NCBI GenBank assembly: GCA_964589575.1
Contig: CAZPSE010000005.1
Location: 1,611-65,610 of the forward strand
Reading direction: 5' to 3'
DNA from: an uncultured Gammaproteobacteria bacterium
Lineage (GTDB): Bacteria; Pseudomonadota; Gammaproteobacteria; QNFE01; CAZPSE01
Length of the DNA: 64,000 nt
Part shown: positions 1 to 64,000 of the stretch, piece after piece
How positions within the stretch are numbered: position 1 is the stretch's first letter
Layout of the letters: every line of letters starts with the position of its first letter
Made by a program: the position numbers and the translations under genes
The notes under the pieces: model-generated
Database searches by the model: none
Told to the model about the DNA's origin: nothing
The model's input: only the letters and a program-made list of their open reading frames with translations

Positions 1-468
1 CGCTCTTATCGACGTTATAACTTGCTCAATAAAAGGAATAATATTTTCATTTAATGCGCTGTTTAACATTAAACCGTGCGATAAGTTGTTAATGTCTTCA
101 GACGTACAAGCAAAATGCCAAAACTCGGTTACTTTGTTTAACTCGTCATTAGCGGTAACTTGTTCTTTTAAAAAATATTCTACGGCTTTAACGTCATGGT
201 TTGTCGTAGCTTCTATATCTTTTACGCGCTGAGCATTATCAATGCTAAAGTTGTTAATAATGTTTTCTAAAAAGGCATTGGCATCATCACTAAAAGTAGG
301 CACTTCTGCAATTTGGCTTTCGTTTGCTAATGCTTGTAACCAGCGTACTTCTACTATTACGCGGTTTTTAATTAGTCCAAACTCGCTTAACTTGTCACGT
401 AATGGGGCGGTAACACGGCCGTAGCGACCATCAACAGGAGAAATTGCAGAAAGATTATTAAGTTCCAT
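1..468 (-). CDS. purB: Adenylosuccinate lyase, N-terminal part; the gene runs off the window start
   Basis: Reverse-strand translation from the ATG at 468 gives MELNNLSAISPVDGRYGRVTAPLRDKLSEFGLIKNRVIVEVRWLQ...HFACTSEDINNLSH. This matches the E. coli PurB N-terminus (MELSSLTAVSPVDGRYG...) nearly residue for residue. No stop before position 1. Confidence 0.85.
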   Translation of the reverse strand, partial: MELNNLSAISPVDGRYGRVTAPLRDKLSEFGLIKNRVIVEVRWLQALANESQIAEVPTFSDDANAFLENIINNFSIDNAQRVKDIEATTNHDVKAVEYFLKEQVTANDELNKVTEFWHFACTSEDINNLSHGLMLNSALNENIIPFIEQVITSIRA

Positions 469-667
469 AAGGGATGTTTAGCTAATTTTAAAAAGCGGTA
501 ATTATACCTTAATATGGCGTTATATTTCTATATGAGGATTAGGGGGTATTGCATAAAGTAAATTATTTATTGATTCTAAATGGCAGCTGAACCCAGTCAC
601 CACTTGATGTTAGAAGTATTGGAGGCTACAATAAGTTACAACAATGTTATTACTTTTGGTGGGTGTT

Positions 668-910
668 ATGCAGGCAATACTAAGAAAAATTGGAAACTCT
701 AAAGGGGTGATTATTCCATCGGCTTTTATAGAGCAACTTAATATTAAAGATAGCGTAGAAATACAAATTGACGATGGTGCGATTATTTTAAAACCTGTTC
801 AAAATAAAATACGACAAGGTTGGTTTGATAATTATCAGGCAGACGCTGATGTTGTTCCTTTGTCTGAAATGGTTGAGCTGGAATCTGAACAAGAAGATTG
901 GCAGTGGTGA
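668..910 (+). CDS. MazE/PemI-like antitoxin (AbrB/SpoVT fold)
   Basis: MQAILRKIGNSKGVIIPSAFIEQLNIKDSVEIQIDDGAIILKP matches the MazE/ChpS RWGNS-type motif. A GGTGGG Shine-Dalgarno lies 8 nt upstream of the second ATG; the ORF track starts at 644. It overlaps the downstream toxin gene. Confidence 0.8.
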   Translation: MQAILRKIGNSKGVIIPSAFIEQLNIKDSVEIQIDDGAIILKPVQNKIRQGWFDNYQADADVVPLSEMVELESEQEDWQW

Positions 911-1212
911 AACGTGGCGACGTTTATTGGGTTGAGCTAGACCCTACTGTAGGAACAGAAATAAGAAAGACACGACCTTGTTTGGTTGTTTCACCAGATG
1001 ATATGAATAAGGTGCTACCCAGAGTGATTATTGCCCCAATCACCTCTAAAGGGCAATCGTTTGGTTGCCGGCCAGAGACGACAATTGATGGTAAAAAAGC
1101 CAAAATTTTACTGGATCAAATTCGTACGGTTGATAAAAAACGATTTAAAGGAAAGCTGGGTAATGTACCCCTTAAGCTATGGCATGATACTTTGCTAGAA
1201 ATGTTTGCTTGA
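898..1212 (+). CDS. MazF/PemK-family endoribonuclease toxin
   Basis: VKRGDVYWVELDPTVGTEIRKTRPCLVVSPDDMN...IAPITS is the canonical PemK/MazF fold signature. TTG start overlaps the antitoxin stop by 13 nt. Confidence 0.85.
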   Translation: MAVVKRGDVYWVELDPTVGTEIRKTRPCLVVSPDDMNKVLPRVIIAPITSKGQSFGCRPETTIDGKKAKILLDQIRTVDKKRFKGKLGNVPLKLWHDTLLEMFA

Positions 1213-1397
1213 TGCGAAGCAAAGGTTAAGCAAAATATACTTACACTTTAGTTGTTCAAGTCTTTAATAATATGTCTATAATTCTCTTTTTAACGCTTTA
1301 TTTTAACTTTACATAGCAAGCAAGGGGTCGACAGTTTAGGCTGTTTTAGACACATTTAGCTAAGGCTATAAAAGTGACAATATATTTAGTAAAGGCT

Positions 1398-2771
1398 ATG
1401 GTAAATAAATTTAGAACAGAAAAAGACAGCATGGGTGAGTTACAAGTACCCGCCAATGCCAGTTACGGCGCACAAACCCAGCGCGCGATAGATAACTTTC
1501 CTATTAGTGACTTGGTGTTGCCAAGCAGTATGATAAGGGCGTTAGCATTGTTAAAACATGCCTGTGCCACGGTAAATAAAAATAAACAAAAGCTACCCGC
1601 CAATATAGCCGAGGCGATTCAAAAAGTGGCAGACGATATTGCCAATGGGCAACATCACGACCAATTTCCTATTGATGTATTTCAAACAGGGTCCGGTACG
1701 TCTAGCAATATGAATGCTAACGAAGTGATTGCACACCTTGCGACAAAAAGTGACGCTAAGGTACACCCTAATGACCATGTCAACATGGGGCAAAGCTCTA
1801 ACGATGTCTTCCCATCGGCAATACATATTGCCGCCGTGTTAGATGTGGTAGAAAAACTTATCCCCGCTTTGCAGCACCTGCAATCTATCGTTGCATCTAA
1901 AATGACCGAAGTGAAGGGCATAGTAAAAACAGGCCGTACACATTTAATGGACGCGATGCCGATAACCATGGATCAAGAGTTATCGGGTTGGTTAGACCAG
2001 TTAGTTCATTGTGAAATAGAAGTCACATCGGCATTAGCCAATATTAATCATTTAACATTGGGTGGTACAGCGGTGGGTACAGGTGTAAATACCGATAAAG
2101 ATTTTGGCCCGTTGGTGTGCGAGCAATTAAGTATAAAAACAGATGTTCAGTTTATATCTATGGGCAATTATTTTTCAGGTTTGTCTGCACAAAATGCGGT
2201 TTTACAATTAAGTAGTGCGACCAAACAACTGGCCACCACCTTAATGAAAATATCTAACGACTTACGCTGGATGAACTCCGGCCCACTTGCAGGTTTAGGT
2301 GAAATTGCCCTCCCAGCCTTACAACCCGGTAGTAGTATAATGCCAGGCAAAGTAAACCCCGTGATACCAGAGGCGGTAACCATGGTTGCCGCCCAAGTAA
2401 TTGGTAACGATGCCACCATAACCATTGGCGCACAGTCGGGCAACTTTCAGCTAAATGTTATGTTGCCAGTAATAGCCTACAATTTATTACAAAGCATTAA
2501 TTTATGTGCCACCGCTTGTACTACCTTGGCAGACAAGGCCATAAAAGGTTTTACCGTAAACCACAAAAACATAAACCAAGCGTTAGAGCGTAACCCCATT
2601 TTAGTTACCGCACTAAACGAAGTAATTGGTTATGAAAAGGGCGCGTTAATTGCTAAAAAAGCCTACGCAGAAAATAGAACCGTATTAGACGTAGCATTAG
2701 AAGAAACCGATTTGGACGAAGCGACGTTAAAAGATTATTTAAACCCGTATAAGCTGACCCTTTCAAAATAG
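1398..2771 (+). CDS. fumC: Fumarate hydratase class II
   Basis: Contains the GSSIMPGKVNP fumarase/aspartase signature and the E. coli FumC-like N-terminus (TEKDSMGELQVP...GAQTQR). Length about 457 aa. Start placed at MVNKFRTEKD rather than the upstream ATG in the ORF track. Confidence 0.95.
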   Translation: MVNKFRTEKDSMGELQVPANASYGAQTQRAIDNFPISDLVLPSSMIRALALLKHACATVNKNKQKLPANIAEAIQKVADDIANGQHHDQFPIDVFQTGSGTSSNMNANEVIAHLATKSDAKVHPNDHVNMGQSSNDVFPSAIHIAAVLDVVEKLIPALQHLQSIVASKMTEVKGIVKTGRTHLMDAMPITMDQELSGWLDQLVHCEIEVTSALANINHLTLGGTAVGTGVNTDKDFGPLVCEQLSIKTDVQFISMGNYFSGLSAQNAVLQLSSATKQLATTLMKISNDLRWMNSGPLAGLGEIALPALQPGSSIMPGKVNPVIPEAVTMVAAQVIGNDATITIGAQSGNFQLNVMLPVIAYNLLQSINLCATACTTLADKAIKGFTVNHKNINQALERNPILVTALNEVIGYEKGALIAKKAYAENRTVLDVALEETDLDEATLKDYLNPYKLTLSK

Positions 2772-2794
2772 CCATAAAGTTAAGAAATACCGGA

Positions 2795-3094
2795 TTAACC
2801 ATGCTCTTCCCCGTTAATCAGTGTTTCCTTAGTGTTCCATTGCCACTTGTTAGCCCATAGGTGTTTTTCACGAGGTTTTAATTTTTTAAGTTGGCTCTCG
2901 GCTTTGCAGGCACTGCTCCTGTCTGGGAACACTTGTGCGCCCAAAATTTTGATGGGTTTATTTATTTTTGTAAACTTAGCGCCTTTACCATTAACATGGT
3001 TAGCAAACCTAGCTTCAACATCTACCGAACTACCTGCGTAAGTTTTATTGTTTTCGCATTGCAGTAAATATATCCACCATGTTTTATCGGTCAT
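2795..3094 (-). CDS. GIY-YIG nuclease-superfamily protein (YhbQ/UPF0213-like)
   Basis: WWIYLLQCENNKTYAGSSVDVEARFANHVNGKGAKFTK aligns with the E. coli YhbQ GIY-YIG core. Start placed at the internal MTDKTWW. Confidence 0.75.
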   Translation of the reverse strand: MTDKTWWIYLLQCENNKTYAGSSVDVEARFANHVNGKGAKFTKINKPIKILGAQVFPDRSSACKAESQLKKLKPREKHLWANKWQWNTKETLINGEEHG

Positions 3095-3149
3095 AAAACA
3101 TCGTTTCCGTTGCCTATACGGATGTAGGTACACAGAATTGCAAAGAGCA

Positions 3150-3821
3150 TTATGCGCGCGACCCCTTGGTCTGTTTTGTTACAATTTTAAACTGTATATC
3201 CAGCTTATCTTGTACGGCGATAGCCCCACCCAATATGCTAAAAGGCTCTATTTTAAAGTCGCTTTGTAATATTGCAAATGAACCGCTTATATTAAAACGT
3301 TTATCTACCCACAAACCTTTTGCAGGGATGCTTTTACGTAAAGTAATATTTTGAATAGTGATGTCAGTTAGTAATTTCAAGTTATCCATATCACCGTCTA
3401 CAGATACAACTGATAAGCTAATGGTTGGGTATTTGGCCGCGTTTAGTACATATTTACCAAGCATGTTTTCCATCGTGCCATCTTTATCGCTTTGGCTAAT
3501 ATCACCATCAAATAATGCGCCTGCTTTTGTTCTGTCATCACTATTATCAACCTCTAAATTATGTACTTTAAAAGTTAACGAAGCAGTGGATTTTGATAAA
3601 GGCGTGGCAAGGTTAATTGAGCCAGATATAACATTAATAGAAACGGTGTGATTGTGACCGAGGCGAGAGAGAAAACCCGTTTTATATACCAACACCTTTG
3701 CCCAAGATTTTTTAGGGTCAATGTTTAAGCTTTTATTGTTGTCATTAATGGCTAAATGGTTATCAGCAATACTTAGTGTTGAAAGAAGAATGCTAACTAG
3801 TAAAAAAATAAAATGTTTCAT
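3150..3821 (-). CDS. YceI-like periplasmic polyisoprenoid-binding protein
   Basis: N-terminal signal peptide. Central and C-terminal segments resemble the YceI family (RTKAGALFDGD...AAKYPTISL versus RDAHLKTADFFDVEKFPEATF). Confidence 0.65.
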   Translation of the reverse strand: MKHFIFLLVSILLSTLSIADNHLAINDNNKSLNIDPKKSWAKVLVYKTGFLSRLGHNHTVSINVISGSINLATPLSKSTASLTFKVHNLEVDNSDDRTKAGALFDGDISQSDKDGTMENMLGKYVLNAAKYPTISLSVVSVDGDMDNLKLLTDITIQNITLRKSIPAKGLWVDKRFNISGSFAILQSDFKIEPFSILGGAIAVQDKLDIQFKIVTKQTKGSRA

Positions 3822-3846
3822 GGAATATTTTGTTAAAGCAATATCA

Positions 3847-4135
3847 TTAAGGAAGTCCTGATCAACTAATATCTAGTCTACGTGTTGCTAAACTCGCCCT
3901 ACGGGGCTTAGCCCGTTTTTATCTAGCGTCGTTATGCTTTTTCGTGCCATCAAGATACCACAAAAAAGGTTAAGGATGTTAGATGAAACCTGGGCTAAGC
4001 CCTGCAGGGTAATCTTTCAAATGCGCATCTTCTGCGTTGTGTCCCTTATCAATAGAGTGACCATTGACTGCGGAATACGGCTTGCATTTGCACGCTTGAA
4101 AAATTGCAATTATGCGTAGTTAATTAAGGTTTACT
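3847..4135. repeat. MITE-like repeat, copy A of the TTAAGGAAGTCCTGAT(C/T)AAC inverted-repeat family
   Basis: Begins TTAAGGAAGTCCTGATCAACT. The internal ~250 bp is about 85% identical to 40470..40784. It ends with a degraded inverted repeat (AGTTAATTAAGG). The ORF-track hit inside it is not treated as a gene. Confidence 0.7.
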
Positions 4136-4188
4136 TAATCGGGTCTATTTATGTTTTTTCTAAATTTAACTTAATGGGCAGGGTTGTT

Positions 4189-5424
4189 TTACCATGTGGC
4201 TTGTATTTGTTTTATTAGGTTTATTTGGGCTTCGTCTATTTTAATGGGTATTTGGCTTTTATCTTTGCAATTTTTAGCGATGTCGCCAAAGTTAATGTTT
4301 TTTAGCTGTTTGGGTATAGAGTCAAACATGCTTTTTTGAGGATAGTCTGAATATTCGTGACAGGTTCTGCCTCTGGCATCGGCTTGGCATGCTAGGGTGA
4401 ACTGTTCAAAAAGTTCGGGCTGTTTAATCGCATCAAAAGCTTTAATCACTTTTAATATAGATTTGGCCTTTAACTCGGTTATTTTGTGACAGTGGGTATG
4501 GTATTGGGCGGTTTTAACTGCAAACTTTTTGTATTTACTGGGTATTTTTAAGCGTTCACAAAGTATTTTTATTTCATCCATTCCGCGTTGTTCATGCTTT
4601 TTATGGCTGGGCAGTATCGCTTTGGGTGTAGTGCCTTTGCCCAAGTCGTGGCACAATGCGCCAAAACGCGTTATTGGGTTGTTTGTTTCCCATGCGCAAT
4701 GTTGTAATACCAACATGGTATGTATGCCGCAATCTATTTCTGGGTGCCATTTAAACGGTTGTGGTACACCAAAAAGGCGGTGTATTTCGGGGAATAATAT
4801 TTTTAATGCGCCCACACTTTTTAGTATCTCAAAAAAAACTTGTGGGTTATCAGTTTTAAGGGCTTTTAGGGTTTCTTGCCAAACACGTTCTGCCACTAAA
4901 GCGTTCACTTCGCCATTTTGTACCATGGTTTTCATTAGTTTTAGGGTGTCTTTTTGCACTTTAAAACCTAGGTGATACAATTTGGCGGCAAAACGTGCCA
5001 CGCGCAATATCCTTACGGGGTCTTCGCTAAATGCGCCAGATACATGTTTGATTTTTCGGTTTTTTATATCGTCCAAACCACCCAAGGGGTCGACGAAATT
5101 GCCTGTTTTTAGCTCTTGAGCGATGGCATTTATTGTTATGTCTCGGCGTTGTAAATCTTCTTCTAAGGTTACAGACTTTGTAGCGTCGGTAGTAAAGCCT
5201 GTGTAACCTTTGCCTAACTTTTTTTCGGTACGCGCTAGTGCATATTCTTCTTTTGTTTTAGGGTGCAAAAATACAGGAAAGTCTAAACCAACTTGTTGGT
5301 AACCTTGGTTTAATAATTCGTCTGCAGTAGAGCCGACCACTACCCAGTCTTTATCAACAACGTTTAAACCTAACTGTTGGTCGCGGATTGCGCCACCTAC
5401 TAAATATATTTTTTTTGTTTGCAT
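4189..5424 (-). CDS. cca: Multifunctional CCA tRNA nucleotidyltransferase with HD phosphohydrolase domain
   Basis: MQTKKIYLVGGAIRDQQLGL...DKDWVV polymerase-beta head, plus an HD domain (HDLGK). 411 aa versus 412 aa for E. coli Cca. Confidence 0.9.
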   Translation of the reverse strand: MQTKKIYLVGGAIRDQQLGLNVVDKDWVVVGSTADELLNQGYQQVGLDFPVFLHPKTKEEYALARTEKKLGKGYTGFTTDATKSVTLEEDLQRRDITINAIAQELKTGNFVDPLGGLDDIKNRKIKHVSGAFSEDPVRILRVARFAAKLYHLGFKVQKDTLKLMKTMVQNGEVNALVAERVWQETLKALKTDNPQVFFEILKSVGALKILFPEIHRLFGVPQPFKWHPEIDCGIHTMLVLQHCAWETNNPITRFGALCHDLGKGTTPKAILPSHKKHEQRGMDEIKILCERLKIPSKYKKFAVKTAQYHTHCHKITELKAKSILKVIKAFDAIKQPELFEQFTLACQADARGRTCHEYSDYPQKSMFDSIPKQLKNINFGDIAKNCKDKSQIPIKIDEAQINLIKQIQATW

Positions 5425-5498
5425 AAATAATGTTTACCGTTGTTTATATTATAAATGCTCTATGGTGTTTTTACTGTAAAATCTAATTTTCATTAGTT

Positions 5499-6413
5499 TT
5501 GCCATCTTTTTTGTACCAAATGCATGCACCTATAAATAAAAAAGTTATTTTTGCCTACTTAGGTGTGGTTTTAATTTGGTCTACCACGCCTTTAGCAATT
5601 AACTGGAGCGGTCAAGCCGATCATTTTTTGTATGGTGTGTCTTGGCGTATGGTAATTGGTTTACTGTGTTTGTTAATAATTATGCTAATGACTAAAAAAC
5701 GTTTTGTTTTTAATAAACTCAATATTGCTTTGTACTTTTTTTCTGGGCTTACTTTTTATACCTCTATGATGAGCGTATATTACGGCTCGCAGTTTATTAG
5801 CTCTTCTATTGTGGCATTGGTGTTTGCCTTTTCTACTTTTTTAACCGGAATATTTAGCGCAATATGGCTTAAAGAAAAATCTTTTCCACCGCATAAATTA
5901 ATGGGTTTAATTATTGCCATATTGGGTTTAGTTAGCTTGTTATATAAAACATTAGACAACAGCACGGCATTGTTAATAGGTGTGTTTTGGGTAATGGTGT
6001 CTAATGTTATTTATTCGTTTAGTGGTGTAATGTTTAAAAAGTACACGGTCAATGTTCAGCTAGATGCCATTGTGCTTACCGCCGGCAGTTTAGTGGTTGC
6101 GGTCGTTTTATACGGCATAACCTTATGGTGGGTAGAGGGGCGTTTATTACCCATTAACTACAGCAATAAAATGTTGTGGTCTACGCTGTATTTAGGTGTG
6201 GCAGGTTCGGCTTTGGGCTATGTATTATTTATGTATATATTAAAAAATTTACGCGCTAATCAGGTTTCTTTATTGGCTTTAGTTACGCCTGTTTTTGCTA
6301 TGGCTTTAGGTGCAGCATTAAATAATGAGGTGATTAGTATTAACCAATATATTGGTACCGGTTTAGTATTACTAGGTTTGGTGTTTTATAATTTTAAAAG
6401 GGTCGCAACGTAA
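5499..6413 (+). CDS. EamA/DMT-family permease, about 10 TM helices
   Basis: Highly hydrophobic 304-aa protein with two internally repeated halves, typical of EamA. Its stop overlaps the next start by 1 nt. Confidence 0.65.
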   Translation: MPSFLYQMHAPINKKVIFAYLGVVLIWSTTPLAINWSGQADHFLYGVSWRMVIGLLCLLIIMLMTKKRFVFNKLNIALYFFSGLTFYTSMMSVYYGSQFISSSIVALVFAFSTFLTGIFSAIWLKEKSFPPHKLMGLIIAILGLVSLLYKTLDNSTALLIGVFWVMVSNVIYSFSGVMFKKYTVNVQLDAIVLTAGSLVVAVVLYGITLWWVEGRLLPINYSNKMLWSTLYLGVAGSALGYVLFMYILKNLRANQVSLLALVTPVFAMALGAALNNEVISINQYIGTGLVLLGLVFYNFKRVAT

Positions 6414-8206
6414 TGCAACACATGGCAAGTTATACCGATAAACCCAAAAACAGAGACAACGATTGGGCCAATATTAGGCGCATGGTAACGTATGTTTGGC
6501 ATTACAAAGGTAGAACCATTTTTGCTTTACTTGTTTTAATAATAAGCAAAATGGCCATGGTGGGCGTGCCATTAGTATTAAAAGAAATTATAGACTACTT
6601 AGATGCCGCCAAAGAACATGCCGCCGTATTGCCCGTTGCGCTATTACTAACTTACGCGGTGTTAAAAGTATCGGGTTCTTTATTTAATGAATTGCGTGAT
6701 TTAATTTTTGCCAAAGTCCGCTATCAAGCGATGATTCAACTATCGAGCGAAGTATTTCATCATTTGCATCAACTCGCACTTCGTTATCATTTAGATCGCA
6801 ATACAGGCGCAGTATCGCGAGACTTAGAACGCGGCACGCAAAGCATTAGCTCTATTCTTAACTATTTAATATTTAACATTGTGCCAACCATTGCAGAATT
6901 TATATTGGTCGCCACCATATTAATAATGCAATACAACGCCGACTTTGCCGTAGTTACGTTTGTTACCGTTATCATATATGTTGCCTACACATTAGGTTTT
7001 ACCAATTGGCGCATGCACTACCGGCACGAAATGAACGCGTTAGACTCTAAAGCCAATGGCCGTGCAATAGACAGCTTAATTAACTACGAAACCGTAAAAT
7101 ATTTTAATAATGAACACTTTGAACAACAGCGCTATCAAGAAACATTAGGCGGTTGGCAAGTGGCGGCGGTTAAAAGCCAAACGGCCATGTCGATGCTTAA
7201 CTTTGGACAAGGTTTAATTATTGCTTTGGGCGTGTCGTACGTTATGTACCTGTCTACCCAAGGGGTAATAAATGGAGAATTAAGTTTAGGTGACCTAGTA
7301 CTAATAAACACCATGATGTTGCAATTATTTATGCCATTGGGTTTTTTAGGCGTGGTTTATCGCGCCCTAAAATACGCCATGGCAGACATGGACTTAGTAT
7401 TTAAATTGCTAGATCACGATGTAGAAATTAAAGATAAAAACGGTGCCAAAAAAATAAAAATAACCAACGCAAACATACAATTTAACAACGTGCAATTTGG
7501 CTACCATAAAGATAGAAACATATTAAATGGCATTAGTTTTGAAATTAAACACGGGCAAAAAGTAGCCGTAGTTGGCCCATCGGGGGCAGGTAAGTCTACC
7601 TTGTCGCGTTTGTTATTTCGGTTTTACGACGTGCAAAATGGCAACATAAGCATAGACGGGCAAAACATAAAAAGCGTCACCCAGCAATCGTTACGCCAAG
7701 CAATAGGCATAGTCCCGCAAGATACCGTACTGTTTAACGAAAGCATTTTATACAATATACAATACGCCAACCCCAATGCGACAGAAAGTGACGTGTATAA
7801 AGCTGCAAAAATGGCCGACATACATAACTTTATAAGTGACTTGCCCGAGGGTTACAAAACCATAGTAGGCGAGCGCGGATTAAAACTGTCTGGCGGAGAA
7901 AAGCAACGTGTCGCCATCGCGCGGGTACTACTAAAGCAACCAAAAATATTAATTTTTGATGAGGCCACATCCAGTTTAGATTCACGTTCAGAGGCGGCGA
8001 TTTTATCATCACTAAGTGAACTATCAGACAAGCGAAGCACACTAGTAATAGCGCATAGGCTGTCAACCATTATAGATGCGGATAATATTATAGTGCTGGA
8101 AAAAGGAAGTATTGTAGAGCAGGGCACACACAAAGCACTGTTAAAACAAAAAGGTTTGTATAAATATTTATGGGATTTACAGCAAGAGGAGCAAGATGAA
8201 AAATAG
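6413..8206 (+). CDS. ABC exporter, fused permease and ATPase (ABCB/Atm1/MsbA-like)
   Basis: N-terminal 6-TM domain. Walker A GPSGAGKST, ABC signature LSGGEKQRVAIARVLL, Walker B ILIFDEATSSLD. 597 aa. Confidence 0.85.
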   Translation: MQHMASYTDKPKNRDNDWANIRRMVTYVWHYKGRTIFALLVLIISKMAMVGVPLVLKEIIDYLDAAKEHAAVLPVALLLTYAVLKVSGSLFNELRDLIFAKVRYQAMIQLSSEVFHHLHQLALRYHLDRNTGAVSRDLERGTQSISSILNYLIFNIVPTIAEFILVATILIMQYNADFAVVTFVTVIIYVAYTLGFTNWRMHYRHEMNALDSKANGRAIDSLINYETVKYFNNEHFEQQRYQETLGGWQVAAVKSQTAMSMLNFGQGLIIALGVSYVMYLSTQGVINGELSLGDLVLINTMMLQLFMPLGFLGVVYRALKYAMADMDLVFKLLDHDVEIKDKNGAKKIKITNANIQFNNVQFGYHKDRNILNGISFEIKHGQKVAVVGPSGAGKSTLSRLLFRFYDVQNGNISIDGQNIKSVTQQSLRQAIGIVPQDTVLFNESILYNIQYANPNATESDVYKAAKMADIHNFISDLPEGYKTIVGERGLKLSGGEKQRVAIARVLLKQPKILIFDEATSSLDSRSEAAILSSLSELSDKRSTLVIAHRLSTIIDADNIIVLEKGSIVEQGTHKALLKQKGLYKYLWDLQQEEQDEK

Positions 8207-8301
8207 GCTGTTTTTGTCGACCCCTTTATTTTCTCTATCAGTTATTGAAATATTATTTTCAACGTATTACACTGTCTTACAATATTAATTAAGAGGTATT
8301 T

Positions 8302-8598
8302 ATGTCTTCGTTAACCATTAGATTGGATGATACAAGTAGTGAGTTGTTGGATTTTATTGCTAAAAGCAAACATCAAAGTAAGTCTGAAATTGCACGAAAA
8401 GGCATTTTAGATTATTTAAAAAAACAGCAAAAAATTGAACAACAAAAAGTGTCGTACTTAAAAAAAATTGAAGTATCTTCTAAAAATGACGTAGTTTGCC
8501 GTGTAAACGAGGCGGTGTCTGCAAAGTATTTAACCGATGCCCAATACGAAGACGAGATGAATGCTTTTTTTAATAAAGAACTCGGTTTGATTAGGTGA
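8302..8598 (+). CDS. Ribbon-helix-helix (ParD/CopG-like) antitoxin
   Basis: LTIRLDDTSSELLDFIAKSKHQSKSEIARKGILDYL is a RHH DNA-binding motif. The ORF overlaps the downstream toxin by 4 nt. Confidence 0.6.
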   Translation: MSSLTIRLDDTSSELLDFIAKSKHQSKSEIARKGILDYLKKQQKIEQQKVSYLKKIEVSSKNDVVCRVNEAVSAKYLTDAQYEDEMNAFFNKELGLIR

Positions 8599-8870
8599 AA
8601 ATTGTTGCCAGTTTATTTTATATTGAGCAACTACAAAACATTTTAAGATACATTGCCTTAGATAACCCTTATGCGGCATTGGGTTTTGAAAAAGAACTTA
8701 GCGCAAAGCTTCACCGTGTTAAAGATTCGCCTTTAATGTGTCGCCAATCTATTTACTTTGATAATGGTAATTTTAGAGATTTGATCCATAAGGGTTATAC
8801 CGTTATTTACAAAATAGATAATAGCCAACTTATTTTATTGGACATTTTTAAATGGCAGGGTAGAGCGTAA
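8595..8870 (+). CDS. ParE/RelE-family toxin
   Basis: 91 aa. C-terminal GYTVIYKIDNSQLILLDIFKWQ matches the ParE/RelE core. Translationally coupled to the upstream RHH gene. Confidence 0.7.
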   Translation: MKIVASLFYIEQLQNILRYIALDNPYAALGFEKELSAKLHRVKDSPLMCRQSIYFDNGNFRDLIHKGYTVIYKIDNSQLILLDIFKWQGRA

Positions 8871-8943
8871 ATTTAGGCTAGCTTTATCGTAATTTAGTAC
8901 GTCTTTAGGTAGGTAAAGCCTTATTAAAAGATTACTTTTTAGG

Positions 8944-9005
8944 GCAAGGGGTCTGCACGCATAACGCTCCTGCTATTCTGTGTACCTACTTCCTGTAGGC
9001 AACGA
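8944..9005. repeat. REP-like palindromic element (AAGGGGTC-GCACGCATAA-GCTCC...GTAGGCAAC family), copy 1
   Basis: CAAGGGGTCTGCACGCATAACGCTCCTGCTATTCTGTGTACCTACTTCCTGTAGGCAACG. About 85% identical to 15331..15390 and 45825..45895. Contains the CCTAC...GTAGG hairpin. Lies between convergent gene ends. Confidence 0.6.
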
Positions 9006-9006
9006 T

Positions 9007-9996
9007 TTAGCCCTGTTTTTTACTGCGCTGTGTTTCTTTAAAGGCTTTCTTTTGTTCTCTATGTTTTTTACTTTCGCTTAACACCTCACCACCAATATGG
9101 TGCTCGCCACGGGCTTTAGCAATTTGTACTTGCTTTTCGCGTTGCATAAAACGCGCGCGTTGCGCGTTGGTGGTTTTGTCGTAGCAGGTTGGACAGCTTA
9201 CGCCTTTTTGGTATTTGGGGTTTTGTTTATCCGCTTCGGTTATGGGTAGTCGGCAGGCGTAACATTGGTCGTAACTGCCTTTTTTTAAATTGTGGTTTAC
9301 GCTTACGCGGTTATCAAATACAAAACATTCGCCTTGCCATAAAGACTTTTCTTGTTCGACCTTTTCTAGGTATTTTAATATGCCACCTTTTAAGTGGTAC
9401 ACCTCGGTAAAACCTTGTTCTTTTAAATACGCGGTGGACTTTTCGCACCTTATGCCACCGGTACAAAACATGGCAACTTTTTTATTTTTATTAGGGTTTA
9501 AATTGTCTTTAACGTATTGCGGAAACTGCCTAAAGGTTTCGGTTTTTGGGTCGATGGCATTTTTAAATGTGCCAATAGACGTTTCGTAAGCGTTACGGGT
9601 ATCTATTACGGTTACTTCGGGGTCGGATATTAAATCGTTCCAATCTTCGGGGTTTACGTATGTGCCTACCACTTGGTTGGGGTCGATGCCTTCTATACCC
9701 ATGGTGACAATTTCTTTTTTTAGTTTTACACGGGTGCGGTAAAACGGCATGCTGTCATCGTAAGAGCATTTGTAACGTAAGTCGGCAAGGCGCGTGTCGG
9801 ACTGTAGCCAGTTTAATAAAATAGTTTGAGATGCTTGGCTAGATGCGACCGTACCGTTTATGCCTTCTTTAGCTAATAGCAATGTGCCTTTAATGTCGTG
9901 TTTTAACATTAGCTCTAGCAACGGCTGACGGATTTCTTTGTAGTTGTCTAATATGACAAAGTGGTACAAAGCAGTAATGGCTACTGGGTTGGACAT
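9007..9996 (-). CDS. trhO: Rhodanese-domain tRNA uridine(34) hydroxylase (YceA/UPF0176)
   Basis: Rhodanese active-site loop [14 protein letters not shown]. The overall N-terminal region matches E. coli YceA. Lys-rich C-terminal tail. Confidence 0.85.
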
Positions 9997-10073
9997 AGCA
10001 GTTTCCCTGTGTTCGGCGAGCTGAAACGTAAATTCAGTGCGTGTTTGGAAGCCCAGTTAATTAGGACTTCCTT
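9985..10073. repeat. Partial MITE-like element ending in the AGTTAATTAGGACTTCCTTAA inverted repeat
   Basis: A terminal 21-mer matching the family inverted repeat sits at about 10053..10073. Only one end is recognisable. Confidence 0.45.
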
Positions 10074-10225
10074 AAAAAAACGGTATTATAACTATTTTTG
10101 GTTTATTAAGGAGATTCTGATTAACTGGAATTTTCAAACGATTAGCGTTAAGCATTGCTCGTTTTGGTGTTTTTTCGTCGACCCCTTGTGTAAAATACGG
10201 GTTAATAAAAAATGAATATAAAACT

Positions 10226-10759
10226 ATGGCTTTAAGTGCAACCATTAATAAAGTAAAGCTAACCATTGCCAATATGGACAGCCACTATTATCAAACGCAT
10301 AATTTGATTATGGCACAGCACCCGTCTGAAACAGATTTACGATTTATGATACGGATAGTGGCGTTTATAATGAATGCAAGTGATGAACTGGCTTTTAGCA
10401 AAGGCCTAAGCACAGATGATGAACCCGATATTTGGGTGAAAACTTTAACCGATGAAATTGATTTATGGATTGATTTAGGACAGCCAGAAGAAAAACGAAT
10501 ACGCAAAGCGTGCGGGCGTGCCAAGCAGGCGATTATTTATACGTATCATGAAAATAAAGCATCGGCTTGGTGGCAACAAAATAAAAATAAGTTGCAGCGC
10601 TTTAGTAATTTACAGGTGTTTCATATCCATGCAGATGGAATAGAATCGTTGCTTAATCGCTCTATGCGCTTGCAGTGTAATATTCAGGACGGTGAAATTT
10701 ACTTGGCTGATGACGATAACAGTTGTGCCGTTACTGTTGCTAACTGGCAACAACAATAA
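10226..10759 (+). CDS. yaeQ: YaeQ-family protein
   Basis: ATINKVKLTIANMDSHYYQTHNLIMAQHPSETDLRFMIRIVAF...DIWVKTLTDEIDLWIDLGQPEEKRIRKAC is collinear with E. coli YaeQ (ATIYKATVNLADLDRHYYQ...). Confidence 0.85.
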   Translation: MALSATINKVKLTIANMDSHYYQTHNLIMAQHPSETDLRFMIRIVAFIMNASDELAFSKGLSTDDEPDIWVKTLTDEIDLWIDLGQPEEKRIRKACGRAKQAIIYTYHENKASAWWQQNKNKLQRFSNLQVFHIHADGIESLLNRSMRLQCNIQDGEIYLADDDNSCAVTVANWQQQ

Positions 10760-11084
10760 ATCTGGCCTCTGCCGTTTTTGTATCAATGGTGCATAACATT
10801 TCACAAGTTACGGGTGTTTCAAAAGGGTCGTCGCCACAACCGCAACCGACCACTAGTTCGTAAAAAAACACAAATAAATTAACCTTAATTTCTTCATTTT
10901 TAAAGGTAGATGTTTGTACAGAAAAATTTAGTTTATCGTCAACCACAAAACCACCTTGTTCGGTAGCTTGGTATAAAGGCAAGTCATTTTGTTTTAGCGT
11001 TAATAATTCTTGTTTTAAAAGGGCGTTAAAGTTGGTTTGCCCCCATGCTTTTACAGCTAAGGGTAATAAAGGATTTTGATTCAT
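10740..11084 (-). CDS. Hypothetical protein (114 aa) with a GCGCGDDP motif
   Basis: The ORF fills the gap between yaeQ and the M23 peptidase gene and abuts the peptidase stop. No family recognised by me. Confidence 0.4.
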   Translation of the reverse strand: MNQNPLLPLAVKAWGQTNFNALLKQELLTLKQNDLPLYQATEQGGFVVDDKLNFSVQTSTFKNEEIKVNLFVFFYELVVGCGCGDDPFETPVTCEMLCTIDTKTAEARFIVVAS

Positions 11085-11917
11085 TAATCTGCGTAGTTAT
11101 TTTTTAAAAACAGTTTTGGGTCTACATAAGTGGCGTTCATCGCCACCGACCAATGCAAATGCGCGCCAGTTACCCGCCCCGTTTGGCCTACCTCACCCAA
11201 TTTGTCACCCGTGTTTACTTTGTCGCCAACCTTAGCGGTAATTGTAGACATGTGGGCATACAAAGTAATTAAACCTTTGCCGTGGTCTACAAATACGCAT
11301 TTGCCACTAAAAAAATAATGGCCAGTTTCTATTACTGTTCCTGGGGCTGGGGCAAGTATGGGGGTACCTTCGGGTGCGGCAATATCTAAACCGCCGTGTG
11401 GTCGCCTTGCTTGCTTGTTAAAAAAACGTTTTAAACCAAACTGGCTGCTTTCGCGCCCCTGTACAGGTAAGCTAAACGGTAAAATAGGGTTAGTATTAGT
11501 AAACGTATTTTTGGCTTTTTTTATGCGTTTGCTGTCTTGCGCTATTTTGGTGTAGTCGCGCGCTATTGGGTTAACTTTGCGTTTGTTTTTTATGGTTAAG
11601 TGTTGTTCTGGATAATGTTTATCCACCACATTAAAACTGACCGAGTACGATTTTTTATTAGCAGGGCTAACCAATAACCAATTAGTACCCAGTTTAGTAT
11701 TAAGGGGTAAGCCGATTATTGCTTTCCATTGTTGTTGGTGGTAAAGCACCATTACTTGTTTTTTATTAAAGTAGGCTTTGGGCAGGTCTTTAGTATTAAT
11801 ATTTAAGGGTTTAATAACAATGCCACCAGGAACATTTGCCGCTTTGGGTAAGGTAAGTGCTAAAATGGATTGGCTAAAAAGTAAAGCAATAAGAACAGTC
11901 AATATTTTTTTTATCAT
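11084..11917 (-). CDS. M23-family metallopeptidase (LytM-like), secreted
   Basis: Signal peptide. HGGLDIAAPEGTPILAPAPGTV and HLHWSV (HxH) are M23 motifs. Confidence 0.85.
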   Translation of the reverse strand: MIKKILTVLIALLFSQSILALTLPKAANVPGGIVIKPLNINTKDLPKAYFNKKQVMVLYHQQQWKAIIGLPLNTKLGTNWLLVSPANKKSYSVSFNVVDKHYPEQHLTIKNKRKVNPIARDYTKIAQDSKRIKKAKNTFTNTNPILPFSLPVQGRESSQFGLKRFFNKQARRPHGGLDIAAPEGTPILAPAPGTVIETGHYFFSGKCVFVDHGKGLITLYAHMSTITAKVGDKVNTGDKLGEVGQTGRVTGAHLHWSVAMNATYVDPKLFLKNNYAD

Positions 11918-11973
11918 GGCGTTAAGTGCGTATAAGCAAAGCTATAAAATTAAAAACAAAGGTTAACATATAA

Positions 11974-13146
11974 ATGGGTAATATTAAGTTGCAACCTGCA
12001 AAAAGGCTTTCAGGCATCGACCCATTTTATGTGATGGACATACTGGCAAAAGCAAAAAAAATGGAAGCAGAGGGTATAAATATAATACACATGGAAGTGG
12101 GCGAGCCAGACTTTAACACCGCCCCCATTATTATGAATGCCGCCTTAGAAGCAACAAAAAATAATATTAGCCATTATACGCCAGCGTTAGGCTTGCCTGC
12201 TTTACGAAAGGCGATTAAACAGTATTATAAAAAACATTTACATTGCCAAATTAAAACAGACAATGTTGCCGTTACGCCAGGTGCATCTGTTGCCATTCAG
12301 CTGGTATTAAGCAGTATTTTAGATGTAGATGATGAGGTGTTATTAACCGACCCCGGTTACCCCTGTAACAGGCACATGGTGCGTTTACTGTCGGCAAAAG
12401 ACATTAATATACCGTTAAAAAAAGAAGCGGGTTTTTTACTAACGCCAAATAGTGTCGCTCCTTTTGTTAATGAAAAAACCAAAGCATTGATGATTACCTC
12501 ACCAAGCAACCCAACGGGTGCAATATATTCTAAAAAACAATTAACGGCATTAGCCCTGTTTTGCGAAAAGAACAACCTACATTTTATTGTTGATGAAATA
12601 TATCAGGGTTTGCAATACGAAATAAAGCCCTTCAGTGCGGCTGAAATTTCGGAAAATATTTGGGTAATAAACAGTTTTTCTAAATATTTTGGCATGACAG
12701 GGTTTAGGGTAGGTTGGTTAATAGCACCACCGTATATGTTAAAAGCCATAGAAAAACTGGCTCAAAATTTATATTTAGCACCTGCCAGTATTGCGCAATA
12801 TGCGGCAGTTGCAGCATTAAGTGATGCCGCAGTAGAAGAACATAAATTACGCAAAAATGCCTTTAAAACGCGCCGTGATTATTTATTTAAAGCATTAACA
12901 ACAATGGGCTTTGATATTGTCAATGTGCCACAAGGTGCTTTTTATTTGTACGCAAATTGCAGTAAGTTTGGCTTAAATTCTTACCAACTTGCAAAAAAAT
13001 TATTAAAACAGGCACATGTTGCGGTAACACCAGGTAAAGACTTTTCACCATCTAACGCCGATAATTACGTTAGGTTTGCCTATACTACTAACTTAAAAAA
13101 TTTAGAAAAGGCGGTTAAACGTATGACCTGCGTATTAATAAAGTGA
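11974..13146 (+). CDS. PLP-dependent class I/II aminotransferase (MtnE/YbdL/AspC-like)
   Basis: SFSKYFGMTGFRVGW contains the PLP-binding lysine. The fold is typical of a roughly 390-aa aminotransferase. Confidence 0.85.
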   Translation: MGNIKLQPAKRLSGIDPFYVMDILAKAKKMEAEGINIIHMEVGEPDFNTAPIIMNAALEATKNNISHYTPALGLPALRKAIKQYYKKHLHCQIKTDNVAVTPGASVAIQLVLSSILDVDDEVLLTDPGYPCNRHMVRLLSAKDINIPLKKEAGFLLTPNSVAPFVNEKTKALMITSPSNPTGAIYSKKQLTALALFCEKNNLHFIVDEIYQGLQYEIKPFSAAEISENIWVINSFSKYFGMTGFRVGWLIAPPYMLKAIEKLAQNLYLAPASIAQYAAVAALSDAAVEEHKLRKNAFKTRRDYLFKALTTMGFDIVNVPQGAFYLYANCSKFGLNSYQLAKKLLKQAHVAVTPGKDFSPSNADNYVRFAYTTNLKNLEKAVKRMTCVLIK

Positions 13147-13778
13147 TAACCGATCGTGTATTTAAATTTTTAAGTAAATCCTATCAGTTAGAGTTAGAAA
13201 GCTATACGGTAGGTAAAATTTACCGTCATTTACTGTGGCACTCTATATTACTAACCGGGTTTATTATTGCTGCAAGTTGGCTAATGGCAAGTGTTTTACC
13301 CTTTAGTTTATTTAAAGCATGGGGTTTCCCCACTTTTTTAATAACCAATATCACGCTAGGCATTACTTATTTTACCTATAAAAAACAGTATGTTCGCTTT
13401 GAAGGTTTATGGGTCAATTGGTTAACAGCTGTTTTGTTGGTTATTTCTACCTGCTTTGCATTTTTACCTTGGGTTAGTTTTTCGTTTTTATCATTATCTA
13501 TGTTGATACTGTGCAGTTTGTTGATGTCGTTAACGCCTATTTTGGCGGTAATATTTTTAATGGGCAGTGAAAAGTTATGGTTTGCCGCGGTGGTGCCAAC
13601 AATGACATCTTTAATTGTTTATAGTGCGTCGGCTTGGTTACAGCATGTTGCATTTGGGCAGTGGTTGGCTATTTGGTGTGCTGTTTTGACATTAATGATA
13701 TTTGTTGTACAAAAGCGCTATAACAAATTGTATAGCTCGTCTTTAGATAGGGAGCGGTCAATAAAGACAAGCTTATAA
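13143..13778 (+). CDS. Hypothetical polytopic membrane protein
   Basis: 211 aa with 5-6 predicted TM segments. Overlaps the aminotransferase stop by 4 nt, which suggests an operon. Confidence 0.45.
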   Translation: MITDRVFKFLSKSYQLELESYTVGKIYRHLLWHSILLTGFIIAASWLMASVLPFSLFKAWGFPTFLITNITLGITYFTYKKQYVRFEGLWVNWLTAVLLVISTCFAFLPWVSFSFLSLSMLILCSLLMSLTPILAVIFLMGSEKLWFAAVVPTMTSLIVYSASAWLQHVAFGQWLAIWCAVLTLMIFVVQKRYNKLYSSSLDRERSIKTSL

Positions 13779-15221
13779 CGTTTTAGGAAGCACTTTAATG
13801 GTTACGGGTTTTTCTAACGATTCTGCCGTTGTTTTTTTATTTTTAGTGTTGTCGTACCATTTTAATAAATCGTGTAAACGTCTAATGTTTTGTACATAAT
13901 GTACCGCTTGACCACCAGGTGCATAACCGTATTTGGTTTTTTTGTGCCAACGTTTTTTAGATAACAACGGCAAAAATTCTTTAACATCTGCCCAATTGTC
14001 GGGGTTTTTTCCTTCTTTTTGTGTCAGTCGTCGCGCATCTTCTAAATGCCCATAACCAACATTATAAGACGCTAAAGTAAACCATAAACGATCAGGGTGG
14101 GTTATGCGCTTATTAAATTTTTTGTCAAGTCTTTGTAAATAGCGTACGCCACCATCAATACTTTGAAAGGCATCTAAACGGTTTTTAACGCCCATTTGCC
14201 CCGCAGTAGCTCGGGTTAACATCATCATGCCACGCACACCAGTTGGTGAAGTTGCAAGCGGATCCCAATGGGACTCTTGATAAGCAATGGCGGCTAATAA
14301 TTTCCAATCCATACCGTAAGTGTTAGCGACATCTTCAAACATTTGTCGGTAATTGTTTAATTTCTTTTTAATTTGTTGTAAAAAAATTAATGAGTCTACG
14401 GTGTCCAAATTTTTAATGTGGCCGTAATGCTTTTCCATTAATTGAGTTAGCTGCCCTGTTGCTTTTATATGTTCAAAAAAGGCATCAACTTTGTTAATTA
14501 AGCTTTTATCTTCCCCTTTTTTTAATGCCCAAGCTAGTTTCTCTGGTTTGCTGATGGCAAAACCGGCTTTTAAGTGGCTTTTAAAGCGGCTAATTAGTTT
14601 AAATTCGTTAGAGTCTGCAATGGTGAAGTCGATTTTTTTATCGTTTACCATTAACATTAATTCTTCACTCGAATGAATTTCGTCTTCTGTCCAGGTTAAT
14701 TTTGGATAATCTACAGCGGCAGCTTTTAAGGCTTCAACATGGCTACTGCCTTTAACAACAAGCAATTTTTTGCCAATAATATCTTTAATTGATTTAATTT
14801 TTTTGTTTTGCTTCACGTTATAAATCAATTGCGGCTCTATTTCTTGATAGGCTGGGCTAAAGTGAAATTTTTCTTTTCTTGTCCATGTAATAGAAATACC
14901 AGCAGCGCCAATGTCTGCGTCTCCTTTTTCTATTAAAGGTAAAATGTCGCTAAATTTTTCGGGAACGATGATTTTTAATTTAACATTTAAAGAATCAGCG
15001 AACAGTTTTAGCAAGTCATACTCTATGCCCGTATAACCATCTTTATTTTGATAATAGGTGGTTGGTGCGTTACGGCTAACGGCAATTAATTCACCACGGT
15101 TTAATATGCGTTCTAAGTGGGGGGTTTGGACATTTACAAAATAGACTAAGCCAAAAACAGATGCAATTAGACCAAAAATAATGATGCCTGCAATGGTATT
15201 GTTTTTTTTAGTTTTAGGCAA
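13773..15221 (-). CDS. mltF: Membrane-bound lytic murein transglycosylase F
   Basis: N-terminal solute-binding-protein-like domain. C-terminal SLT domain (AIAYQESHWDP, ASYNVGYGHL). 482 aa. Confidence 0.85.
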   Translation of the reverse strand: MPKTKKNNTIAGIIIFGLIASVFGLVYFVNVQTPHLERILNRGELIAVSRNAPTTYYQNKDGYTGIEYDLLKLFADSLNVKLKIIVPEKFSDILPLIEKGDADIGAAGISITWTRKEKFHFSPAYQEIEPQLIYNVKQNKKIKSIKDIIGKKLLVVKGSSHVEALKAAAVDYPKLTWTEDEIHSSEELMLMVNDKKIDFTIADSNEFKLISRFKSHLKAGFAISKPEKLAWALKKGEDKSLINKVDAFFEHIKATGQLTQLMEKHYGHIKNLDTVDSLIFLQQIKKKLNNYRQMFEDVANTYGMDWKLLAAIAYQESHWDPLATSPTGVRGMMMLTRATAGQMGVKNRLDAFQSIDGGVRYLQRLDKKFNKRITHPDRLWFTLASYNVGYGHLEDARRLTQKEGKNPDNWADVKEFLPLLSKKRWHKKTKYGYAPGGQAVHYVQNIRRLHDLLKWYDNTKNKKTTAESLEKPVTIKVLPKTL

Positions 15222-15330
15222 AATAGTTTTTTTTATTTTTTTTGAATAGCTATTATTGATGAGCAGAAGCGTTATTACAAGTAATAAAACATAGAGTTAA
15301 TCAATAAATAATATTGGGTGTGTTTATGAG

Positions 15331-15390
15331 TAAGGGGTCGCACGCATAATGCTCCAAGCAATTTTGTGTACCTACATTCATGTAGGCAAC
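15331..15390. repeat. REP-like palindromic element, copy 2
   Basis: AAGGGGTCGCACGCATAATGCTCCAAGCAATTTTGTGTACCTACATTCATGTAGGCAACAG. Confidence 0.6.
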
Positions 15391-15403
15391 AGTTTTGGCT
15401 TTT

Positions 15404-16042
15404 TTAAGCGATACTTTTTTTGTACAACTTTTCTGCAGCGTTTAATAATTCTTGTTGTTCTATAACGCCGTTAACGACCTCGTCGCCAAAAATAATGGTG
15501 GGTACGCTGGTCACTTCAAATTTGGTTGCCCATTTAATATAAATGGGTAAGTGGCTGGCAATTTTTTTATCTGCTATGGCATTTTCTACAAAGGCTTTAT
15601 CTAAACCAATAGTTTCTGCAAGGTTTACCAATTCTGTAAATTGGCCAATATTTTTTCCATCTTCAAACAGGTTTTTAAAAAGCGCACGGTGAACTTTATA
15701 AAACGTTTCTTTGCCCAGCTGTTTACTGGCTTCGGCGACTAAAATGGCATTGTGAGAGTTAACCGTGATGGATTGTTTTATTAGCTCTAAGTCGTCTTTA
15801 CTGGCCATGCTTTCTAAGTTGCTGGTTAAACTTTTAAATTCATTTTCTGTATAAGGTAAGTTTTTAAAACTTTTCCCTTCAATGGGGGTTTCTGGGTGTA
15901 TTTCTATAAAACACCAATTTATTTTTAAATCGTAGTGTTGGTTTAGTATCTCTAAACGTTTACTTGCAACGTAGCAAAATGGGCAACTGTAATCACTAAA
16001 AACACTAATTTTAAGTTCGGGTTTGCTCATCGTTATTCTCAT
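15404..16042 (-). CDS. DsbA-family thiol:disulfide oxidoreductase (FrnE/HCCA-isomerase-like)
   Basis: SDYSCPFCY CxxC active site near the N-terminus. 212 aa. No obvious signal peptide. Confidence 0.75.
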   Translation of the reverse strand: MRITMSKPELKISVFSDYSCPFCYVASKRLEILNQHYDLKINWCFIEIHPETPIEGKSFKNLPYTENEFKSLTSNLESMASKDDLELIKQSITVNSHNAILVAEASKQLGKETFYKVHRALFKNLFEDGKNIGQFTELVNLAETIGLDKAFVENAIADKKIASHLPIYIKWATKFEVTSVPTIIFGDEVVNGVIEQQELLNAAEKLYKKSIA

Positions 16043-16126
16043 TTAAGGGAGAATAAACTGTAGCATATTTATTTTTTGGCAGGGGTTTTTAGTTTAAACA
16101 AATGACGTTTTTTTATTGGGTACTAA

Positions 16127-16246
16127 TTTTTTATACATGGATGAACACAGATAAACGCGGATAAAAGATAGGTGCTTTTACATAGTTAGATAGAAAATAC
16201 TGCTGGTTATTATCCGTGTTTATCGCGTTCATCCATTTAAAACTTT
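16127..16246. repeat. Imperfect inverted repeat (ACATGGATGAACACAGATAAACGCGGATAA ... TTATCCGTGTTTATCGCGTTCATCCAT)
   Basis: 28-bp arms with 3 mismatches around a ~60-bp spacer. Related to the hairpin at 45705..45785 (shared ACATGGATG...CATCCATG ends). Confidence 0.5.
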
Positions 16247-16261
16247 TTTAAAGACAAAAAA

Positions 16262-16300
16262 AACCCCAAGTAAAAAACTACTTAGGGGTTTTGAATAATG
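16262..16300. terminator. Bidirectional rho-independent terminator
   Basis: CCCCAAGTAAAAAACTACTTAGGGG stem-loop flanked by an A-run upstream and a T-run downstream. Lies directly 3' of the minus-strand gene ending at 16340. Confidence 0.6.
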
Positions 16301-16339
16301 ATTTCTTAATCGCTAAGGCGAATAAGACACGTTTATTAT

Positions 16340-16951
16340 TTACTTAGCAGGGGCTGCAGGTTTAGTAGGGGCCGCGGCTAGAGGAGCCGTTTGCTGTGCT
16401 TTCATTTTAGCGACAAATGCGTCATAAGCTTTTTTCTGTTGCGCCATTAAATCTATACGTTGTTGTTGTGCGTTTAATAAAAACTCTTGCTGGGCTTTGC
16501 GCTGTGCATTCATTTGCTTTTGCATTTCTGCAGACGGTGCTCGCATCATTTGTGATGGAGCAGGGTAGCGTGAATTAAAACGATTATTGTTGCCCTGTTG
16601 GCTTGCAAAGTTGTTGGCATTGTTCATGTTGTTATTGCCATAACCGCTACCTTTAAAATTGTTATTGCTTGAGCCTGTACCACGGCCGTCAAAGTTGCTG
16701 TTCATTTTACTGTTGCCTTTACCGCTCATGCGAAAGTCAAAGCTGCCTTCGCCTGTTGCGTCGCCTGTACCACGGCCACTGCTGTTACCGGTGTAGTTGC
16801 CGTAAGCATTACCGTAACTGTTGCCACTTTGGTTGCCGTAACCGTTATTAGTCCAGTTTCCGTAACCGTTACTATTGTTGTTAAATGCATTAGCCGTTGT
16901 AGATAGTGCTAATGCGCCTGCGATTAACGCGATAGTTGCAAGTTTTTTCAT
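16340..16951 (-). CDS. Secreted Asn/Gly/Tyr-rich low-complexity protein with a Gln-rich helical C-terminus
   Basis: Signal peptide MKKLATIALIAGALALSTTANA. About 110 aa of (N/G/S/Y) repeats (GYGNWTNNGYGNQSGNSYGNAYGNYTGN). The C-terminal MQKQMNAQRKAQQEFLLNAQQQRIDLMAQQ resembles the LTxxQ/CpxP/Spy/ZraP type. Confidence 0.65.
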   Translation of the reverse strand: MKKLATIALIAGALALSTTANAFNNNSNGYGNWTNNGYGNQSGNSYGNAYGNYTGNSSGRGTGDATGEGSFDFRMSGKGNSKMNSNFDGRGTGSSNNNFKGSGYGNNNMNNANNFASQQGNNNRFNSRYPAPSQMMRAPSAEMQKQMNAQRKAQQEFLLNAQQQRIDLMAQQKKAYDAFVAKMKAQQTAPLAAAPTKPAAPAK

Positions 16952-17085
16952 AGTAGTGACCTTGGTAAGTTGTGTTTAAGACGGATACCCGCTTAAGATT
17001 AGTATATTGGTTAAAACCTATGCGTTCAACTTAAGCGGTATCTTTGTTGATAACAAGTACTGAAAACATTGTAAACGTACTTCCT

Positions 17086-17598
17086 TTAACGTCTAGGTTG
17101 GGGTCTTTGTTGATTATTGTAAGGCGCATAAGTATTGAATTGTTGCTGTTGTTTGTTTGTTGCATTCCAAGTGTTTCCATTTTTGTAATAATGGTCTGCA
17201 TAAGCATTACTGTTACCTTGTCCTTGGTAGTTATTTTCTGCACGGAGGTCGCCATCCATTTTCATTTTAAACTTCATGTCTAAGTCCATATCAAGGTTCA
17301 TATCCATGTCGCCTATGCCGTTACCAAAAAAGTCATTCATGCCAAATGCGTCGCCATTAAAAAAACCGTTGTTTGCATTGTTGTAATTGTTTTGGCCGTT
17401 GTAACGGTTGTTGTACCTATTGTTGTAATTTGCATTGCCGCCATTATTGGGGTAATTGCCGTAGTTATTATTAGAATAATTATTGTTGTTACCCCAAAAA
17501 GAGTCCATAGGGTTAAAACCGTTATTGCCCCAAAATGCAAATGCATTGGTAGATACTAGTAGTATGCTGATGATTGAAACTTTGCTGATGAATTTCAT
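17086..17598 (-). CDS. Secreted Asn/Tyr/Gly-rich low-complexity protein with a Met/Asp-rich segment
   Basis: Signal peptide MKFISKVSIISILLVSTNAFA. NNYSNNNYGNYPNNGGNANYNNRYNNRYNGQNNYNNANNG repeats. DMDMNLDMDLDMKFKMKMDGD block. Composition is paralogous to the adjacent gene. Confidence 0.6.
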   Translation of the reverse strand: MKFISKVSIISILLVSTNAFAFWGNNGFNPMDSFWGNNNNYSNNNYGNYPNNGGNANYNNRYNNRYNGQNNYNNANNGFFNGDAFGMNDFFGNGIGDMDMNLDMDLDMKFKMKMDGDLRAENNYQGQGNSNAYADHYYKNGNTWNATNKQQQQFNTYAPYNNQQRPQPRR

Positions 17599-17675
17599 GG
17601 TGGTGTCCGTCTATTTTTATAATATTTATTTAGATAGAATCATATTAGAAAAAACTAATATAGTCAAGTTTTGGG

Positions 17676-18680
17676 CTATTTCGTTGCTTTTAAAATGTCT
17701 TGTATTAATTGTGGGCCATGATAAATATAGCCTGTGTACAGTTGTATTAAATCGGCACCATTTTCAAACTTTTGTTTAGCATCTTTTGCCGACATAATAC
17801 CGCCAACAGCGATAATGGGCAGTTTATCACCCACAATATTTTTGAGCTTAATCAATAATTCGTTTGACATATTGGTAAGCGGCGCACCACTTAAACCGCC
17901 TTGTTCTGCACCATAAATATGATGCTGTACTGCCTTTTTATTTAAGGTCGTATTGGTGGCGATGATGCCGTCTAGGTTATTTTTTAAAATAATTGAAACG
18001 GTACTTTGCAGTTCTGTGTCACTTAAATCGGGTGCTATTTTTACTGCGATAGGGGTGTATTTACCGTGTTTTTTGTGTAAAACGGATTGTTCTTTTTTCA
18101 AACTGGCTAAAAGTGTGTTTAATTCATCACCGTGTTGCAAATCACGCAAGCCCGGTGTGTTGGGTGACGATATATTGACGGTAATATAATCGGCATAACA
18201 ATACGCTTTTTGAAAACAAATAATATAATCATCAACGGCTTTTTCATTTGGTGTATTTTTGTTTTTGCCAATATTTATACCAATAACCACATGGCTATTT
18301 TTCTTTTTTACTTGGCTAATACCGTGATCAATACCTTTGTTATTAAAACCCATTCTATTAATTATGGCACTGTGCTGCTCTAGCCTAAAAAGGCGTGGTT
18401 TTGCATTGCCTTCTTGGGCAACGGGCGTTAATGTGCCAATTTCTATAAAGCCAAACCCTTGGCTGGCTAAAGCATCTATGTAGTCACCATTTTTATCTAA
18501 CCCGGCGGCTAAACCTAACTTATTAGGAAAGTGAATACCCATCACTTTAATGGGGTTAGCGTGTTTTTTTAGTAAAATTTGCCATGCAAACTGGCTTACT
18601 TGTAAACTTTTTAACGCTAAATAATGAGAGGTTTCTGCATCAAGCTTGAACAGTAATGATTTAATGGCGCAATAGAGCAT
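17676..18680 (-). CDS. pyrD: Dihydroorotate dehydrogenase (quinone)
   Basis: Collinear with E. coli PyrD (GLAAGLDKNGD, NRMGFNN, NISSPNTPGLR, IIAVGGI). 334 aa. Confidence 0.95.
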   Translation of the reverse strand: MLYCAIKSLLFKLDAETSHYLALKSLQVSQFAWQILLKKHANPIKVMGIHFPNKLGLAAGLDKNGDYIDALASQGFGFIEIGTLTPVAQEGNAKPRLFRLEQHSAIINRMGFNNKGIDHGISQVKKKNSHVVIGINIGKNKNTPNEKAVDDYIICFQKAYCYADYITVNISSPNTPGLRDLQHGDELNTLLASLKKEQSVLHKKHGKYTPIAVKIAPDLSDTELQSTVSIILKNNLDGIIATNTTLNKKAVQHHIYGAEQGGLSGAPLTNMSNELLIKLKNIVGDKLPIIAVGGIMSAKDAKQKFENGADLIQLYTGYIYHGPQLIQDILKATK

Positions 18681-18726
18681 GATAAGATAGTTCGTTTCGT
18701 AAACTTAATTATATCCCAATTAATCC

Positions 18727-19800
18727 ATGCAAGCGCAACTGCCTCAATTTGAAAACAGCTTAAACCAACCTATAAAAGCCGCTTATGTTTTTTCTGGCGA
18801 AGAACCGTTATTGTTAATGGAAGCATTAGATTGTTTACGTACTGCTGCTAAAAAACAAGGTTTTGACGAAAAAATAATATTTGATATTACTAATGATTTT
18901 GACTGGTCTCGATTGGCTCAAGAAACACAAGCCATGTCTTTATTTTCTGATAAGAAGCTTATTGTATTAAATATACCAAATGGTAAACCGGGTAAAGTGG
19001 GTTCTAAAAGTATAAGTGACTATTGTGCGTCACCGATTGAAGATATTGTTTTAATACTAGCTTGCGGTAAGGTAGATTTTAGAGGTGGAAAACCACCCGC
19101 TTGGTATAAAAAAATAGACGATTTGGGCATGTCGGTAAGGCTATGGCCAGTAAAACGAGAACAATTGCCCGCTTGGATAAAACAACGAACCATTAAATTA
19201 GGTTTAAATTTAACTCCAGCTGCAATGGCGGTATTGGTAGATAGGACGGATGGTAATTTATTAGCAACGGCGCAAGAGTTAGAAAAATTGACATTATTGA
19301 GCTTAGATGCAGAAGTAGACGAAGAAACCATTATTAAAAGCATATCCGACAACAGTCATTATTCTATTTATGAATGTATTGATGCCACGTTGGCAGGTAA
19401 GGCAGGCTTAGTTATTAAAATGATACATTCACTAGAGGCAGAACACTTTCCCGAGGCGATTGTGATTTGGGCTTTGATTAATGACTTGCAAAAATTAGAG
19501 CAATTGGCATGGTTTAAACGAACATCTGGCTTAAATAATGCTGTATTTATGAAACACCAAATTTGGAAAAATAGACAAGCTTTAGTAACGCAAGCTTTAA
19601 ACAAACATAATTATGCTTTTTGGGCAGCTTGCGTTAGTTATTGTGCAAAATTAGAAAAAGGCTTAAAAGGGCGACAAGTTAGTGCCAAACCGTATCAAGA
19701 AATACTCGATTTATTATTGCAAATTGCAGGTAAACCTTTGTATAAACCCGTTAATAGATTGCTGCAACGAAGCGAAAATGAACAAATAGTGACTAATTAA
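18727..19800 (+). CDS. holA: DNA polymerase III delta subunit
   Basis: The N-terminal and overall profile aligns with E. coli HolA (AAYVFSGEEPLLLMEALD...). 357 aa. Confidence 0.8.
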   Translation: MQAQLPQFENSLNQPIKAAYVFSGEEPLLLMEALDCLRTAAKKQGFDEKIIFDITNDFDWSRLAQETQAMSLFSDKKLIVLNIPNGKPGKVGSKSISDYCASPIEDIVLILACGKVDFRGGKPPAWYKKIDDLGMSVRLWPVKREQLPAWIKQRTIKLGLNLTPAAMAVLVDRTDGNLLATAQELEKLTLLSLDAEVDEETIIKSISDNSHYSIYECIDATLAGKAGLVIKMIHSLEAEHFPEAIVIWALINDLQKLEQLAWFKRTSGLNNAVFMKHQIWKNRQALVTQALNKHNYAFWAACVSYCAKLEKGLKGRQVSAKPYQEILDLLLQIAGKPLYKPVNRLLQRSENEQIVTN

Positions 19801-19806
19801 GAGAAA

Positions 19807-21069
19807 ATGATGACAGATGTAAAACAGTATATGGACAAGCTTGGTAAACAAGCCAAACAAGCTGCAAGGATAATTAGTGCGGCAAGTACAGAACAAAAAA
19901 ATAATGCACTAAATGCTATCGCAAAGCTATTGCTAGACAATGCACAAAACATTATGCTCGAAAACAAAAAGGATATGCAAGCGGGTAAACAGCGCGCTTT
20001 AGACGATGCATTATTAGACCGACTAATGTTAGATGAAAATAGAATTGAATCTATGGCGCAAAGCTTGCAACAAATAGCTACTTTGGCAGACCCTATTGGA
20101 TCAATTACCAATTTAGAAAGCCGTCCATCGGGCATACAAGTGGGCAAAATGCGTGTACCTTTAGGTGTGATTGGCATAATTTATGAGTCGCGCCCCAATG
20201 TAACGGCAGATGCGGCGGCGTTGTGTTTAAAGTCTGGCAATGCCACTATTTTACGTGGCGGGTCAGAAGCTAAATATTCTAACCAAGCTATTGCCAAATG
20301 TATAAAGCAAGGTTTGGCAAATGCCGGCTTGCCAGACGAAGTGGTGCAAGTAATAGAAACAACCGATAGAGAAGCAGTAGGTTGTTTATTAACCATGAAC
20401 AATTATGTAGACGTGATAATCCCTCGTGGTGGAAAAAGTTTAATAGAGCGAGTAAGCCAAGATGCAACCATAGCCGTAATTAAACATTTAGACGGCATTT
20501 GTCATGTTTATATAGATGATGATGCTGATGTGGAAAAAGCGGTTGCCATAGCAGACAACGCCAAAACACATAGATACGGTGTATGCAACGCGATGGAAAC
20601 ACTATTAGTTGCACAAAGTATGGCAAGTAAAGTGTTGCTACCACTGGCGGATATTTACCATAAAAAAGGGGTAGAATTGCGAGGTTGTGACAAAACATAC
20701 CGTATATTGTCAGGCATAAAAAAGGCAACGGCTGAAGACTGGGACACTGAGTATTTAGCACCGATATTGTCGATAAAAATAGTGGACGATATGCAGCAAG
20801 CGATGGATCATATAGCCGAGCACAGTTCTCAACATACAGAAACCATCGTTACCGAAAATTATGCTAAAGCCAGAACATTTTTGCGCCAAGTCGACTCAAG
20901 CTCGGTAATGGTAAATGCATCAACACGTTTTGCAGACGGTTTTGAATACGGCTTAGGAGCAGAAATTGGCATAAGTACAGACAAATTGCACGTACGTGGC
21001 CCAGTAGGTATAGAGGGTTTAACCACGCAAAAATATGTAGTGTTGGGTGATGGGCATATCCGTAGTTAA
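19807..21069 (+). CDS. proA: Gamma-glutamyl phosphate reductase
   Basis: [29 protein letters not shown] and [23 protein letters not shown] are ProA (ALDH-like) motifs. 420 aa. Confidence 0.95.
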
Positions 21070-21084
21070 AACCAAAATACAGCT

Positions 21085-21699
21085 GTGAAAACTCGATGCA
21101 TAATGGGCGGGCGATTTGACCCTGTACATAACGCCCACATACAAACGGCGTTAGATGTTTGTTTGCAGTTTAAAATAGATGTTTTGCATTTAGTACCGAC
21201 CTTTAATCCTCCACATAGACAATCTGCTACTGCGAGTTTTAAACAACGGTGCGACATGCTAAAACTGGCAGTAGAAAAAACAGGTATAGAACGTTTAACT
21301 GTTTTGGTAGATAAGTGTGAAAGCCTGCGTGAAGAGAAGTCTTACAGTGTTTTTACTGTTGAGCATGTAAAAGTACAATTTCCAAAAGATCGCCTGTATT
21401 TTATGATGGGCAGTGATGCCTTTTTGAACTTTGATACATGGTATAATTGGCAACAGTTATTGCAACTTTGTACGGTGGTGGTAGACCAACGACCGGGCGA
21501 CAGTATCAATAAAATAAATGAAAAACGGATGAGTTTGTTACAAACAGTGCCAAAAGCCAATATACAGTTTGCTAAAGTGCAGCAATTGCCCATTTCGTCT
21601 TCTCAGATAAGAGACAATTTAAAGCAAGGGGTCGACGCTACAGGCATGTTGGCCAGCAACGTTTTAAGTTTTATAAAAAACCAAAAGTTATATCAGTAA
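21085..21699 (+). CDS. nadD: Nicotinate-nucleotide adenylyltransferase
   Basis: GGRFDPVHNAH (HxGH motif) and a C-terminal ISSSQIR (E. coli ISATIIR). Length matches E. coli NadD. Confidence 0.9.
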   Translation: MKTRCIMGGRFDPVHNAHIQTALDVCLQFKIDVLHLVPTFNPPHRQSATASFKQRCDMLKLAVEKTGIERLTVLVDKCESLREEKSYSVFTVEHVKVQFPKDRLYFMMGSDAFLNFDTWYNWQQLLQLCTVVVDQRPGDSINKINEKRMSLLQTVPKANIQFAKVQQLPISSSQIRDNLKQGVDATGMLASNVLSFIKNQKLYQ

Positions 21700-21724
21700 A
21701 TAACCTGAGCTTAATAAAAAAATA

Positions 21725-22069
21725 ATGCAAAATAAATTTGAAAAAATCGTAAAGGATGCGATTGAAGATTTAAAAGGACAAGACATTTTAACAATAGACG
21801 TAAAGAATAAATCGAGCGTCGCCGATGTCATGATAATAGCGACTGGACGTTCTGATCGGCATGTTCGGTCGATTGCAGAAAACGTGGTGTTAAAATCAAA
21901 ACGTGCTGGTAATCAGCCATTAGGCGCAGAAGGTTTACAAAACAGCAACTGGGTATTAGTAGACCTTGGCGATATTTTGGTTCATATTATGACAGCCGAT
22001 GCGCGTGAATTTTATAGCTTAGAAAAGCTATGGAGTGCAACGTACGAGTCTGATACTAGCGAAGCCTAA
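21725..22069 (+). CDS. rsfS: Ribosomal silencing factor RsfS (Iojap)
   Basis: About 114 aa Iojap-like protein (DILTIDVKNKSSVADVMIIATGRSDRHVRSIAENV). Conserved position between nadD and rlmH. Confidence 0.85.
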   Translation: MQNKFEKIVKDAIEDLKGQDILTIDVKNKSSVADVMIIATGRSDRHVRSIAENVVLKSKRAGNQPLGAEGLQNSNWVLVDLGDILVHIMTADAREFYSLEKLWSATYESDTSEA

Positions 22070-22080
22070 AACAGTATGAA

Positions 22081-22551
22081 ATGAAAATCACGTTACTCGC
22101 AGTCGGAAATAAAATGCCAGATTGGGTGGTAAAAGGTTTTAACGATTACCAAAAAAGGTTACAAACCTACCCGTTTAGCTTAATCGAAATTCAACCCGTT
22201 AAACGCTCTAAAACCTTATCAGAAAATAAAATTTGTCAGCTAGAAGGCGATAAGATTTTAGCGAAAATAGAAAACAATATGCACGTAGTCGCCTTAGAAG
22301 TGACCGGCAAAGTAATGGCAACAGAACAGTTGGCCATTCAGCTAAATAACTGGATGCAAACCACGCCGCATTTATGTTTAATTATTGGCGGTCCAGACGG
22401 GTTGTCTGCAGACGTATTAAACCGTGCTAATCAAAAATGGTCGTTATCACCGCTTACGTTTCCTCATCCTATTGCACGGTTAATTGTTGTAGAACAAATC
22501 TACCGTGCATGGTCTATCAATAATAACCATCCGTATCATCGGGCCGGTTAA
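22081..22551 (+). CDS. rlmH: 23S rRNA (pseudouridine1915-N3)-methyltransferase
   Basis: MKITLLAVGNKMPDWVVKGFNDYQKRL...CLIIGGPDGLS is the SPOUT RlmH signature. 156 aa. Confidence 0.9.
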   Translation: MKITLLAVGNKMPDWVVKGFNDYQKRLQTYPFSLIEIQPVKRSKTLSENKICQLEGDKILAKIENNMHVVALEVTGKVMATEQLAIQLNNWMQTTPHLCLIIGGPDGLSADVLNRANQKWSLSPLTFPHPIARLIVVEQIYRAWSINNNHPYHRAG

Positions 22552-22578
22552 ATTACAAAAGTATAAGAGCCGCTCATT

Positions 22579-24039
22579 ATGAATAATGAAATATTAATTA
22601 ACGTCAACCCTCAAGAAATTCGTGTTGCACAAGTCAGCAACGCCAGCTTGCAAGAAGTGTGCATAGAAAGAAAAAGCAGACGTGGTTTAGTAGGCAATAT
22701 TTATAAAGGTAAAGTCGTTAGAGTTTTACCGGGTATGGAAGCCGTTTTTGTAGACATCAATTTAGAAAAGGCCGGTTTTTTACACGTAACGGACATTGCA
22801 GAAAGCCAAATTAGAACCGACGACGGTGCCATACAGCAAGTGCCTATTCAGCAAATTCTTCGCGAAGGTCAAGACGTTTTAGTACAAGTAACCAAAGACC
22901 CAATGGGTACAAAAGGCGCTCGGCTGTCTACGCACTTGTCTGTTGCATCGCGTTACTTAGTGTTAATGCCTAATGATTCGACCTTGGGCGTATCTAGTAA
23001 AATAGAAAATGAAGCAGAACGTAATCGATTAAAAAAATTATTAACCGGAGAAATTGCGCAAGACAAAGGCTGCATTATCAGAACCGCAGCAGAAGGAGTA
23101 GAAGAAAGCTCGTTATGTAATGATTTTGGCTTTTTATGCAAAGTTTGGCATGGCATAGAAGAGCAATACAGAACCGCTAAATGCGGCACGATTGTTTACC
23201 AAGATTTACCCCTAGCTTTAAAAACACTAAGGGATATTAATACTAATGATGTTAAGCGCGTATTGGTTGACTCACGAATAACCGTGCAAAAAATGAAAGC
23301 CTTTGCGGCTGAATACATACCAACTTTAGTAGATAAAATTGAACATTATTCTGGCGAAGGCCCTATTTTTGATATTTATGGCATTGAAGATGAACTAAAA
23401 AACAGCTTAGGCAAAAAAGTGTTATTAAAGTCGGGTGGTTATTTAATTATTGATCAAACCGAAGCCATGACCACTATTGATGTAAATACAGGTGGTTATG
23501 TAGGGCATAAAAATTTAGAAGAAACCATTTATCGCACCAATTTAGAAGCATCACAAGCCTTAGCCCGTCAGTTAAGACTAAGAAACTTGGGCGGTATTAT
23601 TATTGTCGATTTTATAGACATGTTGCGCAATGAACATAAAAAACAAGTAATAAATGCCCTAGAAAAAGAACTAGAAAAAGACCACGCCAAAACCCATGTA
23701 TGTGATGTGTCGCCACTAGGGCTGGTAGAAATGACCCGAAAACGCACACGAGAAAGCCTAGAACATATATTGTGTGAAGCGTGCCCAACTTGCCATGGTA
23801 TAGGAACAGTAAAAACACCACAAACGGTTTGTTACGACACCTTTAGAGAAATACTACGCCAAACACGCCAGTTTGAAGTATCTAAATTACTGGTCATTGC
23901 CTCGCAAGATGTAATCGACATGTTATTAGACGAAGAAGCACAAAGTTTAGCAGGCTTAGAAGAATTTATAGATGTGCCAATACGGTTACAAGTAGAGTCG
24001 ACTTACAGCCAACAACAATTTGATGTGGTACTGGTTTAA
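22579..24039 (+). CDS. rng: Ribonuclease G
   Basis: S1 domain (VGNIYKGKVVRVLPGMEAVFVDI) plus an RNase E/G catalytic core. 486 aa versus 489 aa in E. coli. Followed by yhdP as in E. coli. Confidence 0.9.
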   Translation: MNNEILINVNPQEIRVAQVSNASLQEVCIERKSRRGLVGNIYKGKVVRVLPGMEAVFVDINLEKAGFLHVTDIAESQIRTDDGAIQQVPIQQILREGQDVLVQVTKDPMGTKGARLSTHLSVASRYLVLMPNDSTLGVSSKIENEAERNRLKKLLTGEIAQDKGCIIRTAAEGVEESSLCNDFGFLCKVWHGIEEQYRTAKCGTIVYQDLPLALKTLRDINTNDVKRVLVDSRITVQKMKAFAAEYIPTLVDKIEHYSGEGPIFDIYGIEDELKNSLGKKVLLKSGGYLIIDQTEAMTTIDVNTGGYVGHKNLEETIYRTNLEASQALARQLRLRNLGGIIIVDFIDMLRNEHKKQVINALEKELEKDHAKTHVCDVSPLGLVEMTRKRTRESLEHILCEACPTCHGIGTVKTPQTVCYDTFREILRQTRQFEVSKLLVIASQDVIDMLLDEEAQSLAGLEEFIDVPIRLQVESTYSQQQFDVVLV

Positions 24040-24212
24040 CGCCCTAATACTGATAAATAGCGAATACAAAAATGCCACAATCTTTTAATGCACCTAGCAA
24101 TACTAAAAATCGTTTCATCACCAATAAAGTGACAACGATGCTTTTAGTTTGCCTATGCACATCAAATGATTAGCGCCTTTTTACCTTTTTATATGAGGTT
24201 AGGGTAGTCATT
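24040..24212. repeat. About 175-bp inverted-repeat-bounded element, copy 1 (upstream of yhdP)
   Basis: About 85% identical to 28030..28207. Shared core AAAATGCCACAATC.TTTAATGCACCTAG..A.ACTAAAAATCGT.TCATCACCAATAA.GTGAC.ACGA...CCTATGCACATCAAATGATTA. Its inverted repeats are degraded (CGCCCTAATACTG...TATATGAGGTTAGGG). Confidence 0.6.
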
Positions 24213-24214
24213 TT

Positions 24215-27200
24215 ATGATTTTTTCTTTCATAAAAAAGGCAACCGTTGTTTGTATTTATTGTGCGGTAGGTGTGTTGTTTGTTTTTGCCGTAATTATTAG
24301 CCTAGCTCGTTCGGTTAACCCCATTGCACAACAGTTAAGTGGTAAGTTTACAAATGCGCTAGAAAGTGCATTATCACTGCCCGTCAAGCTAGAATCGTTT
24401 GAAATTTCGTGGTCAGAAAGTAACCCCATTATTTGGTTTAACCAAGTAACGCTTGGTGAAAATGACAATAAATTGAAAGCAAAACATGTGGTGGCCACGG
24501 TCGATTTAAAATCGACACTATTTGCGCAAAAAATAGTGTTTAAAAAAATAACATTAGACGGCGTTATTTTAAGAGTTGAATATAATTCTGAACAATATGA
24601 TCAACAAAAAACAGCCAATATTAAGCGTAAGGCTATTCAAGTTACCCAAGTAAAAAATGAAAAAAACACACCAAAAGCCATTATATCTTGGCTTAGCTCG
24701 ATAGATGAATTGCAGTTAAAAAACTCTACAATTGAGTTGCTTCATAATGGTAAAGAAACCGTATTTACCGGAATCAATTTAGATATAGCAAATATCAAAG
24801 AGCGTCATAAACTAAAGTTGCAGATTGTTTTTCCTCAAAAAATAGGTAACAAATTAACGCTAATTCTAGATGCAAATGGCGACCCTCATTCAAGCAATAA
24901 ATGGGGTGGACAAATTTATATTGAGGCAGAAAATTTAAATTTAACTTGGTTGGCCGAAGAATTTACAGAAATCCCCGTAGCGTTTTTATCTGGCAAGTCC
25001 AGTTTTAAAATTTGGAGCCATTGGAATCAAGGAAAGGTTCAACGCATTCATGTTAGCAGTTTAAACAAAAATATTAGTTTAAAAGTAAATGACCATTCCA
25101 TTAAAGCGGATCAATTAAATACAGAGTTTTGGCTTAGTTATATAAATGATGAATGGCTATTGAAAAGTAATAATATTTATTACCGCCAAGGGGACACCAC
25201 ATGGGACAGTGGCAATGTATTGTTAAGCTATGTTGATAAAAACCAAACGGTTAAATTGGATGGTTTTATAGAGCAATTAGACATAGCCCTAATAAGAAAA
25301 AAGTTGCGCAAGCTAAACTTTGATGATCAATCCATACCCCAAATAAACGGAAAATTAGACAACGTTCTTTTTTATTACTATAAAAATAAGCTAGCACCAA
25401 ACTATGGTTTTTATACAAAAATTAAGCAGTTAGATATTATTAAAAGCCCCAACAATATTGGCATAAGCAATTTTTCGGGAAAACTATTAATAAAAAATAA
25501 TGTTGGCTTGTTGCAAAGCACGATAAAAAACGGCGTGTTTAATAGCAACGGGCTTTTTAGAAAAACCATTAGTATTAAACAACTTAACGGTTTAATTAAG
25601 TTTGAAGTAAATAAAAACTGGCGTTTAAGTTCACAGTCACTTTATATTGAAACGCCAAATTTAAAGGCACATACAGAGTTTGATATTTATAAAAAAGCAG
25701 ATGAAGAAGCGGATGTTAACGTTAATGCTAAAATAATTAATGTCAAATCTGAAGATATTCAACACTACTTACCTGTTCAAATAATGTCTACCGATTTAGT
25801 AAATTGGTTAGATAAAAGCATAAAAAAAGGCAAAGTAAACGAAACGTACGTTTTAATGCGTGGCAATATGAAAGACTTTCCATTTGACAAAAGTAGAGGG
25901 GTTTTTGATATTGGTTTTGATACGCAAAATGTCAAATTAGATTATGAATACAATTGGCCAATTTTAAAAAATATAGATGCTAATGTCCGTTTTTATGCCA
26001 ATAAAATGACTATAAAAGGCCATCAAGCAACGTTAAATAAAGTGCAATTTAAACATTTAATGGTAAGAATTGACGATTTAAATAAACCCTATTTAAAAAT
26101 AAAAGCGCAAGGAATAGGAACGCTTAGCAACTACAAAGACTTTATTAAAAACTCACCGTTACAATCTAAATTAGGTGCATTTGTAGACCAATTTGATTTT
26201 TATGGCAAAGCACAACTAAAATTAAATGCCCTATTTGATTTAGACGGCAACGACTTGCCAAAAATAAAAGGCAATTTATCGCTTAAAAAAGCCAGGCTGG
26301 ATTCGACAACCATTAAATTACAATTAAAAAATATAATGGGTGATATAACGTTTACCGAAAATGAAGTTAGTGCTAAAAATATTAAATTAAAACTGCTAGA
26401 TGAAAACTGGGTTTTAAAAGCGACAACATTAAAAAATACAAAAAATGAGGCCATCGCTACCCGAGTAAACTTGACAGGGTTGCTTGACCCTAAAAAAGTA
26501 GTGAACCAATATTTAGACTTTTCGAATTTAAAAACATCAGGAAAATCAATTTGGCAGGTTAAAATCAATATTCCAATTACCGATGAACTGCCTAAACCTG
26601 TTGTTTCGTTAAACTTTAAAAGTGATTTAAAAGGCGTAGCAATAAATTATCCGTATCCGTTAAATAAAATATCGAAAAACAAAAGTACATTTAATTTGAA
26701 TTTAAAGTTACCCAATGTAGACAATAATGTTTATGTTAATGCGTCCCTTAAAAATGTAATTAAAATAAAACAACGTTGGCAAGCCGGCGAAAAATGGCTT
26801 TTAAAACGTTCTAATACAATAATTAGCAATGCAAAAAAAGCGAAAAAAACCATTCGTTTTTCAACGGCAATTCATCAATTAAAGGTTGATGTTAAAGGCG
26901 CTAATGTTGACGATTGGGTGTTGGCATTGGAAGATAAAAATAAAAGTGAAACTCCAGCAATATCCTTGCATAGCTTGTTTGATAAGGTAAACATATCTTT
27001 GCAAAAAAGTATTTATAATAAAAAACCAATAGCTGTATTTAAGGCGAATATTCAAGAAAAAAAGAGTGCTTTTCATTATAAAATTACTTCGGACTTTATA
27101 AGTGGGCAAATAACCGTACCAAAAAATAAAAACAATAAATTAAATATTAATTTGGATTTGTTTAATGCCGATTATTTAGCGACAGATAAGCAAAACAAAG

Positions 27201-28039
27201 ATTGGACTTTATCCAATACACCTTCTTTACAACTTAAAATTAAAAAATTAATTGTGTCGAAAATTGCGATAGATAAAGTAGAGTTAACGACAATAAGTAA
27301 ACAAAATACAGTTAAAATAGAGAAATTGGGCTTTAAAAACCCCTACATGACTTTTTCATCGTCTGGTCGTTGGTGGGGTAAAAGTGATGATGAAACACAA
27401 ACTAATTTACAATTTTTAATTAAAACCGATAACTTAGGAAAGGCGTTATCTCGTTTTAATTTTAATGAAAGTTTTGAAGCGGGGAAAGGTAGTTTTTCGG
27501 GTGATTTTACTTGGCCAGGGTCGTTAACCAATGCCTCACTTGCGGACCTTAATGGGTATTTCTCACTTGATTTAAAAGAAGGAACCATGAAAGAAGTTGA
27601 CCCAGGTGTGGGACGTGTTTTTGGCTTGTTTAGTTTGCAAGCATTACCTAAAAGGTTGTTTTTAGATTTTAGTGATGTGGTTGGATCGGGTTTAGAATAT
27701 AAGACAATAAAAGGCAATTTTAAAATTACCAACGGTAATGCTTTTACTCACGATTTAAAAATGGACAGCACCATTGGTGAAGTTTACGTAACAGGAAGAA
27801 CAGGTTTGGCAGATAAAGATTATGATCAAAAATTAAAATTTATCCCATCGTTTTTTACTAACTTACCCTTAGTAGGGGTGTTAGCCGCAGGGCCACAGGT
27901 GGGGCTAACCGTTTTGATAGTAGAAGCCTTTTTGAAAAGCATAGGTGCCGATATTAGCAAAGCCAGCGCAATTAATTATAGACTAACAGGAACTTGGGAT
28001 AACTCGAAAATGGAAGTGGATACTCGAGTTAATAACTGA
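24215..28039 (+). CDS. yhdP: AsmA-like inner-membrane protein YhdP
   Basis: 1274 aa with an N-terminal TM anchor and a long beta-rich body. 1266 aa in E. coli, where it also lies immediately downstream of rng. Confidence 0.8.
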   Translation: MIFSFIKKATVVCIYCAVGVLFVFAVIISLARSVNPIAQQLSGKFTNALESALSLPVKLESFEISWSESNPIIWFNQVTLGENDNKLKAKHVVATVDLKSTLFAQKIVFKKITLDGVILRVEYNSEQYDQQKTANIKRKAIQVTQVKNEKNTPKAIISWLSSIDELQLKNSTIELLHNGKETVFTGINLDIANIKERHKLKLQIVFPQKIGNKLTLILDANGDPHSSNKWGGQIYIEAENLNLTWLAEEFTEIPVAFLSGKSSFKIWSHWNQGKVQRIHVSSLNKNISLKVNDHSIKADQLNTEFWLSYINDEWLLKSNNIYYRQGDTTWDSGNVLLSYVDKNQTVKLDGFIEQLDIALIRKKLRKLNFDDQSIPQINGKLDNVLFYYYKNKLAPNYGFYTKIKQLDIIKSPNNIGISNFSGKLLIKNNVGLLQSTIKNGVFNSNGLFRKTISIKQLNGLIKFEVNKNWRLSSQSLYIETPNLKAHTEFDIYKKADEEADVNVNAKIINVKSEDIQHYLPVQIMSTDLVNWLDKSIKKGKVNETYVLMRGNMKDFPFDKSRGVFDIGFDTQNVKLDYEYNWPILKNIDANVRFYANKMTIKGHQATLNKVQFKHLMVRIDDLNKPYLKIKAQGIGTLSNYKDFIKNSPLQSKLGAFVDQFDFYGKAQLKLNALFDLDGNDLPKIKGNLSLKKARLDSTTIKLQLKNIMGDITFTENEVSAKNIKLKLLDENWVLKATTLKNTKNEAIATRVNLTGLLDPKKVVNQYLDFSNLKTSGKSIWQVKINIPITDELPKPVVSLNFKSDLKGVAINYPYPLNKISKNKSTFNLNLKLPNVDNNVYVNASLKNVIKIKQRWQAGEKWLLKRSNTIISNAKKAKKTIRFSTAIHQLKVDVKGANVDDWVLALEDKNKSETPAISLHSLFDKVNISLQKSIYNKKPIAVFKANIQEKKSAFHYKITSDFISGQITVPKNKNNKLNINLDLFNADYLATDKQNKDWTLSNTPSLQLKIKKLIVSKIAIDKVELTTISKQNTVKIEKLGFKNPYMTFSSSGRWWGKSDDETQTNLQFLIKTDNLGKALSRFNFNESFEAGKGSFSGDFTWPGSLTNASLADLNGYFSLDLKEGTMKEVDPGVGRVFGLFSLQALPKRLFLDFSDVVGSGLEYKTIKGNFKITNGNAFTHDLKMDSTIGEVYVTGRTGLADKDYDQKLKFIPSFFTNLPLVGVLAAGPQVGLTVLIVEAFLKSIGADISKASAINYRLTGTWDNSKMEVDTRVNN

Positions 28040-28207
28040 GCCCTAATCCTCATATAGAAAACATAAAAATGCCACAATCCTTTAATGCACCTAGTAAAAC
28101 TAAAAATCGTCTCATCACCAATAAGGTGACCACGACGTTTTTAATTTCCCTATGCACATCAAATGATTACACCCGTTTCACATTTCTATATGAGGATTAG
28201 GGCTAAG
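28030..28207. repeat. About 175-bp inverted-repeat-bounded element, copy 2 (downstream of yhdP)
   Basis: Perfect 18-bp terminal inverted repeats GCCCTAATCCTCATATAG ... CTATATGAGGATTAGGGC. Interior is homologous to 24040..24212. Confidence 0.65.
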
Positions 28208-28214
28208 TTATTAG

Positions 28215-28547
28215 ATGAATAATAAAATCATAATTTTACTTTTGTTACTTAACAGTTCACCCGTTTTATCAGAAACGTATTATTTGTCTGCAGACATTTG
28301 GGCAAGCCCCAGAAGCGCGCTGTCTGTTAGCCAAATGCCCGCAATAAATAGCGCCGTGCTAAAATGGCAAAAGTCTACAGATTCTACATTAGAAATTTTG
28401 TATCCAGGTGGCGAAAATGGAGAACTTTGGGCAAGTGAATTAAAAGATTGGTTAATAAGTTTGGGCATTCCTGAACAATCTACACGGCTAAACTCTGGAA
28501 GTGCTTTCGCAGATAAAATACAAATATCTATCCAAAAAAATGAATAA
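28215..28547 (+). CDS. Hypothetical small secreted protein
   Basis: 110 aa with an N-terminal hydrophobic signal (IIILLLLLNSSPVLS). No family recognised. Confidence 0.4.
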   Translation: MNNKIIILLLLLNSSPVLSETYYLSADIWASPRSALSVSQMPAINSAVLKWQKSTDSTLEILYPGGENGELWASELKDWLISLGIPEQSTRLNSGSAFADKIQISIQKNE

Positions 28548-28585
28548 TTATCAATTAATTTTAGCTAATAAAACCGAGAAAGTTT

Positions 28586-29395
28586 GTGAATAAAATAGCG
28601 GCTATTCAAATGGCATCGGGCCCCAATGTAGATGCCAACCTTGCCCAAGTAAAACTATTAATAGAGCAGGCGGTAGAGCAAAAAGCTCAATTAATCCTCT
28701 TACCAGAAAACTTTGCATGTATACCCGTTTTAGATAAAGATATATTGAAAGTGGCAGAAATAGAAGGCCAAGGAACAATTCAAAAATTTATATCGGCACT
28801 TGCCAAAGACAACAATGTTTGGATAGTTGCCGGCAGTGTACCTATAGTTGGTGAATTAGAAAATAAAATAAAGCAGTCGCTATTGGTTTATAACAACCTT
28901 GGTAAGCAAGTTGCACGTTATGACAAAATTCATTTGTTTGATGTATTAATTGAAGAAAGTAACGAAAGTTATACCGAGTCTGACTTGACAGAAGCGGGTA
29001 AGGAAACGGTAGTGATAGATAGCCCAATTGGCAAGTTAGGTTTATCCATTTGTTATGACTTGCGTTTTCCCGAGCTTTACAGACAACTGCAAATAAAAGG
29101 TGCAGAAATTTTATTGGTTCCCAGTTCATTTACAAAAATTACTGGCCTAGCGCATTGGCAACCGTTGTTACAAGCCAGAGCAATTGAAAATTTGTCTTAT
29201 GTAGTCGCCGCCGGTCAAGGTGGTTATCATGTAAATGGCCGAGAAACTTATGGGCATTCGATGATTATTGATCCATGGGGTAGAATTATTAACGCATTAG
29301 GCGATGGAACGGGTGTAGTAGTTGCGCCAATAGACCTAGCACGTATAAAACAAACACGAAAAAGTTTTCCGGCTCTTTTGCATAGAAAACTTTAA
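28586..29395 (+). CDS. Carbon-nitrogen hydrolase (nitrilase superfamily)
   Basis: E-K-C catalytic triad context (LILLPENF ... LGLSICYDLRFPE). 269 aa. Confidence 0.85.
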   Translation: MNKIAAIQMASGPNVDANLAQVKLLIEQAVEQKAQLILLPENFACIPVLDKDILKVAEIEGQGTIQKFISALAKDNNVWIVAGSVPIVGELENKIKQSLLVYNNLGKQVARYDKIHLFDVLIEESNESYTESDLTEAGKETVVIDSPIGKLGLSICYDLRFPELYRQLQIKGAEILLVPSSFTKITGLAHWQPLLQARAIENLSYVVAAGQGGYHVNGRETYGHSMIIDPWGRIINALGDGTGVVVAPIDLARIKQTRKSFPALLHRKL

Positions 29396-29423
29396 ACATT
29401 AGTAAAACACAGGCAACCTTTAG

Positions 29424-30878
29424 ATGGATGACGCATTACACCTTGCAGAAAAAAAATTATTAACCCCAACAGGTTTGTCGCTGTCCGACATTCCAAAACT
29501 TTTATCGGGTTTGCAATCTAAAAATATAGACTATGGGGATTTATATTTTCAATATACCGAACAAGAGTCTTGGGTGATTGAAGACAGCATAATTAAAGAA
29601 GGTGCTTTTAATATTGAACAAGGCGTGGGCGTGCGCGCCATTGCTGGAGAAAAAACAGGCTTCGCTTATTCGGACGATATAAGTGTTGCAACTATTTTAG
29701 ACGCATCACAAACTGCTAGTGCCATTGGTAACGAAACCAGTAGTGTAAAAATCAAGCAAATAAAGGGCGCTAGCGTCGACCCCTTGTATACACAAACAAA
29801 CCCAATTACAGCGTTAGAGTCTTTAGAAAAAATAGAATTACTTAAAAGAGCAGACAAATTAGCCAGGTCTATAGACAGCCATGTAATTCAAGTTATCGCC
29901 TCATTAAGCAGTGTTAGTGAGCATATATTAGTGACGGCTACCGATGGCACCTTAGCTGCAGACATTCGCCCACTGGTGCGCTTTAATGTAACGGTGATTG
30001 TTGAAAAAAACGGCAAAAAAGAATCCGCATCGTCAGGCGGCGGCGGCAGGTTTAGTCTAGCTGAGTTATTAAAAAAGCAAGACGGCATAGACCCAATAGA
30101 GCTTTATGTAAAAAGAGCGGTAAGGCAAGCCAATGTTAATTTAGATGCCGTCGTTGCACCAGCTGGCACTATGGAGGTGGTATTAGCCTCTGGCTGGCCA
30201 GGCATATTATTGCACGAAGCGGTAGGACACGGTTTAGAAGGTGACTTTAACCGCAAAGGCTCGTCTGCATTTAGTGGCAAAGTAGGGCAAAAAGTTGCGT
30301 CCGATTTATGCACAATTGTAGATGATGCAACCCTTAAAGACAGACGCGGTTCTTTGACCATTGATGATGAAGGCACGCAAGGCCAATACACCACACTAAT
30401 TGAAAACGGTGTACTAAAAGGCTATATGCAAGACAAACTAAACGCACGACTAATGAAAACCCATGCCACAGGTAATGGCCGACGAGAGTCTTTTGCACAC
30501 TTACCTATGCCACGCATGACCAATACTTATATGCTTGCAGGCAACCACGAAGAAGAAGAAATAATCGCCTCGGTTAAAGATGGTTTATATTGCGCTAATT
30601 TTGGTGGGGGTCAGGTAGACATTACATCGGGTAAATTTGTTTTTACCGCATCCGAAGCCTATTTAATAAAAGACGGAAAAATAGGCGCAGCAGTTAAAGG
30701 CGCAACATTAATTGGCAACGGGCCAGAAGCCATGCAACATGTGTCTATGGTTGGTAATGACATGCAGTTAGATTCTGGCGTAGGAACATGCGGCAAAGAA
30801 GGGCAATCTGTACCTGTAGGTGTGGGTCAACCGATGCTTAAATTAGACCAATTAACGGTTGGCGGTACAGAAACTTAG
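29424..30878 (+). CDS. tldD: Metalloprotease TldD
   Basis: [22 protein letters not shown] zinc motif. 484 aa versus 481 aa for E. coli TldD. Confidence 0.9.
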
Positions 30879-30890
30879 GCTAAGAGGCGT

Positions 30891-31409
30891 TTAAGAAATT
30901 AAAACGTCTTTAATTATTTGGTAAAGCTGTTTAAAGGCCTTATTGGTTTTGTTGCTTTCTTTTTCTTTTCTCGCATTACGAATCACTTGGCGTAATTGTT
31001 GGGTGTCTACGTTATCGTATACATCAAGAAACTCTTGCAACTTATCATTATGTTCAATTAATTGATCACGCCATAACTCAATTTTTTTCAATTGATGTTT
31101 TTGTAAGCTTTCTTTATTTTCAATTTGGTCAATTTTAGAACGCATTTCGTCTAAATCTAATTGCTTTAAGCATTTAGCAATGTACTGTATTTGCCTGTTT
31201 AGTGCCGCACTAGGGCGCAGTTTTTGTGCGGTTTTAATAGCATTATGGATATTGTCATCTAAGGTAATTTCATTAAATATTTTTTTAGGTAATTCACACA
31301 GCTTTTTGGCTAAAGCCTGCACCTCTTTTGAGTCTCTCTTTTTTTGTGATTTACTGATAAAATCATCGTCTTCTTCTTGATAAAATTCTTGTGCCATAGC
31401 GAGTACCAA
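30891..31409 (-). CDS. yjgA: Ribosome-associated protein YjgA (DUF615)
   Basis: Acidic N-terminus (EEDDDFISKSQKKRD) and a C-terminal LRQVIRNARKEKESNKTNKAFKQLYQ matching E. coli YjgA ([28 protein letters not shown]). Located between tldD and pmbA. Confidence 0.8.
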   Translation of the reverse strand: MVLAMAQEFYQEEDDDFISKSQKKRDSKEVQALAKKLCELPKKIFNEITLDDNIHNAIKTAQKLRPSAALNRQIQYIAKCLKQLDLDEMRSKIDQIENKESLQKHQLKKIELWRDQLIEHNDKLQEFLDVYDNVDTQQLRQVIRNARKEKESNKTNKAFKQLYQIIKDVLIS

Positions 31410-31416
31410 CTAAATA

Positions 31417-32751
31417 ATGAACGACGATAGTTTACAGCAAAAACAAAACATGCAAAACCTGATTGACGACGTGCTAAAAAAAGCCAAACAAAAAGGCGCA
31501 ACCAATGTAGAGCTAGGTTGCTCATTTGGTAAAGGTTTAGAAGTGAATGTACGTATGGGCGAAATTGATACCCTAGAACATCAAAATGACAAAGAAATGG
31601 GGTTAACCGTTTATATCGGTCAAAGAAAGGGCAGTGCATCAACTACAGACTTTTCAGAAGCATCCATAAATAAAACCGTACAAGCGGCAATAGACATAGC
31701 CAAGTATACATCGGAGGATAAATACGCAGGTTTAGCAGATAAATCACTTTTATGTACCAATTTTAAAAACCTCGAGCTTTATCATCCTTGGGATTTAAGC
31801 GCCGTTGATGCAACTGAAATAGCCAAGCAATGTGAACAGAGCGCGTTAGATAACAAGCAAATTAGCAATAGCGAAGGTGCCAGCGTAAGCGTTTATGAAG
31901 GTATGGGGATATATGCAAATAGCAACGATTTTATTGGCTTTAAACAATCAACGCGCCACTCTATTGGCTGTTCTGTTATCGCTAAAGATGAACAAGGCAT
32001 GCAACGCGATTACTGGTACAGCAGTTCGCGCAATAAAAACCACCTAGAAAGTGCAGAAGCGATAGGCAAAAAAGCTGCCGATAGAACCATAAAACGCTTA
32101 GGTGCTAAAAAAATTAAAACCATGGAAGTACCGGTTATTTACCATGCAGAAGTAGCTAAAGGCTTAATTGGTCATTTCACGTCTGGCATAAGTGGTGGGG
32201 CTTTATACAGAAAAGCCAGTTTTTTACAAGACAGTAAAGGCCAAAAAATATTCCCCGACAGTTTTAGCATTGTAGAAGACCCGTTCATTTTGGGCGCGTT
32301 TGGCTCTAAAAATTACGATAGCGAAGGGGTGGCGACACAAAGAAGAAGTTTAGTTAATGACGGAATTGTTCAAGACTACATTTTGTCTAGCTATTCTGCA
32401 CGTAAATTGGGCTTACAAACAACGGCTAATGCAGGTGGTGTACAAAACTTAATTGTTAGTAATAATAACCTTTCGTTTAAACAGTTACTTAATGATATGG
32501 GTACCGGGTTTTTATTAACCGAGTTAATGGGCATGGGAGTAAACAACATTACTGGCGATTACTCTCGCGGAGCCGCAGGTTTTTGGGTTGAAAATGGAGA
32601 AATTGCACACCCAGTAGATGAAGTAACCGTAGCGAGCAATTTGAAAAACATGTTTAGTGGTATAACGTCCATCGCCAATGATGTTGATGAACGAGGTGTG
32701 ATTCGTACAGGGTCTATTTTAATAGATAAAATGACCATTGCCGCGGGTTAG
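31417..32751 (+). CDS. pmbA: Metalloprotease PmbA (TldE)
   Basis: 444 aa TldD/PmbA-family protein. Conserved position divergent from yjgA. Confidence 0.9.
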   Translation: MNDDSLQQKQNMQNLIDDVLKKAKQKGATNVELGCSFGKGLEVNVRMGEIDTLEHQNDKEMGLTVYIGQRKGSASTTDFSEASINKTVQAAIDIAKYTSEDKYAGLADKSLLCTNFKNLELYHPWDLSAVDATEIAKQCEQSALDNKQISNSEGASVSVYEGMGIYANSNDFIGFKQSTRHSIGCSVIAKDEQGMQRDYWYSSSRNKNHLESAEAIGKKAADRTIKRLGAKKIKTMEVPVIYHAEVAKGLIGHFTSGISGGALYRKASFLQDSKGQKIFPDSFSIVEDPFILGAFGSKNYDSEGVATQRRSLVNDGIVQDYILSSYSARKLGLQTTANAGGVQNLIVSNNNLSFKQLLNDMGTGFLLTELMGMGVNNITGDYSRGAAGFWVENGEIAHPVDEVTVASNLKNMFSGITSIANDVDERGVIRTGSILIDKMTIAAG

Positions 32752-32764
32752 TAATTAAAACTAG

Positions 32765-32927
32765 TTAAGGAATATCTGAACAAGTATCATAAATTCTGGC
32801 AACGCCAAAATTCCAATATCGAGGCATCGTTTTGAAGCCAGGGTTGTTCCCTGTCGAAAAACGATAACGAAGAGATTGGTGTTTTGGCGTTGCCAAACTT
32901 GACGTTAGTTAATCAGGACTTCCTTAA
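32765..32927. repeat. MITE-like repeat, copy C (163 bp, both inverted repeats present)
   Basis: Left end TTAAGGAATATCTGAAC (degenerate). Right end AGTTAATCAGGACTTCCTTAA. Interior is the reverse complement of about 40040..40136 (CTGGCAACGCCAAA...CGTTTTGAAGCC...CCTGTCGAAAAACGA). Confidence 0.6.
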
Positions 32928-33316
32928 CTGTCTCTTTTATTTTTTAAATCCGTTTCAATTTTTTTAGCAGCTTGGGTAGCAAACCGAGAATAAAATATAG
33001 CGCCAATAAACATTAAAATACTAAACACTATTTGTAAATAACCGTAAAGTTTATCGTCAATATTATTGTAGGCAAAATCTACGCCAATGAAAAAATAAAA
33101 TAGGGTTAAAAAACTGCTCCAAGCATAAGTATAAGGTTTACCGTTTAATAAACCACGCAACGGAAATAAAAGCGGTATTAACATTACCGCTAAAATATAG
33201 CTTTTAGGTACATTTACAGCAGGGGAGATGACAGTAAACCAAGTAAGGTTAAGAATAATTAAACCAAAGTAGCCTGTTAAAGCCATGGCTTTATAAAAGT
33301 GGTAATTTTTTAGCAT
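32924..33316 (-). CDS. Small 4-TM membrane protein (DUF2069-like)
   Basis: 130 aa. Hydrophobic segments. It commonly neighbours the ArsC-family gene; its start overlaps the upstream stop. Confidence 0.45.
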   Translation of the reverse strand: MLKNYHFYKAMALTGYFGLIILNLTWFTVISPAVNVPKSYILAVMLIPLLFPLRGLLNGKPYTYAWSSFLTLFYFFIGVDFAYNNIDDKLYGYLQIVFSILMFIGAIFYSRFATQAAKKIETDLKNKRDS

Positions 33317-33657
33317 TATAAAATATCAATCACGTTTTGAATGGGTCGTCCAATAGCCGCTTTACCGTTATGAATAACGATAGGACGTTCTATTAAAATA
33401 GGGTTGTTAATCATAATATTAATAATTTGTTCGTCAGTTAAATTTTCATCGTTTAAGTTATTATCCAAAAAGGCTTGTTCTCCTTTTCGTACTAAATCAA
33501 TGGCTTTTATTTGTAGTAAATTAATTATCTCAAATAAATCGTCTTTACTTGGTGGTGTGTCTAAATAATTAATCACTTCTGGGTATAAATTTTGTTTGCT
33601 TAGTAAATCCATAGTCGCTCGAGATTTAGAGCATTTATTGTTGTGATATATTTTCAA
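33316..33657 (-). CDS. ArsC/Spx-family protein (YffB-like)
   Basis: MKIYHNNKCSKSRATMDLL has the N-terminal catalytic-cysteine context of the ArsC family. 113 aa. Confidence 0.7.
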   Translation of the reverse strand: MKIYHNNKCSKSRATMDLLSKQNLYPEVINYLDTPPSKDDLFEIINLLQIKAIDLVRKGEQAFLDNNLNDENLTDEQIINIMINNPILIERPIVIHNGKAAIGRPIQNVIDIL

Positions 33658-33743
33658 AATAATCGTCCTATTATAGATAAAAATTGTCGTTTTTAGCGAG
33701 TAATAGCTGATACTATCAAGTTATCGAAGAAATTATAAAAATT

Positions 33744-34082
33744 ATGTTATCGATTAATAATGTTTTTCATAAAAATAACTGGGTTTATACTACAAAGTTA
33801 TTCATTCTAGCTTTAGGTTTAAGCGTTGTAGCTTGTGCTTCTGCTCCTTATCAAGAAATGAGCGATGCCAGACAAATGATTGCTTCTGCCACAGAAGAGG
33901 TTTCTGAGGCCGGGCTAAATAACAGTGACTCAATTCAAAATATTATTCGCAAAGCAAAAAACCAATTAGCAAAAGCTAAAGCATTGTTAAATGAAGAAAA
34001 ATATGACGAAGCTAGAGAATTAGCTATAAAAGCATCAAAGTTAGCCCGATTAGCGAAGTCTGAGATAAATATACAAAAATAA
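33744..34082 (+). CDS. Small helical lipoprotein (DUF4398-like)
   Basis: Lipobox (LSVVACAS). Ala/Lys/Glu-rich helical repeats AKNQLAKAKALLNEEKYDEARELAIKASKLARLAKSE. Confidence 0.45.
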   Translation: MLSINNVFHKNNWVYTTKLFILALGLSVVACASAPYQEMSDARQMIASATEEVSEAGLNNSDSIQNIIRKAKNQLAKAKALLNEEKYDEARELAIKASKLARLAKSEINIQK

Positions 34083-34183
34083 AGGGAGTTTTATCATAGA
34101 TTACTTGACGCTTAGTATGGGTAATGATACTTTATGCCCAACACAATCATGAGTTAGAAGAACTAACCTTTTGGAGAAAAACA

Positions 34184-34864
34184 ATGAAATTGAAAGCCTT
34201 AATAAAGCACCTAAGTGCATCAGCAATCGTTTTAGGATTAGCTGTTTCTTGTGCCACGCCAGAAACAGTTGACGGAACTGATTCTATAGCTAAGCTAGGT
34301 AGTAGCTCAGCTGAAAAAATTGCTGCTGAAAGTGCTATAGATAAAGCATCAAGTAAGCTTTCTGCTGCTAAAGGTGACAAAGCCGAATGGAGAGATACAG
34401 GCAAAATGATTAAAGCCGCTAAAAAAGCTTTGGCTGCGGGTGATTATGCTAAAGCAAAAAGCTTAGCAGAAGCGGCGACAGCACAAAGTGAATATGCAAT
34501 ATTTCAAGCAAACATTGAAGAAGGCAAGTTTGAAGCGGCTACCGATTTTGATGCAGCAGTTGCTAAATCAGCAACGTCAAACTCTGGCTGGGTTACCAAC
34601 CATACTGTTGCAACAGGTGACAGCCTTTGGGGTATTTCGGCAACAAGCAATGTTTATGATGATCCATACAAGTGGCCTTTAATTTATAAAGAAAATGCGT
34701 CTAAAATCACTGATCCTGATTTAATTTTCCCAGGTCAAGAACTTGATATTAATCAAAATGCTTTATCAGCAGAAACGGAAGCTGCAATAAGTCATGCACG
34801 TAATCGTGGAGCATGGTCAATTGGTGGTGCTGAACAATCTGATGCAGATTATTTATCTAAGTAA
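34184..34864 (+). CDS. Lipoprotein with an N-terminal helical domain and a C-terminal LysM domain
   Basis: Lipobox LGLAVSC. The C-terminal HTVATGDSLWGISATSNVYDDPYKWPLIYKENASKITDPDLIFPGQELDI is a LysM fold. Start placed at MKLKAL rather than the upstream ATG. Confidence 0.7.
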   Translation: MKLKALIKHLSASAIVLGLAVSCATPETVDGTDSIAKLGSSSAEKIAAESAIDKASSKLSAAKGDKAEWRDTGKMIKAAKKALAAGDYAKAKSLAEAATAQSEYAIFQANIEEGKFEAATDFDAAVAKSATSNSGWVTNHTVATGDSLWGISATSNVYDDPYKWPLIYKENASKITDPDLIFPGQELDINQNALSAETEAAISHARNRGAWSIGGAEQSDADYLSK

Positions 34865-34892
34865 AACGACTTAATCCGTTTTTACTTTATCT

Positions 34893-34932
34893 AAAAGCCA
34901 GCGCCTTTAACAGGTGCTGGCTTTTTTTTTGG
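34893..34932 (+). terminator. Rho-independent terminator after the LysM gene
   Basis: GCCAGCGCC-TTTAACAG-GTGCTGGC followed by T9. Confidence 0.6.
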
Positions 34933-34994
34933 GAAACGATAAGAACTTAATATTCTATTTTGTGTCTTATTAATTTGAATCGAAAATATATTAA

Positions 34995-35456
34995 ATGAAC
35001 GTATTATCAAAACTGTTTCTTGTCAGCACGTCAGTCTTTCCTTCAATTGTTTTAGCTGTTTCTATGCAGTTAACGACTTTAGATGGACAGACGAAAACAT
35101 TAGATGAATATAAAGGTAAGTGGGTGGTGGTTAACTATTGGGCTACATGGTGCCCACCATGTATAGAAGAGATTCCAGAGTTGAATAGTTTTCATGAGAA
35201 GAATGCTGATAGAGCCGTTATGTTAGGCCTCAACCAAGAAGATATTAGCCGTGAGGATTTGAATTCTTTTATTGAGGAATATTTTATGGAATACCCACAA
35301 TTTAAAGTATCACCAAGAGAACGCTCTCCTTTAGGTTCTGTACCTGGCTTACCCACAACATTTGTAATAACACCAAACGGCGAGTTAGTGGCTAAACAGT
35401 CGGGGCCAGTTTCAGAAAAAATGTTAACAGATTTTATTGATAATTGGGGTAAGTAA
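34995..35456 (+). CDS. TlpA/ResA-like periplasmic thiol:disulfide oxidoreductase
   Basis: Signal peptide. WCPPC active site in VVNYWATWCPPCIEEIPEL. 153 aa. Confidence 0.75.
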   Translation: MNVLSKLFLVSTSVFPSIVLAVSMQLTTLDGQTKTLDEYKGKWVVVNYWATWCPPCIEEIPELNSFHEKNADRAVMLGLNQEDISREDLNSFIEEYFMEYPQFKVSPRERSPLGSVPGLPTTFVITPNGELVAKQSGPVSEKMLTDFIDNWGK

Positions 35457-35460
35457 TAAA

Positions 35461-35997
35461 ATGAATAAGAGACGTTTATTAATAGTTGCTTTAGCTTTTG
35501 TAATGGCGATGAGTTTTGCCAATGCAAAAGAAAATAGAGACCCTTATACGTTTTTTTTTGATGAAACATTCGGGGACTTAACCGAAGAAATTGAAAATGC
35601 TAAAGACGCAAATAAAAAAGCTATTTTTATTTTTTTTGAAATGGATGAGTGCCCATTTTGCCATCGGATGAAAACCACAATATTAAATCAAAAGGCGGTA
35701 CAAGATTATTTTAAAGAACATTTTTTAATGCTGCCTATGGATATTGAGGGCGATTTAGAAGTTGTTAATTTTAAAGGAGAAACAAAAACACAAAAGGCAT
35801 TTTCATCAAAAGAAAATAGAGTTAGGGCAACGCCTGTTTTAGCTTTTTTTGATTTAACGGGAAAGCGAATTTTTCGTTATACTGGTGCCACTACCTCACC
35901 TGAAGAGTTTATATGGATGGGGCAATACATAGCAGAAGGGCATTATAAAAAAATGCGCTTTAATAAATATAAAAGAATGAAGAAAAAACAAGGTTAA
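35461..35997 (+). CDS. Secreted thioredoxin-fold protein with a CPFC motif
   Basis: Signal peptide MNKRRLLIVALAFVMAMSFANA. IFIFFEMDECPFCHRMK active site. The ATG lies 5 nt after the TlpA-like stop. Confidence 0.6.
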   Translation: MNKRRLLIVALAFVMAMSFANAKENRDPYTFFFDETFGDLTEEIENAKDANKKAIFIFFEMDECPFCHRMKTTILNQKAVQDYFKEHFLMLPMDIEGDLEVVNFKGETKTQKAFSSKENRVRATPVLAFFDLTGKRIFRYTGATTSPEEFIWMGQYIAEGHYKKMRFNKYKRMKKKQG

Positions 35998-36005
35998 AAT
36001 ACTAA

Positions 36006-37283
36006 ATGAGATTGAAGCGTTTTTTTTTACTGATTGCTTTTTTCTTTTCGTCACTCACTCATTCAGAAGAGTTGCTGTCTTTACAAGATGCGGTAACGAC
36101 AGCATTACAAAATAATTATGCAATAAAAGCTTTAAATTACAACCAGCAAGAGCTAGTCGTTAATCGTCTATTAAGTGAAGACTCCAACAGCTCAAAACTC
36201 AACCTTAAATCTAACTTACAATGGGTTAAACCATCGGCACTTTATACTTTTTCTCAAGACATTAGCGGTTCTGTATCTTTAGTTTATTCTAAAAATCTTT
36301 ATGACTTTGGTCGAACAACGTCTAAGCTAAAAGAGTTTGACCAACAAAAAATATCCATTAAATTAAGCAATAAACTATTAAAACAAAAACAAGTATTAAA
36401 GGTAATAACCGATTTTTTTAATGTACTAATAAGTGATTTAAACTTTAATGTTTGGAATGAAGGGATGTCTATTGCTTTTGTAAGACAAGACAGGGCGGTC
36501 GATAGACTGCAATTAAAAGAAATTACAGAGTTAGACTTATTAGCGCTACAGCGCACTTTTCAATCTGCGTTAATTAAACGAACGGAAGCGGAAAATAAAC
36601 AACGGCTAATGCGCTCTCAATTGTCCAAGTCAATGGGGAGTAATAACTTACCATCAAACCTTGATGACATGGCTAAAGTATTGTGGGAAAAAGAAATACC
36701 TGAGTACGATGACTTAGTGATTGGTGCAATTAAACATAATGGTGAAATAAAGTTATTACTTTCAAATATTAAAGCCAAACAACAACAACGCAAGACAATA
36801 GCAAAACAAACCTCACCTAATTTAACTTTAGAAGCAGATATTAATGCTTATAGCCTAGAAACACCGTTTAGTCACCCAGCGACTGTTACATTACAATTTG
36901 ATTACCCATTGTATTCGGGTTCTGTGCCATCGTTAAAAAGACAACAGATTGATATTGTTTTAGAACGGTTAAAAAACAATTTGTATGCGAAACAACAGCA
37001 AATAAAACATCAATTATTATCGGTATGGCAGCAACTGAATTTATTATCCGTTAAAAAGCAACATTCAGATGTGAATAGTGATTATCAAGATTATTATTTA
37101 GACCGCAGTAGGGCTTTGTACGAGCTGGAAATGCAAAATGACCTAGGTAATGCTATGACAGAGTTTTCAGCAGCTATTTTAGAAAAAGCGACCATTAAAT
37201 ATCAGTGGGTTTTAGCTTGGGAAGAGCTTAGTATAATAACCAACCAACCAAAATATTCGATATTAGGATTACGTTATGAATAA
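36006..37283 (+). CDS. TolC-family outer-membrane efflux protein
   Basis: Signal peptide. SLQDAVTTALQNNYAIKAL matches the OEP N-terminal helix. The two-repeat architecture and 425-aa length are typical of TolC/OprM-type proteins. Confidence 0.75.
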   Translation: MRLKRFFLLIAFFFSSLTHSEELLSLQDAVTTALQNNYAIKALNYNQQELVVNRLLSEDSNSSKLNLKSNLQWVKPSALYTFSQDISGSVSLVYSKNLYDFGRTTSKLKEFDQQKISIKLSNKLLKQKQVLKVITDFFNVLISDLNFNVWNEGMSIAFVRQDRAVDRLQLKEITELDLLALQRTFQSALIKRTEAENKQRLMRSQLSKSMGSNNLPSNLDDMAKVLWEKEIPEYDDLVIGAIKHNGEIKLLLSNIKAKQQQRKTIAKQTSPNLTLEADINAYSLETPFSHPATVTLQFDYPLYSGSVPSLKRQQIDIVLERLKNNLYAKQQQIKHQLLSVWQQLNLLSVKKQHSDVNSDYQDYYLDRSRALYELEMQNDLGNAMTEFSAAILEKATIKYQWVLAWEELSIITNQPKYSILGLRYE

Positions 37284-38013
37284 AAAGTGGTATTTATTTG
37301 TTTTTAGTATTTTAATCTTACTGGTTTCGACAAATGGCTTGACAGAACAAAAAAATACCTTTTTAGAATACAGTGACGTTAGGCAGTTAACGTTTAAATT
37401 TGAAGGATTAATTATTGAAACCTTGGTAAGTAACGGGGAGTTAGTTACTAAAAACCAATCGCTAGCAAAATTAGATAATAAACTGATCAAACTTGAAATA
37501 AAAAAAGCCAAGGCAGAATTAGCATCGACCAATGCGACATATAAAGAAGTACAACAAGAACACGAAAGAGCTTTGGAGTTATTTGACCGAGATATATTGT
37601 CGCAGGTAGATATGGATAAAAGCCATAATTTACTGGATAAAAATGAAGCTTTGTACAATATTAAAGGTGAAAAGCTAAATATTTTAGAAGCCAAACTTAC
37701 TTACTACCAATTAACCGCGCCTTATGATGGTATTGTTTTATTTAATCAATTTCACAATGGTCGATTAATAAAAAACACTATTCAACCACATATAACAATA
37801 AAATTAGCCACACAAAATAAAATACAATTTGTAATTAACAAGAGTAATTTAAATGCAGAAAAAACAATTAACGTAAAAGTGAAAAATAAAAATTATAAAG
37901 CACATCTATTGGGCTTTACTTTTAAAGAGGCTAAATTTCATTATTTGTATCAAATACAAAAACCAAATGCTTATTTATTAGTGGGTAATAAAGTAAAGGT
38001 AATAGGAAAATAA
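37276..38013 (+). CDS. Short HlyD-like periplasmic adaptor (membrane fusion protein)
   Basis: N-terminal TM anchor. A lipoyl half (GLIIETLVSNGELVTKNQSLAKLD), a coiled-coil hairpin, and a second lipoyl half (LTAPYDGIVL). 245 aa. Overlaps the TolC-like gene by 8 nt. Confidence 0.7.
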   Translation: MNKKWYLFVFSILILLVSTNGLTEQKNTFLEYSDVRQLTFKFEGLIIETLVSNGELVTKNQSLAKLDNKLIKLEIKKAKAELASTNATYKEVQQEHERALELFDRDILSQVDMDKSHNLLDKNEALYNIKGEKLNILEAKLTYYQLTAPYDGIVLFNQFHNGRLIKNTIQPHITIKLATQNKIQFVINKSNLNAEKTINVKVKNKNYKAHLLGFTFKEAKFHYLYQIQKPNAYLLVGNKVKVIGK

Positions 38014-38014
38014 T

Positions 38015-39790
38015 ATGACGGTCATAACCTCCCAATATTCTGGCAAATTAAATTTAATAGACGTGTTAGATGATTTACTTGAAGAAAAAATCACCAGTGC
38101 CGACAACGTTAAGTTATTAAAAGCATTACTCGAAGATAAATCCGCTGGTGATTTACAACATCCGTTTATAGAAATAGAAGGCCGTAATTTAGAAAGTAAT
38201 GATGGTGAAGCACTAACTGCAGATTTATTAACTACTTGGCTTGCTTTAAAAAGTGGTTTTGTACAGTTTGATATTGACCCTTTAAAAATTGACTTGCAAG
38301 CTGTTACTTCGGTTATCCCTCAAAATTATGCTAAGCGTTTTAATATTTTAGCGGTAGAAAACAGCAAAAATAAAGTTATTTTTGCCACAGCAGAACCTTT
38401 TGATACATCTTGGGAAACGGAAATTGGCCATGTAATAAATAATAAAAAAATTGAAAAAGTATTGGTAAACCCCGTATTGATAAAGCAATATTTAGAAGAT
38501 TTTTATACGCTTTCTAAGTCCATGGTTGGCGCAGAAGGTAACCATAAAGATACCAATAATTTGCAAAATTTAGAGCAAATGGTAGAAATTGGTAAACGTG
38601 GTAAATCTGATGCGAATGATTCACATGTGGTGGATATTGTTGATTGGTTATTACAATATGCTTTTGAACAGCGCGCATCAGACATTCATATAGAACCTCG
38701 CCGAGAGCAAGGCATTATTCGTTTTAGAATTGATGGTGTGTTACATCAAGTGTACGACATGCCAGCACCGGTTATGAAAGCGGTAACGAGCCGAATTAAG
38801 ATATTAGGACGGATGGACGTTGCAGAAAAAAGGCGACCACAAGACGGGCGATTAAAAACGCGTACAGAAGACGGGTTAGAGGTGGAATTAAGGTTGTCGA
38901 CCATGCCAACAACTTTTGGAGAAAAGCTGGTCATGCGTATTTTTAACCCAGAAACCTTATTGAAAACACTAAATGGTTTGGGTTTTTCTCGTAAAGAAGC
39001 AACGTTGTGGGAAAAAATGACCAATGAGGCACATGGCATTGTTTTATTAACAGGGCCAACAGGGTCGGGTAAAACAACCACCTTGTACTCCACTTTAAAA
39101 CGTTTAGCAAAGCCAGAAATTAACGTTTGCACAGTGGAAGACCCAATAGAATTAGTTGAACCATTATTTAATCAAATGCAGGTTCACCCCAAAATAGACT
39201 TAACCTTTGCGTCGGGTATTCGTACTTTATTACGTCAAGACCCCGATATTATTATGATTGGTGAAATGCGCGATTATGAGACCTCTGAAATGGCCATACA
39301 AGCGGCCTTAACAGGACATTTAGTAATAAGCACCTTGCACACTAATGACGCGCCATCAGCAATTACACGGCTTATAGAGCTGGGTATTGCGCCTTATTTA
39401 ATCAATTCATCCCTAGTTGGTGTGGTAGCACAGCGTTTAATACGCACTTTATGCCCAAGCTGTAAAGAAAAGATACCGTGCGACAAACAACAGTGGGAAA
39501 GTTTAGTTCACCCGTGGAAGTCAAAAGCACCGGAAAATGTATATATTGCAAAAGGCTGTAAAGAATGCCGACAATCTGGCTATAAAGGAAGGATTGGAAT
39601 ATACGAAATAATGGAATTTACCGACGAGATGAAAACCGCCGTACATGAAAATGCTAGTATCATTGATTTGAGAAAAAAAGCCGTCGCAAATGGCTTAAAA
39701 CCATTAAGGCTTTCTGGTGCACAAAAAGTAGCCACAGGTGTAACTACGTTTGAAGAAGTAATGAAAGTTAGCCCACAGCCGAGCAATTAA
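38015..39790 (+). CDS. GspE/PilB-family secretion ATPase (type II/IV secretion NTPase)
   Basis: T2SSE_N-like N-domain. Walker A LLTGPTGSGKTTT, Asp box, Walker B DIIMIGEMRD, His box. Tetracysteine zinc motif CPSC...CKEC. 591 aa. Starts 2 nt after the adaptor gene stop. Confidence 0.9.
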   Translation: MTVITSQYSGKLNLIDVLDDLLEEKITSADNVKLLKALLEDKSAGDLQHPFIEIEGRNLESNDGEALTADLLTTWLALKSGFVQFDIDPLKIDLQAVTSVIPQNYAKRFNILAVENSKNKVIFATAEPFDTSWETEIGHVINNKKIEKVLVNPVLIKQYLEDFYTLSKSMVGAEGNHKDTNNLQNLEQMVEIGKRGKSDANDSHVVDIVDWLLQYAFEQRASDIHIEPRREQGIIRFRIDGVLHQVYDMPAPVMKAVTSRIKILGRMDVAEKRRPQDGRLKTRTEDGLEVELRLSTMPTTFGEKLVMRIFNPETLLKTLNGLGFSRKEATLWEKMTNEAHGIVLLTGPTGSGKTTTLYSTLKRLAKPEINVCTVEDPIELVEPLFNQMQVHPKIDLTFASGIRTLLRQDPDIIMIGEMRDYETSEMAIQAALTGHLVISTLHTNDAPSAITRLIELGIAPYLINSSLVGVVAQRLIRTLCPSCKEKIPCDKQQWESLVHPWKSKAPENVYIAKGCKECRQSGYKGRIGIYEIMEFTDEMKTAVHENASIIDLRKKAVANGLKPLRLSGAQKVATGVTTFEEVMKVSPQPSN

Positions 39791-39802
39791 ACTAATTGAA
39801 AA

Positions 39803-39870
39803 CAAGGGGTTATCCACGCTCCTGCAATTCTGTGTAGTTACATCCCAGTAGGAAACGCTAGAATGGGGTT
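39803..39870. repeat. Divergent REP-like element
   Basis: CAAGGGGTTATCCACGCTCCTGCAATTCTGTGTAGTTACATCCCAGTAGGAAACGC sits directly after the gspE-like stop and is related to the 8944, 15331 and 45825 copies. Confidence 0.45.
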
Positions 39871-39944
39871 TTAATAAAGCTCTGATCAAGCCTCGTAATA
39901 TTCTGCGAGTTTATAAGGGTGCAGATGTTGGGGATGTTCCGAAA

Positions 39945-40154
39945 TTAAGGGCTAAATTAATAATAAGACTATTGGTGAAGTGTGTAACAACAACGTAAGT
40001 GTTAATTTGTAATCTCGTCCTACGGGGCTTAGCGAAAATTGTAGTATCTTCGTTCTCGTTTTTCGACAGGAAATAATCATGGCTTTAAAACGATGCTTCG
40101 ATATTGAAATTTGGCGTTGCCAGAATTTATGATACCTTTTCAGGTTTTACTTAA
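39945..40154. repeat. MITE-like repeat, copy D (mosaic of the A-left and C modules)
   Basis: CTCGTCCTACGGGGCTTAGC matches copy A (CTCGCCCTACGGGGCTTAGC). The 40040..40136 stretch is the reverse complement of copy C. Both terminal inverted repeats are degenerate. Confidence 0.5.
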
Positions 40155-40235
40155 ATAGGAAAAAAGACTAAATTAGTTGTTCTTGTTATCTAAAAGAGGT
40201 TAAAAGCAATGCCTGTTCCTATTGAAACAGGCACT

Positions 40236-40439
40236 TTAAGTGGTGTAAAACGTACTATCGTAAACATTCATTATAGATTCTAACTCGCTAAGCACGCTTG
40301 CATGAAGCGTTTGATCTAATTTACTAATTTCATCAAAAGATTGGGATTGTTTTAATTTTTCAATACATAAATAAACATGTTTGCAGCCTTTTTCACAAAT
40401 TTTGGTCACAATAATGTCGATAGTGAAATCTTTTGTCAT
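40236..40439 (-). CDS. Hypothetical 67-aa Cys-containing protein between two MITE copies
   Basis: MTKDFTIDIIVTKICEKGCKHVYLCIEK... Only ORF in the 1-kb repeat-filled gap. Coding status uncertain. Confidence 0.3.
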   Translation of the reverse strand: MTKDFTIDIIVTKICEKGCKHVYLCIEKLKQSQSFDEISKLDQTLHASVLSELESIMNVYDSTFYTT

Positions 40440-40469
40440 AATTTATCATTTCTTTTCAGATAGGTTATT

Positions 40470-40784
40470 TTAAGGAAGTCCTGATTAACTACATACTATC
40501 TGGCAACGCCCAAGTTTTATCTAGCTATGCCTACAAGGATGTAGGTAGTAGGGCAATGCAGGAGCAATTGCCGAGGCTTGCTTTTGCAGTGCCATCTCGA
40601 TACCACAAAAAAGCATAACGACGCTAGATGAAACTTGGCTAAGCCCCGTAGGGCAATCTTTCAAGCGCGCATCTGCTGCGTTGAGTCCCTTATCAATGGA
40701 ATGACCATTGACTGCGGAACACGCCTTGCATCTGCACGCTTGAAAGAGTGCAGATAATGCGTAGTTAATCAGGATTTCCTTAAT
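40470..40784. repeat. MITE-like repeat, copy B (315 bp, near-perfect 21-bp terminal inverted repeats)
   Basis: TTAAGGAAGTCCTGATTAACT ... AGTTAATCAGGATTTCCTTAA. Interior about 85% identical to copy A. Confidence 0.75.
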
Positions 40785-40876
40785 CAAAATAATAGCCACT
40801 ATCTACCAAAAGAGAGTTATTTTTTTGATTGGATAAAAGAGTAAAATAACCGCATCTATAAATACGAGGCTGATTC

Positions 40877-42322
40877 GTGGATTTTTTACCAATTTTTGTC
40901 AATGTCCAACAACAAAAATGTTTAGTGGTGGGTGCAGGCAAAGTAGCCGCCAGAAAAATTGATTTATTAACGCAAGCAGGCGCACAAGTTAATGTGGTTT
41001 CGCTAGATATTTGCAGAGAATGTTTGGTATTTGAAGACCAAGGAAAAATAACTTATTTTAAACGAGAATTTTTAGAAAGTGATATAGACGGTTGCCATAT
41101 AGTTATTGCAGCAACCGATGACAAAGCCATTAATGAACATGTTTCTATATTAGCTAAAGCCAAACAAATACCCGTAAACGTGGTAGATTCGCCCGAATTG
41201 TGCAGTTTTATAATGCCGTCAATGGTTGACCGTTCACCGGTGCAAATTGCTATTTCTACAGGTGGCGCATCGCCCGTTTTAGCGCGTACTATTCGTACCA
41301 AACTAGAAACCTGCATACCCGCAGGTTACGGTAAATTAGCCAAGCTATTAGAGTCTTTTAGAGTATCGGTGAAAGAACGTTTTGACAATGTAGATAAACG
41401 CCGTATTTTTTGGGAAAATGTATTACAAGGCCCCATACCAGAACTCATATTTTCAGACCAAAAAGATAAGGCCAATAAAGCCTTACAAAACGCCATAGAC
41501 GATGGCAAAGAACACCCCGATTTTGACGGTGAAGTATACCTAGTAGGCGCAGGGCCAGGTGACCCAGACTTATTGTCATTTAAAGCGTTACGCCTAATGC
41601 AATCTTGCGATGTTGTTGTATATGACCGCTTAGTATCACTGCCTATTTTAGATTTAGTACGCCGTGATGCAGAACGCGTATACGCAGGTAAAGAACGTTC
41701 TAATCATGCGATAGCACAAGAAAATATTAACCAACTATTGGCAGACTTAGCCAAAGAAGGTAAACGTGTTTTACGTTTAAAAGGTGGCGACCCATTTATA
41801 TTTGGGCGCGGTGGCGAAGAAATTGAAACCTTAATAGATGAAGGCATTAGCTTTCAGGTAGTGCCGGGTATAACCGCAGCCCAAGGTTGCGCGAGCTATG
41901 CGGGTATACCGCTAACGCACCGCGATTATTCGCAAGCGTGTATTTTTGTAACGGGTCATTTAAAAAATGAAACGACCGATTTAAATTGGGACATGCTGGC
42001 ACATAAAAACCAAACTATTGTTTTTTATATGGGTTTACAAGCAGTTAAAGTAATCAGTAAAAAATTAATAGAACACGGCTTAGATGCTTCTACACCTGCG
42101 GCATTAATACAAAAAGGCACCACACCAGACCAAAAAGTAGTGATTGGTGATTTAACCAATTTAGAAGAATTGGTGCGTATTAACGACATTAAACCACCAA
42201 CATTAATTGTAGTGGGTGATGTGGTTAAACTGCACGAAAAGTTAAGCTGGTTTAAGCCAGGCCAAGAAATTGAAGCAGACAGTCTAAAGAGGATGGGTAA
42301 TGAAAAACCTTTTAATTTATAA
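40877..42322 (+). CDS. cysG: Siroheme synthase (precorrin-2 dehydrogenase/ferrochelatase plus uroporphyrinogen-III methyltransferase)
   Basis: N-terminal Rossmann VVGAGKVAARK. C-terminal SUMT motifs VYLVGAGPGDPDLLS and LKGGDPFIFGRGGEE. 481 aa. Confidence 0.9.
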   Translation: MDFLPIFVNVQQQKCLVVGAGKVAARKIDLLTQAGAQVNVVSLDICRECLVFEDQGKITYFKREFLESDIDGCHIVIAATDDKAINEHVSILAKAKQIPVNVVDSPELCSFIMPSMVDRSPVQIAISTGGASPVLARTIRTKLETCIPAGYGKLAKLLESFRVSVKERFDNVDKRRIFWENVLQGPIPELIFSDQKDKANKALQNAIDDGKEHPDFDGEVYLVGAGPGDPDLLSFKALRLMQSCDVVVYDRLVSLPILDLVRRDAERVYAGKERSNHAIAQENINQLLADLAKEGKRVLRLKGGDPFIFGRGGEEIETLIDEGISFQVVPGITAAQGCASYAGIPLTHRDYSQACIFVTGHLKNETTDLNWDMLAHKNQTIVFYMGLQAVKVISKKLIEHGLDASTPAALIQKGTTPDQKVVIGDLTNLEELVRINDIKPPTLIVVGDVVKLHEKLSWFKPGQEIEADSLKRMGNEKPFNL

Positions 42323-42496
42323 ATGTTAGGGCTAATATTAGTCGCGCTATTTTTTATCACCATTATTGTTTGTTCAATATGGAGTTTTATAATAGCGAAG
42401 AAGAAAGGGTTAAATCCTATTTATTGGGCATTTATGGGGCTTATTTGTGGGCCATTTGTGGTAATGATGGTATCAAAAGAACCATCTAAAAAGTAA
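42323..42496 (+). CDS. Possible 57-aa two-TM membrane peptide; its ATG directly follows the cysG stop
   Basis: MLGLILVALFFITIIVCSIWSFIIAKKKGLNPIYWAFMGLICGPFVVMMVSKEPSKK. Below the ORF-track cutoff. Found by reading the sequence. Confidence 0.35.
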   Translation: MLGLILVALFFITIIVCSIWSFIIAKKKGLNPIYWAFMGLICGPFVVMMVSKEPSKK

Positions 42497-42647
42497 CCCT
42501 ATCACGCTGAAAATCGCCAGCTCTTCGTTAAAAATTGATTACTTACACTGGTAAGCGCACAATTTTCGCCTTGATATGACGAGTTTCAGCGGTGACAAAC
42601 TGTCGGTTTTTCCTCGGTCTGAGGAACTTGAAAGTGACCTGCTAAAG

Positions 42648-43544
42648 CTAATTATAATCAGGCTCATACTGATAAATTTTTACATAGTTGCTGTAACGTT
42701 CTGCAAAAATTTTACCATGGCTAACCGCTTGTTTAATTACACAGTGTTTTTCTGGCTCTGCTATGTGCTGGCAATTGTTAAAGCGGCAATCTTGCGCCAA
42801 GTCTCTAAACTCTTCAAAGCCGTGCTGAATATCTTGTTTTTCAAAGTGGCTTACATCAAAACTTCGTACACCGGGTGAGTCGATAATTTTTGTATTGTTT
42901 GGCAAGTTAAACAATTCTGAATGGGTTGTGGTGTGTTTACCTAACTGGCTGTTTTCAGACAGTTCACCAATACGTAAAGACAATTCTGGTACAACCTCTT
43001 GTATTAACGATGATTTACCCACGCCCGATTCACCCGCAAAAATACTGGTTTGATTGGTTAAATAATGGCGCAGTTTGTTTATAGATTCTTCATCGTTAAT
43101 GGATGTGCTAATAACGGTAATATTTAATTTTTCATAAACAGGCATTAAAGCCTCAACAATGGCTTTTTGTTCAGCATCTTTATGCAATAAGTCAGACTTA
43201 TTAAAAATTAAACAAGCCGATAATTTAAGCGTAGCTGCAGCGATGAGGTAGCGGTCCAACATTTCGCTTTTAATACCCGGAAAGGGCGCGCAAACAATGC
43301 ATAACTGGCTTAAATTAGCGGCAATGGGTTTGACTTGTTTTCTAAAACCGGTGCGGCTTAAAACATTATTGCGCTTTAAAATTTTGGTGATAATGGGCTG
43401 GTCGGTGATAATTTCGTATTCTACAAAATCACCGCATACCGCTTTAGAGGCTTTTGTACGGCTAAAAACCGTTAATTGTTTATTGCCGTCTTGTATAACA
43501 AATTGCTTGCCAACTTGCTTAATAACTTGAGCGGTTAAAACCAC
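42648..43544 (-). CDS. rsgA: Ribosome small-subunit-dependent GTPase A
   Basis: N-terminal OB fold. Circularly permuted GTPase motifs (IFNKSDL, GESGVGKSSL). C-terminal zinc finger CRFNNCQH. GTG start. Confidence 0.85.
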   Translation of the reverse strand: MVLTAQVIKQVGKQFVIQDGNKQLTVFSRTKASKAVCGDFVEYEIITDQPIITKILKRNNVLSRTGFRKQVKPIAANLSQLCIVCAPFPGIKSEMLDRYLIAAATLKLSACLIFNKSDLLHKDAEQKAIVEALMPVYEKLNITVISTSINDEESINKLRHYLTNQTSIFAGESGVGKSSLIQEVVPELSLRIGELSENSQLGKHTTTHSELFNLPNNTKIIDSPGVRSFDVSHFEKQDIQHGFEEFRDLAQDCRFNNCQHIAEPEKHCVIKQAVSHGKIFAERYSNYVKIYQYEPDYN

Positions 43545-43825
43545 TAAAAATTATAAAAGGTCTTGTTTAAAAATTGTACAACTTCTTCTGTTTCATCTTC
43601 AAACCAACTGGCATTACCGGGTGTCATGCACCTTTTAACTTGTTTTCTTAATTGCGGTAACGATTGCATTTTGTGGTTGGCTGGTTGGTAAACACTATCG
43701 CCATGGCATTTAGTGCAATTATCGTCTAATAATTCGCGGGCATTATTATCGTTTGCAAAGCTTATGTTAATGCTAAATAAGCTCAGTAAAGCGACTGCTG
43801 ATAAAAGTTTTTTTATAGTGTTCAA
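43544..43825 (-). CDS. Small secreted CxxCH protein (putative monohaem c-type cytochrome)
   Basis: Signal peptide and a single CTKCHG haem-binding motif. 93 aa. Its stop overlaps the rsgA start by 1 nt and its start overlaps the upstream M48 gene stop (ATGA). Confidence 0.5.
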   Translation of the reverse strand: MNTIKKLLSAVALLSLFSINISFANDNNARELLDDNCTKCHGDSVYQPANHKMQSLPQLRKQVKRCMTPGNASWFEDETEEVVQFLNKTFYNF

Positions 43826-45078
43826 TTTAACGCTCCAACTTTTTTTAAATGATCAATACGTATAGTAGCAGGTGGGTGCGAATCATAAAAGCTAGAATAA
43901 AGTGTGTCGGGCGTTAAAGTGCTGGCATTTTCTTTATACATAGACACCAATGCCGTAATTAAATCCTCTGCAGACGCTTGTTGCGATGCAAACTCGTCTG
44001 CCTCAAACTCGTGTTTGCGCGATAAATAACTAAAAGCCGGTTGCAGCATAAAAGTAAATACCGGCATAACCAACAAAAACAACAATAAGGCAACAGCGGT
44101 AGATGAAGTCTCTATTGCCATTTGTGTATAAAACCAGTCTTGTTTCATAATCCAACCTAAAATGGCCAAACCAATCAAATTGCTTATTGCCATAAAAGCG
44201 ATGCTTTTTACAATGTGCTTATGTTTAAAATGGCCTAACTCGTGTGCCAATACAGCCTCTACTTGGTTATGAGTTAATGACTCTAGCAATGTGTCGTAAA
44301 AAACAATACGCTTATTTGCACCAAAACCCGTAAAGTAAGCATTACCATGACCTGACCTTTTAGAGCCGTCCATCACATATACGCCTTTGCTTTTAAAACC
44401 ACAGCGGTTTAATAGTTGGGTGATTTTTTCCATTAAATCTTTATCTTCAAGCTCACTAAACTTATTAAAAATGGGTGCAATAAAAACAGGGTACGCCCAC
44501 ATAAGCAGTAAGTTGAATGCCATAAACACCGCCCAAGCGTAAAACCACCAGTACTCACCGGCGGTTGCCATTAAGGTAAGTATGACCCAAATAAGTGGTA
44601 CACCAATAACTAAACCTAAGCCGACACCTTTAAACATGTCTACAAAAAAGGTTTTTAAGGTGGTTTTATTAAAGCCAAATTTTTCTTCAATAACAAAGGT
44701 ACTGTAAAGTGAAAAAGGTAAGCTGATAATTGAACCAATAAATGTAAATACCAGCAATAAAGTAATGCCCGACACTATTGGCGAATAACCTAAAGTAATA
44801 ACCCATTCGTTAAGTAAGTTTAAGCCACCGCCGACTGTCCAAAATAATAAAATGAGTGTATCTAAAATCATCTCGAACTGGCCTACACGTATTTTTGTGG
44901 TAGTGTATTTTGCCGCTTTTTGATGTTCTTCTAACGTGATTTTATCGCTAAATTGATCGGGTACTTTATCAAAGTTAGTTTGAACAGAACGAATTTGGCG
45001 CAGGTTTAACCAAAACTTAGTAAGGAAAAATAGCGCGACAAAAAATAAAAAAAGTTGAGAAAACTCGATGTTATTCAT
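43822..45078 (-). CDS. M48-family zinc metalloprotease (HtpX/Ste24-like), integral membrane
   Basis: Multiple N-terminal TM helices. HELGHFKH (HExxH) zinc motif. 418 aa. Confidence 0.8.
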   Translation of the reverse strand: MNNIEFSQLFLFFVALFFLTKFWLNLRQIRSVQTNFDKVPDQFSDKITLEEHQKAAKYTTTKIRVGQFEMILDTLILLFWTVGGGLNLLNEWVITLGYSPIVSGITLLLVFTFIGSIISLPFSLYSTFVIEEKFGFNKTTLKTFFVDMFKGVGLGLVIGVPLIWVILTLMATAGEYWWFYAWAVFMAFNLLLMWAYPVFIAPIFNKFSELEDKDLMEKITQLLNRCGFKSKGVYVMDGSKRSGHGNAYFTGFGANKRIVFYDTLLESLTHNQVEAVLAHELGHFKHKHIVKSIAFMAISNLIGLAILGWIMKQDWFYTQMAIETSSTAVALLLFLLVMPVFTFMLQPAFSYLSRKHEFEADEFASQQASAEDLITALVSMYKENASTLTPDTLYSSFYDSHPPATIRIDHLKKVGALN

Positions 45079-45144
45079 AAAAATACAAGGCTGATATAAA
45101 TGATAAGGTTATTATAGGTTATATAGATTACCGAGAACAAAAAG

Positions 45145-45687
45145 ATGATAAACGATAATAATTTAATTTGGATCGACTTAGAAATGACCGGTTTAGAACC
45201 GCAGCAAGATACCATTATAGAAATTGCGACGATTATTACCGATGCCCAATTAAATATATTGGCAGAAGGGCCCATGCTTGCCATTAAAACCGAAAAAACA
45301 ATAATGGCCGGCATGGACGAATGGAATACTAAACAACATGGTGGTTCGGGTTTAAGCCTGCGCGTTTTAAACAGTGAACATACAATGGCCGGTGCAGAAC
45401 AGCAAACCATCGACTTTTTAAAACAATGGGTACCTGCAAAAAAATCGCCAATGGCGGGTAACTCTATATGTCAAGACAGGCGCTTTATGGCACGGTTAAT
45501 GCCAAACTTAGAAGCCTACTTTCATTACCGTAACTTAGATGTTAGTACCTTAAAAGAATTGGTATCACGATGGAAACCAGAATTAGCAAAAGGTTTTAAA
45601 AAAGACAGCGAACACTTAGCCTTAGCCGACATTAAAGACTCCATAAACGAGATGAAATATTACCGCGAAGTGGCTTTAAAAATATAG
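45145..45687 (+). CDS. orn: Oligoribonuclease
   Basis: DEDDh exonuclease motifs ([11 protein letters not shown] ... H). 180 aa. Conserved divergent-neighbour relation to rsgA as in E. coli. Confidence 0.95.
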
Positions 45688-45704
45688 TGTGAGACTTTTT
45701 GATT

Positions 45705-45785
45705 TTTTTTACATGGATGGTCAGGATAAAAGCGGATAAAAACTTTAATATCGGCTTTTATCCTGTCCATCCATGCCGCTTAGTT
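45705..45785. repeat. Hairpin element ACATGGATGGTCAGGATAAAAGC ... GCTTTTATCCTGTCCATCCATG
   Basis: 22-bp arms with 1 mismatch around a ~30-bp loop. Preceded by a T-run after orn. Same end-motif family as 16127..16246. Confidence 0.5.
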
Positions 45786-45824
45786 TTTCTCTTATCTAGA
45801 TAATAACCCATGTAAGCACAAGGC

Positions 45825-45895
45825 TAAGGGGTCGCACGCATAATGCTCCCAGCAACTCTGTGCACCCACGTCCGTGTAGGCAACGAAATAAGCCT
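45825..45895. repeat. REP-like palindromic element, copy 3
   Basis: CTAAGGGGTCGCACGCATAATGCTCCCAGCAACTCTGTGCACCCACGTCCGTGTAGGCAACGAAA. Confidence 0.6.
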
Positions 45896-45941
45896 ATTTC
45901 ACGCTCTTTGCTTGTTGTATTTATGAGCAAGCCTTGCTTGC

Positions 45942-46559
45942 TTATTTTTCTTGCTTCATTTCTGCTAAGGACAGTTTGATAATTTGATACGCCGAGCTTA
46001 AAAACAAACTGGCCATCACAATGGCAATAATCACATCGGGCAGGCCGCTACTGCTTACCCAAACACCGCTGGCTGCTACTATAATCATCAAGTTACCAAT
46101 AGCATCGTTACGGCTGCATAACCAAACAGAGCGCACGTTGGCATCGCCTTCTTTATATTTTAACAATATGAGTACAGAAAACATATTGGCAGCAAACGCC
46201 AGCAAACCAATAGAGCCCATTATAAAAACATCGGGCGTTTGTAAATAAAAAATACGGTACACGCTGCTAATTAAAACCCACAGTCCCATAATCGCTAAGG
46301 TAATGCCCTTAAATAACGCCACTTTAGAACGTACAGATAAAGAGTAACCAATAGCAATAAGGCTAATGGTGTAGGTTACAGCATCGCCTAAAAAGTCCAA
46401 AGCATCGGCAAACAATGCTTGAGACTGTGCATAAGCACCTGCATAAATTTCTATCACAAACATAGAGGCGTTGATAAATATAATTATCCAAAGTATTTTT
46501 ATATATTGCTTCGACATACCGTCAAAGGTTTTATTGGTACTACAAGCACAGCCAGACAT
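45942..46559 (-). CDS. Cation diffusion facilitator (CDF) family transporter, short form
   Basis: TM-domain motifs of the CDF family (ADALDFLGDAVTYTISL). 205 aa, with no recognisable cytoplasmic C-terminal domain. Confidence 0.7.
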   Translation of the reverse strand: MSGCACSTNKTFDGMSKQYIKILWIIIFINASMFVIEIYAGAYAQSQALFADALDFLGDAVTYTISLIAIGYSLSVRSKVALFKGITLAIMGLWVLISSVYRIFYLQTPDVFIMGSIGLLAFAANMFSVLILLKYKEGDANVRSVWLCSRNDAIGNLMIIVAASGVWVSSSGLPDVIIAIVMASLFLSSAYQIIKLSLAEMKQEK

Positions 46560-46573
46560 GGTATTACCTTGAT

Positions 46574-47041
46574 ATGAAATTAGAATACAGGTATTGTAAT
46601 AGCTATAGTAACTATAGGGTCAAGCAAATGTTTACCATTGGTAAATTGTCTAAACAAACCGAAACCAACATTCAAACTATTAGGTATTACGAAACGATAA
46701 CATTGATGCCAAAAGTCGCAAGGTCAGAATCTAACCAGCGGTTGTATACACAGCAACATGCAGAGCGATTAAAGTTTATAAGGCACAGCCGCAGTTTGGG
46801 TTTTTCGTTAGACAATATTCGCCAACTACTTAGCTTAATTGATAAACCCAATAACTCGTGTAGCGAGGTGGACATGATTGCCAAGCAACAATTAAAAACG
46901 GTCAAACAAAAAATAAAAATTTTAAAATCATTACAAAAAGAATTTGAACGAATGATAGGGCAATGCAGTGGCGACAAAATTGCCGACTGTAAAATAATTG
47001 ACGTGTTGTCTAACCACGACTTATGCTTAGGCAAACACTAA
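46574..47041 (+). CDS. MerR-family metal-responsive regulator (ZntR/CadR-like)
   Basis: HTH (FTIGKLSKQTETNIQTIRYYE), a dimerisation helix, and C-terminal Cys ligands (CSGDKIADC). Divergent from the CDF gene. The true start is probably the internal MFTIGKL. Confidence 0.75.
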   Translation: MKLEYRYCNSYSNYRVKQMFTIGKLSKQTETNIQTIRYYETITLMPKVARSESNQRLYTQQHAERLKFIRHSRSLGFSLDNIRQLLSLIDKPNNSCSEVDMIAKQQLKTVKQKIKILKSLQKEFERMIGQCSGDKIADCKIIDVLSNHDLCLGKH

Positions 47042-47094
47042 ATATTAAGACCTTAAAAAGGCCAATTTCGTCGACCCCTTGCTATGTATACATT

Positions 47095-47973
47095 TTAAAT
47101 GTCAACAATAAGCTGTTTATAATCAAATTTTTGTTTAATTAGTTTGTTAAATAAAAACACCTCTTGTAAATTATCAAAAGACGACTGGCTAATACGGTGG
47201 TTTTTAGACCAACAACCCATTTGTTGATAATAATGAATGGTTTCTATTAATAAAAACGTGTCATCTTGTTTAAAAAATTGGCCAACTAAATTGGCTAACT
47301 GTGTTGCAGGTAAATTTACTGCCATTTGTATTGCTTGTTTATAGGCCACTAAAAAGGCTTGTATTTTTGGCGTATTCACTTCATTTTTATGGCAGCATAA
47401 ACTGCTAAAGGCAATGTCGTCTAAAGCTTCGCCAACGGTGGTTTGTATTTGCGCGCTTAAACCCACAGCCAATTTTTGTGCAGTAGGGCCTTGGGTATGC
47501 ATGTAGTCGCCATGCCCATCTTTAAAATGCTGTTCCATTTGTTCTACGTTACCTGCATCTATTACGTCAACATCGTTTAAAGACAAACCGTGTTGGTGTA
47601 ATACATAACTTAACGTCGCCAACGGTTGAAAAAGGTGGTCAACTAATACTTTTTTTCCGACCAGGTCTTGCCATTTAAATGGAGCTTGAGGATGACGTGC
47701 AACAATAAAAAAACCGTCTTTTTGATTTATTTGTGCAAAGTGTATTAAGTTACTTTTAGTACCACTTTCTAAAAGGCCAAAACTTGCAGCCACCGCATAT
47801 TGCGACACATCGGCAGAGCCATTATTAATGCAATTTTCTACGGTATTGTTTGGTGTCGCTACGGTGTAATGATGCTTTAAACCTTGTTGTTTTAATAAAC
47901 CTGCGCCCATAGTAAGTAAGTAAGGGGTGTAAAATGCCGAATGCCTAAGTGACATTAAATTTATTGTTTGCAC
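47095..47973 (-). CDS. NMT1/THI5-like (SsuA-type) substrate-binding-fold protein with no signal peptide
   Basis: Periplasmic-binding-protein type II fold signatures are weak (GKKVLVDHL...). Assignment tentative. Confidence 0.4.
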   Translation of the reverse strand: MQTINLMSLRHSAFYTPYLLTMGAGLLKQQGLKHHYTVATPNNTVENCINNGSADVSQYAVAASFGLLESGTKSNLIHFAQINQKDGFFIVARHPQAPFKWQDLVGKKVLVDHLFQPLATLSYVLHQHGLSLNDVDVIDAGNVEQMEQHFKDGHGDYMHTQGPTAQKLAVGLSAQIQTTVGEALDDIAFSSLCCHKNEVNTPKIQAFLVAYKQAIQMAVNLPATQLANLVGQFFKQDDTFLLIETIHYYQQMGCWSKNHRISQSSFDNLQEVFLFNKLIKQKFDYKQLIVDI

Positions 47974-48086
47974 ATTAAAGCCTACTAAAACCAGTATCTA
48001 AACAGTGTAAACTACAAAACCATTTAAATGAAGATAATTTGGTTAATAATTAACCATTAATAACGCTTAAAAACCTAAATAACATT

Positions 48087-48332
48087 ATGAAAATTTTAAT
48101 AAGAAACCTCGATAGAAATGTTACCGAGTATGAACTAGAAGCCATGTTTGAAGAATATGGAGATGTTCAATCATGCAATATCGTACTGGATAAAAAAACA
48201 GGAGAATCTAAAGGTTTTGCTTTTGTAGAAATGCCAAAGCAGGGTGAAGCTAAAATAGCGATAAAAAATCTAAACTATAAAGATATTGAAGGCAGTAAGT
48301 TACGCGTTAAAAAAGCAGAAAGTAAAGAGTAA
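48087..48332 (+). CDS. RRM-type RNA-binding protein
   Basis: RNP-2 ILIRNL and RNP-1 KGFAFVEM. 81 aa. Confidence 0.85.
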   Translation: MKILIRNLDRNVTEYELEAMFEEYGDVQSCNIVLDKKTGESKGFAFVEMPKQGEAKIAIKNLNYKDIEGSKLRVKKAESKE

Positions 48333-48333
48333 C

Positions 48334-48525
48334 TTATTGGTTATTGTTGGTAGGTGGGTTAATCAGGTCTTCCTTAAATAAACGAATCAACTTTTCTACT
48401 TGTTGTGTGCAACAGCCAACCCCCACTGTGGCATAGGTTTTTGCTTTCACTTCTGCAACGGTTATTGCCCCATTAGTAATGGCGTTGATAATTAGCCTTT
48501 TGGGTACTTCGTTACAAACATACAA
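48334..48525 (-). CDS. Possible degenerate BFD-like [2Fe-2S]-binding-domain protein; its C-terminus is encoded by a solo MITE inverted repeat
   Basis: MYVCNEV...AITNGAITVAEVKAKTYATVGVGCC resembles the Bfd C-x-C...G-x-G-C-G-x-C pattern but keeps only 3 Cys. The last about 12 codons lie in GTTAATCAGGTCTTCCTTAA (48359..48378). Confidence 0.3.
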   Translation of the reverse strand: MYVCNEVPKRLIINAITNGAITVAEVKAKTYATVGVGCCTQQVEKLIRLFKEDLINPPTNNNQ

Positions 48526-48621
48526 TTTTTGTCTAAATTATATTTTAGAATTTGATTCAAAGCTTTAATACTTTTACTAAATCAGTTGTAGCTGTAAAAG
48601 GGGTAGATAAAAATTGAAGCA

Positions 48622-51600
48622 TTAATATTTATCTAGTATTGTTTTTAACGTTTTTTCGGCTTCATCAAAGTCATATTTATCTAAGCATTGTTGCAGGGTT
48701 TCTAATGGTTCTGTTAATTGGTTAGGTACATGCTCAATTAATGACTCTACAGCCTCTACGGCGGTAGAGTCAAAGTTTTCAATTTGTTCTTTTATTGCCA
48801 TTAGGGCTGCTTGTATTGCTTTATCTTCAAAAGTATTTTGTTGTTTGTTATCAGTTTTGTTCTTATTATTTTGTTGGTTTAAAATGTGTAATGCATTATT
48901 AATGGTTTCTATGGCTGTGGTTAAAAGGTTATCTGCGTCATTAATTAATGAATCACTAATTTTGTTAATATCCTGCTCTAAGTTATTTTCTAGTTTTGCT
49001 GCATTTTGCTGCAATTGTGTTGCGCCTATGGTGCCTGCAATGCCTTTTAACGTATGTGCTATTCGGATGGCGGTTTTGGTGTCTTTATTGTTTAAACTGT
49101 CTTTTAACCTAATGATTGCGTCATTTTCTGTCGCTACAAACCGGGCTAATATTTTTAGGTAGAGTTTTTTGCTGCCGCCTAAATTAGCAATAGCTTGCTG
49201 GGTGGTAAAACCTTCAAGTTTTATTGCTTGGCTGTTATCGTCATCTATTTTTAGGGGGGCTTTGGTTGTTTTATTTTGACGGTTACTATCGGTTTTTATC
49301 CATTTTGATATGCAGTTAAACATTTTGTTTGGATCAATGGGTTTGGCTATATGGTCACTCATCCCAGAGTCTAAACATTTCTTCACGTCTTCTATCATGG
49401 CATTTGCAGTCATGGCAATAATGGGTAAGTTTTTAAAGCGTGGGTCTTGTCTTATTTTTTGTGTGGCTTCATAGCCGTCCATTATTGGCATTTGTATGTC
49501 CATTAATACGCAGTCAAAGTGCTGCATACTCACTTGATTAACCGCTTCTAGCCCATTGTTGGCTGTAAAAACGTTAACATTGACTAGTTCTAATAGCTCG
49601 GTTGCCACTTGTTGGTTGATAAGGTTGTCTTCTACCAGCAATATATTGGCACCATTTAAGTTATTAACTTGGCAGTTTAGTGTTTTAGGCTCGTTTGTGT
49701 TTTCTTCTTCTGGTTTGTGGTCCATAACAATCATCGACATGTCAAACAAGGTGGATACCGATACAGGTTTACTTAAAAAGCCGTCTAAATCTTGGCGGGT
49801 TATGTGTTGCAGTAGGTCACTTTTGTCATGGGCGGTAACGATAATAACTTTAGGTATGATAAGTAATTTTTTATTGTTAATAATACGTTGTCTAGTTTCT
49901 ACACCGTCCATTGTAGGCATTTTCCAATCTAAGTATATTACCTGGTAAGGCTGTTGGTTTTTATCAGCCATTTGTATCATTTCTAATGCTTCTTCACCAC
50001 TGGCGGCAAGGTCGGCATTAAATAATAAAGATTGTGCCAGCTGTTGCATAATCTCTCGCGAAATAGGGCTGTCGTCAACAATTAATACTTTTAGGTTTTT
50101 TAAATTGGGTTTTGGAATAATATTGACTAAATCAAAGCCGTTTGAAAGTTCAAATTGAGCCGTAAAATTAAAGGTACTGCCTTTTCCGAAGGTGCTGTTT
50201 GCCCATATTTTACCACCCATCATGTGGGTTAGTTGTTTGCTTATAGACAAACCTAAACCGGTACCGCCGTATTGTCGGGTGGTTGACGAATCTGCTTGGT
50301 TGAAGGACTGAAACAACCTACCGACTTGTTCTTCTGTCATGCCTATGCCGTTATCCGAAACAGAAAATTGCAACGTTGTGTGGTTATTGTCCAGTTTTAT
50401 CAGGCTTATTTTTATTAGTATTTCACCCGTTTCGGTAAATTTAACTGCATTATTGGCTAAATTAATTAGTATTTGCCTTAATCGTAGTGCATCACCAATA
50501 AGCCCATTGGGTACATCTGCGTTTATTTGAATCAATAACTCCAAATCTTTTTCTTTGGTTTTAATGGAAATAATAGGGCATAAATGATCGATAACTTTTT
50601 GCAAACTAAACGGCACTTTTTCCATACTTAACTTGCCTGCTTCAATTTTAGAAAAATCTAAAATATCATTAATTAAACCCAATAATGAATTGGCAGCAAT
50701 GTGTATTTTGTCTACATAGTCTTTTTGTTTGAGCGACAATTCGGTTTGTAACGCTAAATAAGCCATGCCGATAATGGCATTCATTGGGGTGCGTATTTCA
50801 TGGCTCATATTGGCTAAAAAGTCCGATTTTGCTTTATTGGCCTTGTCTGCCTCATCGGCAAATTTATTAACATTGTCATTGGCCTTTTCTAATTTAATGT
50901 TATGTTCTTCAAGCACCTCACTTTTTTGAATGAGTTTTTCTTGGTTTAATTCAAGTGTTTTTGCCATGTTATTAATACGACTATGGGCTTGGTCAAGCCC
51001 TTCAACTTGGTTCGCAATGGTTTTAGATTGATTGGTTAAATAACGCCGCACCATAAAGGTTATTATTAATGTTAATAAAATAGCTATTATTGCCATAATA
51101 TTAGAGTATAGTTTTGCATTCGCAATAATCAATCTGCCCGAGTTGGATTCTTTTTCAATGGTTAGGTGTTCATATTGTCTTAATTCTTCATTTAATAAGT
51201 CAAATTTATCACCTAACTTTGAAAGACCACCGAATAAGATATTGCGTGCGGACAAAATATCGTCTTGCTCTGCAAATTCTACTACTTTGTTTTGAAAAAT
51301 GATGATGTCGGCTATCAAAATGTCTTGTTGCTGAATATTGTTTTTCTCAAAAGCATCTAATGTTGAGTTTTTTAATTCTTGGCGGATTTTACCTACGCGA
51401 TTGCCCCAGATTGTATAATTTTGATAGTATTCATCTCGTAAAAAATAATCATCAGTTAGTACTTGCATTATTAAATAGGTACGGCGCTTGTAAGCGGCAT
51501 TTATAAGATCTTCTGTTAATTGTAATTTATAAAGGCGAGCATCAATTATTTTGTTGTAATGGTTTTCTACATGTTGTAGTTGCCAGTTTGCATGGGCCAC

Positions 51601-51741
51601 TAATATGGCTATAAAAACAATAATGACTAAATAGCCAAACGTCATTTTGGCTATCATTTTTTTTGCGGCGATTGAATACTTGTTACTTAGATTCATACTT
51701 GTTAATTTTAATGTTGGGTAGAATGACTTGTAATAGTGCAA
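48622..51741 (-). CDS. Hybrid sensor histidine kinase (periplasmic sensor-TM-HisKA-HATPase-REC-REC-Hpt)
   Basis: H-box [16 protein letters not shown]-box [12 protein letters not shown]. Two receiver domains ([18 protein letters not shown]). C-terminal Hpt ([13 protein letters not shown]). 1039 aa. Confidence 0.9.
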
Positions 51742-51839
51742 TGTTAAAGAGCTAATAGCAAATTATTAATTAAATGGTTTTGTTGTTGTATCCATAAAAA
51801 ACAGTTGGTAGTATCTATGCATCAAAAAAATATAAAAAA

Positions 51840-52883
51840 TTGGTTATGAGTAACAACAAAAAACACACTATTCTCGTTGTTGATGATATGCCAGAAAACA
51901 TTGAAATATTAAAAAATATACTGGCACCTTTGTATACCGTTAAAGCCGCCATTAATGGAGAGGTTGCCTTAAAAATTGTTAATGCACAACCGCCAGATTT
52001 AATTTTATTAGATATTATGATGCCAGGAATAGATGGCTTTGAAGTATGTAAAAGGCTAAGCAGTAACGCTAAAACAAAAGACATACCGGTGATTTTTATA
52101 ACTGCAAAAAATGAAACGGCTGACGAGCAACACGGTTTTGAAGTTGGCTGTGTAGACTTTTTATCTAAACCGGTGCATTCACTTTTGGTTTTAGCACGGG
52201 TAAAAGCACACTTAGTAGTACAAGCACAAAAACAGTTTTTAAAAAATACCTTTAGCCGTTATCTGTCTGATGACGTTATGGCATCACTGCTAAACTCCAG
52301 TAATGGTTTTGAGTTGGGTGGCAAAAAACAAAAAGTGACTATTTTGATGTCAGACTTACGCGGTTTTACCGCCATTGCAGAGCAGTATGACGCGCAAAAA
52401 GTGATGGAGTTTTTAAATCACTATTTGAAGTCTATGTTTAGTGTTATTAATGATTACAAAGGTACGGTAATAGAGATAATGGGTGATGGATTGTTGGTGT
52501 TATTTGGTGCGCCCATTCAACAAAATAATGATGCCCAGCGTGCAGTGCAATGCGCTATTTTAATGCAAAAAAAAATGCTGCAAGTTAACGAAGTACTAAA
52601 AAAGAACGACTTGCCAGAGCTAGAAATGGGTATTGGTATACATACCTGTAATGTCGTTGTGGGTAATATAGGTTCAGACAAACATGCCAAATACGGCGTA
52701 GTGGGAAGTGGGGTCAACTTAACGGGTAGAATTGAATCTTACACTAAGGGTAATCAAATTTTAATTTCTCCTAGTACTTATGAAGAAAGTAAAACAATAA
52801 TTAAAATTAGCGATGAAATGGATGTTAACCCGAAAGGCTTTGAACATGCCGTTAAATTGCGACAAGTTGCGTCCCTTGCCTAG
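51840..52883 (+). CDS. Response regulator with a class III adenylate/guanylate cyclase output domain
   Basis: REC (ILVVDDMPENIEIL...DIMMPGIDGFE). CHD catalytic domain (ILMSDLRGFTAIAE ... GDGLLVLFGAP ... GIHTCNVVVGNIGS). Confidence 0.8.
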   Translation: MVMSNNKKHTILVVDDMPENIEILKNILAPLYTVKAAINGEVALKIVNAQPPDLILLDIMMPGIDGFEVCKRLSSNAKTKDIPVIFITAKNETADEQHGFEVGCVDFLSKPVHSLLVLARVKAHLVVQAQKQFLKNTFSRYLSDDVMASLLNSSNGFELGGKKQKVTILMSDLRGFTAIAEQYDAQKVMEFLNHYLKSMFSVINDYKGTVIEIMGDGLLVLFGAPIQQNNDAQRAVQCAILMQKKMLQVNEVLKKNDLPELEMGIGIHTCNVVVGNIGSDKHAKYGVVGSGVNLTGRIESYTKGNQILISPSTYEESKTIIKISDEMDVNPKGFEHAVKLRQVASLA

Positions 52884-53102
52884 AAGTACTCTAGCTTGAT
52901 AGATTAATATAAAGCAAGGGGTCGACGAAATAGCCTTTAAAAAGCAATAAATATTTACCCTAATTCTAAGTCTTCGATAGAAAAAAGTTTTCTGATAGAG
53001 TAAAATAACCCCGCTTACAATGAGCAAAATATTTAAGCGGGAGCCTTCTATCAATTGGAACGCTCCCGTTTTTTTGTCTATCATTTATATCTGGAATACA
53101 CG

Positions 53103-54245
53103 TTGACTGCAAAAGCAATTTTGGCATTAGCCGATGGAACCATCTTTAAAGGCATTTCCATTGGTATCGAAGGTGATTCGGTAGGAGAAGTGGTGTTTAA
53201 TACTTCGATGACCGGCTATCAAGAAATCTTAACTGACCCCTCATACAGTAATCAAATGGTCACCCTTACCTATCCGCATGTGGGTAATACAGGCACAACA
53301 CCAATAGATGCCGAATCGTCTAAGGTTCATGTTGCCGGTTTTATTATTAAAGACTTACCTTTTTTAGCCAGTAATTTTCGCAGTGAATTATCACTTGGCG
53401 ACTATTTAAAAACCAACAATATTGTAGCTATATCGAATATAGACACCAGAAAACTTACCCGTATTTTAAGAGAAAAAGGGGCGCAAAGCGGTTGTTTGAT
53501 AACTGGAGACAATATAGACGAAGCCAAAGCAGTGGCTAAAGCCAACGGTTTTGATGGCTTGCAAGGTTTAGACTTAGCAAAAGTTGTAACCACCGATAAA
53601 AGCTACCCGTGGGTTGATAAAACATGGGTGTTAGAAACAGACAGTCATCCAACGTTTAATAAGGCCGATGCACAATACAAAGTAGTGGCTTATGACTTTG
53701 GCGTGAAGTCGAATATATTAAGATTATTAGCAGACAGAAACTGCAACATCACCGTTGTACCTGCAAAAACAACCGCAAAAGATGTATTGGCAATGAACCC
53801 CGATGGTGTGTTTTTATCTAACGGTCCGGGTGATCCTGAGCCGTGTAATTACGCTATCGACGCGGTAAAAACCTTTTTAGATAACGACATACCATTATTT
53901 GGTATTTGTTTAGGCCACCAAATTTTAGCCCTAGCTTGTGGTGCTAAAACAGTAAAAATGAAGTTTGGACACCACGGTGCCAACCACCCAGTACAAGACT
54001 TGGCAACAAAAAAAGTACACATCACCAGCCAAAACCACGGTTTTGCGGTAGATGAGACAACCTTACCAAGTAATGTAAAAGCCACGCATATTTCTTTATT
54101 TGATGGCTCTTTACAAGGCATTAAACGTATAGACAAACCTGCATTTAGTTTTCAAGGTCACCCCGAGGCAAGCCCAGGCCCGCAAGACATTAGTGGCTTG
54201 TTTGACCAATTTATAAACTTAATGGAAGAAGGGAAAGGAGCATAA
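53103..54245 (+). CDS. carA: Carbamoyl-phosphate synthase small (glutaminase) subunit
   Basis: [21 protein letters not shown] and the GATase triad (GICLGHQ). Start assigned to the in-frame TTG at 53103 by alignment with the E. coli CarA N-terminus. The ORF track's upstream ATG at 53055 would add a non-conserved 16-aa leader. Confidence 0.85.
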
Positions 54246-54246
54246 C

Positions 54247-57200
54247 ATGCCAAAAAGAGACGATATTAATAGCATATTAATAATTGGCGCAGGCCCCATT
54301 ATTATTGGTCAAGCGTGCGAGTTTGACTATTCTGGCGCGCAAGCATGTAAAGCATTAAAAGAAGAAGGTTACCGTGTGGTGCTGGTTAACTCTAACCCCG
54401 CCACCATTATGACCGACCCAGAAATGGCCGATGCCACATACATCGAACCAATTACGTGGCAGATGGTTGAAAAAATCATCGAGATTGAAAAACCAGACGC
54501 AATATTACCCACCATGGGTGGTCAAACCGCATTAAATTGCGCTTTAGATTTGGATAGCCAAGGTGTATTGGCCAAACATAACATACAAATGATTGGTGCC
54601 AGTCGCGAAGCGATAGACATGGCAGAAGACCGCGATAAATTTCGTAAAGCGATGACAGAAATTGGCTTAAATACACCTAAAGCCTTTATCGCCCATTCTA
54701 TGGAAGAAGCCAATCAAGGCCAAGCGCAAATAGGCTTTCCTTGTATTATTCGCCCCTCGTTTACAATGGGTGGTAGTGGCGGTGGCATCGCCTACAATAA
54801 AGACGAATTTGTTGAAATTATCACCCGTGGTTTAGATATGTCACCAACCACAGAAGTATTGATTGAAGAATCGGTATAGGCTTGTAAAGAATACGAAATG
54901 GAAGTAGTACGTGATACTGCCGATAACTGCATTATTATTTGTTCTATCGAAAATTTTGACCCGTGTGGCGTACACACCGGAGACTCTATAACGGTAGCAC
55001 CGGCACAAACGCTTACCGATAAAGAATACCAAATTATGCGTAATGCATCGTTAGCTGTACTACGAAAAATAGGCGTAGAAACAGGGGGGTCAAACGTACA
55101 GTTTGCCATTAACCCTAAAAATGGGGCGATGATTATCATCGAGATGAATCCGCGTGTATCGCGCTCATCGGCACTAGCATCTAAAGCGACCGGTTTTCCT
55201 ATTGCTAAAATAGCCGCTAAATTAGCTGTTGGTTATACTTTAGATGAGCTAAGCAATGACATAACCGGTGGCAAAACACCGGCATCGTTTGAGCCATCTA
55301 TAGATTATGTGGTCACTAAAATACCGCGCTTCACGTTTGAAAAATTCCCCAAGGCAGACGATCATTTAACCACGCAAATGAAGTCGGTCGGTGAAGTTAT
55401 GGCCATTGGCCGTACTTTTCAAGAATCATTACAAAAAGCCTTACGTGGTTTAGAAATTGATACAGATGGCCTAAATGAAATGTTGCCACGCGACATAAGT
55501 GACATCGATGCCGAAAATATACTAAGGCAAGAGTTAAGCCTACCAAGGGATAGACGGCTTTGGTATGTAGCGGATGCTTTTAGACGCGGTTACAGCGTTA
55601 AACAAATTTTTGATATTTGCGCCATAGACCCTTGGTTTTTAGCGAACATAGAAAACTTAGTGCAAGAAGAAAAAATCATAGAAGCAATGACGCTACCGGA
55701 GTTAGGTAAAGACCACTTATACCGCTTAAAACAAAAAGGTTTTGCCGACAGCCGTATTGCGCATTGCATAGGCTGTGGCGAAAATGACGTACGTGCCGTT
55801 CGACACGAAATGAATATGCACCCCGTTTATAAACGGGTAGATACTTGCGCGGCAGAATTTGCTACCGATACCGCTTATTTATACTCGACCTACGAAGAAG
55901 AATGCGAAGCCAACCCAACCGATAACGACAAAATAGTTATTTTAGGTGGTGGACCAAACCGAATTGGCCAAGGAATAGAGTTTGACTATTGTTGCGTACA
56001 TGCCGCCATGGCGATGCGCGAAATGGGTCTTGAGACCATAATGGTTAACTGTAACCCAGAAACTGTATCGACCGACTACGATACCTCTGACCGATTGTAT
56101 TTTGAATCGTTAACCTTAGAAGACGTATTAGAAATATTACACAAAGAAAAGCCAAAAGGTGTAATAGTGCAATACGGCGGTCAAACCCCACTAAAATTGG
56201 CAGAAGCATTACAACAAGCGGGCGCACCAATAATAGGAACCTCACCAGATTCGATAGATTTAGCCGAAGATCGTGAACGGTTTCAACAATTAGTCGACAA
56301 AGTAGGGGTAAAACAACCGCCCAACCGTACCGCACGTAATGAAAAAGACGCAGTAACCGCGGCAGAAGAAATTGGTTATCCTTTAGTGGTTCGTCCCTCT
56401 TATGTACTGGGTGGGCGGGCAATGGAAATTGTTCATAACGAAACTGACCTAATGCGCTATATGACCGAAGCGGTATCAGTATCTAACGATTCGCCGGTAT
56501 TGTTAGACCGTTTTTTAGATGACGCGATAGAAGTGGATATAGATGCCGTATGTGACGGTGAACAAGTGGTTATTGGCGCAATTATGGAACACATTGAACA
56601 AGCAGGCGTTCACTCTGGAGACTCTGCCTGTTCACTACCACCGTATACCTTGTCTAACGAAATACAAGACCGTTTGCGTGAGCAAATGAAAAAGCTCGGT
56701 TTAGCATTAAAAGTTAATGGCTTAATGAACGCCCAGTTTGCCGTTAAGGGCGACGATATTTACATTTTAGAAGTGAACCCGCGTGCATCACGCACGGTAC
56801 CGTTTGTATCTAAAGCCATTGGTTACCCAATTGCTAAAATAGCGGCCAAAGTAATGGCGGGGCAAAGCTTACAACAGCAAGGTTTTACCGAAGAACACAT
56901 ACCTAAATTTTACAACGTAAAAGAGGCGGTGTTCCCCTTTGTTAAGTTCCCCGGTGTCGACCCTATTTTAGGCCCAGAGATGAAATCGACCGGTGAAGTA
57001 ATGGCAACCGGCGGCTCTTTTGGCGAAGCCTTTTTTAAAGCATTAATGGCCGGCGGTACAGAATTACCTGCAGGTGGTAAAGCCTTTATAAGTGTGCGCG
57101 ACCAAGATAAAAAGTATGCAGTCAACATTGCTAAAAGCTTAAACGCATTAGGCTTTAAAATGGTGGCAACGGGTGGTACAGCTGTCGTTATCCAAGAAGC

Positions 57201-57459
57201 AGGTTATGCGTGTGAACAAATTAATAAAGTAAAAGAAGGCCGACCACACATTGTAGACTTGATTAAAAACGACGATGTTGATTTAATCATTAATACCACC
57301 GAAGGTTCGGCGGCGATTGCCGACTCTTTCGAGATACGACGTGAATCGTTAAATCATAAAATTCCTTATTCCACCACTATTAACGGCGGTAAGGCTATGT
57401 GTATGGCGATGAGTTACTCGCAAGAGTTAAAACCTTATAAATTACAAGATCTTATATGA
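54247..57459 (+). pseudogene. carB: Carbamoyl-phosphate synthase large subunit interrupted by one in-frame TAG at 54877..54879
   Basis: 54247..54879 and 54898..57459 are in the same frame and together are collinear with E. coli CarB (1073 aa). The local sequence reads [16 protein letters not shown] versus the conserved ES(L/V)(I/L)GWKEYEME. No other disruption is seen. Confidence 0.8.
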
Positions 57460-57484
57460 AATATAAAAGACAAACGGAGTTATT

Positions 57485-57964
57485 ATGAGCCAATTAACCC
57501 CCTTAACTTTAGCGGGTGAAGTAAAATTACGTGCCGAATTAAAGCACTTAAAATATACCGTCAGACCAGAAATTGTCGATGCGATAGCAACAGCACGCGC
57601 GCACGGTGATTTAAAAGAAAATGCAGAATATCATGCAGCAAGAGAGCAACAAAGCTTTAACGAAGGCCGCATTAAATTGGTAGAAGGCACGGTTTCAAAC
57701 TCTCAAATTATTGATGTGTCGCAAACCAATGTAGGCGATAAAATTGTTTTTGGTGCAACTGTCACCCTGTTTGATTTATCAACAGAAGAAGAAGTAACCT
57801 ATCAAATAGTGGGTGATATAGAAGCCGATATTAAACAAAAATTAATTTCGGTAAACTCCCCCATTGCAAGGGCAATGATTGGTAAAAGTACCGATGATGA
57901 ATTTGAGTTTAAAGCACCAAATGGTAAAAAAGAATACGAAGTGGTAGCCGTCGTATATAAATAA
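57485..57964 (+). CDS. greA: Transcription elongation factor GreA
   Basis: [16 protein letters not shown] and a C-terminal FKBP-like domain ([14 protein letters not shown]). 159 aa. Confidence 0.95.
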
Positions 57965-57992
57965 TCATTTTTAAATGAAAATAGGGGGCTAA

Positions 57993-58847
57993 ATGGACAA
58001 CAAAAAAGGCACGCTTTATATTGTCGCCACCCCAATTGGTAATTTAGGCGACATGACACACCGCGCTATTGGCGTGTTAAACGCGGTAGATTTAATCGCC
58101 GCAGAAGACACCCGCACCAGCGGTAAGTTGTTGCAACATTTTGATATTAAAACACAATGCATTGCCTACCACGAACATAATGAAAGAAGCAGCAGTGGCA
58201 AGCTAATAGCGTTATTGGCACAAGGCAAAAATATTGCTTTAATTTCTGACGCTGGCACGCCATTAATTAGCGACCCCGGTTACATTTTAGTCGCCCAAGC
58301 CCATCAAGAAAGCATTAAAGTAGAGCCAGTTCCTGGTTCATCGGCGGTTATGGCCGCATTATCAACGGCGGGTTTAGCCACCGATCGGTTTTTATATATT
58401 GGCTTTTTACCCTCTAAAAAATCGGCCAGAGATAAAACCCTAAAAGACTTGCAAGGGGTCGACGCTACGATGGTTTTTTATGAGTCTTGCCATCGTATTG
58501 AAGATTCTATAAAAAGTTTTATTGATGTTTTTGGCGAACAAAGACGTGTTTGTTTTGCCAGAGAAATTACCAAACAGTTTGAAACAATCAAACAGACAGA
58601 TTTTAAAAACCTGCTAGACTTTGTTGCTAATGACGACAACCAAAAACGCGGAGAAATTGTTTTAGTAGTCGAAGGCAAAGTAAAAGTAAAAGATGAAATA
58701 AATTATCAAAATTTAGATAATCTTTTAAAACCATTACTGCAATATCTGCCACCAACATCGGCGGCTAAAGTGGCTAGCCAGTATTTGCAGTTAAAAAAGA
58801 AAGTGTGTTATCAACGCGCAATAGAGCTGTCTCAAAACTCAATTTAA
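57993..58847 (+). CDS. rsmI: 16S rRNA (cytidine1402-2'-O)-methyltransferase
   Basis: LYIVATPIGNLGDMTHRAIGVLNAVDLIAAEDTR matches the E. coli RsmI N-terminus. 284 aa. Confidence 0.9.
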   Translation: MDNKKGTLYIVATPIGNLGDMTHRAIGVLNAVDLIAAEDTRTSGKLLQHFDIKTQCIAYHEHNERSSSGKLIALLAQGKNIALISDAGTPLISDPGYILVAQAHQESIKVEPVPGSSAVMAALSTAGLATDRFLYIGFLPSKKSARDKTLKDLQGVDATMVFYESCHRIEDSIKSFIDVFGEQRRVCFAREITKQFETIKQTDFKNLLDFVANDDNQKRGEIVLVVEGKVKVKDEINYQNLDNLLKPLLQYLPPTSAAKVASQYLQLKKKVCYQRAIELSQNSI

Positions 58848-58860
58848 ACGAATCTAGGAA

Positions 58861-59811
58861 ATGTATATGAACAAATTTTTAATTATTGCACTGCTTCTTA
58901 GTAGTTCTTGGCAGGTATTTTCTCACTCAAAAATAGTAGAGGCTTACCCCGTTAGCGAAATTACTCCCCGTGTATTTGTTCTTCATGGGCCAAAAGGCTT
59001 ACCGAGTGTGGCTAATAAAGGTTTTATGAATAATCCTGCTTTTATTATCGGTGATAAAGGTGTGATAGTTGTTGACCCAGGTTCTAGCGTTTATATAGGC
59101 CGTATGTTAATTAAAGCCATACAAAAAAGAAGCAACTTACCTGTTACCCATATATTTAACACCCATGTGCATGGCGACCATTGGTTAGCAAACCACGCTT
59201 TTGTAGATAAATGGCCCGGTGTTACCATTTATGGTCATCCAAATAAAATTGCTATGGCACATGACGGAGAGGCAGAATCATGGCTTGCCACAATGGACAC
59301 CCTAACTGAAGGTTTAACAAAAGGCACCAAAGCATACCCTGCCAACAGCAAAAGTAATGATGGTGATGTGTACAAAATACACGGCTTAACTTTTAAAATA
59401 CATGCGCCAGACAATGCACATTCTAAAACCGACATTATGGTGGAGTTGGTAGAAGACTCGGTGGTATTTTTAGGCGACAACGTTTTTTATCAACGCATTG
59501 GTCGGTTAGACGATGGAACATTTAAAGGCAATATTGAGGCGTGTAATGTGGCACTAGCAATTAACGCCACACATTATGTACCGGGTCATGGCCCTACAGG
59601 TGGCAGTATTGTGGTTGAGTCGTATAAACGCTTTTTAGAAACCATTTTTAACTTAACGGCTAAGCATTATGAAGACGATAAAGAAGATTATGAAATTAAA
59701 CCCCTAATAGACAAGCAACTAACCGAGTTTAAAAACTGGGACGGTTACGACGGTGCATTGGGCAAAATGATCAGCTTGGCTATTTTAGAAATTGATGCGA
59801 GTGAAGAGTAA
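58861..59811 (+). CDS. Secreted metallo-beta-lactamase-fold hydrolase
   Basis: Signal peptide. HVHGDHW (HxHxDH) motif with downstream His/Asp ligands. 316 aa. Confidence 0.75.
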   Translation: MYMNKFLIIALLLSSSWQVFSHSKIVEAYPVSEITPRVFVLHGPKGLPSVANKGFMNNPAFIIGDKGVIVVDPGSSVYIGRMLIKAIQKRSNLPVTHIFNTHVHGDHWLANHAFVDKWPGVTIYGHPNKIAMAHDGEAESWLATMDTLTEGLTKGTKAYPANSKSNDGDVYKIHGLTFKIHAPDNAHSKTDIMVELVEDSVVFLGDNVFYQRIGRLDDGTFKGNIEACNVALAINATHYVPGHGPTGGSIVVESYKRFLETIFNLTAKHYEDDKEDYEIKPLIDKQLTEFKNWDGYDGALGKMISLAILEIDASEE

Positions 59812-59814
59812 AGG

Positions 59815-60008
59815 GTTAATCAGGACTTCCTTGAGGAAGAACTGATTAACTGGGTTAGAATTGCGCTGAGAAAAAAGTGTCGCTATTTTTCGCGAAGTGA
59901 GTCGTAATAGTCGCTCTATTGCAACGAACTTCGGGGAAAATAGCGACACTTTTAGCCAGTGCAAAATAAGCTCAGTTGATCAGTTCTTCCTCAAGGAAAC
60001 CCTGAACT
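59815..60008. repeat. MITE-like repeat, copy E (palindromic ends CCTTGAGGAAGAACTGAT(T/C)AAC)
   Basis: Left end GTTAATCAGGACTTCCTTGAGGAAGAACTGATTAAC forms a nested hairpin. Right end GTTGATCAGTTCTTCCTCAAGGAAACCCTGAAC. The right end supplies the last codons and stop of glcF. Confidence 0.65.
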
Positions 60009-61208
60009 GCATTCATCAATCAGCTCGCACCAGTGCTGTATAGGTATGTTTAAATCGGCATGTAAATGATTAATGCAGCCAATATTATTACTGACCACTC
60101 TATCGGGTAAATTAACGGTTAAATCGTTAACTTTGTCCTTTTTAATTTTGGTAGATAATTGCGGGTTCATTGCCGAATAAAGCCCAGCAGAACCACAGCA
60201 TAAGTGGGCATTGTTTGTGTCTACCAAATTAAAACCTAATGCCGTTAAATTACCGTCTAAAGTGTTTGGGTTTTTTTGCCAATGTTGTAAAGAGCAGGGT
60301 GTATGGCAAGCAATTTTTTCATTTGTTGGTGTTACATTTAGCGTTTTTAGCTTCGCTAAATCAAAATAATCAACGCTGTCATACGTTGTTTTTAGTAACT
60401 TTTTTGCTTTATTAGCATATTCGCTAACGCCTTCTAAGTGTTGGGCATACTGTTTAATAAATGCGCTGCAACCGCTAGCGGTTATCAATAATGGTTGCTT
60501 TTCTTTTGCCCAAATATCAATATTACGTTTCATTTTTTTAATGGCAGCAGGTTTATTGCCTGCATGCCAGTCTATCGCGCCACAGCATTGTTCTTTGTCA
60601 CAATGGATGGCTTTGGTTTGGCTTTTATGCAGCAAGTTTTCTATACTTTGGTTAATTTCGGGGGCTAAAACACGCTGTACACAGCCTTTAAACAATATAA
60701 CCTGTTGTTTTATGTTACTGGGTAAGGGCAAGGGGTCGACGCTACGGGGTGTTTTAAACGTCGCTTTTAAAACATTGGGTAACAAAGGTTTGGATAACTT
60801 AAATGCTAAAAAGATTAATGAAAAGCGAATGGGGTAGGGCAATGTTTGTGTGAAGAACCAATATTTTAGTTTGGTAATAAAACCATTAGAGGTCGACTCT
60901 TTTAATATGTCTTGTCCTATTTCATACAACTTTCCGTACTCAACACCCGACGGGCAAGTGCTTTCACAGTTTCTACATTGCAAGCACAAGTTTAAATGCT
61001 CTAAAGTAGTTTTAGTGGCGGGTTGCCCTTCTACTATTTGTTTGATTAAATAAATACGTCCGCGTGGCGAGTTAAGCTCGTTACCGGTTTTTAAATAGGT
61101 CGGGCAGGTGGCATTGCAAAAACCGCAATGTACACAACTGCGGAGTATTTTATCGGCCAGTTTGCCTTTGGCAGTATTGGCATATTTAGGGGCAAGGTTG
61201 GTTTGCAT
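59991..61208 (-). CDS. glcF: Glycolate oxidase iron-sulfur subunit
   Basis: Two 4Fe-4S ferredoxin motifs (CVHCGFCNATCP, CLQCRNCESTCP) and C-terminal CCG domains. 405 aa versus 407 aa in E. coli GlcF. Confidence 0.85.
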   Translation of the reverse strand: MQTNLAPKYANTAKGKLADKILRSCVHCGFCNATCPTYLKTGNELNSPRGRIYLIKQIVEGQPATKTTLEHLNLCLQCRNCESTCPSGVEYGKLYEIGQDILKESTSNGFITKLKYWFFTQTLPYPIRFSLIFLAFKLSKPLLPNVLKATFKTPRSVDPLPLPSNIKQQVILFKGCVQRVLAPEINQSIENLLHKSQTKAIHCDKEQCCGAIDWHAGNKPAAIKKMKRNIDIWAKEKQPLLITASGCSAFIKQYAQHLEGVSEYANKAKKLLKTTYDSVDYFDLAKLKTLNVTPTNEKIACHTPCSLQHWQKNPNTLDGNLTALGFNLVDTNNAHLCCGSAGLYSAMNPQLSTKIKKDKVNDLTVNLPDRVVSNNIGCINHLHADLNIPIQHWCELIDECSSGFP

Positions 61209-61211
61209 TGT

Positions 61212-62237
61212 TTAACCCCCGCAATTAATAAGTTGGTAAGGGTCAAAGGCCAGCTTTAGTTTTTGTTTGTATATGTCTAACAGCGTTGGCTTTTTTCTTA
61301 ATTGCTTATTAGCCTTAAACAATTGTGCAGCCGCTAAGTTTTCTGGTTTATTATCACTTTTTAACCATCGTAAACCACCTGCCCAATCTATTAATATTTC
61401 ATCTGTTGGTGCCAGTTTTATGGCGGGTGCGTCTACTGCGGTATTCATTTTATATATAGACTGTCTGGATGGGTCATATTTAAAAATAGGGTGGCTGTAA
61501 TTATTTAATGTTTGCCAAATAGTGTTATTTGCATGTTTATATTCATGCGGACAAGTTTTTTGAAATGTTTCAACCGAATCTTGATAACCTGAAAGCTGAA
61601 TGGTTAGTTGTTGCTGGTAATAAGCCATGGCACTAATTGGTGAGGCTTTTTGGCGATAATGGTTCATTAACTTTATAGCAGAAGACTGGTTAGCTTCAAT
61701 AACAATACTTTGCGTTGTTTGCGCCATAGGGATAACTTTAATGGCCATGTCTAAAATAATGCCATATTGACCAAACGCACCCACTTGCAAGCGCGACAAA
61801 TCAAAACCTGCTACATTTTTAATAACTGCACCACCAAACACGCAGTTTTCTGCCAAGCCATTTAACATTCTAACACCCAAAATAGCATCTTTTACAGAGC
61901 CTAAAAAGGGCAATGTCGAACCCGTTAAACCACAGGCAACAATGCCACCAATAGTGGTTTTGTCAGACAATATTGGGGGGCTAAACGGCAGTTGTTGGTG
62001 GTGTTTTGCCAAGGCTTGGTTTATTTCGTTTATGCTTGTTCCAGCCCTTACTTGTATCACTAACTCATCGGGTGCGTAATGAATAATGCCAGTATGTTGC
62101 GAAACATCAATGGCTTGACCGCTAAGGTTATGATTACTAAATAAACCTAAACTGTTGCCATTAATAATTTTAACCGCTTGTTTATTTTCTACCGCTTCGG
62201 TTAATTGTTGGTGTATTTTTTGACTGTTATCTGGCAC
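61212..62237 (-). CDS. glcE: Glycolate oxidase FAD-binding subunit
   Basis: FAD-binding PCMH-type domain (GGLRW...). 341 aa. Lies between glcD and glcF in the conserved order. Confidence 0.8.
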   Translation of the reverse strand: MPDNSQKIHQQLTEAVENKQAVKIINGNSLGLFSNHNLSGQAIDVSQHTGIIHYAPDELVIQVRAGTSINEINQALAKHHQQLPFSPPILSDKTTIGGIVACGLTGSTLPFLGSVKDAILGVRMLNGLAENCVFGGAVIKNVAGFDLSRLQVGAFGQYGIILDMAIKVIPMAQTTQSIVIEANQSSAIKLMNHYRQKASPISAMAYYQQQLTIQLSGYQDSVETFQKTCPHEYKHANNTIWQTLNNYSHPIFKYDPSRQSIYKMNTAVDAPAIKLAPTDEILIDWAGGLRWLKSDNKPENLAAAQLFKANKQLRKKPTLLDIYKQKLKLAFDPYQLINCGG

Positions 62238-62239
62238 GG

Positions 62240-63700
62240 TTAAAACCTTTCCAATTCGGGGAAGGGTAATTCGCCATTATGCACATGCATTGCGCCCAAT
62301 TCTGCACAACGGTGCAGTTCGGGGATGGTTTTATTGGGATTGAGCATCTTTTTATCGTCAAAAGCTGCACGTACACGGTGAAACTGATCCAGTTCTGCTT
62401 GGCTAAATTGGTCGCACATTTGGTCAATTTTTTCCATACCTACGCCATGTTCCCCCGTTATAGTGCCGCCTACTTTAATGCTTAGTTTTAGTATTTCTGC
62501 ACCAAAGGCTTCGGCTTTATGTAGTTGTTCGGCCTCGTTTGCATCGTACAATATTAGTGGGTGTAAATTGCCGTCACCTGCATGAAATACATTGGCAACG
62601 GCTAAACCGTATTTTTTAGACAAACCGTAAATAGACTCTAAAACAAAGGTTAATTGCGCTTTAGGTATGGTGCCGTCCATGCAGTAATAATCGGGCGCAA
62701 TACGACCGACTGCTGGAAAGGCGTTTTTACGGCCTTTCCATAAAAGCTCAGCTTCGGTTGCATCTTTGGCTATACGTAAGTCAAAACAGTTATTGGCTTT
62801 TAGCAAGGGGTCGACGATTTTAAGCTGTTCTTCAATGTCCGACTCGGTGCCGTCCAGTTCACAAATTAATATTACCTCTGCATTTAATGGGTAACCAACC
62901 TTAACAAAAGCTTCGGCCGCTTCTATGGCTAGTTTGTCCATCATTTCTAAACCTGCAGGTATTACGCCACTGGCGATAATGTCGCTAACAGATTTACCTG
63001 CATCGGCAATGGTATTAAATGCGGCTAACAGCACTTTTATTTTTGGGGGTTTGGGTTTTAGTTTAACGGTGATTTCTGTAAAAATGCCTAATAAACCTTC
63101 GGACCCTATGATAAGAGGGATAAGTTCACTGCCGTCGCTATCTAAACTGTCAGAGCCTATTTGTAAAATATCACCATTAGCTGTGACCAATTCTATTGCT
63201 TGAATATTATGTACCGTTAAACCGTACTTTAAGCAATGGACACCGCCCGAATTTTCTGCAACATTACCGCCAATGGTACAAGCAATTTGAGACGAAGGAT
63301 CGGGTGCATAAAATAAACCGTATTTTGCCACCGCTTGAGAGATCGCAATATTACGCACACCAGGTTGTACTTTAGCGGTTAACTGGTTGGGGTTAATTTC
63401 TAAAATGTTATTGAGTTTACTTAAACTTAATAAAACACCGTTTGTAGCAGGTAAAGCCCCACCAGATAACCCCGTACCCGCACCACGCGATACTATTGGC
63501 ATATTGCAGTTATAACAAGCTTTAATAATGGCTATAACTTGTTCTTTATTATTGGGTAAAAAAACCGCCAGTGGTAATGCTTGGTAAGCAGACAATCCGT
63601 CACACTCAAAGGGTGACATGGCTTCTTTAGTGGTTAAAATATCCAGTTTAGGAAAAGATTTTTTTAATTTACGTAATAATGCGTTTAAATTTTTATTCAT
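62240..63700 (-). CDS. glcD: Glycolate oxidase subunit GlcD (FAD-linked oxidase)
   Basis: FAD-binding domain (PLAVFLPNNKEQVIAIIKACYNCNMPIVSRGAGTGLSGGALP). 486 aa. Confidence 0.9.
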   Translation of the reverse strand: MNKNLNALLRKLKKSFPKLDILTTKEAMSPFECDGLSAYQALPLAVFLPNNKEQVIAIIKACYNCNMPIVSRGAGTGLSGGALPATNGVLLSLSKLNNILEINPNQLTAKVQPGVRNIAISQAVAKYGLFYAPDPSSQIACTIGGNVAENSGGVHCLKYGLTVHNIQAIELVTANGDILQIGSDSLDSDGSELIPLIIGSEGLLGIFTEITVKLKPKPPKIKVLLAAFNTIADAGKSVSDIIASGVIPAGLEMMDKLAIEAAEAFVKVGYPLNAEVILICELDGTESDIEEQLKIVDPLLKANNCFDLRIAKDATEAELLWKGRKNAFPAVGRIAPDYYCMDGTIPKAQLTFVLESIYGLSKKYGLAVANVFHAGDGNLHPLILYDANEAEQLHKAEAFGAEILKLSIKVGGTITGEHGVGMEKIDQMCDQFSQAELDQFHRVRAAFDDKKMLNPNKTIPELHRCAELGAMHVHNGELPFPELERF

Positions 63701-64000
63701 TTAAAAGTAGTGATATTAAATTTATATCTAAAAATGCCATCTAAATATTCGGGTGATAAATTTAACGGTGATGAATAAGTAATGGTTTCATCAAGCGTGT
63801 CATAAACTTTTAAAATGGGTAAACCTTCTAATAAATTATCTTGTAAGTATTTTTTTAATACGGGGCGCGAGCGATAATTAGCAATTTTTTTAGAAATAAA
63901 ATTAACAAAGGGGAAAACGACACTAACATTATTGCAGGGCGGTAACCGTGCGACCTTATAACGCCCTCCCAAATAACGAAGCAGTTCTGGAGAGGCATAA
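63697..64000 (-). CDS. Partial ORF (C-terminal about 100 codons) of unknown function running off the window end
   Basis: The open frame continues to position 64000 with no stop. It ends 4 nt inside the glcD start (overlap). No family recognised. Confidence 0.3.
   Translation of the reverse strand, partial: YASPELLRYLGGRYKVARLPPCNNVSVVFPFVNFISKKIANYRSRPVLKKYLQDNLLEGLPILKVYDTLDETITYSSPLNLSPEYLDGIFRYKFNITTFK

Follow-up and report, generated by a model that had tools for sequence, protein, structure and literature searches.

The question raised by this locus is why one 13-nt word, CAAGGGGTCGACG, should recur about every 6 kb, inside unrelated genes and between them, in a 64-kb stretch of DNA (the window) from an uncultured clade of Gammaproteobacteria, probably sulfur-oxidising. 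The evidence analysed here comes from this 64-kb region, the regions syntenic with it and a single copy outside synteny. The window contains nine exact copies (5083+, 10176-, 21625+, 29774-, 47069-, 52915+, 58452+, 60729+ and 62804+), to which a mismatch-tolerant scan added two, the first at 1321+ with a single mismatch (...GACA), the second at 8215- with two (AAAGGGGTCGACA), giving a density of about one per 5.8 kb (11 copies in 64 kb). The original prediction, which had reported 11 copies of the word, was therefore right about the number of sites but not about their exactness, and the copy that it placed at 47067 lies at 47069. Its expectation of far fewer than one copy by chance and the comparison that it proposed with shuffled and Markov models, run here on the window, were both borne out: the zero-order expectation is 3.5e-4 copies, placing the 13-mer more than 10^4-fold above expectation, none of 100 dinucleotide shuffles of the window contained any copy, no 12- or 13-mer in the window is commoner, and the 12 7-mers most in excess over an order-3 Markov model are, without exception, sub-words of CAAGGGGTCGACG. 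The palindrome GTCGAC, contained in the motif core, occurs 17 times in the window versus 3 expected. Two recurring extended forms had also been called correctly, ...GCTAC (21625, 58452 and 60729) and ...GAAA (5083, 52915, 10176- and 47069-). Perfect, singly mismatched and doubly mismatched copies stand at 9:1:1 in the window, and an excess of perfect over mismatched copies is the anomaly described for the uptake signal sequences (USS) (PMC1626085).

The 11 complete copies comprise six coding and five intergenic ones. The coding copies fall in six housekeeping genes, namely cca (copy 5083..5110, +; gene 4189-5424, minus; read F-V-D-P-L-G), nadD (21625..21652, +; 21085-21699, plus; Q-G-V-D-A-T), tldD (29759..29786, -; 29424-30878, plus; S-V-D-P-L-Y), rsmI (58452..58479, +; 57993-58847, plus; Q-G-V-D-A-T), glcF (60729..60756, +; 59991-61208, minus; S-V-D-P-L-P, codon 157) and glcD (62804..62831, +; 62240-63700, minus; I-V-D-P-L-L). 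Among the intergenic copies, the singly mismatched one (1321..1348, +; CAAGGGGTCGACA followed by GTTTAGGCTGTTTTA) is located 109 nt past a pemK/mazF toxin gene and 41 nt ahead of the fumC ORF, and the doubly mismatched one (8200..8227, -) 9 nt past an ABC transporter stop, on the left side of an RHH-ParE toxin-antitoxin cassette. The remaining three are at 10161..10188 (-), with yaeQ beginning 38 nt downstream, at 47054..47081 (-), with convergent merR-family and NMT1-family genes on either side, and at 52915..52942 (+), 32 nt past a response-regulator/cyclase gene and upstream of carA.

The motif reaches beyond its core to a length of about 28 nt and includes a T-tract that begins about 22-23 nt past the core start (T at 47 of the 77 bases in positions +21..+27 versus 24 expected, P<1e-5) and is absent from one copy only, 10161..10188 (-). 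The intergenic copies run on into AAATTG(G)CC and then a T-run. Apart from GTCGAC, neither a hairpin nor a palindrome is significant in the short motif (fold z-scores -0.8 to +0.5), and the search for terminator pairs that had been suggested found no inverted motif pairs or terminator-like hairpins in the window.

All six coding copies are read as Q-G-V-D or V-D-P-L, so that GTCGAC encodes Val-Asp in 6/6 of them (P about 0.001-0.004). The two frames used are those with the highest codon-frequency products, and for USS and the Neisseriaceae signal, DUS, such a dependence of reading frame on codon usage has been reported (PMC2817400). The claim that every coding copy keeps this phase holds in the window but is not absolute, since a copy in a relative (L131:33-45) is read R-R-P-L; likewise, the seven copies said to lie inside genes are six complete ones plus an in-phase interrupted copy, which ends yceI. 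When the copies were compared for indels at the motif, as had been done for USS in PMC1626085, none was found in RsmI against 128 sequences (120 search matches and 8 cluster members), nor in NadD, TldD, Cca or GlcD, and in all five proteins the motif overwrites variable residues adjoining conserved ones. The same-length substitution proposed for nadD and rsmI is thus confirmed and extends to tldD, cca and glcD, and since variable residues were replaced without an indel in five genes, the motif arose by substitution.

Five further motif copies are split at one bond, between GTCG and AC, by an insert in the same orientation, 47-48 nt long in four copies and 42 nt in a degenerate fifth. The first, 3095..3168 (-), consists of CAAGGGGTCG, a 48-nt insert, AC and the T-tract; it gives yceI its final codons and stop (QGVARI*) in the usual phase; after it comes a small GIY-YIG gene (2795-3094). 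The others are at 8945..9021 (+; 47-nt insert), flanking the RHH-ParE cassette on its right and touching the stop of trhO, at 15331..15405 (+; 48-nt insert), in the gap from the dsbA stop to the beginning of an mltF-like gene, at 45825..45899 (+; 48-nt insert), with a cation-efflux gene upstream, and, in the degenerate case, at 39803..39874 (+; CAAGGGGT, a diverged 42-nt insert and AC GCTAGAATGGGGTTTTAA), right after the tfpB stop. All these sites are non-coding DNA or gene ends. The insert, which contains a hairpin with GTAGG, is 80-84% identical between the four copies versus only 35-55% for the flanks, and although the window holds 290 GTCG and 78 GGTCG, 5/5 inserts are within the motif, a pattern suggestive of a small site-specific element with the motif as its target. 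The original prediction had four intergenic copies seeding REP-like elements; these elements lie outside the 11 complete copies and are additional copies split by the insert. Since they are split motif copies, and the coding copies have no indels, the dependence assumed in a gene-conversion footprint from REP elements is reversed, and the idea of a target for a site-specific system survives only narrowly, in that the insert is always at the same bond of the motif.

These interrupted copies are what would be expected if the motif were the terminal or target sequence of a family of small mobile elements (REP/RAYT-like, IS200/IS605-like or MITE-like), with the 47-48-nt form as the full element, the short form as an empty site, sealed donor or minimal derivative, and abundance achieved through transposition or gene conversion templated by the elements. 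Beyond the conserved insert, with its fixed bond, orientation and restriction to the motif, the hairpin contains GTAGG as in REPs, and the lack of target duplication and exact restoration of the target are typical of IS200/IS605-type elements. However, coding copies without an indel in 5/5 genes tested were not inserted, REPs are extragenic by definition whereas the motif is frequent within genes, and the short motif lacks a significant hairpin. Moreover, no Y1 or other transposase domain was matched in the 65 window ORFs scanned with Pfam or the 10 scanned with NCBIfam, and transposition does not predict the concerted change at orthologous copies described below. We regard this explanation of the motif as unlikely.

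The proposed check of motif position in orthologous genes gave a positive answer. The rsmI copy is exact in the relatives L118, L119 and L129-L133 (76-80% RsmI identity), and the glcF copy in L129 keeps 28/30 bases (two mismatches) at the same codon within a variable protein segment; third-codon-position identity is 0.8-1.0 within the motif versus 0.5 outside it. L120 (63% RsmI identity) carries a variant, CAAGGGTTCGATG, with 3 copies within 4.9 kb: one each at the rsmI and glcF codons orthologous to those above and one at another site. The CAAGGGGTCGACG and CAAGGGTTCGATG forms are mutually exclusive between the genomes compared, and CAAGGGTTCGATG is a lineage-specific dialect. The motif was not found in about 31 kb from other gammaproteobacterial lineages.

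Variation between lineages and presence in coding DNA without indels are also features of Chi, and the motif could in principle be a site recognised inside the cell by proteins of recombination, repair or chromosome handling. Selection on chromosome maintenance, not uptake bias, would then preserve it, whether as a Chi-like self-marker or as a site for an architectural protein such as matS, parS or KOPS. Its density is near that of Chi in E. coli (about 1 per 4.5 kb), and the G-rich orientation is commoner on the strand of positive GC skew. This orientation bias, checked as had been suggested, is however not significant, at 7:4 for the complete copies (P = 0.55) and 11:5 with the interrupted ones (P = 0.21), although with 11 copies a moderate bias of this size may be compatible with the counts. 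The Chi and KOPS sites known so far span 5-8 nt and are only few-fold over-represented, unlike a 13-mer with a phased T-tract more than 10^4-fold above expectation, and the motif is asymmetric while matS and parS are not. Nine perfect copies to one with a single mismatch is also too strong a consensus for ordinary protein sites, following the argument of PMC1626085. Taken together, a chromosome-handling role seems quite improbable.

A drive acting independently of uptake, in which a sequence-specific nuclease or very-short-patch-like repair converts near-matches, would equally yield same-length conversion in place, more perfect copies than mismatched ones and variants that differ by lineage; such schemes have been proposed for HIP1. 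The abundance of the core palindrome and the GIY-YIG nuclease gene beside one interrupted copy fit it as well. However, we know of no such system whose site is asymmetric, 13 nt long and 10 nt from a T-tract; the GIY-YIG gene adjoins only that one copy, and the single further contig on which this gene was seen overlaps the window, so no second gene copy was seen. The one-sided phased A/T tracts and a match to the Apl-type USS core instead favour an uptake-type signal. HIP1 itself is a precedent of comparable conservation without a known function (PMC5861425), but we hold this explanation to be very doubtful here.

We consider it probable that the motif is a DNA uptake sequence of an undescribed type, one that uptake bias and recombination maintain and a tiny site-specific insert has colonised, as analogy with known signals would suggest. 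Such sequences have, to our knowledge, so far been found only in relatives of Haemophilus and Neisseria. The USS/DUS-like character first suggested for the motif agreed with every test run, all of them at the level of sequence: hyper-abundance, coding and intergenic location, both strands, origin by substitution, excess of perfect copies, codon-usage frame bias, orthologous conservation, a dialect, the phased T-tract and the Apl-type core match; in these respects the motif behaves like an uptake sequence. The 64-kb window contains a single type IV pilus ATPase gene, for an assembly ATPase (tfpB equivalog), and shows no comEA, comEC, dprA or pilQ gene and none for a minor pilin. On the model of USS in Pasteurellaceae and DUS in Neisseriaceae, a receptor at the cell surface, part of the type IV pilus machinery for DNA uptake, would bind a signal of about 28 nt. 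Reading along from (A/G)CAAGGGGTCGACG, this signal has a short run of A then T, next a G/C box and, some two helical turns from the core, a T-tract. Conspecific fragments with better matches would be taken up and recombined more often, so that match-improving point mutations would spread by molecular drive where coding constraints permit. This would account for indel-free copies in unrelated housekeeping genes in the frames QGVD and VDPL, the excess of perfect copies, their persistence at orthologous sites and the concerted switch to CAAGGGTTCGATG, for which receptor specificity would have drifted in the sister lineage L120. The uptake model alone leaves the 47-48-nt insert unexplained; separately, a REP-like unit of this size has inserted at the GTCG-AC bond in four copies (five with the degenerate 42-nt one).

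Compared with known systems, the insert resembles REP/BIME (RAYT) and IS200/IS605 elements in being REP-sized, with a GTAGG hairpin, extragenic or at gene ends, and beside a fixed sequence without target duplication. The abundant short motif, in contrast, is non-palindromic and common inside genes, the window has neither RAYT nor TnpA, and the insert depends on a target at least about 11 nt long whereas IS200/IS605 typically use 4-5 nt. HIP1 (GCGATCGC, cyanobacteria) is likewise hyper-abundant in coding and non-coding DNA, with orthologous sites conserved beyond codon constraints and an unproven function (PMC5861425). HIP1 is, however, far denser, and its 8 nt form a perfect palindrome that no tract flanks, whereas our motif, which resembles a known USS, lacks such symmetry and is accompanied by a phased T-tract.

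Among uptake signals, the motif has a likeness to the USS of the Apl type in Pasteurellaceae (ACAAGCGGTC, whose segments 2 and 3 are AT-rich), the type of A. pleuropneumoniae and M. haemolytica. The core CAAGGGGTC matches CAAGCGGTC at 8/9 bases (alignment P 0.004-0.06 versus shuffles), the AAATTG(G)CC and T-run of the intergenic copies recall the synthetic USS-Apl consensus, and in both an A-then-T stretch is followed on the same side by a T-rich tract about 22-23 nt from the core start, USS T-tracts being helically phased (PMC3458573). Shared too are coding and intergenic copies on both strands, origin by substitution, a surplus of perfect copies over those with a single mismatch and a subclade-specific variant. 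In H. influenzae uptake depends critically on the C of the GCGG inner core (PMC3458573), and the motif has G at the matching position, so homology with Pasteurellaceae USS is only suggestive. Four extra conserved bases (GACG) create the GTCGAC palindrome and a 13-14-nt core, and the density is about 5-fold below that of the Apl-type system, H. influenzae or Neisseria. The host belongs to an uncultured gammaproteobacterial lineage other than Pasteurellaceae, and no Pasteurellaceae were seen among those listed homologues of RsmI or TrhO for which a source is named. About half of uptake sequences, and more than 90% of those arranged in inverted-repeat pairs, are within predicted terminators (bioRxiv 10.1101/2025.10.24.684340), which sets them apart from the copies in the window, with neither inverted pairs nor terminator-like hairpins found. 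The Neisseriaceae DUS differs in sequence (no GCCGTCTGAA in the window) and is without flanking T-tracts (PMC1626085), which our motif has. It is nonetheless similar in being a hyper-abundant motif of the 12-nt class, strongly conserved within its lineage, with a reading-frame bias in coding copies and dialects that differ at few bases and track phylogeny (PMC3630211), the form that variation takes here.

Exact string counting located nine copies of the 13-mer CAAGGGGTCGACG in the 64-kb window (5083+, 10176-, 21625+, 29774-, 47069-, 52915+, 58452+, 60729+ and 62804+), and a search allowing up to two mismatches added near copies at 1321+ (one mismatch) and 8215- (two mismatches), as well as one more two-mismatch match that is probably due to chance. 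The original prediction had counted 11 copies; the hyper-abundance stands, with 3.5e-4 copies expected in 64 kb under a zero-order model against 11 observed (and five interrupted ones), but only nine are exact, those at 1321 and 8215 being mismatched. The motif is the top-ranked 12- and 13-mer by count in the window, it was absent from all 100 dinucleotide-preserving shuffles, and each of the 12 7-mers of the window that rank highest for over-representation against an order-3 Markov model is contained within it, so that the over-representation proposed earlier was borne out within the window, as were, on alignment of the copies, both of the extended variants. Perfect, singly and doubly mismatched copies occur at 9:1:1, with perfect copies in excess over singly mismatched ones. 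Six copies are coding and five intergenic, three of the latter lying 9-32 nt past stop codons. Every line of evidence presented here stems from a single chromosomal region, from the corresponding loci of three related lineages, and from one copy that is not syntenic.

The window has 38% G+C and a GC skew that is positive throughout, and the copies are oriented 7:4 (n=11), a number too small to exclude moderate polarity. A Chi-like or architectural site acting inside the cell was weighed as a rival reading. Chi and KOPS are 5-8 nt long and strongly co-oriented with replication, whereas the motif comprises 13 nt plus a tract; since neither its length nor its degree of enrichment fits, we consider such a site quite improbable.

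Pfam assignments place the six complete coding copies (not seven, as first counted) in cca, nadD, tldD, rsmI, glcF and glcD, which are indeed unrelated genes, with two copies oriented along the coding strand and the other four on its complement. In all six, GTCGAC is translated as Val-Asp, giving QGVD or VDPL, in agreement with the constant codon phase claimed earlier; the phase is not absolute, however, since the one copy known from a non-syntenic gene of a relative (L131:33-45, where an M48-like lipoprotein gene encodes its signal peptide) is translated as RRPL. The frame bias tracks codon usage, because the two frames used have the highest codon-frequency products in this genome, and the same codon-usage-linked bias is reported for coding copies of the Pasteurellaceae uptake signal sequence (USS) and the Neisseriaceae DNA uptake sequence (DUS) (PMC2817400).

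As Redfield and colleagues did for the USS (PMC1626085), the motif positions were checked for indels against motif-free homologues. The QGVDAT of RsmI aligned without gaps to variable hexapeptides among 128 sequences (120 search hits and eight cluster members), in which QGVDAT or QGFDAS was limited to a close clade. NadD was likewise gapless at the motif against the P. aeruginosa and B. subtilis enzymes, TldD aligned with that of E. coli over 479 residues without gaps (ASVDPLY versus VEHSPLY), and there was no indel in Cca (FVDPLGG versus LIDYFGG) or GlcD (IVDPLL versus ILECFE), the glcD product having no record in the protein look-up. In these five proteins the motif overwrites variable residues beside conserved ones; in rsmI the T-tract falls on conserved V-F-Y codons. 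Same-length substitution rather than insertion, as originally proposed, was thus confirmed in five of five proteins. An origin driven by mobile elements or REP sequences is contradicted by this test, and again by the lineage-specific variant described below. RAYT-associated REPs lie outside genes, are imperfect palindromes headed by GTAG and come with a RAYT gene, whereas six copies of the motif are intragenic and the motif has no significant fold; REP-like traits are confined to the insert found in the interrupted copies. We regard this origin as unlikely.

The copy alignment extends the signal to about 28 nt, with (A)G weakly preferred upstream, an invariant core, (A/C)(A/T)A, then, near +18 to +20, a G/C box and, at +21 to +27, a T-tract; A/T bases occupy +13 to +15. 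Of the 77 bases that the T-tract positions comprise over all copies, 47 are T, where about 24 would be expected (resampling, P<1e-5); the copy at 10176 alone has no T-tract. The short motif showed no significant fold (z -0.8 to +0.5) and not one of the copies lying within the first 20 kb (1321, 5083, 8215 and 10176) was flagged as terminator-like, so a terminator or hairpin reading was dropped. No closely spaced inverted pairs of copies are present in the window either, and the terminator-pair bias raised as a check was not found.

By RsmI identity, the relatives of the window fall at 80% (locus L118), 76% (L119 and L129-L133) and 63% (L120/L121, from GCA_054032215.1), with all others at or below 56%. 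The position of the motif is conserved in relatives: the identical rsmI codons hold GCAAGGGGTCGACGCTAC in the 80% and 76% relatives, and the glcF copy of the 76% relatives differs by two changes in 30 nt within an otherwise poorly conserved protein segment. Third-codon-position identity is 0.8-1.0 within the motif versus 0.5 outside. While the CAAGGGGTCGACG form is present in three lineages, L120 carries CAAGGGTTCGATG at both orthologous sites, rsmI and glcF, changing the peptides to QGFDAS and IEPL, and has a third copy of this variant in glcE (three copies in 4.9 kb). The two forms are mutually exclusive in the sampled sequence, with no CAAGGGTTCGATG in the window and no CAAGGGGTCGACG in L120. 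Since two orthologous sites changed together, and did so at an identical pair of bases, the comparison would imply a genome-wide, lineage-specific recognition system; the DUS dialects and the Hin and Apl types of USS show the same pattern (PMC3630211; PMC1626085).

Loci reached through TrhO homologues (L134-L136 and L139-L141) served as negative controls, TrhO being too conserved to single out relatives, and their roughly 31 kb from other gammaproteobacterial lineages contained no copy of the motif. The named TrhO homologues came mostly from hydrothermal-vent metagenomes and from Methylococcales or Woeseiaceae MAGs. Among the matches listed for the 14-mer GCAAGGGGTCGACG against genome contigs there were single chance hits in high-GC genomes, a metagenome scan with CAAGGGGTCGACGN{8,9}TKTTTT returned seven unrelated matches, and motif scans of viral contigs gave one chance match. 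Synteny from carA to glcE is kept between the 76% relatives and the window, except that greA and rsmI are separated in those relatives by a MotY/OmpA-like gene (L129:3826-4746, also in L130-L132) that the window lacks.

The elements originally described as REP-like do contain the motif, but proved to be copies of it in which an insert separates GTCG from AC, always in one orientation (5/5). Four carry an insert of 47-48 nt (3095-3168-, 8945-9021+, 15331-15405+ and 45825-45899+, coordinates checked) and a degenerate fifth one of 42 nt (39803-39874+). Pairwise identity among the four good inserts is 80-84%, while the upstream flanks are unrelated to one another and the right flanks, 35-55% identical, vary as the tails of uninterrupted copies do. 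The window offers 290 GTCG and 78 GGTCG sites, yet all five inserts lie in the motif, and their excision in silico restores it exactly. There is no target duplication and there are no terminal inverted repeats, the two hallmarks of MITEs, which are found neither in the insert nor in the short motif. All five interrupted copies are non-coding or at the extreme end of yceI, where one encodes QGVARI-stop in the usual phase (no YceI homologue was closer than 37% identity). Taken together, the alignments point to repeated site-specific insertion into pre-existing motif copies. A two-hairpin fold is predicted, without covariation support; neither the window nor the interrupted element matched Rfam, the window has no tRNA genes, and no scanned ORF in it matched a transposase domain, Y1 included.

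Small accessory cassettes directly flank motif copies at three places. A MazE/PemK cassette (644-1212) adjoins the copy at 1321, an RHH-ParE pair (8302-8870) sits between the copy at 8215(-) and the interrupted copy at 8945(+), both facing outwards, and a gene for a GIY-YIG nuclease of 99 aa (2795-3094) begins directly after the T-tract of the interrupted copy at 3095-3168. The look-up for the latter returned one further contig, which overlaps the window and represents the same locus; no second copy was seen, and the idea of a multi-copy or insert-linked nuclease was set aside.

Separate from the motif, a MITE-like family with terminal inverted repeats of about 21 nt (TTAAGGAAGTCCTGATTAACT ... 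AGTTAATCAGGACTTCCTTAA) occurs at 3847-4138, 10055-10127, 32765-32927, 40470-40783, 59814-60005 and 48357-48377; two copies measure about 290-315 nt, with interiors 87% identical (3987-4108 versus 40631-40752), and several are shorter. The 3.8-kb yhdP is flanked on both sides by a 142-nt direct repeat (24057-24198 and 28054-28195, 85% identical), the downstream copy of which is surrounded by a 31-nt inverted repeat (28030-28060/28183-28213, 97% complementary). carB is split into two ORFs (54247-54879, 210 aa, and 54898-57459, 853 aa), as opposed to a single 1072-aa CarB in L129 and L131, the cause being a frameshift, a stop or faulty assembly; the break point is not covered by a Logan contig from SRR9822617. 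Between 29800 and 47000 lie 17 kb in which GC content is at its lowest for the window (0.35) and which contain MITE-like copies, efflux genes and tfpB; no intact motif copy is present there, and the only copy is the degenerate interrupted one at 39803. This gap could be due to depletion in DNA that is less conserved or was acquired more recently, or to chance.

We consider it reasonably probable that the motif is a DNA uptake sequence, because this reading would account for almost all the features listed: abundance, occurrence on both strands and in coding as well as intergenic DNA, substitutional origin and perfect-copy excess, and also the preferred frames, persistence at orthologous sites, the dialect, the phased T-tract and the likeness to the Apl-type USS. 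A drive by some form of conversion other than uptake appears very unlikely to us. Uptake machinery comprises a type IV pilus with pilQ, together with comEA, comEC/rec2, dprA and a minor pilin that binds DNA; the window's sole representative of it is the tfpB equivalog at 38015-39790, an ATPase of type IV pilus assembly. Together with a homologue of the SoxAX-binding protein (SAXB, 34124-34864), which scores below the NCBIfam cut-off, this gene would suggest a sulfur-oxidising, piliated gammaproteobacterium.

Uptake sequences and sequence-specific uptake are on record in Pasteurellaceae and Neisseriaceae only (bioRxiv 10.1101/2025.10.24.684340; PMC1939737), and the literature searched contained no report of the motif or of a motif-splitting insert, AAGGGGTCGAC appearing in cloning primers only. 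A fuller reading, which we put forward tentatively and think doubtful as a whole, is that uncultured sulfur-oxidising Gammaproteobacteria possess a third recognisable uptake-sequence system, outside these two families, with at least two dialects and perhaps a distant homology to the Apl-type USS, and that it is parasitised by a 48-nt site-specific unit, for which the cell's 'self' tag would be a safe place to insert. If true, uptake specificity would be shown to evolve in a wider range of bacteria, environmental and uncultured ones among them, natural transformation would become detectable in metagenomes by sequence alone, and dialects would make recombination barriers among environmental populations testable. 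Moreover, the insert would be an instance of a mobile element that has an uptake sequence for its target, and the system would offer a natural comparison in the search for the USS receptor, since its core is one base from the Apl-type USS.

The likeness to USS and DUS noted in the original prediction holds at the sequence level for hyper-abundance, substitution origin in the gap test, the 9:1:1 excess of perfect copies, favoured frames at variable residues and lineage variants, but does not extend to the GCGG inner core of the Pasteurellaceae USS consensus ANNNGCGGT, the core here, CAAGGGGTC, having GGGG instead. The base that differs is the C of GCGG, a position critical in H. influenzae (PMC3458573), and the specificity must accordingly be a different one. 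The window contains no Hin-type 9-mer and no match to Hin-type USS, DUS, E. coli Chi or HIP1; the Pasteurellaceae-like core AAGCGGT was tried as a second motif and dropped, being enriched against shuffles but not under the order-3 Markov model. The Apl type of USS agrees more closely, the core CAAGGGGTC being one base off CAAGCGGTC, and this 8/9 match is suggestive, not proof. Local alignments of the motif to the USS-Apl scored above 94-99.6% of shuffles. The AT-rich, helically phased tracts 3' of the Pasteurellaceae core have their match in the A/T bases at +13 to +15 and the T-tract at +21 to +27, and the synthetic USS-Apl consensus, ACAAGCGGTC-AAATTTGCC-GAAAATTTTGC, can be set beside the intergenic copies, which read core, GACG-AAATTG(G)CC-T-run; in both, the T-run begins about 22-23 nt past the start of the core.

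Follow-up and report, generated by a model that had tools for sequence, protein, structure and literature searches.

The repeats scattered through the 64-kb window, the whole stretch of DNA analysed here, are confirmed as gene-less MITEs with inverted 20-bp ends, TTAA sites amid housekeeping genes and long hairpins. They constitute a new family within this well-known kind of bacterial repeat. The best explanation, to which we assign a probability of about 0.75, is a mobile MITE family that would insert at a duplicated TTAA and likely derives from an IS5-group parent. The 20-mer TTAAGGAAGTCCTGATTAAC finds nine matches at three or fewer mismatches across both strands of the window against a mean of 0.01 in shuffled sequence, and none of 100 shuffled controls reaches nine, which establishes that the terminal-inverted-repeat family proposed in an initial annotation of this DNA is real. 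The accompanying reading of the repeats as non-autonomous, mosaic and MITE-like is upheld by their short length, inverted ends, multiple copies, non-orthologous places and empty sites in relatives. The copies are neither confined to the window, as others occur outside it, nor segments of a larger conserved element, as their flanks show discrete insertions.

The TTAAGGAAGTCCTGATTAAC ends delimit discrete elements of 163–315 bp in three sequence types (Table 1), with copies A and B representing type 1, copy C and part of copy D type 2, and copy E type 3. Together with solo ends and one mini-hairpin these make at least eight family sites in the window. Common to all members is the 16-bp terminal inverted repeat GGAAGTCCTGATTAAC, enclosed by TTAA, while the interiors differ. 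In type 1 (265–315 bp) the paired ends enclose two long internal hairpins, type 2 measures 163 bp, and type 3 (164–165 bp) is a single 65-pair hairpin. The ends were tabulated for 20 full-length copies and one 54-bp deletion derivative (L002 7093-7146), the latter analogous to the mini-hairpin of the window. Copies in this tabulation range from 54 to 315 bp, the 53-bp window copy standing besides, and have no credible coding capacity, the ORFs within copy B being short and spurious only.

Table 1. Family members and end remnants located in the window
Feature	Position	Strand	Description
Mini-hairpin, 53 bp	2780..2832	.	two degenerate ends (4 mismatches each), 13-nt loop
Copy A, type 1, 292 bp	3847..4138	+	left end 1 mismatch; right end degenerate, 5 mismatches; nhmmer E=4e-57
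Solo right-type end	10056..10075	-	1 mismatch
Solo left-type end	10106..10125	+	3 mismatches; 30 bp from the preceding solo end
Copy C, type 2, 163 bp	32765..32927	.	single hairpin, 58-nt arms
Copy D, degenerate chimera, decayed ends	39945..40154	.	right 113 bp reverse complement of C left; A-left-like piece
Copy B, type 1, 314 bp	40470..40783	+	best-preserved ends, 0 and 1 mismatch; nhmmer E=1e-70
Solo end	48358..48377	-	within 3' part of Bfd-like ORF
Outer solo end	59815..59834	-	abuts copy E; tetranucleotide TTGA common to both
Copy E, type 3, 164 bp	59831..59994	+	single 65-pair hairpin, ends TTGA/TCAA; nhmmer E=3e-45
End remnant GGAAA, 5 bp	59995-59999 (feature 59995..60002)	.	followed by first bases of native CCCTGAAC

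The shuffled modules described initially are borne out by alignment. Over 208 bp, copies A and B share 85% identity, and the right part of D (40047-40158) is the reverse complement of the left part of C (32761-32873) at 87% over 113 bp, joined to a piece resembling the left of A. Copy E has unrelated content, with only its termini common to the other copies. Copy B is interrupted at about 40521-40575 by a nested, unrelated two-hairpin micro-repeat of ~55 bp, and this micro-repeat is found nested in type-1 copies. Several details of the initial annotation required adjustment. The mini-hairpin had been overlooked; copy A extends on direct reading to 4138 rather than 4135; the solo repeat placed at 48359..48378 is present but lies 1 nt to the left; and the element drawn at 59815..60008 resolves into copy E, the outer solo end and the 5-bp remnant.

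The sites lie between housekeeping genes, several of them at gene ends. The mini-hairpin separates fumC from a GIY-YIG gene convergent with it and holds the stop and final ~12 codons of the GIY-YIG ORF (2795-3133, minus strand). Copy C lies between convergent pmbA and a DUF2069 gene, and copy E is flanked by glcF and an MBL-fold gene convergent with it. The genes on either side of copy A, one CCA-adding enzyme/PcnB-like and one YceI-like, are on the minus strand, and the solo end of the right type lies where a UPF0176/rhodanese gene and yaeQ diverge. The 67-aa ORF that separates D from B encodes a genuine, conserved small protein for which 31 homologs were found. The Bfd-like ORF (48334-48525, minus strand), convergent with an RRM-protein gene, carries its Fer2_BFD domain at residues 4-47, and the solo end encodes residues 50-56 (FKEDLIN) of 63, past the domain; the initial annotation had this repeat providing the C-terminus. 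The claim that the element provides the last five codons and stop of glcF holds in kind and not in extent. The glcF ORF overlaps the original element coordinates by 18 nt, but GTTCAGGG is native, as L027, a relative with an empty site, has it too. The change amounts to ~3 new codons, only F-P-stop being new, read from the reverse complement of TCAA (59991-59994) and the remnant GGAAA. The stop codon lies within the terminal TTAA for DUF2069 in the window, at the right end of copy C, and for dksA at locus L016.

The flanks point to a defined mode of insertion. Of the 40 ends of the full-length copies, 36 carry TTAA, the exceptions being both ends of copy E, the right end of L007 and the right end of L003-2, and ~14–16 ends abut another end or end remnant across a single common TTAA. 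The arrangement TTAATTAA was never seen among the tabulated copies, and no direct repeat extends beyond the terminal TTAA. That nearly all ends carry TTAA, and that neighbours have one TTAA in common, suggests that TTAA is the target and that insertion duplicates it. Of the TTAA or TA flanks suggested initially, it is TTAA, common to abutting copies, that is conserved, and not TA. Were TTAA duplicated in this way, an element could insert at a TAA stop codon and leave it intact. New copies would frequently insert at the TTAA next to a resident copy, which would generate arrays with one common TTAA and nested or chimeric copies. Copies would survive mainly at the least harmful places, above all between convergent genes, and neighbouring genes would gain no more than a few C-terminal codons and, where transcripts read through, long hairpins.

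Comparison with relatives, as proposed at the outset, shows the elements to be absent at two orthologous loci. The gap between glcF and its convergent neighbour is 179 bp in the window, compared with 17 bp in L027 (GlcF 78% identical) and 42 bp in L028 (72%); TTAA is absent from both empty glcF sites, in intergenic DNA too diverged to align. At the second locus pmbA and DUF2069 lie 2 nt apart in L035 (81%) and in L036 (69%) overlap by 4 bp, where the element of the window adds 163 bp. This L036 overlap is a single TTAA exactly at the gene junction, the intergenic DNA of the relatives again being too diverged to align. In a comparison that sought an empty D/B site, synteny in the MshE relatives stops right after mshE.

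The family extends well beyond the window. In 66 kb of loci fetched from the gammaproteobacterial MAG CAYZQE01 we found at least 12 type-1 and at least seven type-3 copies adjoining unrelated genes (lpxB, dksA, ferritin and others), while metagenome contig L019 has one type-3 copy adjoining hisD. These counts cover the 64-kb window, the fetched MAG loci and contig L019. Viral contigs yielded two single matches to the end sequence, no plasmid or phage matched the elements by blastn, and searching the text of the literature turned up no occurrence of the end sequence. An assembly artefact was rejected, as the family is present in several independent assemblies.

The most likely parent would be an IS5-group DDE transposase acting on 16-bp ends that start GGAAG and making a 4-bp Py-T-A-Pu duplication. 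The 16-bp end that follows TTAA resembles the IS5 inverted repeat at 10–12 of 16 positions: the family end matches the ends of E. coli IS5A (GGAAGGTGCGAAYAAG) at 10/16, and the left end of copy C (GGAATATCTGAACAAG) matches them at 12/16. IS5 ends likewise comprise 16-bp terminal inverted repeats with a GGAAG start and a GAAYAAG-like finish. IS5 duplicates Py-T-A-Pu, TTAA included (PMC5493358), and so admits the flank of the window family. The resemblance of the ends is nevertheless partial, IS5 is 1,195 bp long and not hairpin-shaped, and the window elements carry no transposase. The initial annotation was right on this last point, with neither an IS5-type transposase found in the window by tblastn nor a transposase domain in the ORFs flanking the elements. 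The tblastn search with the E. coli IS5 transposase also found nothing in any fetched locus, no end pairs spaced 0.7–2.5 kb, as for a full insertion sequence, were found, and no autonomous partner with family ends was seen in the window, nine MAG loci, metagenome and viral matches, plasmids or phages. Many accepted MITE families are likewise without a known partner.

The structure of the hairpins raises the question of what is selected. Of the 65 pairs in type 3, 24 are compensated by changes on both sides, and 96.9% of cells are paired, a level reached by none of 500 shuffles and compared with 36–46% in slid controls. G·U exceeds A·C in 53 against two cells, and among intermediates at 15 columns against two (p=0.002). 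The forward strand is 14–32 kcal/mol more stable in all eight copies, and the apical stem CGTAATAG...CTATTGCG is invariant. Type 3 is therefore constrained as a single strand, and neither this strand bias nor the invariant apex is required by a duplex-binding transposase. Type 1 folds into conserved hairpins around a conserved loop, GTGYCATCNNGATACCAC. These observations are what one would expect if the repeats were primarily structured RNAs, either sRNA genes or cis-acting hairpins serving as RNase III substrates, stabilisers or attenuators, with the inverted ends forming the stem base and dispersal being secondary, and compensatory changes are documented for the transcribed MITE bcr1 (PMC3184786). 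We consider this unlikely. Rfam 15 gave no matches at the gathering score over the whole window, and an E-value limit of 1 brought only chance-level matches in the element regions. The scans revealed neither a conserved promoter nor a conserved terminator, and the initial suggestion that the elements act as terminators or mobile promoters stays speculative, as promoter-like and terminator-like sites were no more frequent in simple scans of A, D-B and E than expected from shuffled sequence. Type-3 copies lie 5', 3' or antisense to flanking genes in no consistent pattern, and orientation does not track local GC skew (nine against four for type 1, four against four for type 3), which argues against a replication-strand or host-transcript rule. 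A structured RNA would also leave the TTAA ends, shared-TTAA arrays, truncated copies, solo ends and empty sites unaccounted for, and it could hold alongside the MITE explanation without displacing it. Given the shared ends and the strand-specific, covarying hairpins, the elements may be something other than passive IS5-type MITEs, with propagation or function depending on one defined single-stranded hairpin, as RNA or ssDNA, recognised at its conserved apex and at the TTAA-centred end palindrome. The element would then be a hairpin-guided, self-end-targeting mobile element, or else an RNA domesticated for processing or regulation and dispersed by transposition; this is an unlikely but tenable proposal.

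The strand-specific hairpin constraint would suit ssDNA mobility through a HUH/Y1-type transposase, as in IS200/IS605-derived palindrome-associated elements or REP/RAYT, with insertion beside TTAA and no duplication. The same tetranucleotide at both ends, common to tandem copies, is expected if insertion occurs 3' of a target that the element recreates. However, IS200/IS605 elements lack terminal inverted repeats and have separate subterminal hairpins at each end, whereas here a single inverted repeat makes up the entire element. Copies that abut are found in either orientation relative to each other, as at L005 (E plus, type 1 minus), orientation fails to follow GC skew as noted above, and no REP-like GTAG motif, RAYT or TnpA was found in any locus, which together make this mechanism very unlikely. 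Two abutting ends also form a 36-bp palindrome (GTTAATCAGGAYTTCC TTAA GGAARTCCTGATTAAC), perfect or near-perfect at L008 121-156, L015 12-47 and window 59815-59850, that could be imagined as the site of a site-specific recombinase, the elements being invertible or excisable segments, and internal segments do occur in both orientations relative to flanks. Most copies, however, have single ends beside unrelated flanks, dispersed amid housekeeping genes in three genomes, with no adjacent recombinase gene and with the palindrome absent from the empty sites of relatives; we regard such a role as extremely improbable. Integron attC sites are imperfect palindromes bounded by RYYYAAC...GTTRRRY, one after each cassette ORF, arrayed on the same strand beside intI. 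An identity as attC or cassette-array repeats was rejected given that the copies are scattered amid housekeeping genes in all orientations, and the AAC/GTT boxes, set 13 nt in from the ends, agree at only 6/7 positions. Homology to Correia elements through a shared AATCAGGAC was also dismissed, as the motif would run the opposite way relative to the element end.

A mobile MITE family has several consequences for this poorly sampled gammaproteobacterial lineage. It accounts for long intergenic gaps and for the odd C-terminal tails of GlcF, the Bfd-like protein and the GIY-YIG protein. It probably also accounts for contig breaks in short-read assemblies, because a Logan contig carrying mshE ends 18 bp before copy D. 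The family is a source of insertion-polymorphism markers for strains. It further provides a clean natural example of one transposon end pair serving several unrelated interiors, of TTAA insertion sparing TAA stop codons, and of preferred insertion beside resident copies. A cognate transposase, if found, would allow direct tests of end sharing, TTAA insertion and resident-copy preference. The single-strand constraint on type 3 goes beyond the routine.

Among characterised bacterial MITEs the family may be compared with Correia (CREE/NEMIS) of Neisseria, ERIC/RU-1 of enterobacteria, bcr1 of Bacillus cereus and QMITE1/QMITE2 of Coxiella burnetii. It resembles these in a size of 50–400 bp, the lack of a transposase, terminal inverted repeats and many dispersed, mostly intergenic copies. 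Very stable long hairpins are also held in common, with compensatory changes reported for bcr1, as is overlap with gene 3' ends that adds a few codons. MITEs are known to form long RNA-type stem-loops, to carry compensatory changes and to overlap gene C-termini (PMC3184786; PMC5896051). The window family differs in having no sequence similarity to any of them, as judged by the literature text search, Rfam and the plasmid and phage comparisons, and in its strict TTAA flank, compared with TA for Correia and ERIC, 5 bp for bcr1 and a variable 2–11 nt for the QMITEs. Unlike those MITEs it places several unrelated interiors within one end pair and strongly tends to abut across a common TTAA. The insertion of one small repeat inside another may recall the nested small dispersed repeats of cyanobacteria. 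A mosaic of few short modules in clustered copies is likewise reminiscent of BIMEs and REP clusters, although REPs are 20–40-bp palindromes that lack 16–20-bp terminal inverted repeats and are linked to RAYT, neither of which is seen here.

We put at about 0.75 the probability that the TTAA-flanked family in the window is a bacterial MITE. The 20-mer TTAAGGAAGTCCTGATTAAC matches the 64-kb window nine times at up to three mismatches, against a mean of 0.01 in dinucleotide-preserving shuffles, and the sequence can be read as discrete elements, which bears out the repeat family proposed in the initial annotation and leaves its interpretation essentially right. Profile searches and alignments resolve three types, with different interiors and the same pair of ends: 265–315 bp for type 1, 163 bp for type 2 and 164–165 bp for type 3, all of which start with TTAAGG and end with CCTTAA. 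The modular relationships described earlier hold on alignment: copies A and B align over 208 bp at 85% identity, the right-hand 113 bp of D match the left part of C in reverse complement at 87%, and E has nothing but its termini in common with the other copies.

Coordinates of family copies and other repeats. Positions are those of the window unless a locus is named (L002, L005, L008, L011, L014, L015 and L016, loci of the gammaproteobacterial MAG CAYZQE01; L027, a relative's glcF contig). Copies and solo ends (single terminal repeats) derive from sequence reading and end tabulation.
Feature	Coordinates	Remark
Copy A	3847-4138	type 1
Copy B	40470-40783	type 1
Copy C	32765-32927	type 2
Copy D	39945-40154	degenerate; partly type 2
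Copy E	59831-59994	type 3
Solo ends	10056-10075; 10106-10125; 48358-48377; 59815-59834	
Mini-hairpin	2780-2832	53 bp; from looser end search; overlooked in the initial annotation
Shared TTAA	L014	type-3 tandem pair
Shared TTAA	L005, L016	type-3/type-1 pairs
Shared TTAA	L008, L015	perfect 36-bp palindromes
Shared TTAA	both flanks of E	
Micro-repeat, free-standing (four)	3105-3167 (-); 8945-9004; 15331-15390; 45825-45888	
Micro-repeat, partial	39823-39857	
Micro-repeat, nested in B	~40521-40575	~55-bp piece
Micro-repeat, MAG loci	L002 7262-7312; L008; L011	
AAGGGGTCGAC	1322, 5084, 8216, 10177, 21626, 29775, 47070, 52916, 58453, 60730, 62805; L027 2122	
Second MITE-like family	24041-24204; 28030-28213	one copy on each side of the 1274-aa yhdP gene, oriented alike

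Across 20 full-length copies TTAA is present at 36 of the 40 ends. Of the TTAA or TA flanks that the initial annotation pointed to, TTAA is the one borne out; no direct repeat extends beyond the terminal TTAA at the ends of these copies. Some 14–16 ends meet another end, or its 5–10-bp remnant, over one common TTAA, and the TTAA between abutting copies is single and never doubled. We infer that this matches the expectation for a TTAA target that would be duplicated on insertion, with new copies often inserting at the TTAA that borders an existing copy and so leaving a single shared TTAA. Most sites in the window lie between convergent genes (fumC/GIY-YIG, pmbA/DUF2069, RRM protein/Bfd-like and MBL-fold gene/glcF), a placement that fits survival where insertion harms least. 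Beside E, the native glcF 3' end GTTCAGGG prolongs the outer half-palindrome (window 59995-60008, compared with L027 2853-2860), which may be coincidence or a hint of insertion preference for end-like sequence.

Two alternatives would deprive the family of its status as a set of discrete mobile insertions, namely that the copies are segments of a larger conserved element or that they are restricted to the window. Empty sites in relatives at both glcF and pmbA argue against the former. The closest relatives of GlcF are 78% and 72% identical, and the distance from glcF to its convergent downstream gene is 17 bp and 42 bp in their contigs (L027 and L028, respectively) versus 179 bp in the window, a difference made up entirely of E and flanking end remnants. 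PmbA has relatives at 81% and 69% identity. In the contig of one (L035), 2 nt separate pmbA from the convergent DUF2069 gene; in the window the 163-bp element C stands between them. In the other relative (L036 1909-1912, GCA_015487625.1) the convergent overlap of the two genes is exactly TTAA and holds both stop codons, the kind of site that the family would target with both stops surviving. At the D/B region the synteny of relatives stops after mshE. A Logan short-read contig (L001, SRR9822617) is 100% identical to window 35015-39927, carries mshE and ends 18 bp short of copy D, consistent with family repeats breaking short-read assemblies.

Restriction to the window is contradicted by copies in a second genome and in a metagenome. 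An end-sequence scan of one genome per species, in a collection that does not include the window's own genome, returned nine stretches, all in the uncultured gammaproteobacterial MAG CAYZQE01, and six further single matches, apparently fortuitous, in unrelated taxa. The MAG loci have no genes in common with the window, and a profile search of their 66 kb found at least 12 type-1 and 7 type-3 copies, adjoining lpxB, dksA, a ferritin gene and other housekeeping genes. A metagenome scan added one type-3 copy adjoining hisD (L019). Within the MAG, L002 6180-7520 is a dense family patch with two full type-1 copies plus truncated type-1 and type-3 pieces, an internally deleted 54-bp derivative (7093-7146) and, between elements, a small signal-peptide-like ORF (6935-7070).

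Type 3 is predicted to form a single hairpin of 65 pairs, 24 of which are changed on both sides. In the alignment 96.9% of cells are paired versus 84.8% in shuffles (0/500 reach 96.9%), and a slid-partner control gives 36–46%. The forward strand is more stable than its complement by 14–32 kcal/mol in all eight copies, G·U is found in 53 cells against 2 for A·C and in 15 columns against 2 (p=0.002), and the apical stem CGTAATAG-N5-CTATTGCG is invariant. The type-1 fold comprises an end stem and a pair of long hairpins, the loop GTGYCATCNNGATACCAC is conserved, and strand bias is weak. Element orientation matches neither flanking-gene direction nor GC skew, and Rfam returned no family. The suggestion that the elements act as terminators or mobile promoters found no backing in simple scans, which detected no excess of either kind of site within them.

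Overlaps with neighbouring genes are short and lie at their 3' ends. The window GlcF ends in CSSGFP versus CSG or WSE in relatives. As GTTCAGGG also occurs at the empty site of L027 it is native to glcF, and therefore only F-P-stop is new, which trims the earlier attribution of the last five codons and stop to E. The Bfd-like ORF does read through a solo end, as proposed; residues 50-56 come from that end and lie beyond the Fer2_BFD domain (residues 4-47). The GIY-YIG ORF terminates within the mini-hairpin, and a terminal TTAA provides the stop codon of DUF2069 in the window (right-hand TTAA of C) and of dksA in MAG CAYZQE01. Between D and B, a 67-aa ORF (40236-40439, minus strand) encodes a real, conserved small protein with 31 homologs of 62–96 aa (E up to 1e-3, best 59% identical) and no Pfam match.

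Other small repeats share the window. A two-hairpin micro-repeat of ~57 bp, AAGGGGTCGCACGCATAATGCTCC...CCTACATnCnTGTAGGCAAC, is unrelated to the TTAA family, and the piece nested in B accounts for B being longer than A. A related ~50-bp piece occurs in the 315-bp type-1 copies of MAG CAYZQE01 and is missing from its 265-bp copies; with the latter empty and the former filled, the micro-repeat looks like a tiny element that moves on its own. The motif AAGGGGTCGAC (extended GCAAGGGGTCGACG) has 11 exact occurrences on both strands of the window versus 0.01 expected, about half within ORFs, and none in 66 kb of MAG CAYZQE01. Its copy in glcF specifies the conserved peptide SVDPL, and the 78% relative has the motif at that position too. 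Possible readings are a DNA-uptake-signal-like motif and a core sequence out of which the 57-bp repeat is built. A second, unrelated MITE-like family of ~175–185 bp has 31-bp terminal inverted repeats, TAATAACTGAGCCCTAATCCTCATATAGAAA, and its two copies are 84% identical over 165 bp.

With regard to parentage, E. coli IS5 duplicates Py-T-A-Pu targets, including TTAA (PMC5493358), and has the 16-bp ends GGAAGGTGCGAAYAAG. The family end after TTAA, GGAAGTCCTGATTAAC, is identical to these at 10/16 positions and the variant left end of C, GGAATATCTGAACAAG, at 12/16; by our own binomial estimate, the chance of at least 12/16 is ~4e-5 per comparison. Given this target duplication and end identity, an IS5-group DDE transposase is the best candidate. 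In agreement with the initial annotation, which had reported no transposase, tblastn of the window and fetched loci found none of IS5 type, and the end search found no end pair at full insertion-sequence spacing. IS5-type ancestry is probable, and an IS5-type transposase as partner is a tentative proposal to which we give somewhat less than even odds.

The family is new, of an already known kind, and is characterised by a strict TTAA flank and a tendency to nest next to ends of its own. Like bcr1, among the bacterial MITEs known for long RNA-type stem-loops with compensatory changes (PMC3184786), it shows both features, and like the Coxiella QMITEs it overlaps gene C-termini briefly, as is typical of MITEs (PMC5896051). 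Two features go beyond the routine: type 3 is constrained as a single strand, and in this lineage several families of small repeats sit nested within each other.

Follow-up and report, generated by a model that had tools for sequence, protein, structure and literature searches.

Two tandem minus-strand genes for secreted, Asn-rich low-complexity proteins of an uncultured gammaproteobacterium most likely belong, as diverged members, to the sulfur globule protein family

The DNA analyzed here is a stretch of 64,000 nucleotides (64 kb) from an uncultured gammaproteobacterium, referred to throughout as the window. Two adjacent genes on its minus strand encode proteins of 203 aa (ORF1, 16340..16951) and 170 aa (ORF2, 17086..17598), each with a signal peptide, exactly as an earlier sequence-only reading of this DNA had claimed. 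Based on the list of open reading frames and on the homology evidence presented below, ORF1 is most likely a sulfur globule protein (SGP) family member with a C-terminal helical extension, and the same list together with a profile score designates ORF2 as a probable, extremely Asn-rich SGP-family paralogue. The N-termini of both proteins begin with basic residues, run through a hydrophobic core to an A-x-A site, can be aligned with those of their relatives, and are read as Sec-type signal peptides. For ORF1, the signal peptide was delimited, from inspection and from alignments with relatives, to aa 1-22 (16886..16951, minus strand), ending in MKKLATIALIAGALALSTTANA before F (TTANA, then FNNN). 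For ORF2, it was delimited by eye to aa 1-21 (17536..17598, minus strand), ending in MKFISKVSIISILLVSTNAFA before FW (TNAFA, then FWGNN), and it aligns with the family signal peptide and with the F/W-W that follows cleavage in the family. The predicted mature proteins, of 181 aa (ORF1) and 149 aa (ORF2), contain no Cys at all, as would be expected of structural proteins more than of catalytic ones.

The Asn/Gly/Tyr-rich regions of both proteins are repetitive, dominated by Asn and predicted to be disordered. Residues 23-130 of ORF1 comprise 27% N, 20% G, 13% S and 6.5% Y, whereas residues 22-95 of ORF2 comprise 39% N, 16% G, 11% F and 9.5% Y. The enrichment in N, G, Y and S described by the sequence-only reading is therefore real, and its wording "almost entirely" is slightly generous, since these four residues add up to 67% in ORF1. 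AlphaFold2 predicts ORF2 to be disordered throughout and ORF1 to be disordered outside of a helix at residues 141-188. The repeats are degenerate at the DNA level, so they are not the product of a recent expansion. Compared to the window average, ORF1 favors C-ending codons for Asn, Tyr and Asp and CGY codons for Arg, and ORF2 shows the C-ending preference for Tyr and Asp only; as a proxy of expression, codon usage carries little weight in a window that offers no ribosomal-protein reference.

Putative regulatory signals were located on the minus strand around both genes. Promoter-like sites lie upstream of ORF2 (TTGACT-17-TATGAT, 10 of 12 matches, 17639..17667) and upstream of ORF1 (TTGAAC-17-TATACT, 17001..17029); both are sigma-70-like by consensus alone, and shuffled sequences contain no fewer sites of this kind. 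In the spacer between ORF2 and ORF1, an inverted repeat (GATACCGCTTAAG / CTTAAGCGGGTATC, 16984..17042) brackets the ORF1 promoter-like site. Its predicted RNA fold is no better than that of shuffles (z -1.6), and its arm has no further exact copy within the 64-kb window. Downstream of ORF1, a terminator scan identified an intrinsic-terminator-like hairpin followed by a T-run (16264..16287) on the minus strand only, so that the hairpin of the "strong bidirectional terminator" proposed earlier is present and its bidirectionality is not supported by the scan. An Rfam scan of the window returned nothing.

The neighbors of the pair are pyrD, a gene for a DsbA-family protein, mltF and holA. Genes with the ORF1 architecture likewise adjoin pyrD in three other loci, L022 (a Thiothrix MAG), L104 and L020. 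The PyrD protein of the window reaches best identities of 57-58% in genome and metagenome scans, and no exact record was found for its PyrD, DsbA-like, GlcD or fumarase/aspartase-like proteins. Exact look-ups placed the same genome in the Logan assembly of SRR9822617 and in one further sample only. In SRR9822617 the locus was assembled independently as a contig of 1346 bp that is identical over its whole length; this independent assembly, together with the existence of relatives of the same architecture, indicates that the ORFs are more than chance. The possibility that this contig reflects high expression in a transcriptome was considered and rejected on account of the housekeeping contigs of 5-5.7 kb from this genome that are present in the same run, and SRR9822617 looks like a genomic or metagenomic data set, not a transcriptome.

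Word-indexed homology searches found nothing with ORF1 alone or ORF2 alone, and the same was true of a metagenome scan with ORF1 alone. No NCBIfam model matched either protein, and sequence searches of the PDB yielded chance-level matches only. In a Pfam-A hmmscan with E-values up to 10, neither protein matched PF17228 (Sulphur globule protein; gathering score of 26.7 bits), in a search where the HMMER filters may have dropped a match. Relatives were recovered solely by exhaustive phmmer and by profile search. Queried with ORF1 against 1.84e9 proteins, phmmer identified 14 relatives, led by P0001 (E 4e-15) and followed by P0002 and P0003, with full-length matches for all three. Most of the phmmer relatives match PF17228. 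The match is above the Pfam cut-off in two of them, P0009 (42.8 bits) and P0014 (27.5 bits), and also in P0035 (54.2 bits), and it is sub-threshold in P0001, P0003, P0005, P0007, P0008, P0010, P0012, P0018 and P0022. A profile built from ORF1, ORF2 and their relatives retrieved 23 proteins, 13 of them with a precomputed PF17228 domain, and a cluster-mate, P0041 (MEJ2213600.1), carries the NCBI name "sulfur globule family protein". All classified hosts of the relatives, namely Thiothrix, Cocleimonas (a Thiotrichaceae MAG, source of P0010) and Thiohalomonas, are MAGs of sulfur-oxidizing groups.

The similarity of ORF1 to PF17228-positive proteins exceeds what composition would produce, as assessed by HMM scores, shuffles, hhalign, Smith-Waterman alignment and phmmer. 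Against a test HMM built solely from 14 PF17228-positive proteins, ORF1 scored 41.7 bits, and ORF1 and ORF2 were the only ORFs of the window with E < 0.1. The real score of the ORF1 mature region was attained by none of 1000 composition-preserving shuffles (z of about 7-11), with 1000 shuffles of each kind, global or within 25-residue windows, performed on mature regions. An hhalign comparison of ORF1 with the PF17228-positive alignment (probability 98.4%, E 5.9e-15) covered residues 1-107 over 91 columns, and Smith-Waterman alignment with P0035 gave a z of 7-9. The sequence-only reading had stated that no homologue was known, and had itself named homology to a family such as the sulfur-globule proteins as evidence against its view; with 14 phmmer relatives, most of them matching PF17228, both this statement and the claim of novelty fall. 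Sulfur-globule proteins had been mentioned there as one of several look-alikes, and it is this resemblance that the homology evidence supports. On sequence evidence, ORF1 and ORF2 are real genes that most likely belong, in diverged form, to the known sulfur globule protein family, and they most likely do not represent a novel type of prion-like or metal-binding protein.

The same analyses link ORF2 to the family less strongly than ORF1. It scores 23.1 bits against the PF17228-positive HMM, where its bias term is 44; between 0 and 2 of 1000 shuffles of its mature region attain the real score (z of about 4-6), and its pairwise Smith-Waterman z values are 2-5. The hhalign match of ORF2 spans residues 1-25 only, that is, the signal peptide and FW. 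Alignment also places the central block of ORF2 on the family motif in a manner that is convincing by eye. ORF1 and ORF2 do not align with each other in BLASTP, and unfiltered Smith-Waterman alignment between them gives a z of 3-5. ORF2 is regarded as a probable SGP-family paralogue, for which the similarity beyond the signal peptide is modest.

The central block of ORF2, DMDMNLDMDLDMKFKMKMDGD (aa 97-117, 17248..17310, minus strand), contains 19 residues that alternate between polar and hydrophobic, with an acidic half followed by a basic half, and it aligns with GDxDMDGDIEITIKxRGRG of P0003, P0012, P0014 and P0018-P0022. In ORF1, the corresponding central motif GRGTGDATGEGSFDFRMSGKGNSKMNSNFDGRGTG (aa 59-93, 16673..16777, minus strand) aligns with GDASGAADFSMNFSGKGNTNMRSNSNF of P0035 and others, and is flanked by two identical 15-nt repeats coding for GRGTG (repeat family D7). 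The Met/Asp-rich block of ORF2 noted earlier as a possible metal-binding site does exist; it coincides with the acidic-then-basic motif conserved in the family and does not constitute a special insertion. Its Met is not conserved, since relatives have Ile, Val or Phe at that position.

A Gln-rich helical tail had also been described in ORF1, and AlphaFold2 predicts a long alpha-helix, rich in Gln, Lys and Ala, at aa 141-188 (48 residues, 16388..16531, minus strand, pLDDT 91-97), followed by an Ala/Pro-rich end terminating in PAAPAK (16343..16387, minus strand). The likeness to CpxP, Spy and ZraP proposed for this tail could not be upheld: no LTXXQ, CpxP, Spy or Metal_resist model of Pfam or NCBIfam matched the whole ORF1 or the isolated tail at E-values up to 5-10, and the LTxxQ motif is absent from the tail and from the rest of the sequence. 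The motif Q.QM.AQRAQ..AF.KKM is instead common to ORF1, the ORFs at L020, L022 and L104, P0001 and P0002, and Smith-Waterman alignment of the tail only against these three loci gave z values of 5.7, 3.9 and 3.0. As judged from these alignments, the ORF1 tail is a conserved module of one subgroup of these proteins. A C-terminal Lys, typically within AP[VAE]AK, is present in 18 of 30 family sequences. The helix is weakly amphipathic (hydrophobic moment of 0.03-0.27), a value that lends no support to a lipid- or sulfur-binding amphipathic helix.

SGPs are Sec-exported structural proteins of the globule envelope, likened to keratin or plant cell wall proteins, and are encoded in 1-6 copies in globule-forming Proteobacteria, with SgpA and SgpB being mutually replaceable (PMC10386293). 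In Beggiatoa leptomitoformis, disruption of the single SGP gene, which is induced about 10-fold by thiosulfate, abolishes both globules and lithotrophic growth (PMC7356093). ORF1 and ORF2 share with SgpA and SgpB of Allochromatium vinosum, and with PF17228, a Sec signal peptide whose A-x-A end precedes an aromatic residue, a Cys-free, repetitive mature protein rich in Gly and Tyr (and Asn), a conserved central G-D-x-x-G-x-x-D-F-x-[MF]-x-x-x-G-[KR]-G motif, profile similarity beyond composition (clear for ORF1, modest for ORF2), and the occurrence as stand-alone genes amid housekeeping genes with more than one paralogue per genome (family properties from PMC10386293). They differ in lacking a direct Pfam match, in having Asn in place of much of the Gly, Tyr and Pro, in their tandem arrangement, in the additional 48-residue helix and Ala/Pro tail of ORF1, and in that their association with globules is a prediction; their mature forms are also longer, classical SGPs being of 10-15 kDa and those reported for A. 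vinosum and Beggiatoa of 11-15 kDa (PMC10386293, PMC7356093).

The B. leptomitoformis D-402 SGP (ALG67575.1) and its B. alba and Thioflexithrix homologues present a comparable layout of signal peptide, AWW, Gly-rich stretch, GSGWGDFNMSMGGGGRGYG, Tyr/Gly/Pro-rich stretch and APEAK C-terminus (PMC7356093 supplement), the last of which compares with the APAK end of ORF1. These three Beggiatoaceae proteins, one of which has experimental support (PMC7356093), are Pro/Tyr/Gly-rich with few Asn and, unlike ORF1, have no helical tail, and their similarity to ORF1 and ORF2 is not above that of local-composition shuffles. The link from ORF1 and ORF2 to characterized SGPs hence runs only via PF17228-positive intermediates. 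SgpD of A. vinosum (Alvin_2515), compared here by description only, is a globule protein that is exported by Sec and for which a helical or coiled-coil structure is predicted (PMC10386293), and in this respect it recalls the long predicted helix of ORF1, which is weakly amphipathic and, unlike SgpD, is coupled to an SgpA/B-like low-complexity core.

The reading that we favor, at a probability of roughly two in three, is that ORF2 and ORF1 are two diverged SGP-family paralogues (PF17228, SgpA/SgpB type) whose Asn-rich "dialect" is that of a gammaproteobacterium with 38% G+C, and that they serve in the envelope of sulfur globules, a role inferred from the published work on A. vinosum and B. leptomitoformis. 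Each gene would be transcribed separately from its own promoter, and the precursors would be exported by Sec and relieved of their A-x-A signal peptides. The Cys-free, disordered mature proteins would then form a thin protein envelope around periplasmic globules of elemental sulfur. Within this envelope, we propose that the alternating polar/hydrophobic central stretch (ORF1 GEGSFDFRMSGKG, ORF2 DMDMNLDMDLDMKFKMKM) may act as a surface-active element, with its hydrophobic face on the sulfur and its charged face towards the water, and that the Asn/Gly/Tyr repeats may provide a cohesive layer. The 48-residue helix of ORF1 and its Ala/Pro tail ending in Lys could serve as links among envelope proteins or between these and a further periplasmic partner.

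Shared ancestry with SGPs might also be combined with a different job, in which ORF1 and ORF2, as generic secreted disordered proteins of the envelope or matrix, have nothing to do with sulfur storage and act, for example, as a "glue" in the periplasm or on the surface, as part of the biofilm matrix or as a phase-separating coat. In favor of this, the scanned window ORFs of 150 aa or more include no sox, dsr, sqr, fcc or apr gene, several relatives belong to MAGs that are unclassified, and a direct similarity to the Beggiatoa SGP cannot be demonstrated. Fusions to OmpA-type peptidoglycan-binding domains (P0023, P0024, P0028) also show the low-complexity module in use in the cell envelope. We nonetheless deem this unlikely, because all relatives with a functional name from their source or a Pfam domain in this region point to sulfur globule proteins, the classified hosts belong to sulfur-oxidizing groups, and Pfam, NCBIfam and PDB searches reveal no alternative family. 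A role in periplasmic stress or metal handling, with the ORF1 helix as a CpxP/Spy/ZraP-like module and the ORF2 Met/Asp block as a metal site, is highly improbable. ORF1 does resemble those periplasmic proteins in its Gln-rich helix, the Met/Asp-rich block does exist, and the window encodes a CDF cation-efflux protein and a MerR-family regulator, about 29 kb away and not linked to the locus; against this stand the missing family and LTxxQ matches, the position of the block on the family motif with its variable Met, and the absence of His and Cys ligands from the block.

The composition rich in N, G, Y and Q, from which the sequence-only reading had argued, resembles that of amyloid-prone sequences and would suit curli-like functional amyloid subunits or prion-like proteins. 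We assign very little credence to this option, since the Pfam scan matched neither Curlin_rpt nor any other amyloid family, the neighbors are those listed above instead of csgB/E/F/G-like or fap-like genes, the imperfect repeats, as read from the sequence, do not follow the curli S-x5-Q-x-G-x-G-N-x-A register, and homology points towards SGPs. Prion or amyloid behavior is not needed to explain the sequences of ORF1 and ORF2. Low-complexity DNA can, lastly, yield long ORFs, and the pair might be spurious products of a compositionally odd non-coding region. This is scarcely conceivable in view of the signal peptides, the upstream promoter-like sites, the terminator after the pair and the shortness of overlapping ORFs in other frames (at most 98 aa), and the fact that the protein sequence is conserved in relatives elsewhere, some at the same genomic position, already refutes it.

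Within the preferred reading of the pair as SGP-family paralogues, ORF1 might further represent an undescribed SGP subclass, in which an SgpA/B-like disordered core is joined to a conserved helix of about 48 residues and an Ala/Pro tail ending in Ala-Lys, kept beside pyrD across distantly related Thiotrichales-like bacteria, and in which the helix and terminal Lys would act as an anchor that holds the globule envelope either to further proteins of the envelope or to the cell wall. Braun's lipoprotein is cross-linked to peptidoglycan through its C-terminal Lys, and the idea of a tether to the cell wall draws on analogy with this protein and with the SGP-OmpA fusions of other organisms. We regard this reading of ORF1 as a long shot. 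If true, it would provide a physical explanation of how periplasmic globules are positioned and held.

To our knowledge, no structural components of a bacterial mineral-storage compartment other than sulfur globule proteins are known, and the annotation of these proteins is poor; the one named close relative of ORF1 and ORF2 is labelled "hypothetical protein". Judging from the comparisons above, ORF1 and ORF2 are most likely new, divergent members of a family that is itself already known. Their extreme composition masks ordinary homology, and the verdict "prion-like, no homologue" is an artefact of reading the sequence in the absence of searches. Asn-rich, low-G+C versions of SGPs would enlarge the range of sequence markers by which sulfur-storing bacteria can be recognized in genomes and metagenomes, and a helical tail with a terminal Lys, retained beside pyrD, would offer a concrete handle on how the globule envelope is built.

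The two genes, ORF2 (170 aa; 17086-17598) and then ORF1 (203 aa; 16340-16951), follow pyrD (17676-18680) in tandem and are encoded on the minus strand of a window whose G+C content is about 38% throughout. The same DNA was independently assembled from public sequencing run SRR9822617 and is identical across 1346 bp, so the pair of secreted low-complexity genes described in the sequence-only reading is real. Spurious ORFs were excluded by protein-sequence conservation. A Sec-type signal peptide with a terminal A-x-A opens each protein, and neither contains cysteine. Asn, Gly, Tyr/Phe and Ser prevail in the mature regions (in ORF1 residues 23-130, 27% N, 20% G and 13% S; in ORF2 residues 22-95, 39% N, 16% G, 11% F and 9.5% Y), a predominance that stands even though "almost entirely" N, G, Y and S was too strong a description, and their repeats are short and degenerate at the DNA level. 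Consensus scanning located sigma-70-like promoter matches upstream of ORF2 (17667-17639, minus strand) and of ORF1 (17029-17001, minus strand), by which each gene is predicted to be independently promoted. The terminator, previously called bidirectional, is more modestly a terminator-like hairpin on the minus strand past ORF1 (16287-16264), beyond which lie a cytoplasmic DsbA-family gene (15404-16042) and then mltF. An inverted repeat of 13/14 bp (GATACCGCTTAAG ... CTTAAGCGGGTATC; arms 32 nt apart; 16984-17042, minus strand) sits in the ORF2-ORF1 spacer, flanking the ORF1 promoter-like site on both sides. Candidate roles are an operator or an RNA hairpin closing ORF2; the repeat's fold was no better than those of shuffles (z -1.6), and its arm has no second exact copy within the window.

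Direct Pfam and NCBIfam scans of ORF1 and ORF2 returned no relevant match, and word-indexed homology searches returned none. When ORF1 was the query in an exhaustive phmmer search of 1.84 billion representatives, 14 proteins were identified, the three best matching at full length (P0001, E 4e-15; P0002, 1e-07; P0003, 2e-07). In a Pfam scan of the relatives, the sulfur globule protein (SGP) family PF17228 scored above its gathering threshold in P0009 (42.8 bits), P0014 (27.5) and P0035 (54.2), and below it in nine others. A profile of the ORF1/ORF2 pair and relatives retrieved 23 proteins, 13 of them with a precomputed PF17228 domain, and NCBI gives the name "sulfur globule family protein" to P0041, which shares a cluster with one of them. 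The earlier statement that no homologue was known therefore no longer holds, and the sulfur-globule proteins that were mentioned in passing proved to be the right comparison. In P0009, which derives from a metagenome contig of 1 kb, the C-terminal half matches part of a transketolase, and the gene call is probably chimeric. Most relatives share a layout of signal peptide, F/W-W, Asn/Gly/Tyr repeats, a central motif of the type G-D-x-D-G-E-V-D-F-x-F-x-x-K-G-K-G, further Gly/Tyr/Asn and Y-x-A-P, frequently with an A-P-x-A-K C-terminus.

Since composition is an obvious confounder, similarity was assessed by direct shuffle and profile tests. On an HMM seeded on 14 PF17228-positive proteins, with the window sequences excluded, ORF1 scored 41.7 bits and ORF2 23.1 bits, and these were the only window ORFs with E < 0.1. 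Among 1000 sequences shuffled globally or inside 25-residue windows, the latter keeping the composition gradient, and scored on a model of the mature region only, none reached the ORF1 score (z about 7-11) and 0-2 reached the ORF2 score (z about 4-6). Alignment of ORF1 to the PF17228-positive alignment with hhalign gave 98.4% probability (E 5.9e-15, 91 columns); that of ORF2 was confined to the signal peptide and FW. Smith-Waterman comparisons with shuffles gave z 7-9 for ORF1 against P0035, 2-5 for ORF2 against relatives and 3-5 for ORF1 against ORF2. On these sequence comparisons, ORF1 is a secure, though divergent, relative of PF17228 proteins and ORF2 a probable one. The best argument for ORF2 membership is its block DMDMNLDMDLDMKFKMKMDGD, which aligns with GDxDMDGDIEITIKxRGRG of the subgroup of relatives P0003, P0014 and P0019-P0022.

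Transposon disruption of the Beggiatoa leptomitoformis SGP gene abolishes globules and lithotrophic growth (PMC7356093), and the supplement of that study provides the sequences of this protein (ALG67575.1) and of its B. alba and Thioflexithrix homologues. These Beggiatoaceae SGPs have the layout of ORF1 and ORF2, including ...GSGWGDFNMSMGGGGRGYG... and an ...APEAK end. Their similarity to ORF1 and ORF2 was not above local-composition-preserving shuffles, and they scored about zero on the PF17228-derived HMM after bias correction; hence, the tie to experimentally studied SGPs rests on Pfam family and common architecture, not on pairwise statistics.

Searches with PyrD turned up no close relative of the host, the best identity being 57% across 185,579 species genomes and 58% across metagenomes. 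All fetched PyrD neighborhoods were screened with the SGP HMM. SGP-like genes directly adjoin pyrD in three loci: L020 (5686-6534, minus strand), from a gammaproteobacterial MAG of a marine rock biofilm, L022 (4622-5479, minus strand), from an uncultured Thiothrix MAG, and L104 (2041-2856, minus strand). Their products present the full ORF1 architecture, with the helix motif Q.QM.AQRAQ..AF.KKM and an Ala/Pro tail, and tail-only similarity to ORF1 gave z 5.7, 3.9 and 3.0; they differ from ORF1 in having about 60-100 additional residues, rich in Pro, Met and Gln, as a spacer that separates SGP core and helical tail. Architecture, tail similarity and pyrD adjacency thus identify ORF1 as a positional counterpart of a gene kept beside pyrD in Thiotrichales-like bacteria. 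Further relatives in Cocleimonas and Thiohalomonas MAGs lie amid unrelated housekeeping genes, where sgp genes are usually located. In three MAG loci around P0014 and P0019 (L086, L087 and L088), the SGP gene directly follows genes for a membrane-fusion protein and a product of about 1290 aa, which matches the RND (ACR_tran) family in L088 only, and precedes ParA/MipZ-like and dynamin-like genes; A. vinosum sgpD also adjoins a hydrophobe/amphiphile exporter (PMC10386293).

The scanned window ORFs of at least 150 aa are housekeeping genes (holA, proA, nadD, rng, yhdP, tldD, pmbA, type IV pilus genes, cysG, carAB, greA and glcDEF, among others), and no sulfur-oxidation genes were found among them. 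The three adjacent genes at 59991-63700 (minus strand) match the layout of glycolate oxidase GlcDEF, with a CCG/4Fe-4S domain pair and a FAD-linked oxidase domain identified by Pfam in the two outer genes; a cluster of this kind would be in keeping with phosphoglycolate salvage and says nothing definite on autotrophy. The carbamoyl-phosphate synthase large subunit gene carB is in two pieces (54247-54879 and 54898-57459, plus strand), split by an in-frame TAG (54877-54879). The local sequence resembles a pair of -1/+1 frameshifts on either side of a conserved stretch, which we take to be IGWKEY of E. coli CarB, and either a real lesion or an error in sequencing or assembly could account for it; in a Logan contig (public-run assembly) of the same genome, the carB call (865 aa) runs off the locus and seems to continue past the break.

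As SGP-family proteins, with ORF2 probably so, the two signal peptide-bearing, cysteine-free products would, by extension from PMC10386293 and PMC7356093, be exported by Sec to the periplasm, assemble as a nanometer-thin protein coat on elemental-sulfur globules and act as partly redundant paralogs, as SgpA and SgpB. In the conserved central stretch (19 residues in ORF2), polar residues take turns with hydrophobic ones, and the first half is acidic and the second basic; we propose that this stretch may form an interface-active beta-strand with its hydrophobic face on sulfur and its charged face to water. AlphaFold2, with family alignments as input, predicted disorder across ORF1 residues 16-129 followed by a single, confidently modeled long helix (141-188, pLDDT 91-97), and low confidence with no secondary structure throughout ORF2, consistent with disordered mature proteins. 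The ORF1 helix is polar, its amphipathicity is weak and its second half shows a partial heptad pattern; it is more likely to mediate protein-protein contacts than surface binding.

Hydrophobic positions of the central stretch are occupied by Ile, Val or Phe in relatives, so the ORF2 Met residues of the Met/Asp block are not a conserved metal site, and the CpxP/Spy likeness of the ORF1 tail found no counterpart in family scans, which were negative for metal-binding families as well; readings as CpxP/Spy-like or metal-binding proteins, or as curli or amyloid proteins, fail on family tests and on the absence of supporting neighbors. A non-sulfur function for SGP-related proteins, in the cell envelope or a matrix, is a credible though less probable alternative to globule coating, given that the sulfur storage of the host is not evident from the window genes and that envelope proteins also employ the module: in P0023, P0024 and P0028, from other organisms, an SGP-like N-terminal half is joined to an OmpA-type peptidoglycan-binding domain (PF00691) at the C-terminus, a fusion which suggests that some family members may be anchored to the cell wall. 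A terminal Lys, usually within AP[VAE]AK, is present in 18 of 30 family sequences, including ORF1 (16343-16357, minus strand) and the three Beggiatoaceae SGPs (PMC7356093), against 4% Lys among family residues overall, and recalls Braun's lipoprotein.

ORF1, and probably ORF2, extend the known SGP family by new members of extreme composition that current models miss. The ORF1-type architecture, combining core, helix, terminal Ala-Lys and pyrD linkage, is absent from the SGP descriptions in PMC10386293 and PMC7356093, and is the sole part of these findings that might repay more work.

Follow-up and report, generated by a model that had tools for sequence, protein, structure and literature searches.

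In Aquifex aeolicus and Methanocaldococcus jannaschii, the halves of carB are encoded as separate genes, with the splits located between the homologous halves and each ATP-grasp fold left complete. Clustered multi-nucleotide mutations represent a known minor class of spontaneous mutation. A third type of system is purely technical: local assembly errors in metagenome-assembled genomes (MAGs), which are flagged by the absence of perfect read support and carry wrong protein-coding sequences into databases (Chen et al. 2020, Genome Res, PMC7111523). Here, we characterize a carB gene interrupted by an in-frame stop codon in a 64,000-nucleotide stretch of DNA, the whole of which was analyzed and is referred to as the window. 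The initial annotation of this locus had offered an incipient pseudogene, a localized sequencing or assembly error and stop-codon readthrough as possible explanations, with no preference given to any of them. Of these, a localized error is favored by our analysis, given an independent assembly that carries an intact gene and is otherwise identical.

Results

The carB gene of the window is located at 54247..57459 on the forward strand, and one-frame translation yields 1070 codons with a single internal stop, TAG at 54877..54879. The sequence at 54865..54903 is gaa gaa tcg gta TAG gct tgt aaa gaa tac gaa atg gaa. The stop lies in the frame of the ORF starting at 54247 and no frameshift is found in carB; the direct reading of the window and its translation agree that this frame is common to both halves, as had been claimed initially. 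The N-terminal fragment (54247..54879, forward strand) consists of codons 1-210 followed by the in-frame TAG and forms a 210-aa ORF, and the remainder (54880..57459, forward strand) continues in the same frame through codons 212-1070. The first ATG past the stop is found at 54898, 18 nt downstream, and opens an ORF of 853 aa (54898..57459). Comparison with the CarB equivalog model NF003671 placed the 210-aa ORF at model positions 1-210 of 1058 (E=1.5e-111) and the 853-aa ORF at positions 218-1050 of 1058 (1347.6 bits). The gene thus matches the CarB family (NF003671 / TIGR01369) over its full length and with both ATP-grasp halves, albeit as two fragments, and the window CarB is 90% identical to P0001 over the full length.

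The interruption belongs to a 9-nt patch at 54877..54885 (forward strand), where TAG GCT TGT (stop-Ala-Cys) stands in place of the normal TTG GGT TGG (Leu-Gly-Trp). The changes comprise substitutions at 54878, 54881 and 54885, as determined by comparison with the independently assembled contig L100 described below, and do not involve any indel; the description of three changes within 9 nt, and that of the patch as a whole, proved accurate in every detail. Alignment with E. coli CarB (1BXR and others) equates the stop with I211, the alanine with G212 and the cysteine with W213. The nucleotide is bound in the first ATP-grasp fold of the E. coli enzyme by E208/L210 on one side of the I211 site and by E215 on the other.

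The replacement of a conserved Gly-Trp motif by Ala-Cys was borne out by a set of 119 homologs (73-90% identity), all 119 of which contain GW, preceded by leucine in 108 and by isoleucine in 6 cases. As nearest relatives, we used L001, an ENA metagenome contig whose CarB is 90% identical to that of the window, and L002 (GCA_054032215.1, CarB 87% identical). At the site, L001 contains GTA CTG GGT TGG and L002 contains GTA CTT GGC TGG, so that the reading of the two closest relatives is ESVLGWKEYEME. Between the window and L001, dN/dS was 0.029 for the part of carB before the stop and 0.050 for the part after it, calculated at a dS of about 1.5 where synonymous sites are near saturation. When L002 was used as the outgroup for counting lineage changes, 38 private amino-acid changes were assigned to the window lineage and 38 to the L001 lineage. 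Further, the window departs from only 2 of the 431 columns that are invariant among the 119 homologs, namely residues 212 and 213. The low dN/dS, the equal branches and the small number of changed invariant columns indicate that strong purifying selection has acted on carB until the present. A decaying pseudogene would be expected to show raised dN/dS or an accelerated branch, together with further lesions or the loss of partners and neighbors; none of these was observed for carB, and the damage is confined wholly to the one 9-nt patch.

The window is densely coding with a G+C content of 37.5%. Directly upstream of carB, an intact carA encodes the carbamoyl-phosphate synthase small subunit (53103..54245, forward strand; TIGR01368 positions 1-360 of 361, E=1.6e-144), likely starting at TTG 53103, with the mechanically called ORF beginning at 53055. 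The pyrD gene, encoding dihydroorotate dehydrogenase, a pyrimidine-pathway enzyme acting downstream of carbamoyl phosphate, is likewise intact (17676..18680, reverse strand; PF01180 positions 5-285 of 291, E=1.5e-78). When compared with Pfam and NCBIfam models, carA, pyrD, greA, rsmI and the glcDEF cluster proved full length, as did each other gene of the 64 kb that was checked; this argues against general decay and against a general indel-type error. Other candidates for split genes in the window were considered and rejected, the short ORF pairs representing MazEF, ParDE-like toxin-antitoxin systems, two thioredoxin-fold genes and similar arrangements.

A number of additional features were recorded in the window. 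Type II toxin-antitoxin pairs are located at 644..1212 and 8302..8870 and consist of a MazE/MazF-like pair (PF04014, PF02452) and a DUF6290 antitoxin with a ParE-family toxin. Just upstream of carAB lies a divergent gene pair made up of a 1039-aa hybrid sensor histidine kinase of the BarA/TorS-like type (48622..51741, reverse strand) and a response-regulator receiver fused to a class III nucleotidyl cyclase domain (51846..52883, forward strand; PF00072, PF00211). The greA and rsmI genes are adjacent and 28 nt apart in the window (57964..57993); in L001, a MotY-like OmpA-family gene is found between them on the opposite strand (5887..6807). ORFs of 425 and 245 aa, which overlap and have no Pfam match (36006..38013), directly precede an MshE-type T2SSE ATPase (38015..39790) and may encode uncharacterised pilus or secretion components. 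The following stretch of about 1.1 kb (39791..40876) is the least gene-like of the window, with a 445-nt gap before two short ORFs (67 and 92 aa, reverse strand) that lack a Pfam match. Neither tRNA genes nor Rfam families (at the gathering threshold) were detected in these 64 kb of otherwise dense housekeeping genes.

The broken gene is also visible in the public record. The public protein collection contains P0003 (853 aa, NCBI source, 67,220-nt contig), which matches the ORF beginning at ATG 54898 with 100% identity. As P0003 would not be called from an intact carB, the stop must be present in the deposit, and the presence of this protein in the collection places the discrepancy between the deposited contig and another assembly and excludes an origin in the cutting of the window. 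The exact 210-aa and 853-aa products were found in none of the indexed assemblies, a result that says little as the index does not include the source contig. Exact-product look-ups of CarA and ProA returned no match, and a scan of genome contigs yielded relatives at 67-73% identity only.

Logan provides an independent assembly of the public run SRR9822617, a run that might also be among the source reads of the deposit. An exact-product look-up of the window GreA identified L100 (SRR9822617_29860, 5,004 nt, present in 2 samples), which corresponds to window 54860..59863 and matches it at 5,001 of 5,004 bases. The three mismatches are located at 54878 (A in the window, T in L100), 54881 (C vs G) and 54885 (T vs G) and are all transversions. 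At the patch, L100 reads TTG GGT TGG (Leu-Gly-Trp), which leaves the frame open and gives IEESVLGWKEYEME; an uninterrupted frame with the invariant ES-x-(L/I)-G-W-KEYE motif is therefore present in L100 and absent from the window. A second contig of the same run (L101) is identical to window 50645..54645 at all 4,001 nt, carA included, and another is identical to 32898..39927 (7,030/7,030 nt). In total, 16,032 of 16,035 bases match between the three Logan contigs and the window, the patch bases being the sole mismatches. This identity everywhere outside the patch identifies the window and the SRR9822617 contigs as the same clone, and with only 3 mismatches in 16,035 bases the three changes do not represent chance clustering. 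The independent assembly thus disagrees with the deposited contig at the patch only, as an assembly error in a MAG would lead one to expect. Raw reads with TTG/TTA-GGx-TGG had initially been named as the observation that would overturn the finding of a broken gene, and this sequence has effectively been seen, in the Logan contig L100 and not in reads. A compensated frameshift (-1 followed by +1) was also considered and rejected, since ungapped comparison with L100 gives three substitutions at unchanged length. A full-text literature search for SRR9822617 produced no match. As a separate observation, 214 nt of carB (54646..54859) are unassembled in SRR9822617, L101 ending at 54645 and L100 starting at 54860, which suggests low depth or graph branching over the conserved ATP-grasp segment.

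The patch is embedded in a very conserved stretch (54857..54905, forward strand) whose repaired form shares exact runs of 46-49 nt with distant metagenomic carB genes. Metagenomes were scanned for the 15 nt and 20 nt flanking the patch, which had to match exactly, with any sequence allowed at the 9 nt between them. This flank scan returned 17 JGI contigs from distant taxa, all of which encode LGW (17/17), six of them with exactly TTGGGTTGG. Overall identity to the window carB amounts to only about 70-73%. Having been picked by flank match, the 17 contigs show that such sharing exists and do not indicate how common it is. L100 itself starts inside the shared stretch, at 54860. The mutant 9-mer is not the allele of any other species seen, and a simple cross-species chimera therefore fails as an explanation.

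The possibility that a nearby donor supplied the patch, by templated mutation or by gene conversion, was likewise considered and rejected. No second copy of the patch 16-mer exists in the window, and 8-mers covering all three derived bases are found nearby on neither strand. One 8-mer, ATAGGCTT, occurs both at 54730 and at 54876, i.e. 146 nt upstream and in the patch, a repeat expected by chance in roughly 10% of cases (an estimate that accounts for multiple testing) and therefore regarded as coincidental. In addition, the mutant 11-mer ATAGGCTTGTA (54876..54886) equals the upstream sequence ATAGGCTTTCCTTGTA (54730..54745) minus 5 nt. Such a likeness might point to templating or mis-joining as the source of the patch, but it is within the range of chance.

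Discussion

Two of the conceivable readings would leave the organism with a functional enzyme encoded by the sequence as deposited. Decoding of the TAG through programmed readthrough, a suppressor tRNA or pyrrolysine-type recoding would yield full-length CarB, in line with both carB halves lying in one frame and being otherwise well conserved. Within the window, however, TAG acts as an ordinary stop that ends 9 other long ORFs at points where the family models also end, no tRNA or Rfam element accompanies it, and the RNA downstream is unstructured (z = +0.38 vs shuffled controls). A sense codon occupies the site in the 119 homologs, L001, L002, the 17 metagenome contigs and L100, and the same clone has TTG in its other assembly. 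Decoding would also leave Ala-Cys unrepaired at the invariant Gly-Trp. With neither a stop conserved in relatives nor, among the signals sought within the window, downstream structure or a reassigned TAG, the readthrough option raised in the initial annotation is highly improbable. Alternatively, CarB might naturally consist of two polypeptides of 210 and 853 aa that together form an active enzyme, the ATG at 54898 being located only 18 nt past the stop. This arrangement would place the break at residue 211, inside the first ATP-grasp fold and not at the junction of the homologous halves, at the cost of residues 211-217 and with G212/W213 replaced. The closest relatives are unsplit, and no convincing ribosome-binding site or Shine-Dalgarno sequence precedes 54898 (aaagaatacgaaATG), so that the pair shows neither a break between homologous halves nor a start signal for each ORF. 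We assign practically no probability to a natural split, which is refuted in practice by the intact allele of the same clone.

The other two readings place the patch in a genome or in a contig only. Under the first, a null carB allele could have arisen very recently in the population or sub-population behind the contig through a single multi-nucleotide event, for example when a damaged patch was copied by error-prone synthesis. The stop stands in the deposited record, a cluster of three changes spanning 8 nt in 16 kb of otherwise identical sequence is in line with one event rather than three independent ones, and a carB free of other decay agrees with a very recent origin. Yet the independent assembly of the same clone, seen in two samples, has the intact allele, and for a null allele of an essential gene to end up as the consensus, it would have had to prevail against selection, with carA and pyrD still intact. 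A templated version of the event is further disfavored by the lack of a nearby ungapped donor sequence. Moreover, the site coincides with a trouble spot of the assembly graph, which is expected of an artifact and would be coincidence for a mutation. An event of this kind is in our view unlikely. The incipient pseudogene proposed initially finds no sign of decay in dN/dS, branches or pathway partners and survives as a very recent event only; it is doubtful that the contig records a real haplotype, in which case a fresh carB knockout, auxotrophic for arginine and pyrimidines and dependent on cross-feeding, would exist in a natural gammaproteobacterial population beside the intact allele of SRR9822617. 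We consider it likely instead that the patch, including the stop and Ala-Cys, entered the deposited metagenome-derived contig through a local error of assembly or consensus calling and that the carB gene of the organism is intact. Such an error does require erroneous reads or an assembler artifact, the mutant 9-mer being the allele of no other species seen. Another point against it is that Logan contigs are bubble-popped, and a minority TAG allele in SRR9822617 may thus be hidden.

A local error at this position could arise as follows. In a community assembly graph, the exact 46-49-mers shared between species at 54857..54905 would create a branching, thinly resolved point. An error-rich read end bridging the thin spot, a mis-resolved bubble or a step of the assembler or polisher might then fix the patch into the contig. 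The Logan k-mer assembly also breaks near the site, as L100 begins at 54860 and L101 ends at 54645. From the comparison of assemblies, we infer that read support for TAGGCTTGT is absent.

The biological readings of the broken carB are mostly unsupported, and the break is most likely not a feature of the organism. The term "split carB" used initially is true of the deposited sequence and probably not of the organism. An annotation that trusts the contig would miss CarB in this genome and wrongly predict a need for external arginine and pyrimidines. Truncated CarB fragments also enter protein databases, as has already occurred with P0003 (853 aa). More generally, the case shows that calls of this kind can be settled by assembling public reads independently, without the original read pileup, and that highly conserved gene segments common to several species are places where a metagenome consensus should be distrusted. 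Should the allele nevertheless be real, it would constitute an ordinary recent null mutation whose carriers need external arginine and a pyrimidine.

Comparison with known systems

With the naturally split carB genes of Aquifex aeolicus and Methanocaldococcus jannaschii, the locus described here shares the presence of CarB as two ORFs. Their division, however, lies between the synthetase halves, whereas the break in the window is located within the first ATP-grasp fold, at residue 211. Recent nonsense pseudogenes, for example those of host-restricted or cross-feeding bacteria, resemble this carB in having one in-frame stop in an otherwise intact biosynthetic gene. In contrast to them, dN/dS is not raised here, there are no extra lesions, carA and pyrD are undecayed, no other broken gene is found in the 64 kb, and the other assembly of the same clone is intact. 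Multi-nucleotide mutation events offer a parallel in the three substitutions within 8 nt, which cannot be independent; in the present case, however, the changes are known from an assembly and a templating donor was not found.

A further comparison is offered by the local assembly errors of MAGs described by Chen, Anantharaman, Shaiber, Eren and Banfield (2020, PMC7111523). Many of the described errors are gaps, repeats or indels, whereas three substitutions at unchanged length are found here. Their defining test is the absence of any perfectly supporting read, and the case presented here rests on a comparison of assembly with assembly. What is shared is a short bad consensus that corrupts a gene within an otherwise accurate contig, disagreement with an independent assembly at that place only, an assembly graph that is non-unique at the site and the spread of the resulting sequence to public databases.
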